Assembly: GCA_051294375.1 (NCBI GenBank)
Contig: JBJCIZ010000028.1
Span: 202,100 to 266,099, forward strand
Length of the DNA stretch: 64,000 nucleotides
Direction of reading: 5' to 3'
From: Paraspadella gotoi
Taxonomy: Eukaryota; Animalia; Chaetognatha
The translations under genes were made by a program, and so were the position numbers. Under the pieces are notes generated by a model. It did not search any database. It worked only from the letters and a program-made list of their open reading frames with translations, and was not told where the DNA came from. Shown piece by piece: positions 1-64,000 of the stretch (position 1 is the first letter of the stretch; every line of letters starts with the position of its first letter).

Positions 1-106
1 TCTTTACAGATGTTTTTCCTGAAGACGACGAAGCAGACGACAGACGTGAGAAGAAGAAGAACGACCGTGAATCCAGTGAGAAGTAAGATGCCAAGCATGT
101 TGTTGC
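1..106 (-). CDS. Constant exon C12 (partial): transmembrane helix and start of cytoplasmic tail, (G)NNMLGILLLTGFTVVLLLLTSVVCFVVFRKNICK
   Basis: ctccAG acceptor at 109-107, phase 1 matches C11; ~24 hydrophobic residues followed by RK stop-transfer; runs off window. Confidence 0.85.
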
Positions 107-120
107 CTGGAGGAAGCAAT

Positions 121-620
121 CAAACAGTTGATCAATCAATCAATCATTTGATCGATAAAGCAGTTAATCAATTATTTAAACAATGAAGAAGTTAATCAAT
201 CAATAAATCAATCTAGCAATCAATCAATCAAGCATTCGAACGATGAAGCAATTAATCAATGAGTTAATCAATCAATCATTCAAACAATGAAGCACGAAAT
301 TAATCAGTCCATCCATCAATAATTTTAACAATAAAGCAGTCAATCAAATATTTAAACAATGAAGAAGTTCATCAATCGATCAATCAATCTAGCAGTCAAT
401 CAATCAAGCATTCGAACGATGAAGCAATTAATCAATAAGTTAAGCAATCAATCATTCAAACAATGAAGCACGAAATTAATCAGTCCATCCATCAATAATT
501 TTAACAATAAAGCAGTCAATCAATTATTTAAACAATGACGAAATTAATCAATCAATAATTCGAACAATCTAGCAATTAATCAATCAGTCAATCAATCGCT
601 TAATCAATCTGTCAAACATT
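121..620. repeat. Intronic AATC-rich minisatellite, ~176-bp higher-order unit in about 2.5 copies
   Basis: agcattcgaacgatgaagc recurs at 231 and 407; dense caat/aatc motifs. Confidence 0.75.
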
Positions 621-684
621 AGATTGGTTTTACCACGAACAGCCAAATTAATAATCAAAACAACAACAACGAGTTCCAACTGAC

Positions 685-790
685 CCAGAATCGGTTTTCT
701 GTCTCGATCGTTGGGATAAATCGCGTCTTGTTGCATATCGGAAATTGTGACCACCATTTTCTTCTCCGTTCTGCCCGCGACGCTGCTCAC
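685..790 (-). CDS. Constant exon C11: end of Ig4 and juxtamembrane stalk, VSSVAGRTEKKMVVTISDMQQDAIYPNDRDRKPIL
   Basis: ctcAG acceptor 793-791; G|GTCAGT donor; phase 0 to 1. Confidence 0.8.
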
Positions 791-1111
791 CTGAGAAGAG
801 AGAGTGACGAGTTGGAATCATTGTACTAATGTAATAAAGATTTAACAGTTGCTGATGAGACTGAAAATCCGAAATCTCATTTGCATATTGCAGCAGTTTA
901 GATCATTTTCCGTATCATTTTATTTAATCTTTTTTCTTAATTTTATATAATTTTCTACGAGTACTTTTCGTACTTCCTACCAATGAATTAGCTCTTCGGA
1001 TAATATTTCGGCATTTCACCGTAGAATTTGTGGTTACATTTTCGTCAAGTGCGACGGGAACCGAAAATGAACTCGTGAAACGAAACGACATTTTTTTTTC
1101 CCCAAATTTAC

Positions 1112-1182
1112 CTTCAAAAGAATCGCCATCGTTTCCAATCCGTATTTTTCGGGTTTAAACTTGAATTCGACGCGAACTCCGT
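1112..1182 (-). CDS. Constant exon C10 (Ig4): (N)GVRVEFKFKPEKYGLETMAILLK
   Basis: ttttaaacAG acceptor; AAG|GTAAAT donor; phase 1 to 0 fits both neighbours. Confidence 0.8.
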
Positions 1183-1670
1183 CTGTTTAAAACAAAATGA
1201 CAACGTTTGTTAAAAACAAAATAAATATATAATAAATACATAAAATATATATTAAGAAATAAATCATAAATAAACTTTGTTACGCCGGTCATGACTTGAC
1301 ACGACCGTGGCCGTCGGACGCCGACGACGGGAGAGATCCGCGTCGTGCCTCGCCCGTTTTACGCGAAGAAAAATATCGAATGTGAAGACGATATCATGAT
1401 TATTTTTTATTTTAGAACGTCGCGGGAGGCAAATTGAGTTGCTTCGAGAGCCCCGGACGTACACGTTTTTAACCATATATTGGTGGTTTATATTTTAAAC
1501 TCGTTTTTACCTCACGTTTTATCTTTTTTTACTCGTTAATTCGCGTCGCCATTTTTAATTGTGAAAGAATAAATTTACCAACGCGTTCCAAATTCTGTAT
1601 CGTCTATCTCGAAACCAAAGTCAGCCAACGAAAATTAGAAATATTAAGCTCGAAGCACAAACAAACTTAC

Positions 1671-1729
1671 TGGCGATTTCGGTCATGAGTTCCGGAGCTT
1701 GACGACTATCGAGGTCGTTCTCCACGTAC
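1671..1729 (-). CDS. Constant exon C9 (Ig4): (W)YVENDLDSRQAPELMTEIA
   Basis: atcatcAG acceptor; A|GTAAGT donor; phase 2 to 1. Confidence 0.78.
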
Positions 1730-1801
1730 CTGATGATTGATTGATTGATTAGATTAATTGATTGATTGATTTGAATTGATTGATCATTGATACTAACTCA
1801 C

Positions 1802-1888
1802 CAGGAGATGTTGAGCGGCGGCGGAATCGGACTCAGTAAATGTTGCATCCGATCTTATCATTCCGTCCTCTCCCTTTTTCGTTCGGAT
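1802..1888 (-). CDS. Constant exon C8 (Ig4 B/C strands): IRTKKG..NDKIGCNIY.SPIPPPLNIS(W); carries two apparent 1-nt deletions
   Basis: ccttaaAG acceptor, TG|GTGAGT donor; the C...P.P...I.W pattern parallels C4 but needs two single-base insertions to stay in frame (likely sequencing error). Confidence 0.6.
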
Positions 1889-2098
1889 CTTTAAGGGGAG
1901 GATGGATGAATTTTATTTTCAACAATTCTTTAATTATTTCACTTTTTTTTTAGTTTAAAATAAATATTGATTGGGCAGGTTTTTTTTCTATTAAAATATA
2001 TTCTTTTTATCATAAATATTGATTCCGATATCCTATTCTATGAATCTAATCCTTCTTAATCTAATTCCTTCTGCCAATTATAATCGATCTTTACTTAC

Positions 2099-2161
2099 AT
2101 TTTTGGTGCAGGCGATTTCAGGTGGTCGAATGATGGTGACAGTGACTTCACGTTTAATCAC
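2099..2161 (-). CDS. Constant exon C7: end of Ig3 and start of Ig4, VIKREVTVTIIRPPEIACTKN
   Basis: cctatcAG acceptor; AAT|GTAAGT donor; phase 0 to 0. Confidence 0.8.
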
Positions 2162-2302
2162 CTGATAGGGAAAAATTAATAAATCAATCAATAAGTTAAA
2201 AAAATGATTTATTTAATCTTTAAATCTATTAACAAATAAACTAATAAATCAATAAATCTACAATTCACCTTTCTCGAACTCACCCTCCCCTTAAAAACTC
2301 GC

Positions 2303-2392
2303 CTGATTCGTCGAGGGGTCGATAACTTCGAGGAGAACGGGCGACTTATCCTCCAACTTTGTCTCCAACGTGCTGTCGACCACGAACCCCAC
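2303..2392 (-). CDS. Constant exon C6 (Ig3): VGFVVDSTLETKLEDKSPVLLEVIDPSTNQ; inferred GC donor
   Basis: attaccAG acceptor; CAG|GCGAGT is the consensus-like phase-0 donor just before the in-frame TAA at 2293-2291. Confidence 0.7.
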
Positions 2393-2780
2393 CTGGTAAT
2401 TATGATCTTTTATTTACAATCACGTAAATTAAAATTGATATTTTTATCAAAGCGAATTAAACTTTTAAGCGATAAAAATTCCCATATCTTAAAGGGGAAT
2501 CACTGTGTTTATAAATAATCCATTGTAGAAGACGAAAATAGTAATAATAAAAGTGAGAAGAAGGTGAAGAATTGTGACGATGTAAGAGAAGTAGAAAAGA
2601 AGTGAGACGAGCTCTCTCCTCACCATAAATCGTTGGGACATCATGTAACGAACTAAATTTTCACGCAAGAATAACAATAATAATAAAAATAATAATAACG
2701 ATAAATTTAGTAATTATAATAAGAATAATAGTAATAATATTAATTATAATAATTATAAATATAATCATTAAACAACTTAC

Positions 2781-2837
2781 GTCAAGGCCGCCGTCTCGTC
2801 TGTTGGACACCTGAGTCTGCATCTGATCTTCGCCGAC
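2781..2837 (-). CDS. Constant exon C5 (Ig3): VGEDQMQTQVSNRRDGGLD
   Basis: atgtctcAG acceptor; GAC|GTAAGT donor; phase 0 to 0. Confidence 0.78.
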
Positions 2838-3083
2838 CTGAGACATAAAATTGAGGGTTATCTACTGCTTGCTTGCTTGCTTGCTTTCTTGCGTGCTTTA
2901 CAGTCATCATTATAACGAGTAACCATGATTCAAAACAAGTTATTTTTTTTAAAAAACATTAAAAATCCTTATATAGTCGCAATATACTGTTGTATTTAAA
3001 TTTTTACTCTTTTTTTTTATTTTTCTTTATTTTTTTCCCCTTTTTTTTCTTCTTTTCTTTTTTCTTCTCAATCATCGACTCAC

Positions 3084-3172
3084 CTTCCAAGTGATTCCGG
3101 CGTTGCTAGGCAACGGATTTCCTCTCACGACGCAGCTGACGGATTGAGACTTTTCGCGAGGTTTGATCATCA
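3084..3172 (-). CDS. Constant exon C4 (Ig3 B/C strands): (V)MIKPREKSQSVSCVVRGNPLPSNAGITWK
   Basis: ttatccAG acceptor; AAG|GTGAGT donor; C-x3-GNP-x-P...I-x-W Ig signature; phase 1 to 0. Confidence 0.88.
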
Positions 3173-3906
3173 CTGGATAAAGCGAAATGATTAAAAAGTT
3201 TATTTGGTTTGCGAATGAATTAATACGTTATAGTTTTCTTCGAGTAATAGGAGAAACGTGTCTAATTTTCGAATTTTTGGCTCGGAACAAAAATTTACCA
3301 TGACAAGAGCGGTTTCAAGCGCGTCACGCATCTCTTTAATCAATGTACGTTCAAAAATTTCATTTGCATATTGCAGTCCAAAATATTTTTATACTTTAAA
3401 CTAATCCAAAAGTCATTCATAATAACCCAATTTAAAAATATCAAGTAATAAAACATTCTACGCATCCTTAGCACAATATATTAGATGCAACGGTTTGGGG
3501 AAACTCGTTTTTCTTACAACCAAAGACGTCGGGGCGAAAATGGAAAGGTCAATAAAAAAAGCATCTGATTGAATAATAAAATAAACTAAAAAAGTTTAAT
3601 TCGTAAAATGACATATCCATTAAATTTTAGAATCTTACGTTTAAAAAGTTTCAACTTTTTAACGTTTTTGTAATATTTCTTATATACGTTGATACTTCAT
3701 ATATCAATTTCCTATTTCATTTTTCCGTATTTTAGCCGTGATAACGTAACAAAAAGGTTATTCAATTTTACGAATACACGTTCTAATCTAACATCAACAG
3801 CTGCCACTAGCAGCGCCCGCAACAGCTTCATCAAACAAGCATCCACATCCAGCTGCGGCAGCCTCAGCCTCAGCCGCGGCGGCATCGACAGCAGCTCTCC
3901 TCTCAC

Positions 3907-4027
3907 CCGCGGGCGGACATTCGATCTTCGGCTCGAATCTCACGTCGAGGACGCCGAAGGAGCAAGAGGGCGGCTGCGTGCCGGCTTTGAGGTGTGTGTG
4001 GCGGACGGAGCAGGTCAGTTCTTTGCC
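3907..4027 (-). CDS. Constant exon C3 (Ig2 F/G strands): GKELTCSVRHTHLKAGTQPPSCSFGVLDVRFEPKIECPPA
   Basis: ccccaacAG acceptor; G|GTGAGA donor; DQ|GKELTCSV resembles the D-x-G-x-x-L-T-C motif of CD80-like C2-set domains (nectin/CADM/nephrin type). Confidence 0.88.
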
Positions 4028-4650
4028 CTGTTGGGGGGGGGGAGAGGAAGAGAGAGTTAGGGTAAGTGCACTATCGCAGGTACTAAAAATGGGTTGGAAA
4101 GAATAGTGCCAAGGTGTGAAAGAAACCACGCGGTAGAAAACGGAACGTATCGGGGGAAAAAAAAGTAGATAATGAATTCAAAATGTCAAACCGGGAAAAA
4201 CTGAACATCAAATTGAGAAGGAAAAAGCAAATAAAATGAAACTTAAACAACCGGATTGGACTTTTACTTACCTTATCCAAAGGAAGTCTATTTTAAATAG
4301 TAATTTAAAAAAAAATCAAATGAACAAAACTAAATTAATAATATTCAATGTAAATAAACAAACCGAAAAACAAAAAAAAACGAAGCACGAAAGCAAAAAC
4401 AAAAGACTAATACTGTTTGTTTAAAGAAATTAAAGACAAAATAACAAAATTAAAAACAATCAAATAATTTAATCAATAATAAACCCCCCCAAAAAAAAAA
4501 CAATGAAGAAAGAACGGATAATAAATTTTAAAAAATTAAACCGAATAAGCAAATCATAAACGAAACGAAAAAAACAAAACTAAATAATAAAACAAATTAA
4601 AATAAAAATGAAACAGTAATGAAAACAAATTAAAATTACAAACATCGCAC

Positions 4651-4833
4651 CTGATCCGCGTAACGAGCGACGTAATCCAAATGAGACGCCATCTTTCCCG
4701 AGTCGTCGTTCGTCGGCGCCGGAAGCGTCTCGTTCCCGAGGCGCCAAACGATTTCCGCGGCGCCACCGGAAGTCAAGTCCGTTACGTTGGCGCCGCAACG
4801 GAAGGCGCGGGCGGCGTCTTCCGTTATCGTCAT
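4651..4833 (-). CDS. Constant exon C2 (Ig2): MTITEDAARAFRCGANVTDLTSGGAAEIVWRLGNETLPAPTNDDSGKMASHLDYVARYADQ
   Basis: ctccccAG acceptor after a long polypyrimidine tract; CAG|GTGCGA donor; B-strand Cys and C-strand Trp; phase 0 to 0. Confidence 0.88.
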
Positions 4834-4844
4834 CTGGGGAGTGG

Positions 4845-5095
4845 AGGGAGTAGAGAGGACGGGAGGGAGAGGAGAGAGAGAGGAGAGAGGAGAGAGCGAG
4901 AGAGGAGAGAGGGAGAGAGGGAGAGAGAGAGAAGAGATGAGAAGGAGGAGGAGTGAGGGGGAGAGAGAGAAGAGGGAGAGAAGAAGGAGGAGGAGGAGAG
5001 AAGAAGAGAGAGGAGGAGGGAGGGAAGAGAGAGGGGGCAGGGAGGGAGCGGAGCAGAGAGAAGAGAGCAGACAGAGAAAGAGAGACAGGAAAAGT
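4845..5095. repeat. GA-rich low-complexity tract (polypyrimidine on the coding strand)
   Basis: Direct inspection. Confidence 0.85.
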
Positions 5096-5289
5096 GTAAG
5101 GGAAACATTAATATTTAGAAATTATCTCTAAAAAAAATCTTAATTGACATTTCTTAATTGAAAATTATGCCTAATTAGCAAAAGACCAAACTACATCCCC
5201 TCGGTCGTCCAACATCACTTTTTTATCCATCAACCTCCGTCCCTTTTTCAACAGCACCAGCATCATACCCCCTCCACCCCGGGACTCAC

Positions 5290-5437
5290 CTCGGCCCTCT
5301 CGCATTTCGGGAGACCCAAGACGGTGAGATGGAATTGGTGAGACTTTTCACCGTCGCAGACGAACTTTCCAGCGTCGCTGCTGCGGACGTCGGTGATCGT
5401 CAGGGTGTAGAGGGTCCCTTCCTTCTTGAAGGTGTAC
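5290..5437 (-). CDS. Constant exon C1: C-terminal half of the V-type Ig domain, (R)YTFKKEGTLYTLTITDVRSSDAGKFVCDGEKSHQFHLTVLGLPKCERAE; common acceptor for all variable exons
   Basis: atatcAG acceptor at 5440-5438, phase 2; L-T-I (E strand) and D-A-G-x-F-x-C (F strand) motifs; GAG|GTGAGT donor. Confidence 0.92.
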
Positions 5438-6139
5438 CTGATATTATTGGGGTGTGGAAGAGGGGAGGGGAGAAAGAGAGGAGGGGACCAAAGAGGGGAT
5501 GGGGAAGAGAGGAGAGGAGAAAGAGAGGAGGGGAAGAAAAGACGTTAAAATACGAACATTACGAAGACATTATAACCTTTAGTTGCTTCGGTTTTAGTTG
5601 GTTGGTTGTTTAAATTAGTTGGTTGTTGGTAAGATGGTAGTTTGGTTGGTTTGATGACTGGCTGATTGGTTGGTTGCTTGCTTGCTTGGTTTGTTGGAAG
5701 CCTATTTGGTTTGTTTAGTTGTTTGATTGTTCGTTGGGTTCGTTGGCTGCATGTCTGATAGGCAGGTTAGTTGTTTTGGTTCGTTGGTTGTACAGTTGAT
5801 TGGCAGATTGATTGATCGTTCGACCGATAGGTTCGTTTGTTTTTTGGTCGTTATTGACGACAACGACGACGACGACGACGACAACGACCGTTATGATGAT
5901 GAATGGAGTTTAGATGATACATGAAAAGATCTGACAATATAAAATTCAAAGCGAAATAAATTTTCGGGTGAACAACTGAATGTTGAATGTTGATCGACTC
6001 TATACTCCGTGAATCAGAAATAACTGATTCAACCGCGCTTCAACTTCAATTACCGATCACCAATGACAGATTATCATTTCGTCAAAACTAGGTTCAATTG
6101 ATCGTCTTATCGACAATACTATGATTCAAATTCTTTTAC

Positions 6140-6354
6140 CGCTCATCATCGAATCTGGCCAGTTTTCGGACCCCGACGGCTAAGTTTCTGACGTCCGCAT
6201 TTCGGATCAAAGTCCAAACCGGAGCCTCGTCGGCGCCGCAGGAAAATCGAGCCGCGGCGCCGGATACGACGCCGACGAAGACGTCCGGCGCGGTTGACGA
6301 CGCCGAGAAGGAAACGAGGAGTAAAAAGATCGAAAATACGAGAATTGACTTCAT
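6140..6354 (-). CDS. Variable first exon, most proximal, intact: MKSILVFSIFLLLVSFSASS...RFSCGADEAPVW...LAVGVRKLARFDDER
   Basis: Signal peptide + half-Ig; CG|GTAAAA donor; 215 nt (3n+2). Confidence 0.9.
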
Positions 6355-6412
6355 GGTGAAGGAGATTTAAGGGGAGAAAAGAATTTCAAGTATAAATATT
6401 AGGAATGAGAAA

Positions 6413-6451
6413 GACGAGTAGAGACATCTCGAGTCGGCGGGAGAAACAAAG
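6413..6451 (-). promoter_or_regulatory. Conserved upstream element of the proximal cassette (example of a motif repeated before almost every cassette)
   Basis: + strand gacgagtagagacatc...cggg..aaacaaag; same bipartite motif at 10286, 12334, 13054, 27285, 28133, 33951, 37241, 38223, 39963, 43481, 46951 and others. Confidence 0.75.
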
Positions 6452-6918
6452 AAAGACGCGGGGAAAACAAATGGCAAACGGAAGGATTTTAAGAATAGTG
6501 AGAACTCGGCGAGTTGTAGCGGGATGATTCTGAAAATTTAGCTAATTTGTAGAGAACTTACCTTTTGAAAGAAACTTATAATAACTTTTTTTAGAATTTT
6601 GCGAGAATATTACTATTTTTTCCACTTTTATTATCGTATTTATTTTATGTCTATAAGGCGAAGTGATTTTCAGAAGCGTTCATTAAGTATCGGAGACTGG
6701 TCCGATTTAAAGATTGCTATCAAAAGTAATTGAAATACAGAAACAGTTTACAGAGTTGACGATTCATTATTATTTAGGTTTTAAACAAGAATAAATACCA
6801 CTACATCACTGAGGCGACGATACACGGTATGTTCATATGGTTATAACCGACCGATAAAAAAAAATGACCAAAAAGAAAACGAGGTGAACAAACGACAAAT
6901 ATAATCAAAAAGAAGAAC

Positions 6919-7170
6919 CTTTCTTCATTAAAGTTGCTCTGTTTTCTGCCTCCGCTAACAGCACCATTTTTGATTATCATAGTACTCTCATTCTCATCAC
7001 GTCTCATCCTCTTCATATACCAGTAACTACTACTCATTATCATACTTCCTCAAACAGCCAAAATCCTATCACCATTTGTAGGACTAGTATCTGTGCTTAA
7101 ACATACTCTCACACCAAACACAGGTATGGATCATAAAAAGTTGAGTCCAATCAATATAAACAATGCATCG
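6919..7170 (-). pseudogene. Degenerate or noisy variable exon (...GAVSGGRKQSNFNEER|GT)
   Basis: 3' motif and phase-2 donor retained, 5' part scrambled; boundaries approximate. Confidence 0.45.
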
Positions 7171-7384
7171 GCCTCCCTCTCATCTCTGGTTGTTATTCTT
7201 ACCTCCCACGAACACCAGATAAAAAAAAATTACATACCATCACTGCCACCTAACCTCAAAGAAACACACTCCCTCGAGGTAAATCAAACACTTAACAAAT
7301 GTATCTCATCAAAGCAATCACGAACATTGCCTTATATTCCCATTCAATATAAAGCCATTGCCCTCCATCTACTTGATTTGTTCA

Positions 7385-7615
7385 TCTGTCCTCGAATCCG
7401 ACGGCCGGATGCGTTTGCAATTCCTTCTTAGATTCCCAGTATTCATAGCATCCAAGGATAGACGACGGGAAAAATCGCATTGGAAAGTCGATTTCCGAAC
7501 CTCCCAAAATTTAAAACCGAGAGAGGAATTTTGAATTATATTCCCCTCGATTCGCCAGAAGAAAATCGGGACGAGAAAGATAAGAAATAAAGAAATCGAG
7601 GAAAGAGAATAACAT
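7385..7615 (-). pseudogene. Degenerate or noisy variable exon
   Basis: Hydrophobic ATG-led start near 7615, FQCDF remnant, FED-like end; motif remnant near 7760; boundaries approximate. Confidence 0.4.
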
Positions 7616-8212
7616 TTTCCTATTTCTATTGAACTCTTAGAAAAAAATGGTTGTCGTTTTAAAATAGAAATGTAAGGAGGAGGGGGGGGGAGAGAGGATG
7701 AAAATGAATAAAGGTATCAGTCACCAAAAACTAATGGAGAAGGGTGACTTTGAAAGAAGACCGCTCCGCGCGGAGAGAAAAAATTATGACTGACGGCTGA
7801 TCCGATCAGTGACCAAATCAGATGATATAAGGACTACTAAGCGGGCGGAAAAGAACCGAGAAAAAACAATGAACCTTGCGGTTGACGAAGAAGTAAGATT
7901 CTGTAAAATGTATTTGTAAACGTGACCGGTCGCGGGAAAATAAAGGTACAATATCCTAAAAATTATTATAACAAGTATACCAGTTAAATGGTAAAATAGA
8001 TTATCCACAAATGGAAATTTGTTATAAAATAAACTAGACCAAGTTCAAAAAGTTAGAATACAGTTCTCTACAACAATAGTTAAAGCATGAACCCAACCGG
8101 GTCATTATTTGAACCGTCGTGCATAAATAAAAAACGACAAAGGGACCCAACACAGAAGGATCATAATTAAGAACCGTTACAAAATTCTACAATACATAAC
8201 AATGACACATAC

Positions 8213-8371
8213 CATTTCGTCCATCAAGTTTGCCCGTTTCGTCACTGTCCAAAAAAGATTCCGACTACCCTGTTCTTTGTTTTTTGCTATTTCATCCCAC
8301 ATTGGAATGACCGAAGAATCCGCAAACAAACCTCGACAGTTGACTTGATAGCGACGACCTCTGTCATTCGT
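8213..8371 (-). pseudogene. Partial variable exon, noisy, 5' end in gap (...DSSVIPMWDEIAK...RNLF...)
   Basis: P-M-W motif, GTATGT donor; abuts N-gap. Confidence 0.5.
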
Positions 8372-9299
8372 NNNNNNNNNNNNNNNNNNNNNNNNNNNNN
8401 NNNNNNNNNNNNNNNNNNNNNNNNNNNNNNNNNNNNNNNNNNNNNNNNNNNNNNNNNNNNNNNNNNNNNNNNNNNNNNNNNNNNNNNNNNNNNNNNNNNN
8501 NNNNNNNNNNNNNNNNNNNNNNNNNNNNNNNNNNNNNNNNNNNNNNNNNNNNNNNNNNNNNNNNNNNNNNNNNNNNNNNNNNNNNNNNNNNNNNNNNNNN
8601 NNNNNNNNNNNNNNNNNNNNNNNNNNNNNNNNNNNNNNNNNNNNNNNNNNNNNNNNNNNNNNNNNNNNNNNNNNNNNNNNNNNNNNNNNNNNNNNNNNNN
8701 NNNNNNNNNNNNNNNNNNNNNNNNNNNNNNNNNNNNNNNNNNNNNNNNNNNNNNNNNNNNNNNNNNNNNNNNNNNNNNNNNNNNNNNNNNNNNNNNNNNN
8801 NNNNNNNNNNNNNNNNNNNNNNNNNNNNNNNNNNNNNNNNNNNNNNNNNNNNNNNNNNNNNNNNNNNNNNNNNNNNNNNNNNNNNNNNNNNNNNNNNNNN
8901 NNNNNNNNNNNNNNNNNNNNNNNNNNNNNNNNNNNNNNNNNNNNNNNNNNNNNNNNNNNNNNNNNNNNNNNNNNNNNNNNNNNNNNNNNNNNNNNNNNNN
9001 NNNNNNNNNNNNNNNNNNNNNNNNNNNNNNNNNNNNNNNNNNNNNNNNNNNNNNNNNNNNNNNNNNNNNNNNNNNNNNNNNNNNNNNNNNNNNNNNNNNN
9101 NNNNNNNNNNNNNNNNNNNNNNNNNNNNNNNNNNNNNNNNNNNNNNNNNNNNNNNNNNNNNNNNNNNNNNNNNNNNNNNNNNNNNNNNNNNNNNNNNNNN
9201 NNNNNNNNNNNNNNNNNNNNNNNNNNNNNNNNNNNNNNNNNNNNNNNNNNNNNNNNNNNNNNNNNNNNNNNNNNNNNNNNNNNNNNNNNNNNNNNNNNN

Positions 9300-9469
9300 T
9301 CGAAAGCTTTGATGCCTTTCATTCCCTCTTTGTCCCAGTATTCATGCATCCATAATAGGAACCAGAGAAATCGCATGATAGTCGATTCTCGAATCTTCTC
9401 TCCGTCGACTGTAGCTTCACCAATGAGGAAAAAAGTAGAGAAAAGAGCGACAAATATGGAGGAAAACAT
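9300..9469 (-). CDS. Partial variable exon, 3' end in gap: MFSSIFVALFSTFFLIGEA...GMKGIKAF
   Basis: Signal peptide, GI-x-AF motif, upstream element near 9537 and aaacaaaagg near 9597. Confidence 0.55.
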
Positions 9470-9994
9470 GATTACTGTAGACACGGACGTAGGAAGCCTT
9501 TCGCTCAGAAAAAGGAGTATAACAATATTAGAAAAGAGACGGGTTGCGCCGCCTTGAATTGACGGGTGGAATCAGAGATTGAAGAAGAAATGCGGAAAAC
9601 AAAAGGCGTCGAAGGAAGGCATTCTGTGGCAACGAGTAGTTTTAATTTTCTTACGATAGATGATAAGTTAAAATATTGTGTGTGGATAAAAATATTGCGT
9701 CAATTGAAAAAGATAAAAGGTTCGCCCATTCATGAAACCGCGTAACATTTTCAATGTTATACTGGCAATGAATATAATAAAATCGCGTTGAGAATTTTTA
9801 AGAAAATTTAGCACAGTTAAAATTCAATTTTTTCAATTATATTGTCTTCGGCGTCGTCGTCGTCGTCTTAGATGTAAACACTTAACACTTCTCTTAAATA
9901 ATAATGCTAATGTGAATATAACGCCACACTAAAATAAAATACCACACCATCTGACTTTTAGAACACCACATATCAAAGTATCATTCTTCGCCAC

Positions 9995-10236
9995 CTGTCG
10001 TCTTGAAAATTGGCCTGTTTCTTCTCGCCAAAGGCCATCCCTCTCATTCTCGTCTGCGTCCGACTCTGACGCAACCAAATCGGAATTGTGACGGAGACGC
10101 AGGAAAATCGGACCCGCGTTTCCATGGCGACGACTCGGACTTCGTCTTCGACGTCGGAGGAAACGACGACGACGACGACATGAGACGAAAGAAGAAAAAT
10201 CGTGAAAAAGAAAAGAAGTTTCGTCCTCGGCGTCAT
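9995..10236 (-). CDS. Variable first exon, intact: MTPRTKLLFFF...RFSCVSVTIPIW...GMAFGEKKQANFQDDR
   Basis: AG|GTGGCG donor; 242 nt; upstream element at 10286. Confidence 0.87.
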
Positions 10237-11249
10237 TTTTAAAGGGTTAAAGATATTCTGAATGAATACAAAGGTTTACAAAAAGGACCGGTAGCGCCGC
10301 TAATGGTCGAGCGGCGGAATTACGCGGAAGAAGAGTTGGGAAAGAAACAAAAGACGGGGAAAGGAACCGATTTGAAACGAAAGATAAGGCAGGAGAGGAT
10401 GAGCCGAGTATAAAAGTGTGTCTTCTGATTCACTTGTAAAGTGTAACGTTCAATCTCAAAAGATTTTTAGACCGAGTCCCGTTTTGTAATAAAAATCGGA
10501 AAAAATAAATTAGCTAATTCTTCGGATTAATTCTTTCGGTCAAAACCGAAGTCGTCTTTCTATAGCACCAATTGGGAAAATGATATATGTTATATGGAGT
10601 AATTAAAACAGATATTAAAATAACAATACTTAAATGCTATAAAGGAAAGAATAACAAATAAAATTTTAGAAGCAAACACGCTCGAAGCAGAAAAAACATA
10701 ATAAATATTTTATAAAACAAATTGTTAAATAATAACCCCAAAATGATAGAATTATAACAATAATAATCAACATTACCGCACGTCCTTAAATCTCGACATT
10801 TTCTTGTCTCCANNNNNNNNNNATTTGGAATCAGCATATTGTCCTCTTTCAAACCCATTCATTTTCCTAAATATTTTAATTAGTTTTAAGACTATGATAT
10901 ATTTTTATAATTTTCAAAAAATATTTTTGGTATTTAAAATAGTTTTTGTAAATTTAATTTTTTTTTATTAAAACTGGTCTTCTTCAAAGTATCATTTTGT
11001 ATAAAAATGGAATTAATTACCTTGCACCTTTTAAGAATACTCTTGAATTTTTTTTTGAGTGATTTAATTTTTAAAACAAAAAAAATAAAATTAATTCAAA
11101 AATTTTATTACATCATTATGTAGGCCTCGTCTCGGAGTATTTATGAGCAAAAAATGATAGGACAAGCTTCATTAATAACCGCGTTAGAGCAAATATTGTA
11201 AAAAAAAATTTTGGGGTGCTGAGCGCAATTTTTTTGAATTTTTAAAAAT

Positions 11250-11450
11250 CCTTCAAACGGGCAATAAACCTAACGTTCCTGCATCTATTACTCAGAGCTG
11301 AGCTGATTTCAACTCCTAGTTTGAGAGATATCCATTCCCTCAACTTTTTCGAGTAAAGAAAACGCGTGCTGTAAGAAATGGAAGGCGAAATTGAGAGAGA
11401 GACATTTTTAAGACGAGGAATCGGAGGAAATAAGGAGAAATGGAATAGAA
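11250..11450 (-). pseudogene. Degenerate variable exon (...TRFLYSKKLREW...ARLKD)
   Basis: Intact upstream element near 11476 and gaaacaaaag near 11540 but decayed coding part; boundaries approximate. Confidence 0.45.
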
Positions 11451-12033
11451 ATCTTTGTACTGCGAAGATGAGAGAGACGGGTAGAGACATCTCGTGGTGG
11501 TTTTAGGCAGTTTTTCCTGACGACGGAATATGTTGGCAGAAACAAAAGATCTCGGGAGAAACGAAATTCGAGAATATTGTTTTAACATCAAAAATATTAA
11601 AAAGCGTACATCATTTCTGATTTCTATAAACGTACACATGTCAATGTAAATAAAAAATAAGCCGAAAGTAAGACAAGGGAATTTCGCTTTAAGGAATAGT
11701 AAGAGTAATTCGAAAGAATGAGAATTGATTCAAAAGTNNNNNNNNNNNNNNNNNNNNNNNNNNNNNNNNNNNNNNNNNNNNNNNNNNNNNNNNNNNNNNN
11801 NNNNNNNNNNNNNNNNNNNNNNNNNNNNNNNNNNNNNNNNNNNNNNNNNNNNNNNNNNNNNNNNNNNNNNNNNNNNNNNNNNNNNNNNNNNNNNNNNNNN
11901 NNNNNNNNNNCTCTCTCTCCCTTCTCTCTCCTCTCTCTCTCTCTCTTTCGTACCCTCCCCGCTAAATTTTTCGCGCTTTGAAAATTGGTTACATTTTCCG
12001 ACAGTTATATTTATACCAATTAAACCATCTGAC

Positions 12034-12266
12034 CTTGGTTCCTTGAATCTGGCCTGTTTCTTCCCTCCAATCGCGATTCCGTGCATCCGATTCTGATCTT
12101 TGTTTCGCATCAACCACATCGGAGCGGAAGAAGACGAACAAGAAAAGGAAACAGACCGACCGACCGTCGTAACATCGGCGAATGTCGACAAGGCGGAGGA
12201 AATTAAGAGTTGAAAAGTCACGAAAAAAGTGAAAAAATGTGAGAAAATAAATGAAGTTAGCGTCAT
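12034..12266 (-). CDS. Variable first exon, intact: MTLTSFIFSHFF...SFSCSSSSAPMW...GIAIGGKKQARFKEPR
   Basis: AG|GTCAGA donor; 233 nt; upstream element 12334. Confidence 0.88.
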
Positions 12267-12459
12267 TTTCGACGTCGGAGGAGAAAGTATTAATGAATCG
12301 GGGAGAGAAGATTGATAGGGAGTGAAAGAAAGCGACCGGTAGAGACGTCGAGCGACGGAATTCGGAAGGAATTGAAAAAAACAAAAGGCAACGGAAGTAG
12401 TAGGTCAAGACGTAGAAAACAGACTGTTGAAAAACAGAGAGTTGAAAAAAGGTAATGGA

Positions 12460-12510
<51 letters not shown>

Positions 12511-12635
12511 GAAGGAATGGAACCGTAGTACTTATTAGGCTTTTGAACAAATTTAGAAAATTCCAGTACATACGACTTATCTAGTTGTGGAAAGCCACAA
12601 ATGAAAATAACTTAAAACGAGAGAAAGATCTGGGA

Positions 12636-12683
<48 letters not shown>

Positions 12684-12750
12684 TCCTGAATAAATAAGAA
12701 CACATTCAGATCCGTCAATGTAGCAATCTTAAACTCCATTTAATTCGTAC

Positions 12751-12974
12751 CTCGGGTTTTTAAACTTCGCCTGCTTCTTGTCGCCCATCGCCATCCCGTG
12801 CATTCGGTTCTGATCTTCGTTTTGCATCATCCAAATTGGATCCGACGACGACGAACAAGAAAATGAAACAGACAGACCGACCGTAGTCACATCGGCGATC
12901 GAAGAAAAGACGGAGGAAATTAAAAATTGAAAAGAAAAGAAAAAAGTCGAGAGAAAAATAGAAATTCGAGTCAT
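12751..12974 (-). CDS. Variable first exon, intact: MTRISIFLSTFF...SFSCSSSSDPIW...GMAMGDKKQAKFKNPR
   Basis: AG|GTACGA donor; 224 nt; upstream element 13054; close paralogue of the previous cassette. Confidence 0.88.
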
Positions 12975-13414
12975 TTTTTTGGTTTTAGAGAAGAAAAACG
13001 AGTTGAATTAAGGAAATCGGAATTCTTGGATGTGATAGAGAATAGAAGAAAGCGACGGGTAGCGACGCCGAACGGCGGAAATGGGAATTAATTGAGGGAA
13101 TAAACAAAAGGCATGGGAGAGAGTGCAGGAAAAAATAACAAATAAATCAATAAATGAACTAAAAAAGTAAGTATATTACATTATTACTCTTTTAACATTA
13201 TTTTCATTAATTTCTTTATTAACATTGCATCGTTAATTAATTATTTTAACATATTTCAATAACGAAAGCCCACCAATAATCAATAATCAAATTCATAGAA
13301 AGACGTATATTAACTAATAACCGAACTAAAAGACGAACGAACAACGAAGGAACGAAGGAACGAACCGACGAACGAATGAAGGAACTAACGAAATAACGAA
13401 CAAAATAAACGAAC

Positions 13415-13688
13415 CTTTGGTCCTTAAATCGCGACTTCCTTTTCGCGCCATAAGCGACGCCCGTCATTCTTTCGCCCGACGATTGTCTCATCCACATCGG
13501 AGTCTCTCTCGATTGACAAGAGAAGTCGACNNNNNNNNNNNNNNNNNNNNNNNNNGTCGACGTTAGGTATTAGCGCGACAGAGAGCGAGACGTCGTCGAC
13601 GAGAGAGATGAGAGACGTCTTCGGCGCCGGACAGAATCGGCGTAAGAAAACGTTGAAGAGGAGAGGAGAAAGAGGAAGCTCTGAACAT
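13415..13688 (-). CDS. Variable exon interrupted by a small gap: ...DFSCQSRETPMWMRQSSGERMTGVAYGAKRKSRFKDQR
   Basis: 3' half intact with AG|GTTCGT donor; 5' half noisy. Confidence 0.65.
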
Positions 13689-16482
13689 AGCTTAGGATGA
13701 GAGAGAGTAGAGAGAGAAGAGATGGAGAGAGAGACTGAGGAGAGAGAGAAGACCTGATGTAATTAGTTTAATTAATAAATTAATAATTAACTAATAACTG
13801 TCGACAGACGAGTGATGTAGTGACCGAAGACGGATTGTTGAAAAGAAAAAAGTTTTTTGGTTGACGAGAAAAATGAAATTCTTTGTCGATAAGCGGATGA
13901 CCTGTGTGGAAAAGAGGAAAAAGACCGGTTAGCGGACGAAAAGAGCGGGAACGAAAGGAATATATTCGAATATAGAGAGAAACAAAAGAGTTGACGATTC
14001 CAGAGTAGGCGGGGATCGCATGAGTTGAGAGCTTTTTTTAAACAATTCAAAATTAAAAATAAAAAACGTAGGATTGAATATGTATTATATATTTATTTAT
14101 AACGAAAGGGCTCCAAAAATAATAAAAGAAATTTAGTCATTCAGTTTTTAAATCATTTTATCATTTTCATCATCGATATAAAAAAAAAGGACATACGCGG
14201 ACGGCAGAAGCATTAGACAGAAAGTCAGACAGACGAACAGGACAGACAATGAGACTGATATGAGAAGCAGGCTGACGGAAAAAAATGGACGGTTTGTTTG
14301 AGCTGCCTCGACTTTCTGGCTGACTTCACGATGGCGACGATTCGTGCGTTTCAAATTGTAGTTTTGTTTATTTACAAATCGAGGTTTTAAACGGTATCAT
14401 AATTAAGTCGATAATACAGTGCCATAAATCATAAAAAAAAAGTCCTTTAAATTATAAAACAATACGGTTCTTAAACAAACGGTCTTAAAACCGTACGACG
14501 TCGCGAGGCAACTACCTCTTGACTTTAAGATTCTATACATTTTCAAAATAATTCGCGGATATCCCGATGTTCACGTTTCTTCGATCGTCTTCATTAATCG
14601 ATTCGTCGTTCTTTTCTCTCGAAACTGGGCAAAGTGAGACGCCGATATCGAATTCAGGGCCGTCGGACGTCGAGCCACTTTTTCGCCTATTACGGTCCAC
14701 TGACATGCGACGCCGACATGAAAGAATACTTTATTGAAAAACATAAAAATTATATTAAAAACAATCAGAAGACTTTTTTTACCTTCTCGTCTTTTAAAAT
14801 CTCACGGTTCTTCTTGTTCCGACTTGCGAGATGAGAAACGGCGACACTTGTCAAAACTGACTGAATTTCTTGATCGCGGTTCCATAATCAGGCGCCGAGT
14901 TGGATCGCAGAGAATTCCGGCGTTCGGCGCCGGAAACGAGTATCTCGTTCCGGAAATCGTTGTTGTTGTTGTGTCGGTTTCGTACGCGATCGAGAGATTC
15001 ACGAGTTGAGAGCGAAAAAATGAGACAAAGAATCGCGACAAAGTGTCAAGAACACATTTTTTTGTTGGAATTTTCGAGGCAAAGTGAAAAAAAGGACAAA
15101 GGAGATAAGGAGACAAGCAATTTTCCAAGAAGCTGACGACTGTGGCGACAGAAGGATGTTAAGAAGATAATGGAATAGGAAAAAGAAAAACTAGCTAACG
15201 CCGCCGCGCGGGATCGAATGAAACTATTAGGTTGCGTGGATTGAGCAAACAAAAGGAACGTCGTGAGATAACTAGAAGATGTCGAATTGAAATTGTCTCT
15301 TAAACAGGATATGTTTTGCTACGGTATTAAATTACGAAAATCCGATGATAACTTGACGGCCGAGATATTAAGTTTGCTAAATTACTGTACATAATAAAAG
15401 GTATAACATGACATCATTAAGCATACGTGGTATAAGACACGCCTTCGAGGTAAGTAAGTAGTAAGTATGCAAGTTACATACAAATGAGCTATTTTACCGT
15501 AGCCACCTACTTTATATTTATCATAGTGGATAAACTTTGTCTCTCTACTAAACAGACCAACCAATTGCAAATAATAACGAGAAGTTACAGGAAAGGAATA
15601 GTCATAATTTCAACATCTTATCTTAAGGAATAATTAATACAATTATTTATATAACTTTAGGTAAATGTTGGCAATTATGGAACTCAGTTATTATTATAAA
15701 GTTATATTTTTTATTGATCAAACTGCAATATGCAGAATTAGAATATTAAATATAATGTCCGTAAGAAGGAAAAAGGAAAAGAAAACAAATTTCAAGGTTT
15801 TATAAATCACCCAAAATTCAAATTACATTTGCATTTATTTGCATGAAAGTGCGTTAACTTCCTAATTTATTATTCGTTGTTCTACCATCATTTATTCTTT
15901 CAATTATCATTTCAAAATAATTACGCGATAGAATGTTTAGAAAGTTAGATTAGCTTTAAAGAGTTCACACGTTACATGCCTTCACGCAAATCTGATATTT
16001 TACGTTTTGATCACGAAATCCCATCATCTTTCTTTCTCCTCACAAGCGAGGCTTTTCATATTTCGATCTCTGATTCGATTCCAAACTGAGCATTCGATGA
16101 AACGCAAGAAAATTGCTATGGATGCGAAGAGTCCGGAGAACGAAACGGAGAAAGTTTCAGGCGATTTCGTGAAGATTAAACGAGGCATATATGCCGAAGA
16201 TGCAGAGAAAGGAGGGGAAGGAACTTTGGGTATCGAAGGTTTAAGAAGCGAGGAAGGATAAACTTGGCGATTTTTCTGTGATTTTTTTATGCTGTTGCAT
16301 AGTTGAATAAAGAAATTTTTGTGGCAGAAATGGGAGAGAAATGGAGAAGGAATAACGCGAAGAGACTAGCAGAGACACCGAGCGTCATGAATGTTGATAT
16401 GAGTAGAAAAAACAAAAGAGCATCTTTCGACGGAACGGTAGAGAGAGGAGAGAGAGAGAGAGAGAGAGTAAGAGAGGTGAGA

Positions 16483-16518
<36 letters not shown>

Positions 16519-17603
16519 AGAATGAGTAGAGAGATGCAGAGGAGAGAGCAGAGGGACGATTGTAAATATTTTTTGCGTTTAAGACAGCTAAAAAAAAATC
16601 TTTTTCTGCTCAAAGTTAGCTAATTCAAAATATATTTCGTAGAAACCCGTAAGAATTTCTAAAATATTCCAACATTTCTCAAAGATTAAAAAATGACAGG
16701 ACAAGAATTAACCGAATAACACGGACAGGACGCGACACAAATTAGCTACGAACGCAAAGACTAACAGACAAGAGAGAAAAAAATTACCTCAGTTAAAGAA
16801 AGGGCAGATAGGCAAACGAATAGACAGACAAGCAATAGGAACAGTCAGGACACACTGAGACAGAGCGATACGAATAGACGTACGGACAGGAGATTAGGAG
16901 CAGCAGACAGACCAATGACCGCACAGACAGGACCCCCCCCCGCATTTCTACCTCTGATCTTTGAATCTGCATCGTCTTCTTATTTCCGACTCCAAAATCT
17001 GATGTTTCGCCTCGACTTTTGAATTCGATACCAAATCGGACGTTCTTCGATGAATCGCGAACGAAATTCCATGATGCAACCGGAAAGCGAGACAGGATTT
17101 CCATCGAAATAGAGAGGTGGAGAAGAGAGCGAAAGAGAGGAGAGAGAAGAAGAGAGGAGGAGCAGGAGGCGAGACCATTGTTTATTTGTGTAGTTTGGTG
17201 GAGTTTTTTTTTTTAGAAAAAATAAAGAGTAGGATGGACGTTTTAAGAGATGGACAATGCGAATGAGAGGGACGAGGAAGAAGCAGGAAAGGATGGGTTA
17301 GAGACGCCGAACGGAAATAGGGAAATGAATAAAGAAAACAAAAGGCTATTCGCCGTTTTTGACTTTGAAGACGAAGAAAAATTTCATTTACATCATATGA
17401 GAAGAGAGGAAAAAAAATGAAAGGATCAGAAATTTAAAAAAAACGTTTAGAACGAAATGTTAACCCCCACGAACTTATCAAAAATAAATTTATGCCACAC
17501 TTTTGAATTTTACTTTAATTTTCATTATTCAATGGTTGCACTAAACAAAAGTAGCGATTGAAAGAAAAACAAATGGACGATGGAGATGAAACAACATATT
17601 AGA

Positions 17604-17641
<38 letters not shown>

Positions 17642-20600
17642 TATTATTGATTATATTATTATTATATTACATATTAGATTATATTAGACAATAATTACGA
17701 AGGACACAACGACAAAATAATTAAAGTCGAATTACATTTTAAATTAATATTGTAGTATCTTTGTCTTTATGCCCGCTCAAAATCAGCATTTTAAATTTAA
17801 ATTTAATTAAAATTGAATTGAACATTCACATTTTCACTTCTTCCTCAAACAAACCTCCACGTAAAAACAAATTCCTTACTTTTATCAAAAATGAAAACAA
17901 AAAAACAAAAACTTGAAAATTCAACATTAAAATTGTCAAAGGAACGAAAGGTACCGGTTATTCCGACAAACAAACATTCGGTTCTAACTGTAAAACTGTT
18001 GCACCTTTCGTTCGTTAAATCTAGATTTCGGTTTCGTTCCAAAGAGCGATTCCCTGCCTAGCTCTTTTGATTGTCTCGGGGTTTCATAACCACATCGGAG
18101 TTCGCGCCGAAGAGCAGGAAATTCGCGACTTTTCGCATCCGAGAAAGCGACTTTCGCTCGTTTGGTTAATGAGTTCGAAAGATGAAGTAAAAATGAGGAA
18201 ATGATGAAGAAATGAATCTTTAAATTCGCCATCTTTGTTTTCGAGAAGGAAAGAAAAGATTCTTGATTGTTCTGTCTCTTTCGGTAAAAGAGCTCCGGTA
18301 TAGATGAGCCCTTGCGGAAATATCTCGTAGCCCAGACCTCAAGCGGCAGAAAACGGCCAGTAACTATTGGACTGTCTTGAATGAAGAGAAAAAAAAGGCT
18401 GGCTTGAAGAATGCATCGACTGCAAATATCGATAAATATTTGTGCTTTAAAAAAACGAAAAAAAATGTTAAGTAGTCGCCCTCACATGGAATGAATAGTG
18501 AATAGTGTGAATACATGCAATCTAAGATGAACATTTGCAATTGGAAAAAAACCAATTCATATTTGAGATGTGACTTTTAATTTGAACTAATTCTTTAGTT
18601 TCGAATTTCTCATTTTTGATAGAAGACAAAAACACGATATACTCTAAAGAAAAAACTAAAAGATTAAACCTTACAATCAATTATATGTCGCGTTGTTTTT
18701 GTCAAAAATAAGCAATGCATCTGATTGCAATAAAAACTTTTTTTTTAAAGTTTAAGCCGAAAAACTCTATTTCAGACGAAAAGATTACTATATGCAAATG
18801 TGCAATTTAAGCCGACAAGATCAAATGACAATTTACCTGAGAGACCATAGAGAGAGAGCAGAGGAGAGACGAGAGAGAGAGAGAGCAGAGATGAGAGAGA
18901 GAGAGTCACAATACCTTTCGTTCTTAACCAGCGACTTTTGAGTTTTTCCCCGCAACGCAATTCCTTGCAACTGATGGTGTTGATTCTTGCCTGCCATCAG
19001 CCCACATGGTGTCTCGCAGAATCGCCCAAAACAACGGGGGGGGGGGGGGACGGCCTTTCGAAAGGCCCCAAGAATCGCGCAATCAGGTCGATGGGCTGGA
19101 AATGCCGAGAGAATAACAATTCGAGGAAAAAAAGAAAAGAAAAAAAACGAGCAGACGATCGGATTCATCATTTTGAGAATGTAATTTAAATAGTTTTCGA
19201 AATATTTATTTAGGAAATATTCGTTTGGCGAAAAAAGAATGTTTCAAATTAGAAATTTTAGGTGCAGAGAGAGAATCAGACGCGATTGGACAAAGCGCAA
19301 ACACGAGCGACGTCGAGCGAACGCAAAAAAGAATTACATTCAAAAACAAAAAGACGTCCCGAGAAGAAAGGCGGGATTCTATAAAATTGTAAAGTTGGCG
19401 CGTGGAAGTTTTTGTAAAACGGTTTCAATAGTTAAAATGCTTGATCAGAGAAATAGAGTTTCATTACATTTGTTTTACTGTTCAAAAGACAACGGCAAAC
19501 AATAAGTTTGATCAAATAATTACGTCAAGTCGCGCAGAAAATAAGTCGTCTTTTAGAAAGGGAAATCTTGATACAGTGTTTTATTAATACGTTTTCTTGG
19601 ATTCAGAATACAAAATCGCAAATTAGTTTTTCAACAAAAAGAAGAATTAAGGAACGGAAAACAGAATTTAGATATGTAGAACCACATAATAAATTGTCAA
19701 GTTTAAATTAAAGTATTACAATCAAAGTGAAGTTTGTCGAGAAGAATTCCGCTATAGTAATACGCTAATGTAATTGTAATTAAAGTAATAAAATCACACC
19801 TTAATTTACCGATCGCTCTTGGACCGCGCCATCTTCGCGGCGCCGATTGCCAGAATGGACCGAAGTTATTCGCGCGCTTGATCCGATTCCAAACCGGAAG
19901 CGAACGCTAGAGACGCAAGAAAAAGACGGCGTCGCCGACTCGTGAGACGCGAGTGGCTTCGACGCGAGAAGCGACGAAGACAGCCGACGAAAGAAGCCGA
20001 CAAAATTGCACAAGACCGACAGAATAAAACCGAAATCATTTTTTTATTTGATTTAAAGGAAGAATCTTGAAAATCAAAAACGACTGAGGAAAGAAAAGAG
20101 AAGAGATATTCGCTAGCCAGAGTAAGAGATTCTCTCTTGGACCGAAACGCCGCTAGAAGACATCGAGCGGAGAAAAGAATTCGCGAATGAGAGAAAGTTA
20201 AAAACAAAAGACGTTCGTCTGTAAAGTCCGTAATACTTTGCTTATCATTGCGATCGGTCGGCCTTGAAGTTAATTTTAATGTAGTTTCTAATTTACAAAC
20301 TACAAATTATAAACAAGTAGGATAAAAGAATGATCAATATAAAGTTTAAAGTTGTTAAAAAAAAGTTATTTGCCGCATCTGATAAAATTAATTCGAATGT
20401 TGCTTCATCCAATTTATATTTTTAAAGAGTTGCAGAGATTATACGAAGGAAAAATGACTCAGATTCTAGTAAACATAACGAGGAATAAATATATAAGGTA
20501 AATGATTAAGAAATAAGAACCAATAACAATAATTATCAACGGAAACCCAAGGGGGGGGCCCCAAAAAATCAAAAAAACAAAAAAACAAAAACAACAACAT

Positions 20601-21801
20601 CACCTTTCGTCGATCGCACGCTCCTTTCGCTCGACCACCGACGCACGCATCGACCGCAAATCATTTTCTGCGAATCTGCTGCACCAAATCGGAATCTCAC
20701 AGGCAGGCAGAGACGCAAGAAAAGTCGCGGTAAGAGCACGGAGTTTTCAAGTTGCCGTCGCGCGCGGAATCGCCGGATTGCGCGGACGGATATAAGGACA
20801 AGCCGTGGTCAGAATGAAGCGACAAACGGAGGCACAAAGTCCGAGAAAAAGGGACAAGGAGAGAAGAGAAAGACATTGTTGAATCGGCGAGGCGAGAGTG
20901 CTTAGAAGAAGGTAGACGGAGAATTCGAGATTAATGGAGAATAAGAGACTAGTAGCGACATCACGAGAGGAAAGCGGCAAGCGTTGCGGAAGAAAAGTTT
21001 AACAAAAGAACAGTCATTTGTGTCAATTTTCTCTATGAAGAAAGAAGGGCAAAGAGGAAAGAAAGAAATACAAATTTTTTTTTAAACCGAAAACAAGCTA
21101 ACAATATCGGCCATTCAAAATAAATAACAAAGTCAAATACAAGACTGCCGAAAATAAAACCTATGAATTGAAATTCAAATAAAAACAAAAGACACTAACG
21201 TTTTTAAAAATCATTAATAAAAGTTATGAACTAAGTTCATAAGAAACTACAAAAAATAAACGTTTCAAGGATCAAATGGGTAAAAAATCATAAAACCGGA
21301 AAAACGTTAAAAAACGAAAAATGTTCAAAGTCAAGCAGAAGCAATAGGTTTTTTTTTTAAAATTTATAATTATAATGTGTTCAAGTAAAAGGGCAAGCGG
21401 ACCAACAATGCATAATTAAAACCTACAATCAACTATATATATATATATATATAAGCCCGAATAAACGAGACGCTAACAAAGAGTCGCTAAAACGAATCAT
21501 AAGGAAAAATTTTGAGGTTTACCCATCATCTGTATTGAAATTTAACGTCAACGCATATCCCGCATTCGTTTGCTCTTTAAATAAATTAAAATACCTCGAT
21601 CACCCAGGTTTGATCATTTCAAATTTATTGACAATACCATTCATACAGTTCACGACAAATAATGTTAACCGTTTCAATGATTTGGTTGAACGCGGAAAAT
21701 CTAAATAGTTGACGAAAAATTACAGTATGTAAATGAGATTAGAATATATTTCGTTTTTTTAAAATAGCCGAATTTTAGGGGGAAGATGACAGAGAGAGAG
21801 A

Positions 21802-21837
<36 letters not shown>

Positions 21838-22451
21838 ATTCACCTCTCATTCACGAATCTTTCCATTTCCTTTTTCACCATGGCCATTGCAACAACTTCG
21901 ACTCCATGTTTCATCCAAACCGGATCAGTTTTCGATTGACAGCAAAATAGACATGACGTCGACGGTCGCTACTTTGTTGAATCTCGGAGGACGAATTCGG
22001 CGGAAAAAAGGGATAACGACGAAACAGCGAGAAAACAAGAAAAAAACATTTCGTTTCCTTTGTTTGTTTCTTCTGTTTCGTCAATTATTGACGGACAATT
22101 TTGAAGCGACGGAATTTATGAAAGGAGACAAGTCCCAAAGAATTGAGACTGGTAGAGACGCTTAGCGAGAAGTAGAAAAACGAAAAATAGACAAAAGGCT
22201 AACGTTCAAAAGCGGTTTTAAAAAAAAAGCAGTAGATTAATGGAAGTAATAGGATCAAACGATAGTGTTTTAGAAGAGACATCTGCTTTAAAATTCTATT
22301 TATGTTGCTTAAACAAAAGCAAAAAATGTTTATTGTTTAAAAGTTTAAATAGGGATTTGATTATCGTTTTCGTCAGAGTAAAACAGCTACCAGTTTGAAC
22401 AAAGAACAACTGACAGAATTTGAAGCAAGATCTTCATGTTAGGAAACTGCA

Positions 22452-22680
22452 AAGCAACACAACACAACTCAACACAACAAAGCAACACACAAAACGCAAC
22501 ACAACAAAGCAACACAACACAACTCAACACAATAAGCAACACAACAAAACGCAACACAACAAAGCAACACAACACAACTCAACACAATAAAGCACACAAC
22601 AAAACGCAACACAACAAAGCAACACAAAACAACTAACACACAACAACCAACAAAACGCAAACACACCACGCAACAACCCG
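22452..22680. repeat. (CAACA/AACAC)n-type minisatellite
   Basis: Direct inspection; the corresponding position in copy B is an N-gap. Confidence 0.85.
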
Positions 22681-23278
22681 TGACAGACAATGTTGTATAC
22701 TTCTTATAAAACCAAGAATCTAATGAATCAATTTAGTTAAGTTTTGACAAAATAACTTGAAAACGTATAGGGTAAATGAATTATCAATCATGCATGAAAA
22801 ACATTGACTAATGCAACGCTTCACAAGACCAAACTATCTTTCTCTTTTACCGACTGTCCTTGAATCGCGCCATCCTATTCCCGCCAATCCAGTTCCACAA
22901 CGAGTCGCCATCTTGGATTCGATTCCAAATCGGAAGATTTTTCGAGTCGCAGAGAATTTCGTTTCTGAGCCGACAACAACGACGACGTCTGCCACGAAGA
23001 CGTCGGTTTACGACAAAAGGAGAAACAAAGAAAGTAAGATTCGATTTCATTTTCGTATTTCAGAGATGAAAAGTGAGTTAAATAGTCAAGGATGGATTCT
23101 TTGGATGTCGTTAGGAAGAAGGAGACCAGTGGAGACGCCGAACGGAGAAAATGGGAAGTAATTAACAACAAAAGATACTTGAATGAGCGAAATAACGATC
23201 CGAGAGGAGAAAATATTCTTGGAAGAAGCATTTATAAGTCATAGTCACAAAAATATAAACACCCGATATTTGTATCAA

Positions 23279-23360
23279 GCTAGGATGCCCGAGTGGTTAA
23301 GCGTTAGACTTAAGTTCTAATGGACAAGTGTCTTCGTGGGTTCGAACCCCACTCCTAGCA
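23279..23360 (+). tRNA. tRNA-Leu(UAA), noisy copy
   Basis: gctaggatg...ttaga-cTTAAgt-tctaa...ggttcgaacc...cctagca; a few differences vs the 37400 copy. Confidence 0.75.
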
Positions 23361-23453
23361 ATCAATTTTTAATCTCAAATCGTTGTTTTGAAACTATTAT
23401 TTCTTAATTTGTTAGAATAAGTAAAAACTAAACAATTAGTTTAATAAGAATCA

Positions 23454-23533
23454 GCTAGGATGGCCGAGTGGTTAGGCGTTAGACTTAAGTTCTAATGGAC
23501 AAGTATCTTCGTGGTTCGACCCCACTCCTAGCA
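23454..23533 (+). tRNA. tRNA-Leu(UAA), noisy copy
   Basis: Same cloverleaf with small deletions. Confidence 0.72.
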
Positions 23534-23679
23534 ACTTGATTTTTGTGTTAAGAACGTCATTTAGTACGCACGTAAGGAGGTGTGATAGCCTTCTCAAATT
23601 AATTTTAGTAATTATAAAAAAAGTATAATTAAACTATAAATGATTTAAATTTTAAAATAAAAAACATAAGCAACATCCC

Positions 23680-23761
23680 GCTAGGATGGCCGAGAGGTTA
23701 AGGCGTTAGACTTAAGTTCTAATGGACAAGTGTCTTCGTGGTTCGAACCCCACTCCTAGCA
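23680..23761 (+). tRNA. tRNA-Leu(UAA)
   Basis: Same cloverleaf, TAA anticodon, long variable arm. Confidence 0.78.
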
Positions 23762-24853
23762 AATTACTTTTAAAGTACAATATGGTTGTTAGAAAGTACA
23801 AAGATGGACGTAGGATGAATTACTTAACGGCCTACTAAATTGATGAATAACCACAGCCCAATAACAAGACAGTCTTGATAGCAAAGATATGCGCGTAACA
23901 ATACTATATACATATCGATAATACCACAAATAGGTTAATAACAAGTTTACCTTTCGTCAGTAAATCTCCGACTTTCTGAACCCGAAAGCCAAAGCACGCA
24001 TATTTTGCGATTTTTGATTCGATTCCAAACTGGGGATGAACTCGATCGCAGTTAAACTTTATCGTCGACCGAATATAGAGATGACATCGACTCGAGATCG
24101 CCGAAACATAATGAAATAGGGAGACGAAAATAGCGAAGGAAATAAACATTGTCTCCTTTGGTTGAGATTTTTTAAAAATTGTTTAGTGAAATAAAGTTTA
24201 AATCTATATTCTTAGAATAAATTTACATCATGTAATGTTTTATTTGGCTGTTATTTTAGGATTTGAGATGAAAGAAAACAATTTTTGGGATTCGTCAGAC
24301 AATCAGATTTTTTATATCAGCAAGAAACAGAGAAAAAGAACCGATGGTGACGCCAAGCGGGAAAATCGAATACGAGGCGGAAAACAAAGACAGGGACGAA
24401 ACTTGACTTGAATGAAAGAGAACCCTCAGGCTGGGTTACGGTATAACAGAAGTTTAAAAAGGGAAAATTTGGATTGTATTAAATATTTTTTTTTAATATA
24501 GTAAGCTATGAGTAAGTAAGGAAGTAAGAAGAGAGAAAGAGAAACAAAATAAGATTTTACTGTGATAATTGTTGTTATTGTGTATATTTGCATTCTGTAT
24601 CATTAACTTTATATGAATAAAAGACCTCATAATTCTAAGGACAAAAGAACCCAGAAAATAGAAATAATTTCTTACTGCAAAGAAACAAAACAGTAAACAA
24701 GGAACTGTAGTGACTCAATGATCGATGCGCGATCATTGCTGACGATCCACTGACAGACCGTCTTTTTTCAGAAAATAAATTTCTCACTTTTTCTCTTATA
24801 CTCGCTTCACTCGCTCTCTCTCTCTCACTCTCTCTCTCTCTCTCTCTCATAAC

Positions 24854-25080
24854 CTTTTCTCCTTGAATCTTGTCTTCCTTCTTTCTCCAATCGCCATCCC
24901 TTCAGTGACGTCCCGCCCTTCTCTTTCTCATCAAATGGGATCTTCGTTACTGACGCAAGAAAATTCGACCAGTGATCCAATAGAAATGACCGCGTCGCGA
25001 TCCCGGACAAAGACTCGACGCAAAACGCAAATTTGTGCAGAAGAAAAAAAGGTTTTTGTTGACGAGAAAATGAAATTCTT
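24854..25080 (-). pseudogene. Variable exon with indels: ...DAVISIGSLVEFSCVSNEDPI...EGMAIGERRKTRFKEKR
   Basis: AG|GTTATG donor; upstream element near 25115; start codon unclear. Confidence 0.6.
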
Positions 25081-25794
25081 TTCGAAAGCGGATGTGTGTG
25101 GAAAAGAGGAAAAAGACCGGTAGCGACGAAGAGCGGGAAACGAAAGAATATATATCGACAATATAGAGAAACAAAAGACGTTGACGATCCAGAGTAGCGG
25201 GGAGCGATGAGTTGAGAAGCTTTTTTTAAACAATTCAAAATTAAAAATAAAAANNNNNNNNNNNNNNNNNNNNNNNNNATCAGAGGACGCAGAGATGAGG
25301 GAGAAAGTATGTAAACGGTCTTAATAAAGTTGTATATTCCCCATCCTAGCGAATCTCCGAGAAGCAAGTAAACGAAAGGGCTCTAAAAAATACTTTTTTG
25401 TTTAAAATAGAACTTACCTGGACGGCATTTGACCGAAAAAAAATAAAAGACAGACATGTCGTTATAAACAATTTTACGTAACGCAGATACGGTAGGCGGT
25501 CTAAAGTACAAACAGCAGACAAGAGACTGACAGAGAGGCAGGCGGACCGGACAAATAGACACGACGGACGGAACACACTCAGAAATTTAAAAAACGAACA
25601 AATATATTTTAGTTAAAAAAAAAAGGAAATATTTACTTTACAGATACACAGGCACATTATAGTTAGGTATATACAGACGTACAGAACCGTGGGGGGAAAA
25701 AAGAATACGCGACAAATAAAAAGACGTAAAGAAAAAGCTTCAAACATTACTATACAAATTTAGCATTCATCATTTACATACAAATTTAGTTTAC

Positions 25795-26045
25795 CGATGG
25801 TTCCTTGAAACTGAACTGTTCTCTTGTCGCCGACCGCGAGAACTTCTCATGCCTTCGTCGCGTTCCCTCTAATTCGGTTCCATATCGGCGCCGAGTTGGA
25901 ATCGCAGAGAATTCGCGTCGCGGCCCGGAAACCGCGATCGTCCGGAAATCGTTGTTGTTGTCGTTTCGTACGGCGATCGAAGAGAATTCGCGAGTTTGAG
26001 GCGAAAGAATGAGGCAAAGAATCGCGACAAAGTTGAAAAGAACAT
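25795..26045 (-). pseudogene. Variable exon with indels: MFFSTLSRFF...CDSNSAPIWNRIRG...LAVGDKR...
   Basis: Family motifs spread across frames; CG|GTAAAC donor. Confidence 0.6.
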
Positions 26046-26942
26046 TTTTTTTGTTGGAGACTTCGAGGACAAAGTGAAAAAAAGGACAAAGGAGAAAAGG
26101 AGACAAGAATTTTCCAAGAAGCTGACGACTGTGCGACAGAAGGATGTTAAGAAGATTGGAAAGGAAAAGAAACTACTAACGCCGCCGCGCGGGATTCGAA
26201 TGAAACTATAGGTTGCGTGGAATGAGAAACAAAAGGAACGTCGAGAACTAGAAGATTCGAATTGAAATTGTCTCTTAAACAGGATATGTTTTGCTAGGTA
26301 TTAAATTACGAAAATCCGATAAACTGACGGCCGAGATATTAAGTATTGCTAAATTACTGTACATAATAAAAGTATACATGACATCATTAAGCATACGGGT
26401 AAAACCCTTCGAGGTAAGTAAGTAAGTAAGTATGCAAGTTACATACAAATGAGCTATTTTACCGTACCACCTAATTTATATTTATATAGTGGATAAACTT
26501 ATGTCTCTCTACTAAACAGACCACAATTGCAAAAATAACGAGAAAGTTACAGGAAGGAATAGTCATAATTCAACATCATTACTTAAGGATAATTAAATAC
26601 AATTTTTTATAATAACTTTAGTTAAATGTTAGCAATTATGGAACTCAGTTTTATTTAAAGTATATTTTTATGATCACTGCAATATGCAAATTAGAATATT
26701 AAATTAATGTCCGTAAGAAGGAAAAGAAAAGAAACAAATTTAAGGTTTTATAAATCACCAAAATTCAAATACATTTGATTTTATTTTGCATGAAAGTGCG
26801 TTAAGTTCCGAATATTATTCGTTTTCTACCATCATTTATCTTCTCAATTATCATTCAAAAATAATACGCGATAGAATGTTTAGAAAGTTAGATAGTTTAA
26901 AGAGTTCACACGTTACATCCTCACGCGAATCTGATATTTTAC

Positions 26943-27196
26943 CGTTGATCACGAAATCCCATCATCTTTCTTTCTCCCACAGCGAGACTTTTCATATTTC
27001 GATCTCTGATTCGATTCCAAACTGGAGATTCGATGGAAACGCAAGAAAATTGGATGGAAGATCCGGAGAACGAAACGGAGAAAGTTTCAGGCGATGCTGA
27101 GATAAACGAGGGCATAATGCCGAAGATGCAGAGAAAGGAGAGGAGGAACTTGGGTATCGAAGGTTTAAGAAGCGAGGAAGGGATAAACTTGGGCAT
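26943..27196 (-). CDS. Variable first exon, intact: MPKFIPSSLL...QFSCVSIESPVWNRI...SLAVGERKMMGFRDQR
   Basis: CG|GTAAAA donor; 254 nt; upstream element 27285. Confidence 0.87.
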
Positions 27197-27353
27197 TTTT
27201 CTGTGATTTTTTATGCTTTGATAGTTGAATAAAGAAATTTTGTGGCCGAGAAATGGGAAGGAAATGGAGAAGGATAACGGAAGAGACTAGCAGAGACACC
27301 GAGCGTATGAATGTTGAATGAGTAGAAAAAACAAAAGATCTTTCGACGGACAC

Positions 27354-27440
<87 letters not shown>

Positions 27441-27821
27441 GATTGTAAATATTTTTTTGCGTTTAAGACAGTAAAAAAAATTCTTTTTTTCTGTCAAAGT
27501 TAGCTAATTCAAAATATATTTCGTAGAAACCGTAAAGAAATTTCTAAAGATATTCCAACATTCTCAAAGATAAAAAAAGACAGGACAAAATTTAACCGAA
27601 TTAACACGGACAGACGGACACAAATAGACGAACGCAAAGACTAACAGACAGAGAGAAAAAATACTCAGTTAAAGAAAGGGCAGATAGGCAAACGAATAGA
27701 CAGACAAGCAAAGGAACAGTCAGACACACTGAGACAGAGCGATACGAATAGACGGACGGACAGGAGATTAGGAGACAGACAGACCAATGACCGGACAGAC
27801 AGACCCCCCCCCCGATTCTAC

Positions 27822-28042
27822 CTCTGATCTTTGAATCGCATCGTCTTCTTATTTCCGACTCCCAAAATCTGAGTTTCGCCTCGACTTTGAATTCGATACC
27901 AAATCGGATCTTCGATGGAATCGCAACGAAATTCCATGATGGAACCGGAAAGCGAGACGAGTGATTCCATCGAAATAGAGAGGTGGAGAAGAGAGGAGAA
28001 GAGGAGGAGAGAGAAGAAGAGAGGAGAGAGGAGGCGAGACAT
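27822..28042 (-). CDS. Variable first exon, intact: MSRLLSPLFF...EFRCDSIEDPIWYRI...ILGVGNKKTMRFKDQR
   Basis: AG|GTAGAA donor; 221 nt; upstream element 28133. Confidence 0.88.
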
Positions 28043-28434
28043 TGTTTATTTGTGTAGTTTGGTTGGAGATAGAAAAATAAAGATAGGATGGCGTTTGAGA
28101 AGATGAAAGGTAATGAAGAGGAGAGAGGAAAGGATGGGTAGAGACGCCGAACGGGAAAATAGGGAATGAATAAAGAAACAAAAGGCTATCGCGGTTTTTG
28201 ACTTGAATGACGAAGAAAACATTTCATTTACATCATATGAGAAGAGAGAAAAAATGAAAGGATCAAGAAATTTAAAAAAAAACGTTTAGAACGAAATGTT
28301 TACCCCACGAACTTATCAAAAATAAATTATGCACACTTTTGAATTTTACTTAATTTTCATTATTCAATGGTGACTAAACAAAGTAGGATTGAAAGAAAAC
28401 AAATGGACGATGGAGATGAAACAGACATATTAGA

Positions 28435-28436
<2 letters not shown>

Positions 28437-28532
<96 letters not shown>

Positions 28533-28533
28533 T
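28437..28533. repeat. (ATT)n microsatellite
   Basis: Direct inspection. Confidence 0.95.
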
Positions 28534-28856
28534 ACATATTAGATTATATTAGACAATAATTACGAAGGACACAAGACAAAATATAAAGTCGAATTACATT
28601 TAAATTATATTTGTAGTATCTTTTGTCTTTATGCCTCGTCAAAATCAGATTTAAATTTAATTTAATTAAATTGAATTGAACATCACATTTTCACTTCTTC
28701 CTCAAACAACCTCCACGTAAAAACAAAATTCCTACTTTTATCAAAAATGAAAACAAAAAACAAAAACTTGAAAATTCAACATTAAAATTGTCAAAGGAAC
28801 GAGTACCGGTTATTCCGACAAACAAACATTCGGTTCTAACTGTAAAACTGTTGCAC

Positions 28857-29074
28857 CTTTCGTCGTTAAATCTAGATTTCGGTTTCGTTCCAAGAGCGAT
28901 TCCCTGTAGCTCTTTTTGATTGTCGGTTTTCATTAACCACATCGGAGTTTCGGCCGAAGAGCAGGAAATTCGGACTTTCGATCCGAGAAAAGCGACTTTC
29001 GTCGTTGGTAATGAGTTCGAAAGATGAAGTAAAAATGAGGAAATGATGAAGAAATGAATCTTTAAATTCGCCAT
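28857..29074 (-). CDS. Variable first exon, intact: MANLKIHFFII...RISCSSAETPMW...GIALGTKPKSRFNDER
   Basis: AG|GTGCAA donor; 218 nt. Confidence 0.87.
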
Positions 29075-29652
29075 CTTTGTTTTTGAGAAGGAAAAGAAAA
29101 GATTTCTTGATTTGTCGTCTCTTTCGGTAAAAGAGCTCCGGAATAGATGAGCCTTGGGAAATAACTCGTAGCGACCTCAAGCGAGAAACGGCAGAACTAT
29201 GGACTGTTCTTGAAGAAAGAGAAAACAAAAGGCTTGGCTGAAAGAATGAGACTGCAAATATCGATAAATATTTGTGTTTTAAAAAAACGAAAAATGTTAA
29301 GTAGTCGCCTCACATGGAATGAATAGTGAATAGTGTGAATACATGCAATCTAAGAGAACATTGCAATGGAAAAAACCAATTCATATTTTGAGATGTTGAC
29401 TTTTAATTTGAACTAATTCTTTAGTTTCGAATTTCTCATTTTTTGATAGAAGACAAAAACAGAATATACTCTTAAAGAAAAAACTAAAGATTAAACCTTA
29501 CAATTTCAATTATATGTCGGTGTTTTTTGTCAAAAATAGCAAGATCTGATGAATAAAAACTTTTTTTTAAAGTTTAAGCCGAAAAAACTCTTTTCATGAC
29601 GAAAAATACTATATGCAAATGTGAATTTAAGCAAGATCAAATGACAATTTAG

Positions 29653-29716
<64 letters not shown>

Positions 29717-29732
29717 AGAGAGTTCACAATAC

Positions 29733-29954
29733 TTCGTTCTTAAACCGCGACTTTGGTTTTTCCCCGAACGCAATTCCTTGCAACTGATGGTGTTGATTCT
29801 GCTGCATCAGCCACATTGGTGTCTCGGCAGAATCGCAAAACAACGACGCCTTCGAGCCAAGAATCGCAATCAGGTCGATGGGCGTGGAAATTGCGAGAGA
29901 AAACAATTCGAGGAAAAAGAAAAGAAAAAACGAGCAGACGATCGGATTCATCAT
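29733..29954 (-). CDS. Variable first exon, near-intact: MMNPIVCSFF...LFCDSAETPMW...GIAFGEKPKSRFKNE(R)
   Basis: 2-nt loss at the donor relative to copy A (18915), which keeps AG|GTATTG. Confidence 0.78.
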
Positions 29955-30568
29955 TTTGAGAAATGTATTAAAATAGTTTTCGAAATATTTATTTAGGAAA
30001 TATTCGTTGGGAAAAAAAGAAGTCAAATTTAGAAATTTAGGTGCAGAGAGAGAATCAGACGGATTGGACAAAGGAAACCACGAGCGACGTCGAGCGAAAC
30101 GCAAAAGAATTACAGTCAAAAACAAAAGACGTCCCGAGAAGAAAGCGGGATTCTATAAAATGTAAGTTGGCGCGGGAAGTTTTGAAAAACGGTTTCAATA
30201 GTTAAAATGTTGATCAGAGAAATAGAGTTTCATTACATTTGTTTACTGTTCAAAAGGACCAACGGCAAACAATAAGTTTGATCAAATAATTACGTCAAGT
30301 CGCGAGAAATAAGTCGTTTTAGAAAGGGAAATCTTGATACAGATGTTTTATTAATACGTTTTCTTGATTCAGAATACAAAATGCAAATTAGTTTTTCACA
30401 AAAAGAAGGAATTAAGGAACGAAAACAGAATTTAGATATGTAGAACACATAATAATATGTCAATTAAATAAAGTATTAGAATCTAAAGTGAAGTTTGTGA
30501 GAAAGAATTCGCTATATGTAATACGTAATGTAATTGTAATAAAGTAATAAAATCAGCACCGAATTTAC

Positions 30569-30792
30569 CGATCGTCTTGGAACCGCGCCATCTTCGCGGC
30601 GCCGATTGCGATGGAACCGAAGTTTTCGGCGCCTTTGATCCGATTCCAAACCGGAAGCGACGCTGAGACGCAAGAAAAAGAGGCGGCGTCGCCGACTCGT
30701 GAGACGCGAGTGGCCGACGGAGAAGCGGACGAAGAAGCCGACGAAGAAGCCGACAAAATTGCAAAGACCGACAGAAATAAAACCGAAATCAT
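30569..30792 (-). CDS. Variable first exon, intact: MISVLFLSVF...SFSCVSASLPVWNRI...SIAIGAAKMARFQDDR
   Basis: CG|GTAAAT donor; 224 nt. Confidence 0.88.
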
Positions 30793-31411
30793 TTTTTTAT
30801 TTGATTTAAAAGGAAGAATTGAAAATCAAAAACCGAGAGAAAGAAAAGAGAAGAGATATCGTAGCAGAGTAAGAGATTCTCTCTTGACCGAAACGACCGC
30901 TAGAGACATCGAGCGGGAAAAGATTCGCGAATGGAGAAAGTTAAAAAACAAAAGACGTTCGTCTGTAAAGTCGTACTTTGTCTATCATTGCGATCGGTTG
31001 ATGTAATTTATGTAGTTTCTTTTACAAAACTACAAATTATAAACAAGTAGGATAAAGAATGATCCAATATAAAGTTAAGATGATTAAAAAAAAAGTTATT
31101 TGCGAGTAAAATAATTCGATGTTTGCTTTCATCCAATTTATTTTTTAAAGATTGCATAGATTATACGAAGGAAAGATGACTCATAATTTAACGTGTATTA
31201 ATTTTACGTCTGATTTAGTAACTCTAATTCTTCATGTAAAAAAGAAAGAAATATTCAGATTTCGTTTTAAAAAATATCCGATAAAACATAACGAGGAATT
31301 AAAATATATAAGTAAAATAGTTAAGGAAATAAGAAGAGAGCTCAGCGACAGAGACAATAGACAAATAATATCACGACAGGGCAATCAAACAACAACAACA
31401 ACAACATCAAC

Positions 31412-31665
31412 CTTTCGTCGATCGACGCTCCTTTCGCTCGACCACCGACGCCGATCGACCGCAACTCATTCTGCCGCAAATTCTGCTGCAACCAAATCGG
31501 AATCTCAGCAGCAGAGACGCAAGAAAAGTCGACGGCAGCGCCGGAGTTGGTCGCGCGGAAATCGCCGGATTGGGCGGCGGATATGAAGGACAAGGTGGTC
31601 AGAATGAAGGACAAACGGAGGGACAAAGTCGAGGAAAAGAAGGACAAGGAGAGAAGAGAAGACAT
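31412..31665 (-). CDS. Variable first exon, intact: MSSLLSLSFF...DFSCVSAAEIPIW...SIGVGGRAKGASIDER
   Basis: AG|GTTGAT donor; 254 nt; upstream element near 31716. Confidence 0.82.
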
Positions 31666-32567
31666 TGTTTGAATCGGCGAGGCGAGGAGAATTCGAGATT
31701 AATGGGAGAATAAGGAGACTAGTAGCGACATCACGAGAGGAAAGGCGGAAGGTTGCGGAAGAAAAGTTTAACAAAAGAACAGCATTTGGTTCGAATTTTC
31801 TCTTTGAAGAAAGAAGGGCAAAGAGAAAGAAAGAAATACAATTTTTTTTTAATACCGAAAACAGTAACTATATCGGCATCAAAATCAATAACAAAGGGCT
31901 TCACAAATAAAAATTACCTAAGATCAAAGATGGACAGAAAAACAAAAATCATTAGACAAAGATAGAAACTGACATACAGATTTTTTAAAGTCAAATACAG
32001 GAATTGTTTTTTTTTAAAGACTGGAAAACTAAACTATGAATTCAAATTCAATAAAAACAAAAGACACTAACGTTTAAAATCATTAATAAAAGTTATGAAC
32101 TAATTCATAAGAAACTACAAAAAATAACGTTCAAGGAAAAATGTCAAATGTCAAGAGAAGCAATAGTTTTTTTTTTAAATTTATAATTATAATGTGTTAA
32201 AGTAAAGGGCAGAGGGACCACAATGCTATTAATAGAAATAAAAAACTAACAAAGAGTCGCTAAAAACGAATTTACAAGAAAAATTTTGAGGTCTTCCCAT
32301 CATTGTATTGAAATTTACGTCAACGACATATCCCGCATTCGTTTGCTCTTTAAATAAATTAAAATACCTCGATCACCCAAGTTGATCATTCAAATTTATT
32401 GACAATACCATTCATATAGTTCACGACAAATAATGTTAACCGTTCAATGATTTTTGTTGAATTGTATAGAAAATAAACGCGGAAAATCTAAATAGTTGAC
32501 GAAAATTACAGTAGTAAAATGAGATTAGAATATATTTCGTTTTTTAAAAAATAGCCGCAATTTTAGG

Positions 32568-32624
<57 letters not shown>

Positions 32625-32637
32625 AGAGGACATTCAC

Positions 32638-32845
32638 CTCTCATCACGAATCTTTCCATCCTGACTTTTCCACCAAAGGCCATTGCACAACTATCGACTC
32701 CATGTTTCATCCAAACCGGATCAGTTTTCGATTGACAAGAAAATAGAACTGACGTCGACGCCGTCGCGACTTTGTGATCTCGGAGGACTGTTTCGGCGGA
32801 GACGAGGATAACCGACGAAAACAGCGAGAAAACAAGAAAAAACAT
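32638..32845 (-). CDS. Variable first exon, near-intact: MFFLVFSLFSSVILVSA...LFSCQSKTDPVW...AMAFGG...
   Basis: AG|GTGAAT donor; a 1-nt shift near the 3' end would restore RF-x-DER. Confidence 0.75.
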
Positions 32846-33667
32846 TTTCGTTTCCTTTGTTTGTTTCTTCTGTTTCGTCAATAATAGACGGAGATTTTGA
32901 GCGACGATTGATGGAAGGAGACAAGTCTAGCAAAGAATTGAGACAGGTAGAGACGCTTAGTGTGAAGTAGAAAAACGAAAAATAGACAAAAGGCTAACGT
33001 TCAAAAGCGGTTTAAAAAAAAAAGCAGTAGATTAATGGATAATAGGATAAAACGATAGTGTTTTTAGAAGAGACATCTGCTTTAAAATTCTATTTATGTT
33101 GCTTAAACAAAAGCAAAAAATGTTTTAATTGTTTAAAAGTTTAAATAGGATTTGATTATCGTTTTCGTAAGAGTAAAACAGCTACCAGTTTGAACAAAAA
33201 ACAACTGACAGAATTTGAAGGCAAGATCGTCATGTTAGGAAACTGCAAAGCAACACAACACAACTCAACACAACAANNNNNNNNNNNNNNNNNNNNNNNN
33301 NNNNNNNNNNNNNNNNNNNNNNNNNNNNNNNNNNNNNNNNNNNNNNNNNNNNNNNNNNNNNNNNNNNNNNNNNNNNNNNNNNNNNNNNNNNNNNNNNNNN
33401 NNNNNNNNNNNNNNNNNNNNNNNNNNNNNNNNNNNNNNNNNNNNNNNNNNNNNNNNNNNNNNNNNNNNNNNNNNNNNNNNNNNNNNNNNNNNNNNNNNNN
33501 NNNAGACAATGTTGTAATACTTCTTATAAAACCAAGAATCTAATGAATCAATTTAGTTAAGTTTTGACAAAATAACTTGAAAACGTATAGGGTAAATGAA
33601 TTATCAAATCATGCATGAAAAACTAATGCAACGCTTCAACAAGACCAAACTATCTTTCTCTTTTTAC

Positions 33668-33876
33668 CGACTGTCTTTGAATCGCGCCATCCTTTTCTCG
33701 CCAATGGCCAAGTTCCACAACGAGTCGCCATCTTGGATTCGATTCCAAATCGGAAGAGTTTTCGAGTCGCAAGAGAATTTCGTTTCTGAGCCGACAACAA
33801 CGACGACGTCGGCCAACGAAGACGTCGGTTTTACCGACAAAAGGAGAAACAAAGAAAGTAAAGATTCGAATTTCAT
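33668..33876 (-). CDS. Variable first exon, intact: MKFESLLSLF...KFSCDSKTLPIWNRI...NLAIGEKRMARFKDSR
   Basis: CG|GTAAAA donor; 209 nt; upstream element 33951. Confidence 0.9.
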
Positions 33877-34276
33877 TTTCGTATTTCAGAGATGAAAAGT
33901 GAGTTAAATAGTCAAGGATGGATTCTTTGGATGTCGGTTAGGAAGAAGGAGACCAGTGGAGACGCCGAACGGAGAAAATNNNNNNNNNNNNNNNNNNNNN
34001 NNNNNNNNNNNNNNNNNNNNNNNNNNNNNNNNNNNNNNNNNNNNNNNNNNNNNNNNNNNNNNNNNNNNNNNNNNNNNNNNNNNNNNNNNNNNNNNNNNNN
34101 NNNNNNNNNNNNNNNNNNNNNNNNNNNNNNNNNNNNNNNNNNNNNNNNNNNNNNNNNATTAACAACAAAAGATACTTGAATGAGCGAAATAACGATCCGA
34201 GAGCAGAAAATATTCTTGGAAGAAGCATTTATAAGTCATAAGTCACAAAAATATAAACACCCGATATTTGTATCAA

Positions 34277-34313
34277 GCTAGGATGGCCGAGTGGTTAAGG
34301 CGTTAGACTTAAG
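34277..34313 (+). tRNA. tRNA-Leu(UAA), 5' half, rest in gap
   Basis: gctaggatggccgagtggttaaggcgttagacttaag then Ns. Confidence 0.7.
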
Positions 34314-34580
34314 NNNNNNNNNNNNNNNNNNNNNNNNNNNNNNNNNNNNNNNNNNNNNNNNNNNNNNNNNNNNNNNNNNNNNNNNNNNNNNNNNNNNNNN
34401 NNNNNNNNNNNNNNNNNNNNNNNNNNNNNNNNNNNNNNNNNNNNNNNNNNNNNNNNNNNNNNNNNNNNNNNNNNNNNNNNNNNNNNNNNNNNNNNNNNNN
34501 NNNNNNNNNNNNNNNNNNNNNNNNNNNNNNNNNNNNNNNNNNNNNNNNNNNNNNNNNNNNNNNNNNNNNNNNNNNNNNNN

Positions 34581-34609
34581 CTTCGTGGGTTCGAACCCCA
34601 CTCCTAGCA
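34581..34609 (+). tRNA. tRNA-Leu, 3' part, rest in gap
   Basis: cttcgtgggttcgaaccccactcctagca after Ns. Confidence 0.65.
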
Positions 34610-35039
34610 ACTTGATTTTTGTGTTTAAGAACGTCATTTAGTACGCACGTAAGGAGGTGTGATAGCCTTCTCAAATTAATTTTAGTAATTATAAAAAAGT
34701 ATAATTAAACTATAAATGATTTAAATTTTAAAATAAAANNNNNNNNNNNNNNNNNNNNNNNNNNNNNNNNNNNNNNNNNNNNNNNNNNNNNNNNNNNNNN
34801 NNNNNNNNNNNNNNNNNNNNNNNNNNNNNNNNNNNNNNNNNNNNNNNNNNNNNNNNNNNNNNNNNNNNNNNNNNNNNNNNNNNNNNNNNNNNNNNNNNNN
34901 NNNNNNNNNNNNNNNNNNNNNNNNNNNNNNNNNNNNNNNNNNNNNNNNNNNNNNNNNNNNNNNNNNNNNNNNNNNNNNNNNNNNNNNNNNNNNNNNNNNN
35001 NNNNNNNNNNNNNNNNNNNNNNNTTAATAACAAGTTTAC

Positions 35040-35245
35040 CTTTCGTCAGTAAATCTCGCGACTTTCTGAACCCCGAAAGCCAAAGCACGCATATTTTGCG
35101 AATTTTGAATTCGATTCCAAACTGGGGATGAACTCGATTCGCAGTTAAACTTTATCGTCGAACCGAATATAGAGATGACATCGACTCGAGATTCGCCGAA
35201 ACATAATGAAAATAGGGAGACGAAAATAGCGAAGGAAATAAACAT
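35040..35245 (-). CDS. Variable first exon, intact: MFISFAIFVSLF...KFNCESSSSPVWNRI...ALAFGVQKVARFTDER
   Basis: AG|GTAAAC donor; 206 nt. Confidence 0.9.
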
Positions 35246-37032
35246 TGTCTCCTTTGGTTTGAGATTTTTTTAAAAATTTTTAGTGAAATAAAGTTTAAAT
35301 CTATATTACTTAGAATAAATTTACATCATGTAATGTTTTATTTGGCTGTTATTTTAGGAATTGAGATGAAAGAAAACAATTTTTGGGATTCGTCAGGACA
35401 ATCAGATTTTTTATATCAGCAAGAAACAGAGAAAAAGAACCGATGGTGACGCCAAGCGGGAAAATCGAATACGAGGCGGAAAACAAAAGACAGGGACGAA
35501 ACTTGACTTGAATGAAAGAGAAAACCTCAGGCTGGGTTACGGTATAACAGAACTTTAAAAAGGGAAAATTTGGATTGTATTAAAATATTTTTTTTTAATA
35601 TAGTAAGCTATGAGTAAGTAAGGAAGTAAGAAAGAGAGAAAAGAGAAACAAAAATAAGATTTTACTGTGATAATTGTTGTTATTGTGTATANNNNNNNNN
35701 NNNNNNNNNNNNNNNNNNNNNNNNNNNNNNNNNNNNNNNNNNNNNNNNNNNNNNNNNNNNNNNNNNNNNNNNNNNNNNNNNNNNNNNNNNNNNNNNNNNN
35801 NNNNNNNNNNNNNNNNNNNNNNNNNNNNNNNNNNNNNNNNNNNNNNNNNNNNNNNNNNNNNNNNNNNNNNNNNNNNNNNNNNNNNNNNNNNNNNNNNNNN
35901 NNNNNNNNNNNNNNNNNNNNNNNNNNNNNNNNNNNNNNNNNNNNNNNNNNNNNNNNNNNNNNNNNNNNNNNNNNNNNNNNNNNNNNNNNNNNNNNNNNNN
36001 NNNNNNNNNNNNNNNNNNNNNNNNNNNNNNNNNNNNNNNNNNNNNNNNNNNNNNNNNNNNNNNNNNNNNNNNNNNNNNNNNNNNNNNNNNNNNNNNNNNN
36101 NNNNNNNNNNNNNNNNNNNNNNNNNNNNNNNNNNNNNNNNNNNNNNNNNNNNNNNNNNNNNNNNNNNNNNNNNNNNNNNNNNNNNNNNNNNNNNNNNNNN
36201 NNNNNNNNNNNNNNNNNNNNNNNNNNNNNNNNNNNNNNNNNNNNNNNNNNNNNNNNNNNNNNNNNNNNNNNNNNNNNNNNNNNNNNNNNNNNNNNNNNNN
36301 NNNNNNNNNNNNNNNNNNNNNNNNNNNNNNNNNNNNNNNNNNNNNNNNNNNNNNNNNNNNNNNNNNNNNNNNNNNNNNNNNNNNNNNNNNNNNNNNNNNN
36401 NNNNNNNNNNNNNNNNNNNNNNNNNNNNNNNNNNNNNNNNNNNNNNNNNNNNNNNNNNNNNNNNNNNNNNNNNNNNNNNNNNNNNNNNNNNNNNNNNNNN
36501 NNNNNNNNNNNNNNNNNNNNNNNNNNNNNNNNNNNNNNNNNNNNNNNNNNNNNNNNNNNNNNNNNNNNNNNNNNNNNNNNNNNNNNNNNNNNNNNNNNNN
36601 NNNNNNNNNNNNNNNNNNNNNNNNNNATGCAAATTGAATTAACGAGCTTTAAATTTCTGGGAAAATTGAAACGTCGTTCAGTGACGAATTTTGAATTTTA
36701 AACGACGACGACAAAAAAGACGATTGAGATGACAAAAGCTGACAAGACAAGGATGATAATGACCTCGATCGATGACAAAGACAATNNNNNNNNNNNNNNN
36801 NNNNNNNNNNNNNNNNNNNNNNNNNNNNNNNNNNNNNNNNNNNNNNNNNNNNNNNNNNNNNNNNNNNNNNNNNNNNNNNNNNNNNNNNNNNNNNNNNNNN
36901 NNNNNNNNNNNNNNNNNNNNNNNNNNNNNNNNNNNNNNNNNNNNNNNNNNNNNNNNNNNNNNNNNNNNNNNNNNNNNNNNNNNNNNNNNNNNNNNNNNNN
37001 NNNNNNNNNNNNNNNNNNNNNNNNNNNNNNNN

Positions 37033-37141
37033 AAAAGCTCGTCCACGATCCGACCGGCGTCGCTTCGTCGAATGCCGACGACGCCGAAGACGCCGTCAAA
37101 AGAAAGAGGATAATGATACGACGCCGAAATGTAATTTGCAT
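37033..37141 (-). CDS. Partial variable exon, 3' end in gap: MQITFRRRIIILFLLTASSASSAFDEATPVGSWTSF
   Basis: Signal peptide and approach to F-S-C; upstream element 37241. Confidence 0.75.
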
Positions 37142-37399
37142 TTTGCGGTTGATGAAAATTTTGGTTTCAAGGAAAAAGTTAAAGACGCAAGGAGAAATTG
37201 ATGGTTAGAATGAAATAGGGAATAAGATATGGAGAATGAAGACCGGTAGGGACTCCTCGCGGGAAGAGCGAAAGATGGGAAAAAAGAATTAGAAACAAAA
37301 GACGTTGCAATCCGTTGGAAGATAAGTGACACGTTCATTTCAAGAAAGAAAAACTTTGACAAAAGAAAAAGAGCTAGAAATGGAAAGTAGCCAACGCCT

Positions 37400-37482
37400 G
37401 CTAGGATGGCCGAGTGGTTAAGGCGTTAGACTTAAGTTCTAATGGACAAGTGTCTTCGTGGGTTCGAACCCCACTCCTAGCA
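37400..37482 (+). tRNA. tRNA-Leu(UAA)
   Basis: 83-nt cloverleaf: acceptor GCTAGGA/TCCTAGC, anticodon arm TTAGA-CTTAAGT-TCTAA, long variable arm, GTTCGAA T-loop, T-run downstream. Confidence 0.93.
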
Positions 37483-37874
37483 ATCCACTTTTATGTTCAA
37501 AATTGTTGCTTATGATGTCCAAGAACTGACTTATAATGGTTATAAGAATCAAAGTTATTTTTTTCACAAAAAATAAACTATAATAGCTTCACAATAAAGC
37601 ATGTTAAGACTGTTAAGAGTGTATCGCAAATTGTGACGCTCTAATAAGTGGTATTTACAGAATTTCGAATCACGATGGACGTTCAAACCCTTTTAAAGAT
37701 TAAATTTTCGGTTAATTTAAATTAGGTTCTCGAGGTCAAATATAATAAATAAAAAATCTAACATGTTGAATATATTTAGCAAATAACCAATGAACTTTTG
37801 AAATTAAATATTTATTACTAAATTAATTTTAATATAATTAATAGTATGAACATTTATTTTTTTTATAAATTTAC

Positions 37875-38140
37875 CGCGAATCTCCGAACTGCGGCATCTT
37901 AGCGTCGCCGACTGCCAAGTTCTCGAAGGCAATCTGCCCGACGCCGACATTGACCGACATACCGACACTTTTGTCGGTCTCGCGAATTCGACTCCAAATC
38001 GGCGGCCGACGAGACGAACAAGAAAATTCTGTCGACGAGGAAGAGACGAGAGTGGAATGAGACGACGACGATGAAGAAGACGAAACGACGATGCAAACGA
38101 CGACGATGACGAATAACGACGAAAACGACGGGATAAACAT
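37875..38140 (-). CDS. Variable first exon, intact, with long loop insert: MFIPSFSSLF...EFSCSSRRPPIWSRIRETDKSVGMSVNVGVGQIAFENLAVGDAKMPQFGDSR
   Basis: CG|GTAAAT donor; 266 nt; upstream element 38223. Confidence 0.87.
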
Positions 38141-38708
38141 TTTCTTTTTATAACGATAAAATGTAAAAAGTGTTTTATGAAGAGAAATCAGAGCTCGTAT
38201 TGCGATATAGGAAGGAGAGGAAGACTGCTAGAGACTTTGTGCGGGAAATTGAGAAAGTAAAAGGAGTTTTAAAACAAAAGACTGCGCTATGGGAGCTTGG
38301 GAACGGACAGGGCAAGACATTGAAGACAAACGATTGCTTCACGAGATTATTGAGATCAAAGGTAAAATCGTACTACTCAGTTTGTTATGACAAAGTAAGA
38401 ACTTTATTTCTTTGTTCATGTTTCAAATAAAGAAAGCGTAATTAAAAAGATGAAATTGACCAGGTTAGGCAAGGACCAACAACCGTCGAAAGGCAAGCTA
38501 ATGTCAAAAATTACTATATTTGACATTGATTTCGTCAAATAATACGCAGCTCAGAATTTCGCGGCAAATTAAATTCTTTCTTTGAATTTTTTCATAATTT
38601 TTTTTATAACGGAACAAATACAAGATATAAATATTTACGCTTTTGCATCAAGTTGTACCATCAGCAATTTAAACCTTCGTAACTGCATCGAGCTGCCGTA
38701 TAAATTAC

Positions 38709-38938
38709 CGCGAATTCTTGAATTGCGGCATCTTCGTATCGCCGAATGCCAAGTTGGACACTTCTCCATTCGAATGTCCGAATTTACTCCAAATCGGCGG
38801 ATGATTCGATTCGCAAGGAAAAGAAACGGGATGAGAATCCAGCGTCACTTGATAAGAAGCGGTTTTCGTCGTTGTTGTCGAGGCCGACGTCGCCATGGCG
38901 ACGATAAACAAAGCGTAGAAAAGCGGCGTAGACTTCAT
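38709..38938 (-). CDS. Variable first exon, intact: MKSTPLFYALF...SFPCESNHPPIW...NLAFGDTKMPQFKNSR
   Basis: CG|GTAATT donor; 230 nt. Confidence 0.88.
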
Positions 38939-39373
38939 ATTTACAAATATGTATCAATTCGACGAAGAATTAAGGAATTGCGAGAGATTCAACTATGAAC
39001 GATGAGTTTGAAGAGAAAGAGGAAGTAACTAGTAGAGACGCGCGACGGGAGAAAACGGAACCAACAAAAGACTAATCCATCGAATCGGGAAGACAAACTA
39101 CGTAATTCAGGGTCCTTTGACGATTCATTTATTTATTCAAATGTGTTTTCGATTTTGCAAGAAGAGAAAAAAATAAAACTTATGACGAGTTTTATTTCAC
39201 ATTTTTTTGACTATTTTGTTTTAAAGGTTTAATTATAAAGTATTCACTTGATTTTTAAACATTAAAAGATTATTTCATTGTGTTAAAAGAAATAATTAAA
39301 TAATTAAACCACAAATCCACGATTAACAACATGAAGAAATAAAGTCACAAAATCAAACATCCACTTACAAGGA

Positions 39374-39455
39374 GCTAGGATGGCCGAGTGGTTAAGGCGT
39401 TAGACTTAAGTTCTAATGGACAGTGTCCGCGTGGGTTCGAACCCCACTCCTAGCA
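39374..39455 (+). tRNA. tRNA-Leu(UAA)
   Basis: Complete cloverleaf, slightly different variable arm, T-run terminator downstream. Confidence 0.92.
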
Positions 39456-39778
39456 CATATTTTTTAAAAAGAATTAATCTCCAGTCTCGTCAACCAATAG
39501 CGGGTTATTTATCAAAACTGTTATTGATGGTATCATGTGATTAAATAACGTGTGAATAATATTTATTTTTAATTTATATACATTAAAATATACATTTNNN
39601 NNNNNNNNNNNNNNNNNNNNNNNNNNNNNNNNNNNNNNNNNNNNNNNNNNNNNNNNNNNNNNNNNNNNNNNNNNNNNNNNNNNNNNNNNNNNNNNNNNNN
39701 NNNNNNNNNNNNNNNNNNNNNNNNNNNNNNNNNNNNNNNNNNNNNNNNNNNNNNNNNNNNNNNNNNNNNNNNNNNNNN

Positions 39779-39891
39779 ACGCCGGACGCCGAGGCGGAGG
39801 GGCGGAACATTCCGGCAAGGAGAAAGAGAAGAGGGAAAGGCATGGCGCGAGACATGGCGCGTGACGATGAGAAAAACATGGCGAGAGACAT
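39779..39891 (-). CDS. Partial variable exon, 3' end in gap: MSLAMFF...MPFPLLFLLAGMFRPSASASG
   Basis: Signal peptide; consensus upstream element gactggtagagacgccaagcgg at 39963. Confidence 0.7.
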
Positions 39892-40645
39892 GGAGAGGCG
39901 AATTTCAATGAAAAGGAAACGGAGTAAAGAGTCACGGAGTAAAGATTTACGATGTACGATGCGACTGGTAGAGACGCCAAGCGGTTTGGAACGGAAGGGG
40001 AAAATATCCGGTCGAAAAAAATCAACAAAAGGGCAAAACTATTGAGACGCTTCATTATAATAAGTAAAAATATNNNNNNNNNNNNNNNNNNNNNNNNNNN
40101 NNNNNNNNNNNNNNNNNNNNNNNNNNNNNNNNNNNNNNNNNNNNNNNNNNNNNNNNNNNNNNNNNNNNNNNNNNNNNNNNNNNNNNNNNNNNNNNNNNNN
40201 NNNAACATACGACGTTATATTATATATTTATATATAAATTACTTTATTTAAAGATGTAAATGGGCCGTAAGTAATCCAGTATAAAAGGTTTTATTTAATT
40301 GAAGTCGGTGAATTAATATTAAAAATGTAGCTAAAATGAAAAATAAATAGGATACGATCCATGCAATAATCCAGAGCCTAAATGATAACGAAAACTTTGA
40401 AATGTTGTTAATATATTTAATTTTAATTCAGTTGAGACTTTTTTTCTAGTTTCATTCTAAGATTTACATATCAAAGGAGAAAACAAAGTTTGTTTTTTTC
40501 ACAAACTAATTCAATTTTTTAAACAAAACGAATATGTTTGGATTCTTGTTTGGATACGAGTCGGTTACAGCGTTATTAGGTTGGCCGACATTAAGACGAA
40601 AAAAATATGTTTTCTATTTAATGTAATTATAATTATAATTTTTAC

Positions 40646-40896
40646 CTCGCGTCATCAAAATTAGGCATTTTATCGACGCCGACCGCCAGGGTTTTAACGT
40701 CATTCACCGTCTCTCCGATTTTCGTCCAAACCGGATTTCGATTCGAAGAACAAGAAAACTTCGTCGAAGACGAAGACGAGACGATCGACGGCGAAAAAGA
40801 CTTAATCCGCGACGAATTCGCCGCTAAGATGGAAACGGTGAAAAGGGAAAAGGCGAAGAGAGAATAAATTCGGCGAAGGTGGGACGAATTCGCCAT
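40646..40896 (-). CDS. Variable first exon, intact: MANSSHLRRIYSLF...KFSCSSNRNPVWTKI...TLAVGVDKMPNFDDAR
   Basis: AG|GTAAAA donor; 251 nt. Confidence 0.87.
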
Positions 40897-41929
40897 AATG
40901 AGAAAGAATTTTATAAATTTAAGATGAGATTTACGAAACGATTTGGAAATGAGGAGATGACTATGGAGAATGAATGAAATCGGACTACTAGAGACTCCTG
41001 TCAGCGGTGCCAGTTTGGAAGTTGATAAACAAANNNNNNNNNNNNNNNNNNNNNNNNNNNNNNNNNNNNNNNNNNNNNNNNNNNNNNNNNNNNNNNNNNN
41101 NNNNNNNNNNNNNNNNNNNNNNNNNNNNNNNNNNNNNNNNNNNNNNNNNNNNNNNNNNNNNNNNNNNNNNNNNNNNNNNNNNNNNNNNNNNNNNNNNNNN
41201 NNNNNNNNNNNNNNNNNNNNNNNNNNNNNNNNNNNNNNNNNNNNNNNNNNNNNNNNNNNNNNNNNNNNNNNNNNNNNNNNNNNNNNNNNNNNNNNNNNNN
41301 NNNNNNNNNNNNNNNNNNNNNNNNNNNNNNNNNNNNNNNNNNNNNNNNNNNNNNNNNNNNNNNNNNNNNNNNNNNNNNNNNNNNNNNNNNNNNNNNNNNN
41401 NNNNNNNNNNNNNNNNNNNNNNNNNNNNNNNNNNNNNNNNNNNNNNNNNNNNNNNNNNNNNNNNNNNNNNNNNNNNNNNNNNNNNNNNNNNNNNNNNNNN
41501 NNNNNNNNNNNNNNNNNNNNNNNNNNNNNNNNNNNNNNNNNNNNNNAGATAAGAACATTTCTTTCTTGTCGAACAAAACGACAATCTGGGAACCGACGAA
41601 AAGTGTAAACGCGAAAGATAATCAATTTATAAAGACGCTNNNNNNNNNNNNNNNNNNNNNNNNNNNNNNNNNNNNNNNNNNNNNNNNNNNNNNNNNNNNN
41701 NNNNNNNNNNNNNNNNNNNNNNNNNNNNNNNNNNNNNNNNNNNNNNNNNNNNNNNNNNNNNNNNNNNNNNNNNNNNNNNNNNNNNNNNNNNNNNNNNNNN
41801 NNNNNNNNNNNNNNNNNNNNNNNNNNNNNNNNNNNNNNNNNNNNNNNNNNNNNNNNNNNNNNNNNNNNNNNNNNNNNNNNNNNNNNNNNNNNNNNNNNNN
41901 NNNNNNNNNNNNNNNNNNNNNNAACTTAC

Positions 41930-42091
41930 CTTTGGTCTTTAAATCTCGGCATTTTATTCACTCCGAAAGCGAGACCCTGTACTTGATCAACGCTGCTGCC
42001 GATTCTGTTCCAAATCGGACTCCCGTTAGATTGACAGGAAAAAGTTACCGAGGAAGAAGTCTGAATCACAAAATGTGAAGAAAGTGAAGCC
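41930..42091 (-). CDS. Partial variable exon, 5' end in gap: ...TFSCQSNGSPIWNRI...GLAFGVNKMPRFKDQR
   Basis: AG|GTAAGT donor; complete half-Ig motif. Confidence 0.82.
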
Positions 42092-43005
42092 NNNNNNNNN
42101 NNNNNNNNNNNNNNNNNNNNNNNNNNNNNNNNNNNNNNNNNNNNNNNNNNNNNNNNNNNNNNNNNNNNNNNNNNNNNNNNNNNNNNNNNNNNNNNNNNNN
42201 NNNNNNNNNNNNNNNNNNNNNNNNNNNNNNNNNNNNNNNNNNNNNNNNNNNNNNNNNNNNNNNNNNNNNNNNNNNNNNNNNNNNNNNNNNNNNNNNNNNN
42301 NNNNNNNNNNNNNNNNNNNNNNNNNNNNNNNNNNNNNNNNNNNNNNNNNNNNNNNNNNNNNNNNNNNNNNNNNNNNNNNNNNNNNNNNNNNNNNNNNNNN
42401 NNNNNNNNNNNNNNNNNNNNNNNNNNNNNNNNNNNNNNNNNNNNNNNNNNNNNNNNNNNNNNNNNNNNNNNNNNNNNNNNNNNNNNNNNNNNNNNNNNNN
42501 NNNNNNNNNNNNNNNNNNNNNNNNNNNNNNNNNNNNNNNNNNNNNNNNNNNNNNNNNNNNNNNNNNNNNNNNNNNNNNNNNNNNNNNNNNNNNNNNNNNN
42601 NNNNNNNNNNNNNNNNNNNNNNNNNNNNNNNNNNNNNNNNNNNNNNNNNNNNNNNNNNNNNNNNNNNNNNNNNNNNNNNNNNNNNNNNNNNNNNNNNNNN
42701 NNNNNNNNNNNNNNNNNNNNNNNNNNNNNNNNNNNNNNNNNNNNNNNNNNNNNNNNNNNNNNNNNNNNNNNNNNNNNCACTGATTCGAAAAATTGATATT
42801 TAACCGAAATTTAAGCGAAAAGGTCTTTTCAATTATAATATACATTTACTTAACGGGTAATTTATGAATTGAAACGCGTTTAAAGGTACAAAATGTAGTA
42901 CAAAACGATGTAAAATTGTCAGTAGTAAATTTGATCAATTATGTAAGTTTGTATGATGAATAGGAACAAAAAGAGAGTAGAGATAGAGAGAAGAAGAAGA
43001 AGAGA

Positions 43006-43063
<58 letters not shown>

Positions 43064-43185
43064 CAGATTGATCACTGTGCAGGTGACGACCAAAACAAAT
43101 TTAATTCAAATTCATAATTAATCGCAAATCTATACCGAAAATTGAGTGCTATTAAAAGTCGACCTATGACCACGTCGCTTCTTAC

Positions 43186-43394
43186 CGCTCGTCTTTAAAT
43201 CTTGAGAGTTTGTTGGCCCCGATGGCCAAACCGCGGACTCGATCCACGATGCCAACTCGGTTCCATATCGGAATATCGTTGGAATCGCAAGAAAAGTCGA
43301 CGGTGGAGAAAACGGTCGCGACGGAAAGAGAAGAGAGAGAGAAAGAGAGGTGGGGAAAATAGAGAAGAAAGAGGAGAGAGAAGAGAGAAGACAT
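43186..43394 (-). CDS. Variable first exon, intact: MSSLFSLLFLL...DFSCDSNDIPIWNRV...GLAIGANKLSRFKDER
   Basis: CG|GTAAGA donor; 209 nt; upstream element 43481. Confidence 0.9.
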
Positions 43395-43661
43395 CTTTTC
43401 TTTTTTTTTTTAATGATTAAATTTTTGGATTGAGCAAAAAAATTGAGTCTGGATTTTCGATGTAAAGAAAGGAATGAAAAGACTGGTAGCGACACAACGC
43501 GGGATTTTTTTTAAAAAAGATTTAAAAACAAAAGATCCATATGTTTGGATGGTCATACTCCAATGAGAAAAAAAGATTTAAATCGATCATGTACTTGATA
43601 ATTGTTATTTGTTAGTCATAATCAAGCCGACGAGAGATCAGGATTTCAGAGAGAGAGAGAG

Positions 43662-43662
<1 letters not shown>

Positions 43663-43750
<88 letters not shown>
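43663..43750. repeat. (AAAG)n microsatellite
   Basis: Direct inspection; another at ~12458-12505. Confidence 0.95.
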
Positions 43751-43751
<1 letters not shown>

Positions 43752-43987
43752 TGAGAAGGTAAGAAAGAAAAATAGAAAGAGAAAGAAAAATAGAAGGAGA
43801 GCGAGAGAGAGAGGATTTTATGACTGGGCTGTCATTAAACTTTTAACTTCTGAAATTCTTAAGACCAATTTTAGAAGTTTCAAAAAGTAATGGAGCGCGC
43901 ATCGACTTTACCTATTCACGTCGTAAGTAAAACGAATCCAATTTAAACATAGTTAAATAAAAATATCCGAGACAAGTCAAAACGAAC

Positions 43988-44226
43988 CTGTCATCAGTGA
44001 ACCAAGGTTGTTTTTTATCTCCAAAAGCAATCATTCTATTATTTTGATTCCTTGGCTGACGATTCCAAGCCAGAGAATGTATAGACTCGCAGGACAACGA
44101 AGCCGAAGACCCGAAGACAACGATTTCCTCATTTTCCCCTTTGACCGGCGGAAGGTTTAAAGCCGCGACGAGGAAAATAGTTATTAAATAAAATGTATTT
44201 AGTAAGTTTTCGTTTCGAAAGTGCAT
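43988..44226 (-). CDS. Variable first exon, intact, WF class: MHFRNENLL...SLSCESIHSLAWNRQ...MIAFGDKKQPWFTDDR
   Basis: AG|GTTCGT donor; 239 nt. Confidence 0.86.
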
Positions 44227-44734
44227 TTTCGATTTTAAGAACGTTTAATTCGAATTGAGAAGGCAAATGATTTGATCGCGTTACATCGAGAGACTTTCGC
44301 TAAAAACGGACTACTAACGACGTTCTACGTTTTTTTGCTTAGAATTAAAAAAAAACAAAAGATCTTTCGGAATGACTCTGAATAATAACTTTTCATTTTC
44401 AATAGGCACAATCAAGTCGTTGTAGAAGCTCATCGTTATCAATATTATATATTGTTATTTTTAATGTTACTACACTTCACAAATTTAAAAAAAATACAAT
44501 TAGGCAAAATGCCAAATAATTTAATGTCTTGAAAATTTTTCCTTAATTATATATCGTCAATTTTCTTGTTACCAATTCAAATTTTGGGATTCTCGACAAA
44601 ACATTTTATTCCCTAAATTAATGAAAAGTAAAACGAAAAGTGATCTTGTTCAAAATCATAGGACAGCATAGTTAATTTACTAAATGAATGAATAAATTTA
44701 TGAAAGTTGCAAAATTATTTGTCTGTTGTTTGTA

Positions 44735-44959
44735 CCAATATCGAAGAATTTGAACCAACCAACCAACCAAGTCTCCGGTTCCACGCCGGAAAGTCTCCGG
44801 TTCCACGCCGGAAAGTCTCCGGTTCCACGCCGGAAAGTCTCCGGTTCCACGCCGGAATGTCGATGGAATCGCAAGAGAGGTGGAACCGGATACGACGAAG
44901 ACTTTGGAACCGAGAATCGGCGAAACGAGGAGAAAAGAAGACAGGAGGAAAAGAAACAT
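44735..44959 (-). pseudogene. Variable exon disrupted by internal 22-bp tandem amplification: MFLFLLSSFLLVSPILG...CDSIDIPAWNRR
   Basis: Signal peptide and upstream element (45091) intact; the PAWNRR codons are repeated four times and the 3' half is lost. Confidence 0.7.
44770..44857. repeat. 4 x 22-bp tandem repeat agtctccggttccacgccggaa
   Basis: gtctcc starts at 44771, 44793, 44815, 44837. Confidence 0.92.
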
Positions 44960-46618
44960 TTTGCGTTTTGTTTTGTTTGTTTCTTTTTAGTTTCGATTTA
45001 CGTTTTCGTTAGTTTTTTGTGCTTAGTTAAGACGAACAGGTCTTTGTTTTAGATAAATTGAGAATAAAATAACTCCCGATTTCAAAAAGAGACTAGGAGA
45101 GACATCTACGCGAAGATTTGGAACGAACGTCTGCTTTTAGAAAATGAGGAGAAAAAAGAAAAAACAAAAGGCGTTCTAGGGAGATCAGGTTTAATTTTGT
45201 CATTTGTAGACGCTATTTTTCCGGAATTGGGCGGAACGGGATAATTTAAATGAAACGCAACAAAGTTTTGAAATCCGAGCTTTTTTGTTCCAAATATCAT
45301 TTGCATATTGTAGTAATCGAATAAAAGTTACTCTTCGTTCTAAAAGAAGTCTATCTGGTTAACCAATCAAAAAATTAAGTTTATTTATAAGTAATAATAA
45401 AGAATAACAAGAGGTTATGATTACTGACTGCTTGTAAAAATATTATGACTAAGCATTTGAAAAAAAACTCTAACACGGTCAAACCCCGTGGATTAAATCT
45501 TTTTAAAAGTTTTTTATAAAAGAATCCACAAGACTCTATGTTAGAAGTCCTGGGACAAAGGTCCTAGTTTGAATTTGCAAGGTTCTCCTGTAAAGAGGAG
45601 AGCCCGAAAAAACGAGAGCACCGAAAGAAACTGGAACGACCAATTAATATTCATAATGATAATAATTATTATTATAAGTAATAATACAAGACCGATCACC
45701 AATGATAAACGCCCTTAAACGATTGTATGTACGCGCTAATTCCGACAAAGCAAATTCTAAGAATGCATCTTTTAACACTGGACAGAGTTTGAAAAAGACT
45801 TCCTCTGGCAATGAAATCTGTATTAAATATGCTATTTGCTTATTTAAAAAAAAAAAAATATTAAACCAAAAACAATACATTTCGTTTGGGCGTGATGAAA
45901 TAATGAAATTAAATCTTGATTTTTTTTTTCGAAACTATCGAGTATTACTTATTTTTTCAGATTGTCACACTTCGTTTTGTGTCGCTTGTCCGAGATTGAC
46001 CAGATGGAAAGAGAGAGTGAAGGATGGATTTTTTTTTAATAAGAAAAATTCGAAATCAAAGAGGAATGAATGAACGCGAGTTTATTTCAATGACATCATG
46101 GAGGGAATGCGAGAAGGAATAAAATTACAAAGACTTATAACATTCTTGAAACATTCTTTGAAATATTATACCACTTCATTGATAGGGAAGCTACTGATGG
46201 GTCTCTGGGAGTGAATAAACGAGACTGTTAGAGAGTCTTGATCGAAAGCTTGCACAGACCTGCTATGTTATTATCTAGTAAGTGTGATTGAGGACTTAAC
46301 CCTAACCTCTCCAAAGTCAGGGGTAAATGAACCACTTTGTTATGCTTCAAAGAATTCGAAAAAGGGAATGGAATTTTATGCCGGTAATATCAATTATTAT
46401 TTATATTTTTCGAAATTCAAGAGAAAAACCAGCTTCGATCTTCACTAGAGAATCAGACATAGATAAACATGATATAACATAACATACACAAACATAACCA
46501 AGTAAAAACCGAAGAAAAGGAAAAGGAAAAGGAAGCGAATAATGTTACCATCATGGCTACAATCGAAGCAACGTTATTATGATTGTCTAGTCGTAGTCAG
46601 TATAACTTTCGTCCCAAC

Positions 46619-46821
46619 CTGTTCTCCTTGAACCAAGACTGTTTTCTTTCTCCGTAAGCGATCATGCGACTGTTTCCATTCACTGGTCTTCTGTTCCAGG
46701 CGACTGTTTCTGGAGAAGAGCAAGAGAAAGAGACGGGCGTTCCGAGAAAAGAGATTCGAGTCTCTCCGAGAGACGAGCGGAAGATAAAAGCCAAAAATAC
46801 GAGGTGAAACAGGAAAAGCAT
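46619..46821 (-). CDS. Variable first exon, intact, WF class: MLFLFHLVFL...SFSCSSPETVAWNRR...MIAYGERKQSWFKENR
   Basis: AG|GTTGGG donor; 203 nt; upstream element 46951. Confidence 0.87.
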
Positions 46822-47158
46822 TTTTTTAAATATATGGGGAAAGTTTAAGAGAAAAAGTATTGTTTTTTATTTCTTTTAATTTTAGTTTTGAAATGGGTTT
46901 GAAAAAATAAAGAATTTTCTTTTGAGTGAGAAAAAAGGATTAAACAAAGGGACCAGTAGCGACGCCTCGCTGATATAAGAGAAAACGCGAGTTCGGTAAA
47001 AAGACAAAAAACANNNNNNNNNNCAAAAGACCTTGGAACGATTTCTGTTCCCGACTACGAGACAAAATGCTCGTAGAAGAAAACACATAGGGAGTTCTCG
47101 AAATATGCTAAGCGGTTTAAAAGAAACGTTTAGAAAGGAAAAAAAGCAGAGAGAGAGC

Positions 47159-47192
<34 letters not shown>

Positions 47193-47451
47193 AGAGAGAG
47201 AGAGAGAGAAAAAAGAAAAAACACATTCGTTCAACCCAGTTTCATTACATTTTATTTGCCTGTTAATGTTTTTGTATATCAATCTGTATCATTACTTGAT
47301 ATGAACAAAACACCTCATTACAGGTCCGATAATTAAATCTCTCTTGTCTCCAAACGCAACGGGGAGATTTATTTAAATCTTTAAATCTTTAAATCTTAAA
47401 AATATTAAAAATCTTTAAATCTTTAAATCTTAAAAATCTTTAAATCTTTAC

Positions 47452-47675
47452 CTTCGATCCTTAAATCTCGACATTCTCTTGTCCCCAAAAGCCAGATTCC
47501 TCACGTCGTTCACGGTTTCACCGATTCGATTCCAAATTGGTGATTCTTTCGATTCACAAGCGAAAGAGACGGAGGAAGAAGATTGAGTTACGAGGTGAGA
47601 GGAAGAGGAAGAGGAGAATCGGAGGAAAGAGGCGAGGAAGAAGACGAAGACGAGGAAAATCGAAAAAGGAGACAT
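47452..47675 (-). CDS. Variable first exon, intact: MSPFSIFLVF...SFACESKESPIWNRI...NLAFGDKRMSRFKDRR
   Basis: AG|GTAAAG donor; 224 nt. Confidence 0.9.
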
Positions 47676-48594
47676 AATTTTCTCGGTCGAGATTTGCTTT
47701 TGCGCAAAAGAGACGAAAAAGAAAGGAAAACAATTGTTGCCCGAGGAATAATAAAGAAGAGGATTGGAAAAAAAAAGATACTAGTAAAGACGCCGAGCGG
47801 GAATGTTGTGCGGAGAGTAGAAAAACAAAAGACACGGATATTGTTTATGGTGAAAAGATGAGAAATACCTTGTAAGTGTAATTAAAAAACGGTATTAACA
47901 TAATCAGAAAAGACTGAAAAACGATAAACGAGTAAAGACTAAACTATTAAAATTCAACAAAAACAAAAGACGCTAACGTTTAAAATAGAATGGCATATTA
48001 GTTATGATGAAATGAAGATTATTAAACGAAGGTTTTCGGTTTTGAACGCGCACTGGTTTTTCATTTACGGTAAAGGAAGTTAAGTATCAATTAGTATCCA
48101 TTTTTCATTATATCAGAAAATAACTTTATATAAATTGACTTCGTCTTTGAAGAACTGATTGAAAGTTATTATTTTTTTTCCTAACGTTTAAAATTGAATC
48201 ATTAATAAATGTTACTCTGAAAAACTATAAAAAAAAAGTTTAAGAACGTTTAAGGATCAAAATCATAAAACCGGAAACAGTAAAAAACGAAAAACGATTA
48301 ACACAAAACAATAACAGCAACGGCGTCAACAACAGATTAAAATGACTGGAATGGTAACTGTATCAATAACAGCGTCATTTTTTAAAAAAGTATCAGAATT
48401 TTCGGATTATAACTTCTGCTCATATTTATATTTTCTTATTCAGCCGCTCTTTTTCTCTCCAATGAAAGTCACGACTTTTCTTGGGACGATATTACGCAAC
48501 GAAGAGTAAAATTTCGAAACTGGAATCGAACATTTAAGAATTAAATCAATATGAAAAAATGATTACTACAATATGCAAAGCGGTTTAAAGGATC

Positions 48595-48656
<62 letters not shown>

Positions 48657-48725
48657 ATCAAGCCAGCCAATCATCGAGAAAAATAAATATAAATCTTATT
48701 ACTCAAAAGTCAAAACTCTGCTAAC

Positions 48726-48922
48726 CTGTTATCTCGAAACCACGGTTGCCTCTTATCCCCAAAAGCGATAGTTCTAAATCGATCATTGACTTCTCGGTTC
48801 CACGCAGGCGCGTGACGAGCGTCGCACGAGAAAGACGCCGAAGATTTAATTATGACGACAGAAGCGGCGTCGCCTTTCGCCGAATTGATAAACACAATCG
48901 TGAAAATTAAGAGAAAATACAT
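48726..48922 (-). CDS. Variable first exon, intact, WF class: MYFLLIFTIVF...SFSCDARHAPAWNRE...TIAFGDKRQPWFRDNR
   Basis: AG|GTTAGC donor; 197 nt. Confidence 0.88.
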
Positions 48923-50177
48923 GATTTATTTTTTTTTTAAGTGGAAAAGGAAAACGTCGGTTATAAGTAAAGAAGAAAGAAGAAACGAGTAGAGACGTCG
49001 AACGGCCGACGGAGGAACCACATATTTAAAAGGAAAACAAAAGACAACGACGACTAGTATTACTATTAGTAACAAAGGCGGAGAAAGGTTGATTGGGAAA
49101 AAAAATCACACATAATCTTCTATAAAGTTTTTTGTTCATGGGGGTTTCCTTTTCAACTCGTGATTAAACGAACGATACATATTTATTTTAAAATATTGAT
49201 AACCAAATGTTCTTTCTTATTTCCTTTTAATACTGAACTTTTAATCAAGTGACAACTAATCGCAAACCTTTAAATGGTAAATGGATGTATGTTTATGAAC
49301 GAAAATAATGTAGTTTCATGCATTCATTTTTAAAAAAATTAGGAAATTTCAAACCTGAATAATGAATAAATGAGTAGTTCAAATTCATTTGCATATTGCA
49401 GTATTTTAAGTAATCGCTATTTTTTTCAACATAACGATAATTTTTCAATTTTGTCATAGATTAACAAATTTAAAAAATATAATTAAAAGGTCAAATAATA
49501 TAATGTCTCAAAAATTTCTCCCTAATTATCGTAAATTTTCTTGTTACCAATTTAAATTTTTGGATTCTTGGAAAAACATTTTATTCCCCAAATTAATGCA
49601 AAGTAAAACAAACAGCGACGAGATGCTTTGTTAGAGTTCCTCAAACTATAAAACTTTGACTGGTTTTCCCGACAAAGGTGAGAACCTAGATCGTAAGTCA
49701 CCAATGCTTTAAAAATGTGCCCGAGTTAGACTGAAGCAGCTGCTGATCCCCAAATTGCTCCGACGCATTGAGAAAAATATGGAGAAAAATCACGGTAAAT
49801 TGTTTTTATCATTAAAGGTGACTATTAATGAAAAACTATCGGTCAGAGTAAAAATTATAAATAATTTCTCCAGTTTTTCTTTCTTTTTTTTCTTTTTTTT
49901 TATCAAAAAACATTTCGGTGAAGTTTTTTGTTCATGGCGGTTTCCTTTTCAACTCGTGATTAAAAGAACGATATATATTTATTTTAAAATATTGATAACC
50001 AAATGTCTTTTCTTATTTCTTTTTAATCCTGAACTTTTAATCAAGTGACAACTAATCGCAAACCTTTTCACGGAGGAACAAAACAATAGATAACTGTGAA
50101 ATTCAATCACTAAATAAATTTTAAAAAAACAAATTAATAAATAAATCAACCAATCAATTGATAAATCATAAACGAAC

Positions 50178-50404
50178 CTAGTATCTTTGAACCATTGTTG
50201 CCGTCTTTCCCCCACCGCGACAGTCCGACTGTTTTCGGTCAACAGCTGACGATACCACACAGGAGTGTAATCAGATTCGCAAGAGAAAGACGCTTGACTG
50301 TTGACAACAACGACGTAGCTTTCACTGGCGACGACTGAAGATGTAAATAATCCCAGAACCCCGTAACAGAAGACGAATATAAATTTAGAGTTGATAAAGA
50401 TCAT
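50178..50404 (-). CDS. Variable first exon, intact, WF class: MIFINSKFIF...SFSCESDYTPVWYRQ...TVAVGERRQQWFKDTR
   Basis: AG|GTTCGT donor; 227 nt. Confidence 0.88.
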
Positions 50405-50912
50405 TTTAACTAAAAATGATGATACACAATATTGTTTACATTCACAGTAGATGTATTTTTATCTTTTGGAGAGAAAAGCGAGAGATGTCAAAGCGTTACT
50501 TGATTAAAAGAAGAGACTGGTAGCGCCGCCTCGAGCAGATTCGGCAATATTGAGACGGGTAAACAAAAGAACAGGATAGATTCAGTTTGGAAATTTACGA
50601 AAAGATGCTAGAATACGGACGATTTTTGAATTTAAGTTAGTTCATCTTAAACTATTGAACTACTCAATCATAAGCAGTTGTTAATTTTAACGTTTAAATA
50701 TTGATATCCAGAAAAAGAGACAATGCGAAAAACAAGATGAAGTTCAATGACAATTCCTGTCAATATTTAAAGTTTAATTTACACTGTAATTTACTAAATG
50801 TAATATAAAACTTTCATAAAAACTACAAAAGGAAATTACAAAGATACGCGAAAAGGATAAGAACAGCAACAACAACAACAACAATAACAATAATAATAAT
50901 AATATAACAAAC

Positions 50913-51157
50913 CTCCTATCCTGGAACCATTTCTTCCTCGTCTCTCCAACCGCGATGCTCTTCAACCGGAAATCGCTGCTCAACCAAACCGGAGTCTCGG
51001 CCGAAGAGCAAGAGAAAGAGATTCCGGAGCCGGAAAGGACGACGGCCGAGACGGGAGACTCGCCGGAGGATGGGAGGCCGAGAGACTTGCCGGAAATTAG
51101 GACGAAAATCGGCGGGAGGATGAGAAGAGAAAGAAGGAGATTAGCCGAGAGAATCAT
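50913..51157 (-). CDS. Variable first exon, intact, WF class: MILSANLLLS...SFSCSSAETPVWLSS...SIAVGETRKKWFQDRR
   Basis: AG|GTTTGT donor; 245 nt. Confidence 0.87.
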
Positions 51158-51686
51158 GGCGACCGGAAAAGGTTTAGGATTTATAGCAGGTAAGATTTGG
51201 GAGACGAGATTTATTAGATTTGCGATTTATAATTTATTTTTCGAAACGTGATTTTCTTAGTGAAAGAAAAGAAAGAGGGTTGATAAAGAATTTTGAAAGG
51301 CCGAAGTAACTCGTAGAGACGACAAGCGGGAATCGGCGGAACGAAGGGCGGGAGCGAACAAAAGACGTCCCGAAAGTTGTAATTTTCGGAGAATTGCTTT
51401 TGCTTTTACTCGTATTTACACCAAACATATGAGAAAAGTCGGCCTAAAACTTTGTAACTTATATTTTTCAAGTCTAACCGAAGCAAACAAATCATGAGTC
51501 TAACGAAAATTTAGTTTGATAGTATGATTAGAATACTTAAATAAAATCGAAAAAAGTAGAATAGAAAAGAAAAAGAAAAGATAAGAAAAAGAAATAACAA
51601 TCCCTAGAAAAACATTCCCAACGGCATCTCTCAATCTCGAATTTTGTAAACGGACATCGGCATCTCCCTTTCAGACTTTTTGGCAC

Positions 51687-52009
51687 CTGTCGTCCTTGAA
51701 TCTCGGCATCTTCTCGACCCCGACGGCGACGACCTGCATCTCCTCCTGTCCGTCTGTCTTTTTCTGCCAAATCGGACTCCGCGAAGAGACGCAACGAAAA
51801 ATCGCGTTGGCGCCGGAGACGACGATTGCAGAGCCGGATGCAGAGCCGGACGCGGCGCCGGATTCAGCGCCGCTTCCGGTGTTGGACTGCGCCGCGGTGG
51901 CTAGACTATTCGAGGCCGCCACAAGTAAAATCATCCAACTGAGTTTGTGGATCAGTTTGAACGATTTGGCTCGTTTGCTCGAGACTGGACGACGAAGGTC
52001 CATTTTCAT
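51687..52009 (-). CDS. Variable first exon, intact, long Gly/Ser/Ala linker: MKMDLRR...IFRCVSSRSPIWQKK...VVAVGVEKMPRFKDDR
   Basis: AG|GTGCCA donor; 323 nt; upstream element divergent. Confidence 0.85.
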
Positions 52010-52439
52010 TTGTTATTTTTTTTATTTTATTAAAATTTTAGTAACTTTAATATTTTATTAAGTTCAATAATTTAAAATTGTGGCGACGAGACCTTTCAAG
52101 AGAGACATGAAGAAAGGCATCCGAGAGTGCGTTGAATAATTGAAAACAGACTCCTCGCGCCTTCTATCGAGTAAGACAATAATCATCACAAACAAAAGGT
52201 AATTCGCTTTAAAGAGTTATAATTTTGAATGAAAACTTTTACTAATCGATTTATTCATTTATTCTTTTATCAATTTAATAGATGCAATTTTTTTTTTCAT
52301 TCAATCCGGAATTCACTGATTTTTAATAGGACATGAATACTACTAAACAACAGTAATTAACACTTATTCCGATTTTCAAAAACGCCGGGTAAACAACCAC
52401 ATCGATTCCGTCTGAGAAGTGAATAACTTTTAAACTTAC

Positions 52440-52568
52440 CTTTGATCCTGAAACCAAGACTTTCTTCTGTCACCGTAAGCGATGCTACGAACTTGATCGC
52501 CGAATCTTAACCAAGTCGGCGGATCGGATGACGAACATGAAAAAATCGACGATGAACCCGAAGTTACG

Positions 52569-52606
<38 letters not shown>

Positions 52607-52663
52607 AACCGACAATCGAATAAAGATTAAAATTAACGTGAACGACTTGAGTTGATGCATCAT
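52440..52663 (-). CDS. Variable first exon, intact, WF class: MMHQLKSFTLI...IFSCSSSDPPTWLRF...SIAYGDRRKSWFQDQR
   Basis: AG|GTAAGT donor; 224 nt. Confidence 0.9.
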
Positions 52664-53346
52664 TTTTAGCGGAAAATTGGGAGATTAATCGAGGAATTGC
52701 GATGGAGACAAATAGAGATTATTTAAAAATATTTATTTAGAATTAGTCTAATTCTCTTTTTAAAAAAAGATGTTTTATCATCCGTGATGATGACGACTAA
52801 ACAATTCTTGAGAAAAATGAGAAGCAACTTCCGAGAGTTGGGAGAAAAATAGAAAACGGACTACTAGCGCCACTGTGAGAGTTTTACGGCCTATCGCTAA
52901 CAAAAGGACAATCGATTCGGGAAGGAATGATTCTCATCGCATGAAAATCCAAGATGACAGAATGACGACTTTATAGAACACAATGCTTTCCATTGATTNN
53001 NNNNNNNNNNNNNNNNNNNNNNNTTATTAAATTTGGTGCACTTTTATATTCTTTTGTTAGAAATTGATTGTGAGTATTATTTTAATTTCTCTTATTTAAA
53101 ATCAACTATAGCGAATCAGAAATGATTGGGACGTTCGTGTTTCAGGAAAATATGAAACTTTTTCAACTTATTTGGAGACTATTATGACGAGCCATTCCAA
53201 GTAGGCTAAAAAAATAAGACGAAAATTAAATAGTAACAAAAATTAATAATCATTTAATGATCAATTAATTAAAAGAAACAAAAATAAGAATTTCGAAGAA
53301 CGTCCACATTTGCCGTAGACTCAATTTTCTCGCATCAAAACTTTAC

Positions 53347-53600
53347 CCTTGGTCCCTGGAACCAGGATTTTCTCACGACCCAGATGGCGATGCTTCGAAC
53401 TTGGATCGCCGACGCTCAACATATCGGTTTGGAGCTGACGAAGAACATTTTGAAAAAAGTCGCCGCACGAACCCGAAGTTACGGACGACGACGACCCCAC
53501 GACGACGACGACGCACGACGACGGACGAAGAACAAAGACGAATGTATCAACAATGCGAAAGCCCAAATAAAAGGGAAAAATGTTAAAAATCCATTGATTA
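53347..53600 (-). pseudogene. Noisy variable exon, paralogue of the 52440 cassette
   Basis: SSSSVTSGS motif, GTAAAG donor, upstream element 53682; multiple indels; start approximate. Confidence 0.6.
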
Positions 53601-53892
53601 AACAAAAACTTATTTTGATGAAAAGATATGGAATGAAGAGAGAAGAAGCTCGATGGAAAGAGATTTACAAAGAAGGGGAACGACCGCTAGAGACGTTTCG
53701 CGGGGGAAAATGAAGAAACTCGATAGTTTGAAAACAAGGTTAAGCGTCCGAAGGAACGGTTTAATTTTTGCATATGAAGGAAAATTGTAAATTTATTTTA
53801 TTTAGCTTGTGTAGCTTTAGAAAACGCTGTGTAACCGCGAGAATTGATGGCAGAGAAAAGAGAGTTGTGCAGAAAGGAAGAAAGAAGAAGCA

Positions 53893-53936
<44 letters not shown>

Positions 53937-54165
53937 GAGAGGAGCAGATGAGGGAGAGGAGATGAAGAGAGGAGATGAGGAGAGAGAGAAGAGAGAGAGA
54001 GAGCAAGAAAATTTAAACCAATCCTTGGCGAATTCATAATCAAGAAATTTTTAGAATAATTTCGCATGTTAACCAAATAAAAAAGAAATTCGCGTTCCAT
54101 GCAATTATTTGCTTCTTATCTGCATAACTGCATCCGCCCTTCTGGATATCACTTCAAATTTGCAC

Positions 54166-54420
54166 CTGTCATCCTTAAATCTCGGCATCCGCCTGTTCAC
54201 CCATGGCGATGCCTTGCATCTCCTTGAGATTCCCCGTCTTTCGCTGCCACAGAGGCGTTTTGCCTTCGACTCGGCAGGTGAACGAATTATTTTGGATCGA
54301 GAGTCGACAAGTTTACGTCGGCCAGAATCGGCTCAGCGTCGGCGGCGGAGAAGGAAAAGGATTGAGGAATGAAGGCGAGGAGGCAGAGGAGAGACGAAAG
54401 TTAGAGAGAGAGTGGAGCAT
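54166..54420 (-). pseudogene. Noisy variable exon ending ...GIAMG...RMPRFKDDR
   Basis: AG|GTGCAA donor; resembles the 63365 cassette; indels. Confidence 0.65.
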
Positions 54421-55088
54421 TTTTTAAGCGATTCTATTCGTATTTCGGACGTGTTTTGTTCCAAAGAGGAAAAATTGCAGAAAGAAAATTAAAGATAAGT
54501 CATCGGCCGGAACGAGAAAACCAGTAAGAGACACCAAGCGGGAAGAAAAATAAACAAAGGCTAAGTGAGAGTCGCTTTTAAGACAACAGATGTTATTAGC
54601 GACGTGAGGAGTTTAGTAGTTACGTTAGAGATTCTTATCCACAGAGTGACCCCAAAAAAAAAACAAATTCATTTTTTATTTGTGGCTAATTTTTCGAATC
54701 CTTTACAGTGTAAAGAACTTAAATTATTTTTAATATCAGGAATTTGAAAAACGAATAACTTGAGAATAAATTAAAAATTGTTCTAAAGAATCGTCTCGTA
54801 AATTGCATTGGAAAAAAACATTTTCAAATTTCTGTCGTTTATTTACGTGAATAAGGAAAGTAAAAGATGAAAGGACAGGAAAAGAGAAAAAGAAAAAAAA
54901 AGGGGAGATAGAGACAGGAAGAGCGATTGGCGCTGGAGAGTGAAGGATATTCCCTAACTTTCTGCGCCCAAGAAAAAAGCGACCAAAGGATTGAAAGGAG
55001 GTCATCAAATTAAAAAATGTCATTTGCAAAATTCCGAGATCTTCAAGTGTAACCGCATCTCTTAAATAATGGAAAACCCAGTCAAAAC

Positions 55089-55317
55089 CTGTCATCTTCG
55101 AATCTGCGTTCATCTTTTTGATTCCGAACGCCATCCCGTTCAAATCCTCATTTCCCGGAATTTTTTAAAGGAGCCACATCGGAGTCACGTTGTGAATTTG
55201 GCCAAGAAAACTGCAATGCGCGATCCAATGGTTAGCGATTCGATTCGCCGTTGCAACGAAGGATCAAAGTCAAGTCTGCGTCAGAAATAACAAGGGACGA
55301 GAAAAAAAAACTTTACT
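55089..55317 (-). pseudogene. Noisy duplicate of the variable exon at 56953-57033 (NGDRI subfamily)
   Basis: PMWLL...GMAFG...KM motifs across frames; AG|GTTTTG donor. Confidence 0.6.
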
Positions 55318-55955
55318 TTTTGACGATTTTCTAATTGTTGTTTTGTAAGATCTTTATTGCGCATAATGGCTTTCTTTAACGATGGAAGTTTTGGAAAACG
55401 ACGAACCCGAAAGGACTGGAAAAAGGGACTACTGAGGGACACCTCGAGTTAAAAAAGCAAGAGAATCACGCATTTTTGAAAACAAAAGACAATCGTTCTT
55501 GAAATACCCTAATGCATGCTTAAATTACTGAGTTCCTGGAAATCTAAATTTTCTGATTCATACTTAATTGTATTACTGCTTTTATCTCTGTTATCCGCTT
55601 TTGTGTTTTTATAAAACCACTGTGGCCCGATGGTTCCTCGGACCCGCATGTATGAATAAATGACAAATACAATACATACAATTCCTATGAGAGATACATT
55701 AAAAAATCTGAACACTTCGATAATGGTAGCGTCAACCTTTTTCACGAGATATATTTTATGGTTTAAAAGGTTTTCTCGCTTTCAAATTTTGCCAAAATTT
55801 TACGAACCGGCAATAAAACTTTCAATTTAATTTGATGTGATAAACTCGGCGCATCTCTCCTTAATATTTAGTAATTTTAGTTATTTCTTTTTGAGATTGT
55901 TTAAAAATAAATAATTAAGATATCCTAGCGTACCGAGAGAGAGAGAGAGAGAAGG

Positions 55956-55991
<36 letters not shown>

Positions 55992-56952
55992 AGAAACGAG
56001 AAGAGAGAGAGAGAACATTTTGCGACAAAACTAGGGATGGACCAATTGACCTAGTTGTCATTCAAAATCATGAGAAACCAAAAAAAGTTTTGATTATGAA
56101 AAAGGCGACAGTATTTTTCCCCGCACCATGGAAAAAGATCTCTCTCTAATTGAGAAAGAAAATTAAAGATAAGTCATCGGCCGAACGAGAAAAACCAGTA
56201 GAGACACCAAGCGGGAAGAAAAATAAACAAAAGGCTAAGTAGAGTCGCTATTTAAGACAACAGATGTTATTAGCGACGTGAGAGTAGTAGTTACGTAGAG
56301 ATTCTTTCACAGAGTGACCCCAAAAAAAAACAAATCATTTTTATTTGTGGTAATTTTTCGAATCCTTTACAGTAAAGAACTTAAATTTTATTTTTAATAT
56401 CAGGAATTGAAAAAGCGAATACTTTGAGAATAAAATTAAAAATTGTTCTAAGAATCGTTCGTAAATGATTGGAAAAAAAACATTTTCAAATCTGTCGTTT
56501 ATTACGTGAATAAGGAAAGTAAAGAGAAAGGAAGGAAAAGAGAAAAAGAAAAAAAAAGGGAGATAGAGACAGAGAGCGATGGCGCTGGAGAGTGAAGGAT
56601 ATTCCCTAACTTCTGCGCCAAGAAAAAAGACCAAAGATGAAGAGGTCATCAAATAAAAAATGTCATTTGCCAAATCCGAGATCTTCAAGTGTAACCCATC
56701 TCTAAATAATGAAAACCCNNNNNNNNNNNNNNNNNNNNNNNNNNNNNNNNNNNNNNNNNNNNNNNNNNNNNNNNNNNNNNNNNNNNNNNNNNNNNNNNNN
56801 NNNNNNNNNNNNNNNNNNNNNNNNNNNNNNNNNNNNNNNNNNNNNNNNNNNNNNNNNNNNNNNNNNNNNNNNNNNNNNNNNNNNNNNNNNNNNNNNNNNN
56901 NNNNNNNNNNNNNNNNNNNNNNNNNNNNNNNNNNNNNNNNNNNNNNNNNNNN

Positions 56953-57033
56953 AATGGTAGCGATTCGATCGCCGTTGCAACGAAGGATCAAAGTCAAGTC
57001 GGTCAGAATAACAAGGACGAGAAAAAACTTCAT
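56953..57033 (-). CDS. Partial variable exon, 3' end in gap: MKFFLVLVILTDLTLILRCNGDRIATI
   Basis: Signal peptide similar to the 59219 and 60844 cassettes; upstream element near 57133. Confidence 0.75.
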
Positions 57034-59218
57034 TTTGACGATTTTCTAATTGTTGTTTTGTAAGATCTTTATTGGCATAATGGCTTTAACGATGGAAGTT
57101 TGGAAAACGACGAACCCAAATGGACTGAAAAGACTACTGAGGACACCTCGAGTAAAAAGAAGAGAATCACGCATTTTGAAAACAAAAGACAATCGTCTTG
57201 AAATGACCCTATTCCTATGAGAATAATTAAAAAACTGAAACACTTCGATAACGTCAACCTTTTTCACGAGATATATTTTATGGTTAAAAGGTTTTTCTCG
57301 TTCAAATTTTTGCCAAAATTTACGAACCGGCAATAAACNNNNNNNNNNNNNNNNNNNNNNNNNTACTGCTGTGATAGAAGATTAAGCTCATTGAAGAGAA
57401 CTCTAAGAGAAGATGAAAAACCAGTCAAACCTGAGCTATCGATCTAAGTATTCTCAGCTTTGAGATGTAGTCTCATAAAACGTTCTCGATAATCTAATCT
57501 GTTCGAGAACTATACTCATATCCCAATCAATGAACTACTGTGTGTGTTATATTATAAGATTTAACCACATTCGATTTAATCAGCGTTTCTTGTAACGATT
57601 GGTTGTGCACAGGCAAATACCTGACAATTGCGGTGATTCATTCAATTGGTAGCGGGACGTGGCCTGATGTCTCCATGATCGAGTGCCGTGAGTATTGGCA
57701 AGCGACACATGGATCAGAGATGTCAAGGCTCGGATATCGATGTCCAAATTAAACAAGGACGAGAAAAACAACTATCGATTATCGATGGAGCATCTTGATG
57801 TGTTCTCTTGTGTTGCTTGTTTGGCTCAGCTCTATGTCTTAATTTCTACTATATAACGTCTATTTACAGGTTGTGTGATCTTTTAAATGAGGTGCTCATA
57901 TAGCTTCTTGTTATGATAGCGTGCGTAAGTAATTTTATTAAGAATGGCATAATTGAAAATATTAGTGAACGGAAGCAATATTGAAACGGAACGTGGGAAG
58001 TAATCTCGAACGAAATAACGACGAACCGCAACTCGGAGGAGATACCACCGGTATAGCATAGAACTACTGGAGTTAGTGAGAACAAGTCACACTCGTTGAA
58101 ATGAAGTATTAAGAGTCTATTAGATAATATCAAATCATTTTACTGAGTGGAAAGAACACACAACAGCCGCATCTTAGGTCCGGTGTCGGGACGCGGCGTC
58201 AGCATGTACTTGCAAGATGTCACTGGTGTCAGCGTAGCGCTCTATATGGAAATTATGAGCCTTCATATTATTCCCTAATTAAGTATAATCGAGATTAAAG
58301 GGTCTTAAGGACTTCAATGAGTATCACGGAATGCGAGAGAGGATGACAGTATAGCGGGCAGAAGTCGTGACGCTCACTAGTTACAATCGAGCACTTAGTT
58401 TTAACCAATGAAGATGTATTACAATAAAATAATGGTTAGCAAACAAGATTTAGACTGACGAAAAGAGCGGAATGATTCTCCTTAACTCTAATACTTAGAT
58501 ATTTATTACCATTTGTTATTCATTAAGATTTTATTAAAATATAATAGTTATTAACAGGTTCTAAATACTTAGTGTTATTGCATTGCTCTGCGCTATGTGG
58601 AGCACTTGAGTTAATCGGTAGATAAATGTTATTCTACGTTTCGAAATTCGCTTTCATGATCCATAATATAAGACAAAGAGCTAACATTATCGAATGACGT
58701 TATTTCGTTATCAAGTAATGTATGTTTTCTGGTTAAATAATGAAAGTTAGTTTTATCTTTCAGATTCTCCATCGAGATTTCCAAAGAATCCAATTAGCGT
58801 GCCGGAGGAGAGAGAGGAGGAGGAGAGGGAGAGAAGAGAGATAGGAGAGGAGTAGAGAGAAGAGGAGGAGAGAGACGAGAGAGAGAGATGAGAGTGACCG
58901 GAACCGTAAATTTATGGCCTAATTAATTATAGGCGCAAAAAACTAAGGTTGTTAAAATGAATTTCAAACCAAGAAACCAACAACAATCAAAACACTGTGA
59001 GCAGAGTTCTTGATTTTGAAAGCTTGCAGGATCGGCCTGCTATGTCAATATAAACTTAGATGAAGAGTGGTGTGAGGCCAGTGATAAAACAGAAGCAAAG
59101 CCTGTGCTAAAGGTCATGGGGCAGAGGGGCAAGTTAGCTTATTTACTATTGTACCAATTTCATATGAAGAAGGAGAGTACATGATCGAGTACACCATGAA
59201 AAGGAATTCAATTCCAAC

Positions 59219-59427
59219 CTGTTATCTTTGAATCTGGGCATTTTTTGACTCCCGATCGCCATTCCATTAGAATCCTCTGTACCGAATTTTTTAAAGAGCC
59301 ACATCGGAGTAACGTTAGAGGTGCAAGAAAACTGCAATTCGGATCCAATGGTCGCAATACGGTCTCCGTTGCAAGGAAAAATCATAGTCAAGTAGATCAG
59401 AATCACGACGGCGACAAAAATATTCAT
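59219..59427 (-). CDS. Variable first exon, intact: MNIFVAVVILI...QFSCTSNVTPMWLFK...GMAIGSQKMPRFKDNR
   Basis: AG|GTTGGA donor; 209 nt. Confidence 0.88.
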
Positions 59428-59937
59428 TTTGGTTACTTTTTTAACATGTTTGGAAGGAGACCGGTGAAACTAATGGGAAGTTTTCTTGAACGTTGAAAAC
59501 TGAAGGACTAATGAGGCACCGTCGTGCACCGAAAAAAAATGAGATGGCAGACCTTTGAACACAAAAAGGTGCAATCGTCGTTAGTTATTTTGATGCTATT
59601 TGTACAAATACTGCAATCGGAGAAATGTAGCAACGCAAAGACTAATAAATCTTCAAAACGTGCATGCACATGATTTAAGAATAATTTTTTTAAGGTAAAA
59701 AAATTGTAATTAATTAGCGCACAAACGGACAATTTTCGCTAGGAATGTTAGGAATTTCAAACTCGGAAACATTGCTTATATAATTTTTTTTATTAAATTT
59801 TATTATTAAGTGGAAGCGTGTTTTTTTTTCGATTGCACTTATGTTGACAGACTTTTGCCCGTAAATATATTGCGGAGGCGTAGTAGGAGAGAGGGGGGGA
59901 GAGAGAGTAGAGAGAGAGAGGAGAGAGAGAGAGAGAG

Positions 59938-59969
<32 letters not shown>

Positions 59970-60081
59970 GAGAGGAAGAGAGGAGAGAGGAGAAGAGATT
60001 TAAATTCTATCTCAAATACGAAATAAAAAGACTCCATAAAAAAGATAATCTCAGAATTTTTCCGCGCAAAAAATGTCTAAC

Positions 60082-60298
60082 CTGTCAATCTGTGAATCTC
60101 GGCATCTTTTTATTCGCAGACTGCCAAACCATTCGTTGCTTCTTCGCCGAATTTTTTTAAAGAACCAAATCGGCGACGACGTTTGAGGTGCAAGAAATTG
60201 CAATGTGGATGCCAATGGTACGAGATACGATGCCCGTCGCAACGAAAGAATCAAAGTCAGAGTCGATCAGAATAACTAACCACGAGAAATAATGTCAT
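60082..60298 (-). pseudogene. Noisy variable exon, NGDRI subfamily (...SSPIWFFKK...KMPRF)
   Basis: AG|GTTAGA donor; upstream element near 60379; indels. Confidence 0.62.
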
Positions 60299-60630
60299 TG
60301 TTTGTTATATTGATTATTGTTTGAAGGTATAACAAACTGATGGAAGTTTGGAAACTGAACAACTACGATATCTGAAAAGACTGCTGAGGGACACTCGCAG
60401 GAAAAAGGAAGAGATCACAGATTTTAAAAAAAAAGGCAATCGTCGGGAATGAACGCTGATAAATGCTGGCTGTGCAAGAAAGTTTAAAATATTAAAAGCA
60501 TCAAAATTATGTTTTATTTCGTCAAAAGTAATTAATGTTTCTAATAAAAGTTACTTTTTCTTTCGTTTACCACGTCCGAGATTTTTCCCAACAGAAATTA
60601 ATTCCAGCGTACGCGAGAGAGAGAGGAGAG

Positions 60631-60680
<50 letters not shown>

Positions 60681-60843
60681 AGAGAGACGAGAGAGAGAGA
60701 GAACGAAATTTTTGTCTCTCTAATTTAGGACGACCAAAGTATTAAAAGACAGAGAAGAACCGAAAAGATCCATATATACAAGCTCCAAGAAACCATCATT
60801 ATTTTCGCGCGCCAAAAATTCAAAGTCAAAGTCGAAGACTAAC

Positions 60844-61052
60844 CTGTTGTCCTTGAATCTCGGCATCTTTTGACTCCCAAATGCCATTCCATTGGTATTA
60901 TCTTCACCGGATTTTTTAAAGAACCACATTGGCGACACGTTGGAATTGCAAGAAAACTGCAATGCGGATCCAATGGTCACGATTCGATCCCCTTTGCAAC
61001 GAAGCATCAACGTGAAGTTGAGCAGAATAACAATCACGACAAAATAATTCAT
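60844..61052 (-). CDS. Variable first exon, intact: MNYFVVIVILL...QFSCNSNVSPMWFFK...GMAFGSQKMPRFKDNR
   Basis: AG|GTTAGT donor; 209 nt; upstream element 61121. Confidence 0.9.
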
Positions 61053-61620
61053 TTTGGTTTATTTTTGGAGGCGAATTTATCTATCGAAGTTTTGCAAATG
61101 AGAAACGAAAGGAATGAGAAGACTACTGAGGACACCTTGTGACGGAAAGAAAAGTATGACAGACTTCGAAAACAAAAGTCAATCGTCCTTTGTTTAATTT
61201 TTGTCTCAATTTAGTACCGTGAATTTGGATGCGTCTAGTAAAATAGTACCATATATTATTATATTATTATATTTCACAAACCTGAAAAAGCTACAATACA
61301 AACTTTTTCTCAATTTTATTTAAAAACTAATGATAAATATTTTCTAAATTTGATACTAAAAGAAATAAACGGTCGTTTTGCATTAATAATAATCAGTAGA
61401 CTTCTGCAGACGAATAAAATTACATTTGAGGTAAATAAATTTCCAACATTCCCAAATATGAATATGTTTTATTTTGAGTGAAACAGGTGTTTTCGATGAG
61501 CTTTTTAAAATATATCACTTTTAAACGTGAATAAAAACATATAAAAACAGAAACAATGAAACCAAAACAACGACAAAAAACAAAAAGAAACAACCTATCC
61601 CCCCAATCCAATTTTTAAAC

Positions 61621-61856
61621 CTGTCGTCCGTAAACCAGGACTGCCTCTTCTCTCCAAAAGCCAAAGACCGAAACTGATCAGTCGGCTTCCCTTGTCGGTT
61701 CCAAATCGGCGCGTCGGTAAAGTCGCAACGAAAAGAGACCGACGAACCGACGGCGACGGCGAAGTCTTCGCCGTTGGCGGCGAAAAACGAGGCGAAGACT
61801 TCGCCTTTGGCGGCGAAAAATACGGCGAAGACCCAAGAGCCGAAGAAGAGCGTCAT
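61621..61856 (-). CDS. Variable first exon, intact, WF class: MTLFFGSWVF...SFRCDFTDAPIWNRQ...SLAFGEKRQSWFTDDR
   Basis: AG|GTTTAA donor; 236 nt. Confidence 0.86.
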
Positions 61857-62614
61857 ATTTTAAGGAAAAGTCTTAAATTTGGCGAATTTGATTATGTTTA
61901 TCTTTTGAGAGTTGGAGAGTGGAATAGGGACGATAGGTAAGAAAAAAGACAAGTAGAGACCCCTGTGCTTCCGCTTGAAGAATTAAAAAAAAAAAAAGAG
62001 CAAGAAACTTTTTGCCCTGTAAGGGTTTTATTGTTCAAGCAAAGTTCAGACGAGAAGAAATATTTTTTTTTATCATTTTCTCATTTGTATAAAATTTATT
62101 ATTTTGCTGCAAAAACGGATGTTTCTTTGCGCGTCAAAATGAAGATATTGACAATTTTGTCATAATAAACAAAAGTTCGTTTTAAAAAAAATTATAAAAT
62201 AAAATGCCATCAACAACAACGTCAAAACAAAGATAATAAAGTTAGGCACCGAATGATAGTCCTAAAAATAGATCAAAGGAGAGATAAGTTTTAGGAATAA
62301 CCGACCGACTGATAGAAACGGACAGACAGACTTATAAAAGGACAGATAGACCGACAGACTGACTAATAAACAGACCAACAGACTGATTAATAAAAAGACT
62401 GGCAGACAGACTGATAAACAGACGGACAGACTCTTTGACATCTAGATGTCAAAAATGGGCCAGTATAATCTTGACAAGAAATTACAAATCACTTTTGCGC
62501 AATATCTTTTGTTAAATATCTTTTGTTAAATACACCCTGATAGTCAGAGGAGAAACTAAACTCTCTGAGAGACTCTTGTACGGACGTACGGACTCCATTC
62601 GCACAACTCCTCAC

Positions 62615-62862
62615 CGCGTATCTCGAAACCAGGATTTCCTTTTATCCCCGACGGCGATGCTACGCGCCACGTCGGTGACTTTTTGCCAAATCGGCGAATC
62701 GGCGGAGGAACAGGAGAAGGAAATATCGGCGCCGGAAGAAACGGCCGACGACGACGATGATGACGACGACGACGAAGATGACGACGAGATTTGTAAGATG
62801 AAAATTAGCGTCGCGATGTAAAAAAGATCGACAAAGTGATCCATGATTGATAATAATAACAT
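62615..62862 (-). CDS. Variable first exon, intact, WF class: MLLLSIMDHF...SFSCSSADSPIWQKV...SIAVGDKRKSWFRDTR
   Basis: CG|GTGAGG donor; 248 nt; upstream element 62940. Confidence 0.88.
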
Positions 62863-63364
62863 TCGTCTTTAGATACTAAATTTTGAGTCTTTTTGATTTG
62901 CAAATGAAGATTTAAATGCGACAGAATGGATAAAAAGTGGACGAGTAGAGACGCCTAGTGGAGTTTTTGAAAACTAAGAGGTTCTTTCTCTCTCTCTCTC
63001 CCAAAGCAAAGGAACAAGCGGAGAGATGTGCAAATTCCTATTATTTTTGTTTGTTTGTTTTTTATTCGAATTAACGAAATGATTGTATAATGTTGACATA
63101 ATAGGCATTTATTGATCCCATATTATTCAAATATTATTCAAATTGGGAAAATACCTGATGGGTCAACAAGAGACGGATTCGAGATAAATTAAGAGACAAT
63201 GAAGGGAAAAAAACTTTATGGACAAACAAATTTAAGATACACAATAATCTAAATCAAAGAACAATATTTTGGAAAGTTGTAACCCATGTAAGTACAGAGA
63301 GTATCAAAAAAATGATTCAAAGAAGGCACCTGTCAAGATAAAACCAAACAAAAAACAGACGCAC

Positions 63365-63606
63365 CTGTCATCCTTAAACCGCGGCATCCGCCTGACGCCC
63401 ATCGCGATGCCCTGACTGTCGTCTTGACCCGCGACTTTTCTCTGCCACAAAGGAGTTTCGGACGAAAGGCAATTGAATTCAACTCTGTCTCCCTTCGTGA
63501 TCAATTTCGTCTCGCTCTCCCTATTTGTCTCGCTCTCATTCGCGCCGCAAAGGAGGAAGAAAACGTGGAGCGAAAAAATCGCGAGCAAAAGTCGACGACG
63601 AAGCAT
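63365..63606 (-). CDS. Variable first exon, intact, most distal in window: MLRRRLLLAIF...EFNCLSSETPLWQRK...GIAMGVRRMPRFKDDR
   Basis: AG|GTGCGT donor; 242 nt; upstream element 63782. Confidence 0.88.
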
Positions 63607-64000
63607 AGTTATCTATTTTAATAATATTTTATTTAGTTTAAAATATATATTTTGATTTCTTTGTTCAATTTCAAGATTGTTTTTCATGTGTAAAAGTTCA
63701 ATTAATCCTTTAAAAAATATTTAGACGACGGAGTCGCTTTGAAGATTCTTCAGAAAGCCTTGGGTTTGGTCCTTGGAAAAAGACAGGTAGAGACATCTGC
63801 CGATTATTTTACAATAAACAAATGACACTAATTGGTAAAAATTGGTAAAAATAAGGCTTGAAATGAAAAAGAGGAGATCCGGTGATCAAAGTCTTTTAGA
63901 TTTTTAACAGTTAAGGGCAATTTGAGTGATATTTGGAATAGCGATAAATAGTGAATTAATTTGGACGAATCACATCTGGTAACAGTAGAAAGCTTCTTTA

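Follow-up and report, generated by a model that had tools for sequence, protein, structure and literature searches.

Does the stretch of Paraspadella gotoi DNA analysed here (64,000 nucleotides, the window) carry one receptor gene with many alternative beginnings? About 43 distinct first-exon cassettes lie on the minus strand between 6140 and 63606, 28 of them intact and about 15 cut by gaps or frameshifted. We consider it quite probable that they belong to a single immunoglobulin (Ig)-superfamily receptor gene, in which each tandem first exon (a leader plus half a V domain, with a 20-nt motif) likely has its own promoter and is likely joined from a cap-proximal donor to the first constant exon, C1, promoter choice setting the version displayed.

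An intact cassette is a single exon of 197-266 nt encoding half a domain: an ATG, a signal peptide, and the N-terminal half of a V-set Ig domain, ending at a phase-2 GT donor. As the earlier note had stated, all 28 intact units are 3n+2 nt long and terminate in GT; none contains a stop, a signal-peptide-like hydrophobic stretch was found in 27 of them, and joining to C1 left 28/28 in frame and stop-free. The Cys and Trp are invariant among cassettes. The same-strand arrangement that the note described was also recovered: a DNA profile of the half-V gave 52 matches, 48 of them at E<0.01 and all 48 on the minus strand (the remaining four had E 0.5-4.7), and donors are spaced 0.7-1.4 kb apart across most clean stretches. 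The distinct V cassettes are the following.

63365..63606, minus, intact, motif at 63802
62615..62844, minus, intact, motif at 62960
61621..61856, minus, intact, motif at 61968
60844..61052, minus, intact, motif at 61141
60082..60298, minus, frameshifted, with donor
59219..59427, minus, intact, motif under threshold
56953..57033, minus, gap-cut, motif at 57152; noisy full copy at ~55089-55320
54164..54421, minus, known from noisy sequence only, ends approximate; clean motif copy at 56213
53343..53593, minus, known from noisy sequence only, ends approximate; motif at 53702
52440..52663, minus, intact, motif at 52879
51687..51934, minus, intact, motif at 52169
50913..51157, minus, intact, motif at 51328
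50178..50404, minus, intact, motif at 50535
48726..48922, minus, intact, motif at 49004
47452..47675, minus, intact, motif at 47799
46619..46821, minus, intact, motif at 46971
44780..44959, minus, broken, internal tandem repeat, no donor seen, end approximate
43988..44226, minus, intact, motif at 44329
43186..43394, minus, intact, motif at 43501
41930..42091, minus, 5' part in gap, phase-2 donor intact
40646..40896, minus, intact, motif at 41003
39779..39890, minus, cassette start, 3' part in gap, approximate, motif at 39983
38709..38938, minus, intact, motif at 39047
37875..38140, minus, intact, long C-C' insertion, motif at 38243
37033..37141, minus, cassette start, 3' part in gap, motif at 37261
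35040..35245, minus, intact, motif at 35458
33668..33876, minus, intact, motif at 33971
32638..32845, minus, frameshift near donor, motif at 32962
31412..31665, minus, intact, motif at 31737
30569..30792, minus, intact, motif at 30915
29733..29954, minus, donor out of phase, duplicate copy with normal AG/GT junction, motif at 30096
28857..29074, minus, intact, motif at 29183
27822..28042, minus, intact, motif at 28153
26943..27196, minus, intact, motif at 27305
25793..26045, minus, frameshifted, motif at 26191
24852..25060, minus, frameshifted, start approximate, motif at 25135
13415..13688, minus, split by 25-N gap, donor present
12751..12974, minus, intact, motif at 13074
12034..12266, minus, intact, motif at 12354
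10777..11405, minus, disrupted: motif (11496) and ATG, unrelated sequence, 10-N gap, V 3' end and donor
9995..10236, minus, intact, motif at 10306
9300..9490, minus, cassette start entering gap, approximate, motif at 9558
6140..6354, minus, proximal, intact, motif at 6433, joined to C1 in a run X1 contig

The array is real, but the figure of about 46 cassettes proposed earlier has to be revised: the window holds about 54 cassette-like units, of which about 43 are distinct and 11 are probable long-read duplicate artefacts, and the former count had taken in assembly duplicates. Ten of the copies lie in one block.

13835..24586, minus, indel-rich duplicate of 25033-35691, 10 cassette copies

The two versions (13.8-24.6 and 25.0-35.7 kb) differ by 453 gaps versus 329 substitutions, with more transversions than transitions; true paralog pairs show 0-7 gaps per 46-71 substitutions. 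The 13.8-24.6 kb copy is bounded by 25-N gaps and is a probable long-read gap-fill artefact or second haplotype. The unit at ~55.3 kb duplicates the one at 57.0 kb. The variable region may extend past the window edge.

Comparison of the cassettes gave pN<pS in 374 of 378 pairs, with pN of 0.11 against pS of 0.49-0.57 in the closest pairs, a pattern indicating that strong purifying selection is acting on them. Such selection argues against use of the proximal cassette alone with C1, the others being decaying duplicates or short secreted half-domains. It is true that the sole join seen is the proximal one and that about 15 of the distinct cassettes seem damaged or partial; however, the breaks concentrate in gaps and noisy sequence, one of them being absent from the duplicate copy, and the donor phase is kept in 28/28 cassettes and in 83/84 relatives, which makes this explanation highly unlikely.

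The constant part of the gene comprises twelve exons.

5290..5437, minus, C1: phase-2 acceptor; V-domain strands D-E-F-G and start of Ig2
4651..4833, minus, C2: first part of Ig2 (Ig by Cys/Trp pattern only); spliced to C1 in X1
3907..4027, minus, C3: end of Ig2
3084..3172, minus, C4: Ig3 strands B-C
2781..2837, minus, C5
2303..2392, minus, C6: putative GC donor
2099..2161, minus, C7
1802..1888, minus, C8: Ig4 strands B-C; out of frame as assembled
1671..1729, minus, C9
1112..1182, minus, C10
685..790, minus, C11: end of Ig4, stalk
1..106, minus, C12: TM-like hydrophobic stretch, then basic residues; exits window

Judged by eye, the constant chain forms about four Ig-like units, including the V domain, followed by the TM segment; the TM exon C12 leaves at the window edge, and the cytoplasmic tail lies outside. 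Pfam, run on eight exon pieces, gave weak Ig matches for C1 and assigned no family to C2 or C3, so Ig2-Ig4 were called by eye; Ig3 and Ig4 lack the F-strand Cys. The in-frame join of all cassettes to one chain ending in a TM helix, as claimed in the note, holds for the 28/28 joins to C1 and for C1-C7, which are open given the GC donor at C6, but fails further on: with canonical splice sites, C8 (1888-1802) throws C9 out of frame. An open chain can be obtained through a weak GAG acceptor within C9, at the cost of the Ig4 Cys and Trp, or through small indels in the C8 assembly. The break is probably an assembly error; as assembled, it means that this gene copy could be defective or the four-Ig model wrong.

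Splicing was observed in contigs from X1, a public run presumed, as a guess, to be RNA, in which unspliced intron contigs are also present. One contig spans the proximal cassette, starting 71 nt above its ATG without a 5' loose end, and reaches 13 nt into C1, an overlap below the 31-nt bridging standard of the search tool; a second splices C1 to C2. The predicted junction at 5437 was found for the proximal cassette, in this one contig, whereas no distal cassette-to-C1 junction was seen in run X1. Variable donors match the donor consensus less well than constant donors (2.0/4 versus 3.5/4; p 4e-5).

Colinearity of the proximal contig into the motif, without a loose end, also bears on a Dscam1-like scheme in which a single promoter ahead of the array, or a leader added by trans-splicing, would serve internal cassettes used in mutual exclusion and the motif would be a splicing signal. 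The window does not reach the sequence upstream of the array, a pyrimidine-rich YAG precedes the ATG in 14/28 cassettes, and RNA pairing is known for Dscam1 and mite sDscam-beta (excerpts of PMC9258826). Set against these points, 10/28 cassettes lack any YAG between the motif and the ATG, each cassette carries its own ATG and signal peptide, and the last intron, taken as the docking region, shared no docking/selector complementarity with the 27 downstream introns (best matches 10-14 nt, scattered). We regard the single-promoter scheme as quite improbable.

Separate promoters are suggested by the sequence above each cassette. The 20-nt motif occurs 50-215 nt upstream of the ATG in 27/28 intact cassettes, uniformly oriented; these formed the training set, and the motif was also present upstream of 11/15 held-out distinct cassettes. 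The window contains 48 matches on the minus strand, none on the plus strand, and no reverse-oriented copy, compared with 0-1 per strand in 10 simulated sequences, and the de novo motif score was 659 versus 90-161 in five shuffles; the shared upstream motif reported earlier is thereby corroborated. A second element, the CTTTTGTT box, has 47 minus versus 3 plus matches, 33 of the 47 lying no more than 70 nt above a motif. Motif and box may constitute a putative promoter unit copied along with every cassette.

A profile search retrieved 88 half-V relative ORFs and five unsplit V domains. In 83/84 scorable relatives, the terminal Arg is followed by a residue compatible with a phase-2 GT donor (background 41%), and the upstream motif was recovered in 6/13 translated 5' extensions at p<0.05 (Fisher p 2e-6) and in 0/19 3' tails. 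These relatives come from short contigs, 561-1839 nt long in the 20 cases retrieved, so that neither a tandem arrangement nor constant exons can be seen on them. Three of the five unsplit relatives scored above the Pfam V-set cut-off and all five end in a V-V-R-stop signature; there may be a sister class of leader cassettes that carry a whole V domain. The model of one of them, P0095, is an antibody-like V domain matching antibody light-chain V domains (pLDDT 88, Foldseek E 1e-7). The V-set hallmarks (B-Cys, C-Trp, and D-x-G-x-Y/F-x-C) are present, and the Cys-Cys spacing of the joined domain is 59-63 in 27/28 cassettes, with 62 in 5/5 unsplit relatives. The unsplit relatives confirm, by way of a predicted structure of a relative's domain rather than the window's own, that V-half and C1 form one fold.

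A V-type domain divided between variable and constant parts would also suit somatic DNA rearrangement or gene conversion that brings cassettes to an expression site, as in antibodies, VLRs, or VSGs, and in one cassette the two assembly copies do differ over the 3' half (26045 versus 15057). However, each cassette possesses its own ATG, leader, donor, and upstream motif, an RSS heptamer and nonamer were found within 60 nt of the donors in 0/28, and a motif search downstream of cassettes returned only an A-rich low-complexity consensus. Of the explanations considered, rearrangement is the least probable.

How a promoter would be chosen is a separate matter. Three published CTCF consensuses align with the motif in the same best register, with 25-38 of 400 column permutations scoring equally high (p 0.06-0.10). 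The second G of the CTCF GGC core is T in 32/38 motif sites, and CGCT stands at the place matching the Pcdh element in 10/38. The match is not significant, and CTCF involvement is suggestive only. Nearly even prospects are given to a variant of our reading with the same gene structure, in which cell type or tissue dictates the cassette used (UGT1A- or Dpr/DIP-like), the choice is not stochastic, and CTCF plays no part. Cassette subclasses common to relatives favour this variant and suggest old, conserved classes: 12/28 are nearer a relative than any window paralog, and in the cassette tree the window cassettes are not one clade (21 label changes versus 25.5 when shuffled and 1 for a single clade). 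Yet this tree rests on about 47 columns, and the near-uniform, one-orientation motif resembles the Pcdh conserved sequence element (excerpts of PMC7811963).

Under promoter choice, each cassette would be spliced from its cap-proximal donor to C1, completing the V domain. We propose that, since C1 completes the domain of whichever cassette is spliced, the promoter chosen would set the version a cell displays; skipped downstream cassettes would be ignored because they have no consistent acceptor and presumably weak, cap-proximity-dependent donors. The variable half would contribute strands A', B, C, and C' and the CC' loop. The face through which Ig1 usually binds would then be part variable and part constant, so specificity would change with the cassette. 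Reading frame, selection, the motif, a single V-to-C1 junction, and a matching anatomy among relatives speak for the variable-first-exon/constant-exon reading already put forward in the note; the constant chain is broken in the assembly as it stands. By analogy with Pcdh and sDscam, the product would most likely be a cell-recognition code, presumably neural.

A literature search found no earlier description of the locus. The clustered protocadherins of vertebrates (Pcdh alpha/gamma) have variable first exons with a same-orientation conserved element before the ATG, and common exons (excerpts of PMC7811963 and PMC3333863). The locus resembles them in its tandem variable first exons with common downstream exons and in a conserved single-orientation element whose distance to the following ATG is similar. 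However, the Pcdh scaffold is cadherin and the one here is Ig: Pfam on eight exon pieces gave no cadherin repeats, and PDB matches were Ig. The variable exon of a Pcdh carries the complete ectodomain plus the TM, whereas a cassette here encodes a leader and half of domain 1, with the TM in constant exon C12, and the array is very compact at ~1 kb per unit, unlike clustered protocadherins. Membership was rejected on the absence of cadherin and on cassettes of 197-266 nt without a TM.

The shortened Dscam genes of chelicerates (sDscam alpha/beta) have tandem 5' cassettes with their own promoters and a variable N-terminal Ig (excerpts of PMC4835542 and PMC5775551); their products contain three Ig and three FNIII, and each cassette is made of 2 or 4 exons that encode whole Ig domains (excerpts of PMC10084454 and PMC4835542). 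Both systems are IgSF receptors with tandem 5' cassettes for a variable N-terminal Ig and with constant exons, but an sDscam cassette supplies the whole of Ig1 or Ig1-2, whereas here one exon supplies half a domain. No FNIII was seen by eye or in the Pfam-scanned exons, and a Dscam PDB match (E 0.024) was one among many generic Ig matches, which shows no particular closeness to Dscam. Membership was rejected on these differences and on the lack of docking complementarity in the last intron. The independence from both families asserted earlier is supported by these results, neither cadherin nor FNIII being seen and the cassette being a single exon with half a domain. Drosophila Dscam1 variable exons encode half-Ig units, a likeness to the cassettes here; its clusters, in contrast, are internal, their exons being mutually exclusive and having neither leader nor promoter, and the cassettes carry an ATG and signal peptide.

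Kirrel/Neph, nectin/SynCAM, and Dpr/DIP receptors share with the locus an N-terminal V-like domain (the binding domain in those families), further Ig domains, and a single TM (excerpts of PMC10084454). Kirrel/nectin-type genes differ in their single-copy first exons and in Ig number (five in Kirrels, three in nectins, about four by eye here); the Kirrel/Neph hallmark is five Ig plus a C-terminal PDZ motif, and the tail here lies outside the window. Hydractinia Alr offers clustered, divergent V-set TM receptors in an invertebrate, as 41 separate whole genes with one exon per domain (excerpts of PMC9546547). The Alr genes lack a shared constant region, and an Alr-type layout was rejected on the single constant region and exon-split domains found here. 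UGT1A and GCNT2 employ multiple variable first exons and promoter choice (excerpts of PMC1885805 and PMC3325998), the architecture proposed here, but encode enzymes, not receptors. A bolder reading, which we hold as doubtful, would see in the locus the protocadherin design arising independently for a third time, after vertebrate Pcdh and chelicerate sDscam, and, for the first time in an invertebrate, a conserved, uniformly oriented CTCF-like element per variable exon, with stochastic, looping-dependent choice; if true, choice among at least 40 half-V cassettes would be a single-cell identity code across a whole animal clade. The best reading is promoter choice with cap-proximal splicing in a gene convergent with clustered protocadherins and sDscam and a member of neither.

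This variable-first-exon locus for an Ig receptor is genuine and under selection, and it seems to be shared across a clade. Its DNA is animal-like and the window includes 5,387 N. Screening the window with a regular expression and then with DNA and protein profiles gave 48 half-V matches at E<0.01, every one on the minus strand. Twenty-eight cassettes (V exons) were intact, with an ATG, a leader, a half Ig domain, a length of 3n+2 and a GT donor, and a leader 9-residue hydropathy of at least 2 was seen in 27 of them. Cys, Trp and Gly were invariant in the half Ig domain of these 28, and the mature halves shared 37% identity on average (range 21-77%). Another 15 distinct cassettes were gap-cut, frameshifted or disrupted, for a distinct total of about 43. 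The same-strand array with units of about 1 kb described in the earlier note, and its 28 intact units of 3n+2 nt with ATG, signal peptide, half V-Ig and GT donor, were thus recovered; the array stood, but its count of about 46 cassettes did not, since 11 copies were discounted as assembly duplicates. Among cassette pairs, pN was below pS in 374 of 378, and the third codon position was the least conserved.

Self-alignment of the window revealed two duplicated stretches: 13.8-24.6 kb is a repeat of 25.0-35.7 kb, and 54.5-55.5 kb is one of 56.1-57.2 kb. The large duplicate differed from the other copy by 453 gaps (332 of a single base) and 329 substitutions, among which transversions outnumbered transitions; between true paralog pairs of cassettes, the differences were almost all substitutions. 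Gaps of 25 N, a gap-filling convention, bound both copies, and indel-dominated differences are the profile of unpolished long reads; the 11 cassette copies were therefore discounted. A real, decayed segmental duplication of 11 kb was rejected because the predominance of indels and the 25-N borders are as expected from gap filling with long reads; the duplicate may be a second haplotype. One "broken" cassette donor was normal in the other assembly copy, so some of the remaining cassette breaks are probably errors too. At 26045-25793 versus 15057-14783, and at 25060 versus 13688, the copies agree to mid-cassette and then diverge, and one promoter region leads into a different cassette in each copy; this reflects either a mis-join or a haplotype difference in cassette content.

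Within the array, the cassette at 44780-44860 is broken up by a brief stretch of its coding sequence repeated in tandem, and its donor is not visible; short dispersed non-coding repeats lie between cassettes (49118-49271 / 49914-50067; 44476-44643 / 49461-49618). The Rfam scan returned tRNAs alone and no other RNA family. The tRNA-Leu(UAA) genes lie about 120-330 nt upstream of cassette motifs, three of them within the noisy duplicate, and could be insulators or passengers.

tRNA-Leu(UAA) genes within the array (tRNA / Rfam search)
37399-37483, plus strand, gene antisense to cassettes
39374-39456, plus strand, gene antisense to cassettes
23279-23761, plus strand, antisense to cassettes
near 34280-34620, pieces cut by gaps

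The first constant exon, C1 (5437-5290), starts in phase 2, encodes D-E-F-G strands and has weak I-set/V-set and pIgR/Robo similarity. The in-frame joining of intact cassettes to it, as previously claimed, held for every unit (28/28 V-to-C1 joins open). Exons C1-C7 read open given a GC donor at C6 (2303), a putative GC-AG intron in the constant region, and C9 is out of frame after C8 as assembled. Read in its three frames, C8 yields first a plausible A' strand, next a B strand with a Cys and then a C strand with a Trp, and its Cys-to-Trp spacing, read across the breaks, equals that of Ig3, from which we infer small assembly indels. A chain that stays open by way of a weak GAG acceptor does exist, at the cost of these Cys and Trp residues. 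C12 carries a TM-like stretch and runs out of the window; the in-frame constant chain to a TM helix proposed in the earlier note is broken at C8 as assembled. Ig2-Ig4 were assigned by Cys/Trp pattern alone, and Pfam scans of C2 and C3 individually gave no family. An extra A-strand Cys follows Pro in Ig2, Ig3 and Ig4 (5290-5320, 3907-3930, 2099-2115) and the F-strand Cys is absent from Ig3 and Ig4, a pattern that suggests unusual disulfides.

None of the runs listed as sharing the sequence is catalogued as RNA; transcript evidence came from one run, X1, presumed to be RNA and containing 0.18 of the sampled words, and was compared over 5230-6520. A 1,327-nt contig spanning C1 runs on into the start of C2 at its loose end and is therefore spliced. 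A second contig, of 299 nt, begins within the motif at 71 nt before the ATG of the proximal cassette (6140-6354), spans that cassette and stops in the first 13 nt of C1; it shows the proximal V-to-C1 join as one short junction whose 13-nt overlap is below the 31-nt bridging standard. Two low-depth contigs carry intron sequence, one crossing an unspliced donor; passages of PMC4835542 describe intron retention behind the variable exons of chelicerate shortened Dscam (sDscam). The constant contig ends 1 nt from the C1 acceptor at a depth of 28 versus 2.4 for the proximal V contig (one study, flat contig depth), which fits a branch point and is not counted as evidence. The compared stretch contains no distal cassette, so the absence of other V-to-C1 contigs there says nothing on distal use. 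At 6055-6120, X1 (one low-depth contig) and the assembly differ at 8 intron positions and at none in the adjoining exon end, through either another allele or error. The matches in record 5 (18-23 nt) were dismissed as chance.

De novo motif search upstream of the cassettes gave CGCTCGGCGTCTCTACTAGT, with a score of 659 versus 90-161 in 5 shuffles. At a fixed threshold it had 48 minus-strand and 0 plus-strand matches in the window, and 0-1 in simulated sequence; of the 48, 27 belong to the 28 training cassettes and 11 to the 15 distinct cassettes that were held out, the duplicate contains 7, and the last 3, all weak, fall in exons. Some 20-50 nt upstream of the motif is a CTTTTGTT box (47 minus, 3 plus in the window). 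PMC7811963 and PMC3333863 describe the clustered protocadherin (Pcdh) element as a CGCT-box site that is conserved, stands at a set distance upstream of every ATG and always has the same orientation; by this description rather than by CSE sequences, CGCT occupies the corresponding place in 10 of 38 cassette motif sites. The motif aligned with three CTCF consensuses quoted from part of PMC6746451 in a single register and orientation, and the match was not significant by permutation of these three, as 25-38 of 400 permuted consensuses scored equally. The core G of the consensuses is mostly T in the cassette motif, whose invariant 3' GT lies outside the region they cover. On these grounds CTCF would be a lead, unproven, and a core-promoter or initiator element is equally likely. 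A recurring element around ATGCAAAT, often as CAATATGCAAAT and presumably octamer/POU-like, occurs in either orientation, within constant introns as well as in the spaces separating cassettes.

Recurring ATGCAAAT element
886, 3369, 45306 and 49394, minus strand
26684, 18792 and 29613, plus strand

Donors of V exons were weaker than those of constant exons (p 4e-5), and the cassette ATGs lacked a consistent acceptor upstream (10/28 without YAG, 14/28 with a pyrimidine-rich YAG). Docking/selector RNA pairing was not found in the array with the last intron as docking region, nor was a recombination signal heptamer or nonamer within 60 nt of the cassette donors. Together, these signals fit cassettes acting as first exons defined by the cap. 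A promoter would be chosen per cassette, followed by splicing from the cap-proximal donor to C1, a mode of expression that we consider quite probable at this locus. Mapped on a structural model, the variable exon supplies strands A', B, C and C' together with the loop leading to D, and F and G are constant; across 33 half-V rows, variability is highest in A', at the centre of the BC loop and in the CC' loop. Since related Ig adhesion families bind via domain 1, according to passages of PMC10084454, cassette choice would by analogy likely tune binding specificity.

A profile of the 28 half-V sequences gave 121 matches among 1.84 billion representatives; 93 were retained as short single-stretch members and 28 excluded as long or partial, and seven long excluded matches, when checked, were six generic multi-Ig proteins and one without a Pfam family. 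Leader-plus-half-V ORFs made up 88 of the 93. Judged from protein translations rather than DNA, the residue after the terminal Arg fits a phase-2 GT donor in 83 of 84 clearly anchored half-V ORFs (background 41%), being a stop in 41 and otherwise compatible with a T-starting codon. Scored via translation, the window motif was significant versus shuffles in 6 of 13 upstream ORF extensions (Fisher p 2e-6), these being found 55-76 residues upstream of the Cys, and in 0 of 19 3' tails. Twenty relatives that were looked up came from ENA or Logan records, on contigs < 2 kb. In a tree, window cassettes were interleaved with relatives and 12 of 28 were nearer a relative than any paralog in the window, so the cassette subclasses look old.

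In five relatives the V half continues in frame into a homolog of C1 (32-50% identity; Cys spacing 62); three of the five pass the Pfam V-set cut-off, and the predicted fold of P0095, an unsplit-V relative, is an antibody-like V domain; by these alignments and this model, a V half plus C1 is one V domain. The five, P0064, P0090, P0091, P0095 and P0113, are divergent, carry leader and whole V within a single ORF and share a V-V-R-stop ending, which suggests that strand G closes with a phase-2 donor; they are possibly a whole-V cassette class or an unsplit ancestor. P0064 gave a weak motif signal only. Word-index searches limited to longer proteins, with C1, alignment A1 and P0095 as queries, gave no match (weak negatives), the ESM Atlas held no usable match for C2 or for one V exon, and a degenerate cassette pattern matching 15 window sites found 0 in JGI metagenomes. 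L001, a candidate cassette relative without Cys-Trp, leader or motif, was rejected as chance.

Full-text literature searches, with most subscription journals, organism-name queries and genome-paper supplements outside their scope, turned up papers on Pcdh, UGT1A, Dscam/sDscam and Alr, none describing the locus; a prior mention is possible. The terms "promoter" and "protocadherin" are absent from a 2025 review of invertebrate IgSF (PMC11999971). What would be new is a variable-first-exon Ig receptor locus on its own scaffold; the variable-first-exon design itself is known. For how cells acquire individual surface identities there are two textbook answers, Dscam1 splicing and promoter choice in Pcdh, with sDscam as the one convergent case. 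If true, a separate Ig scaffold with promoter choice and a Pcdh-like conserved element would mean that this solution evolves repeatedly, and that a surface-identity design can work through swapping half a domain. The locus also accounts for some 90 ORFs that stood as orphans in public assemblies. With units of about 1 kb it occupies about 60 kb, so that long reads and reporters could test promoter choice and cap-proximal splicing directly; the same tests are hard in Pcdh variable regions, put at about 200 kb in a passage of PMC4835542. The locus works like Pcdh but is without cadherin, and it works like sDscam but has no FNIII seen and its cassettes are single-exon half-domains; it is a member of neither, in agreement with the separate design proposed in the earlier note.
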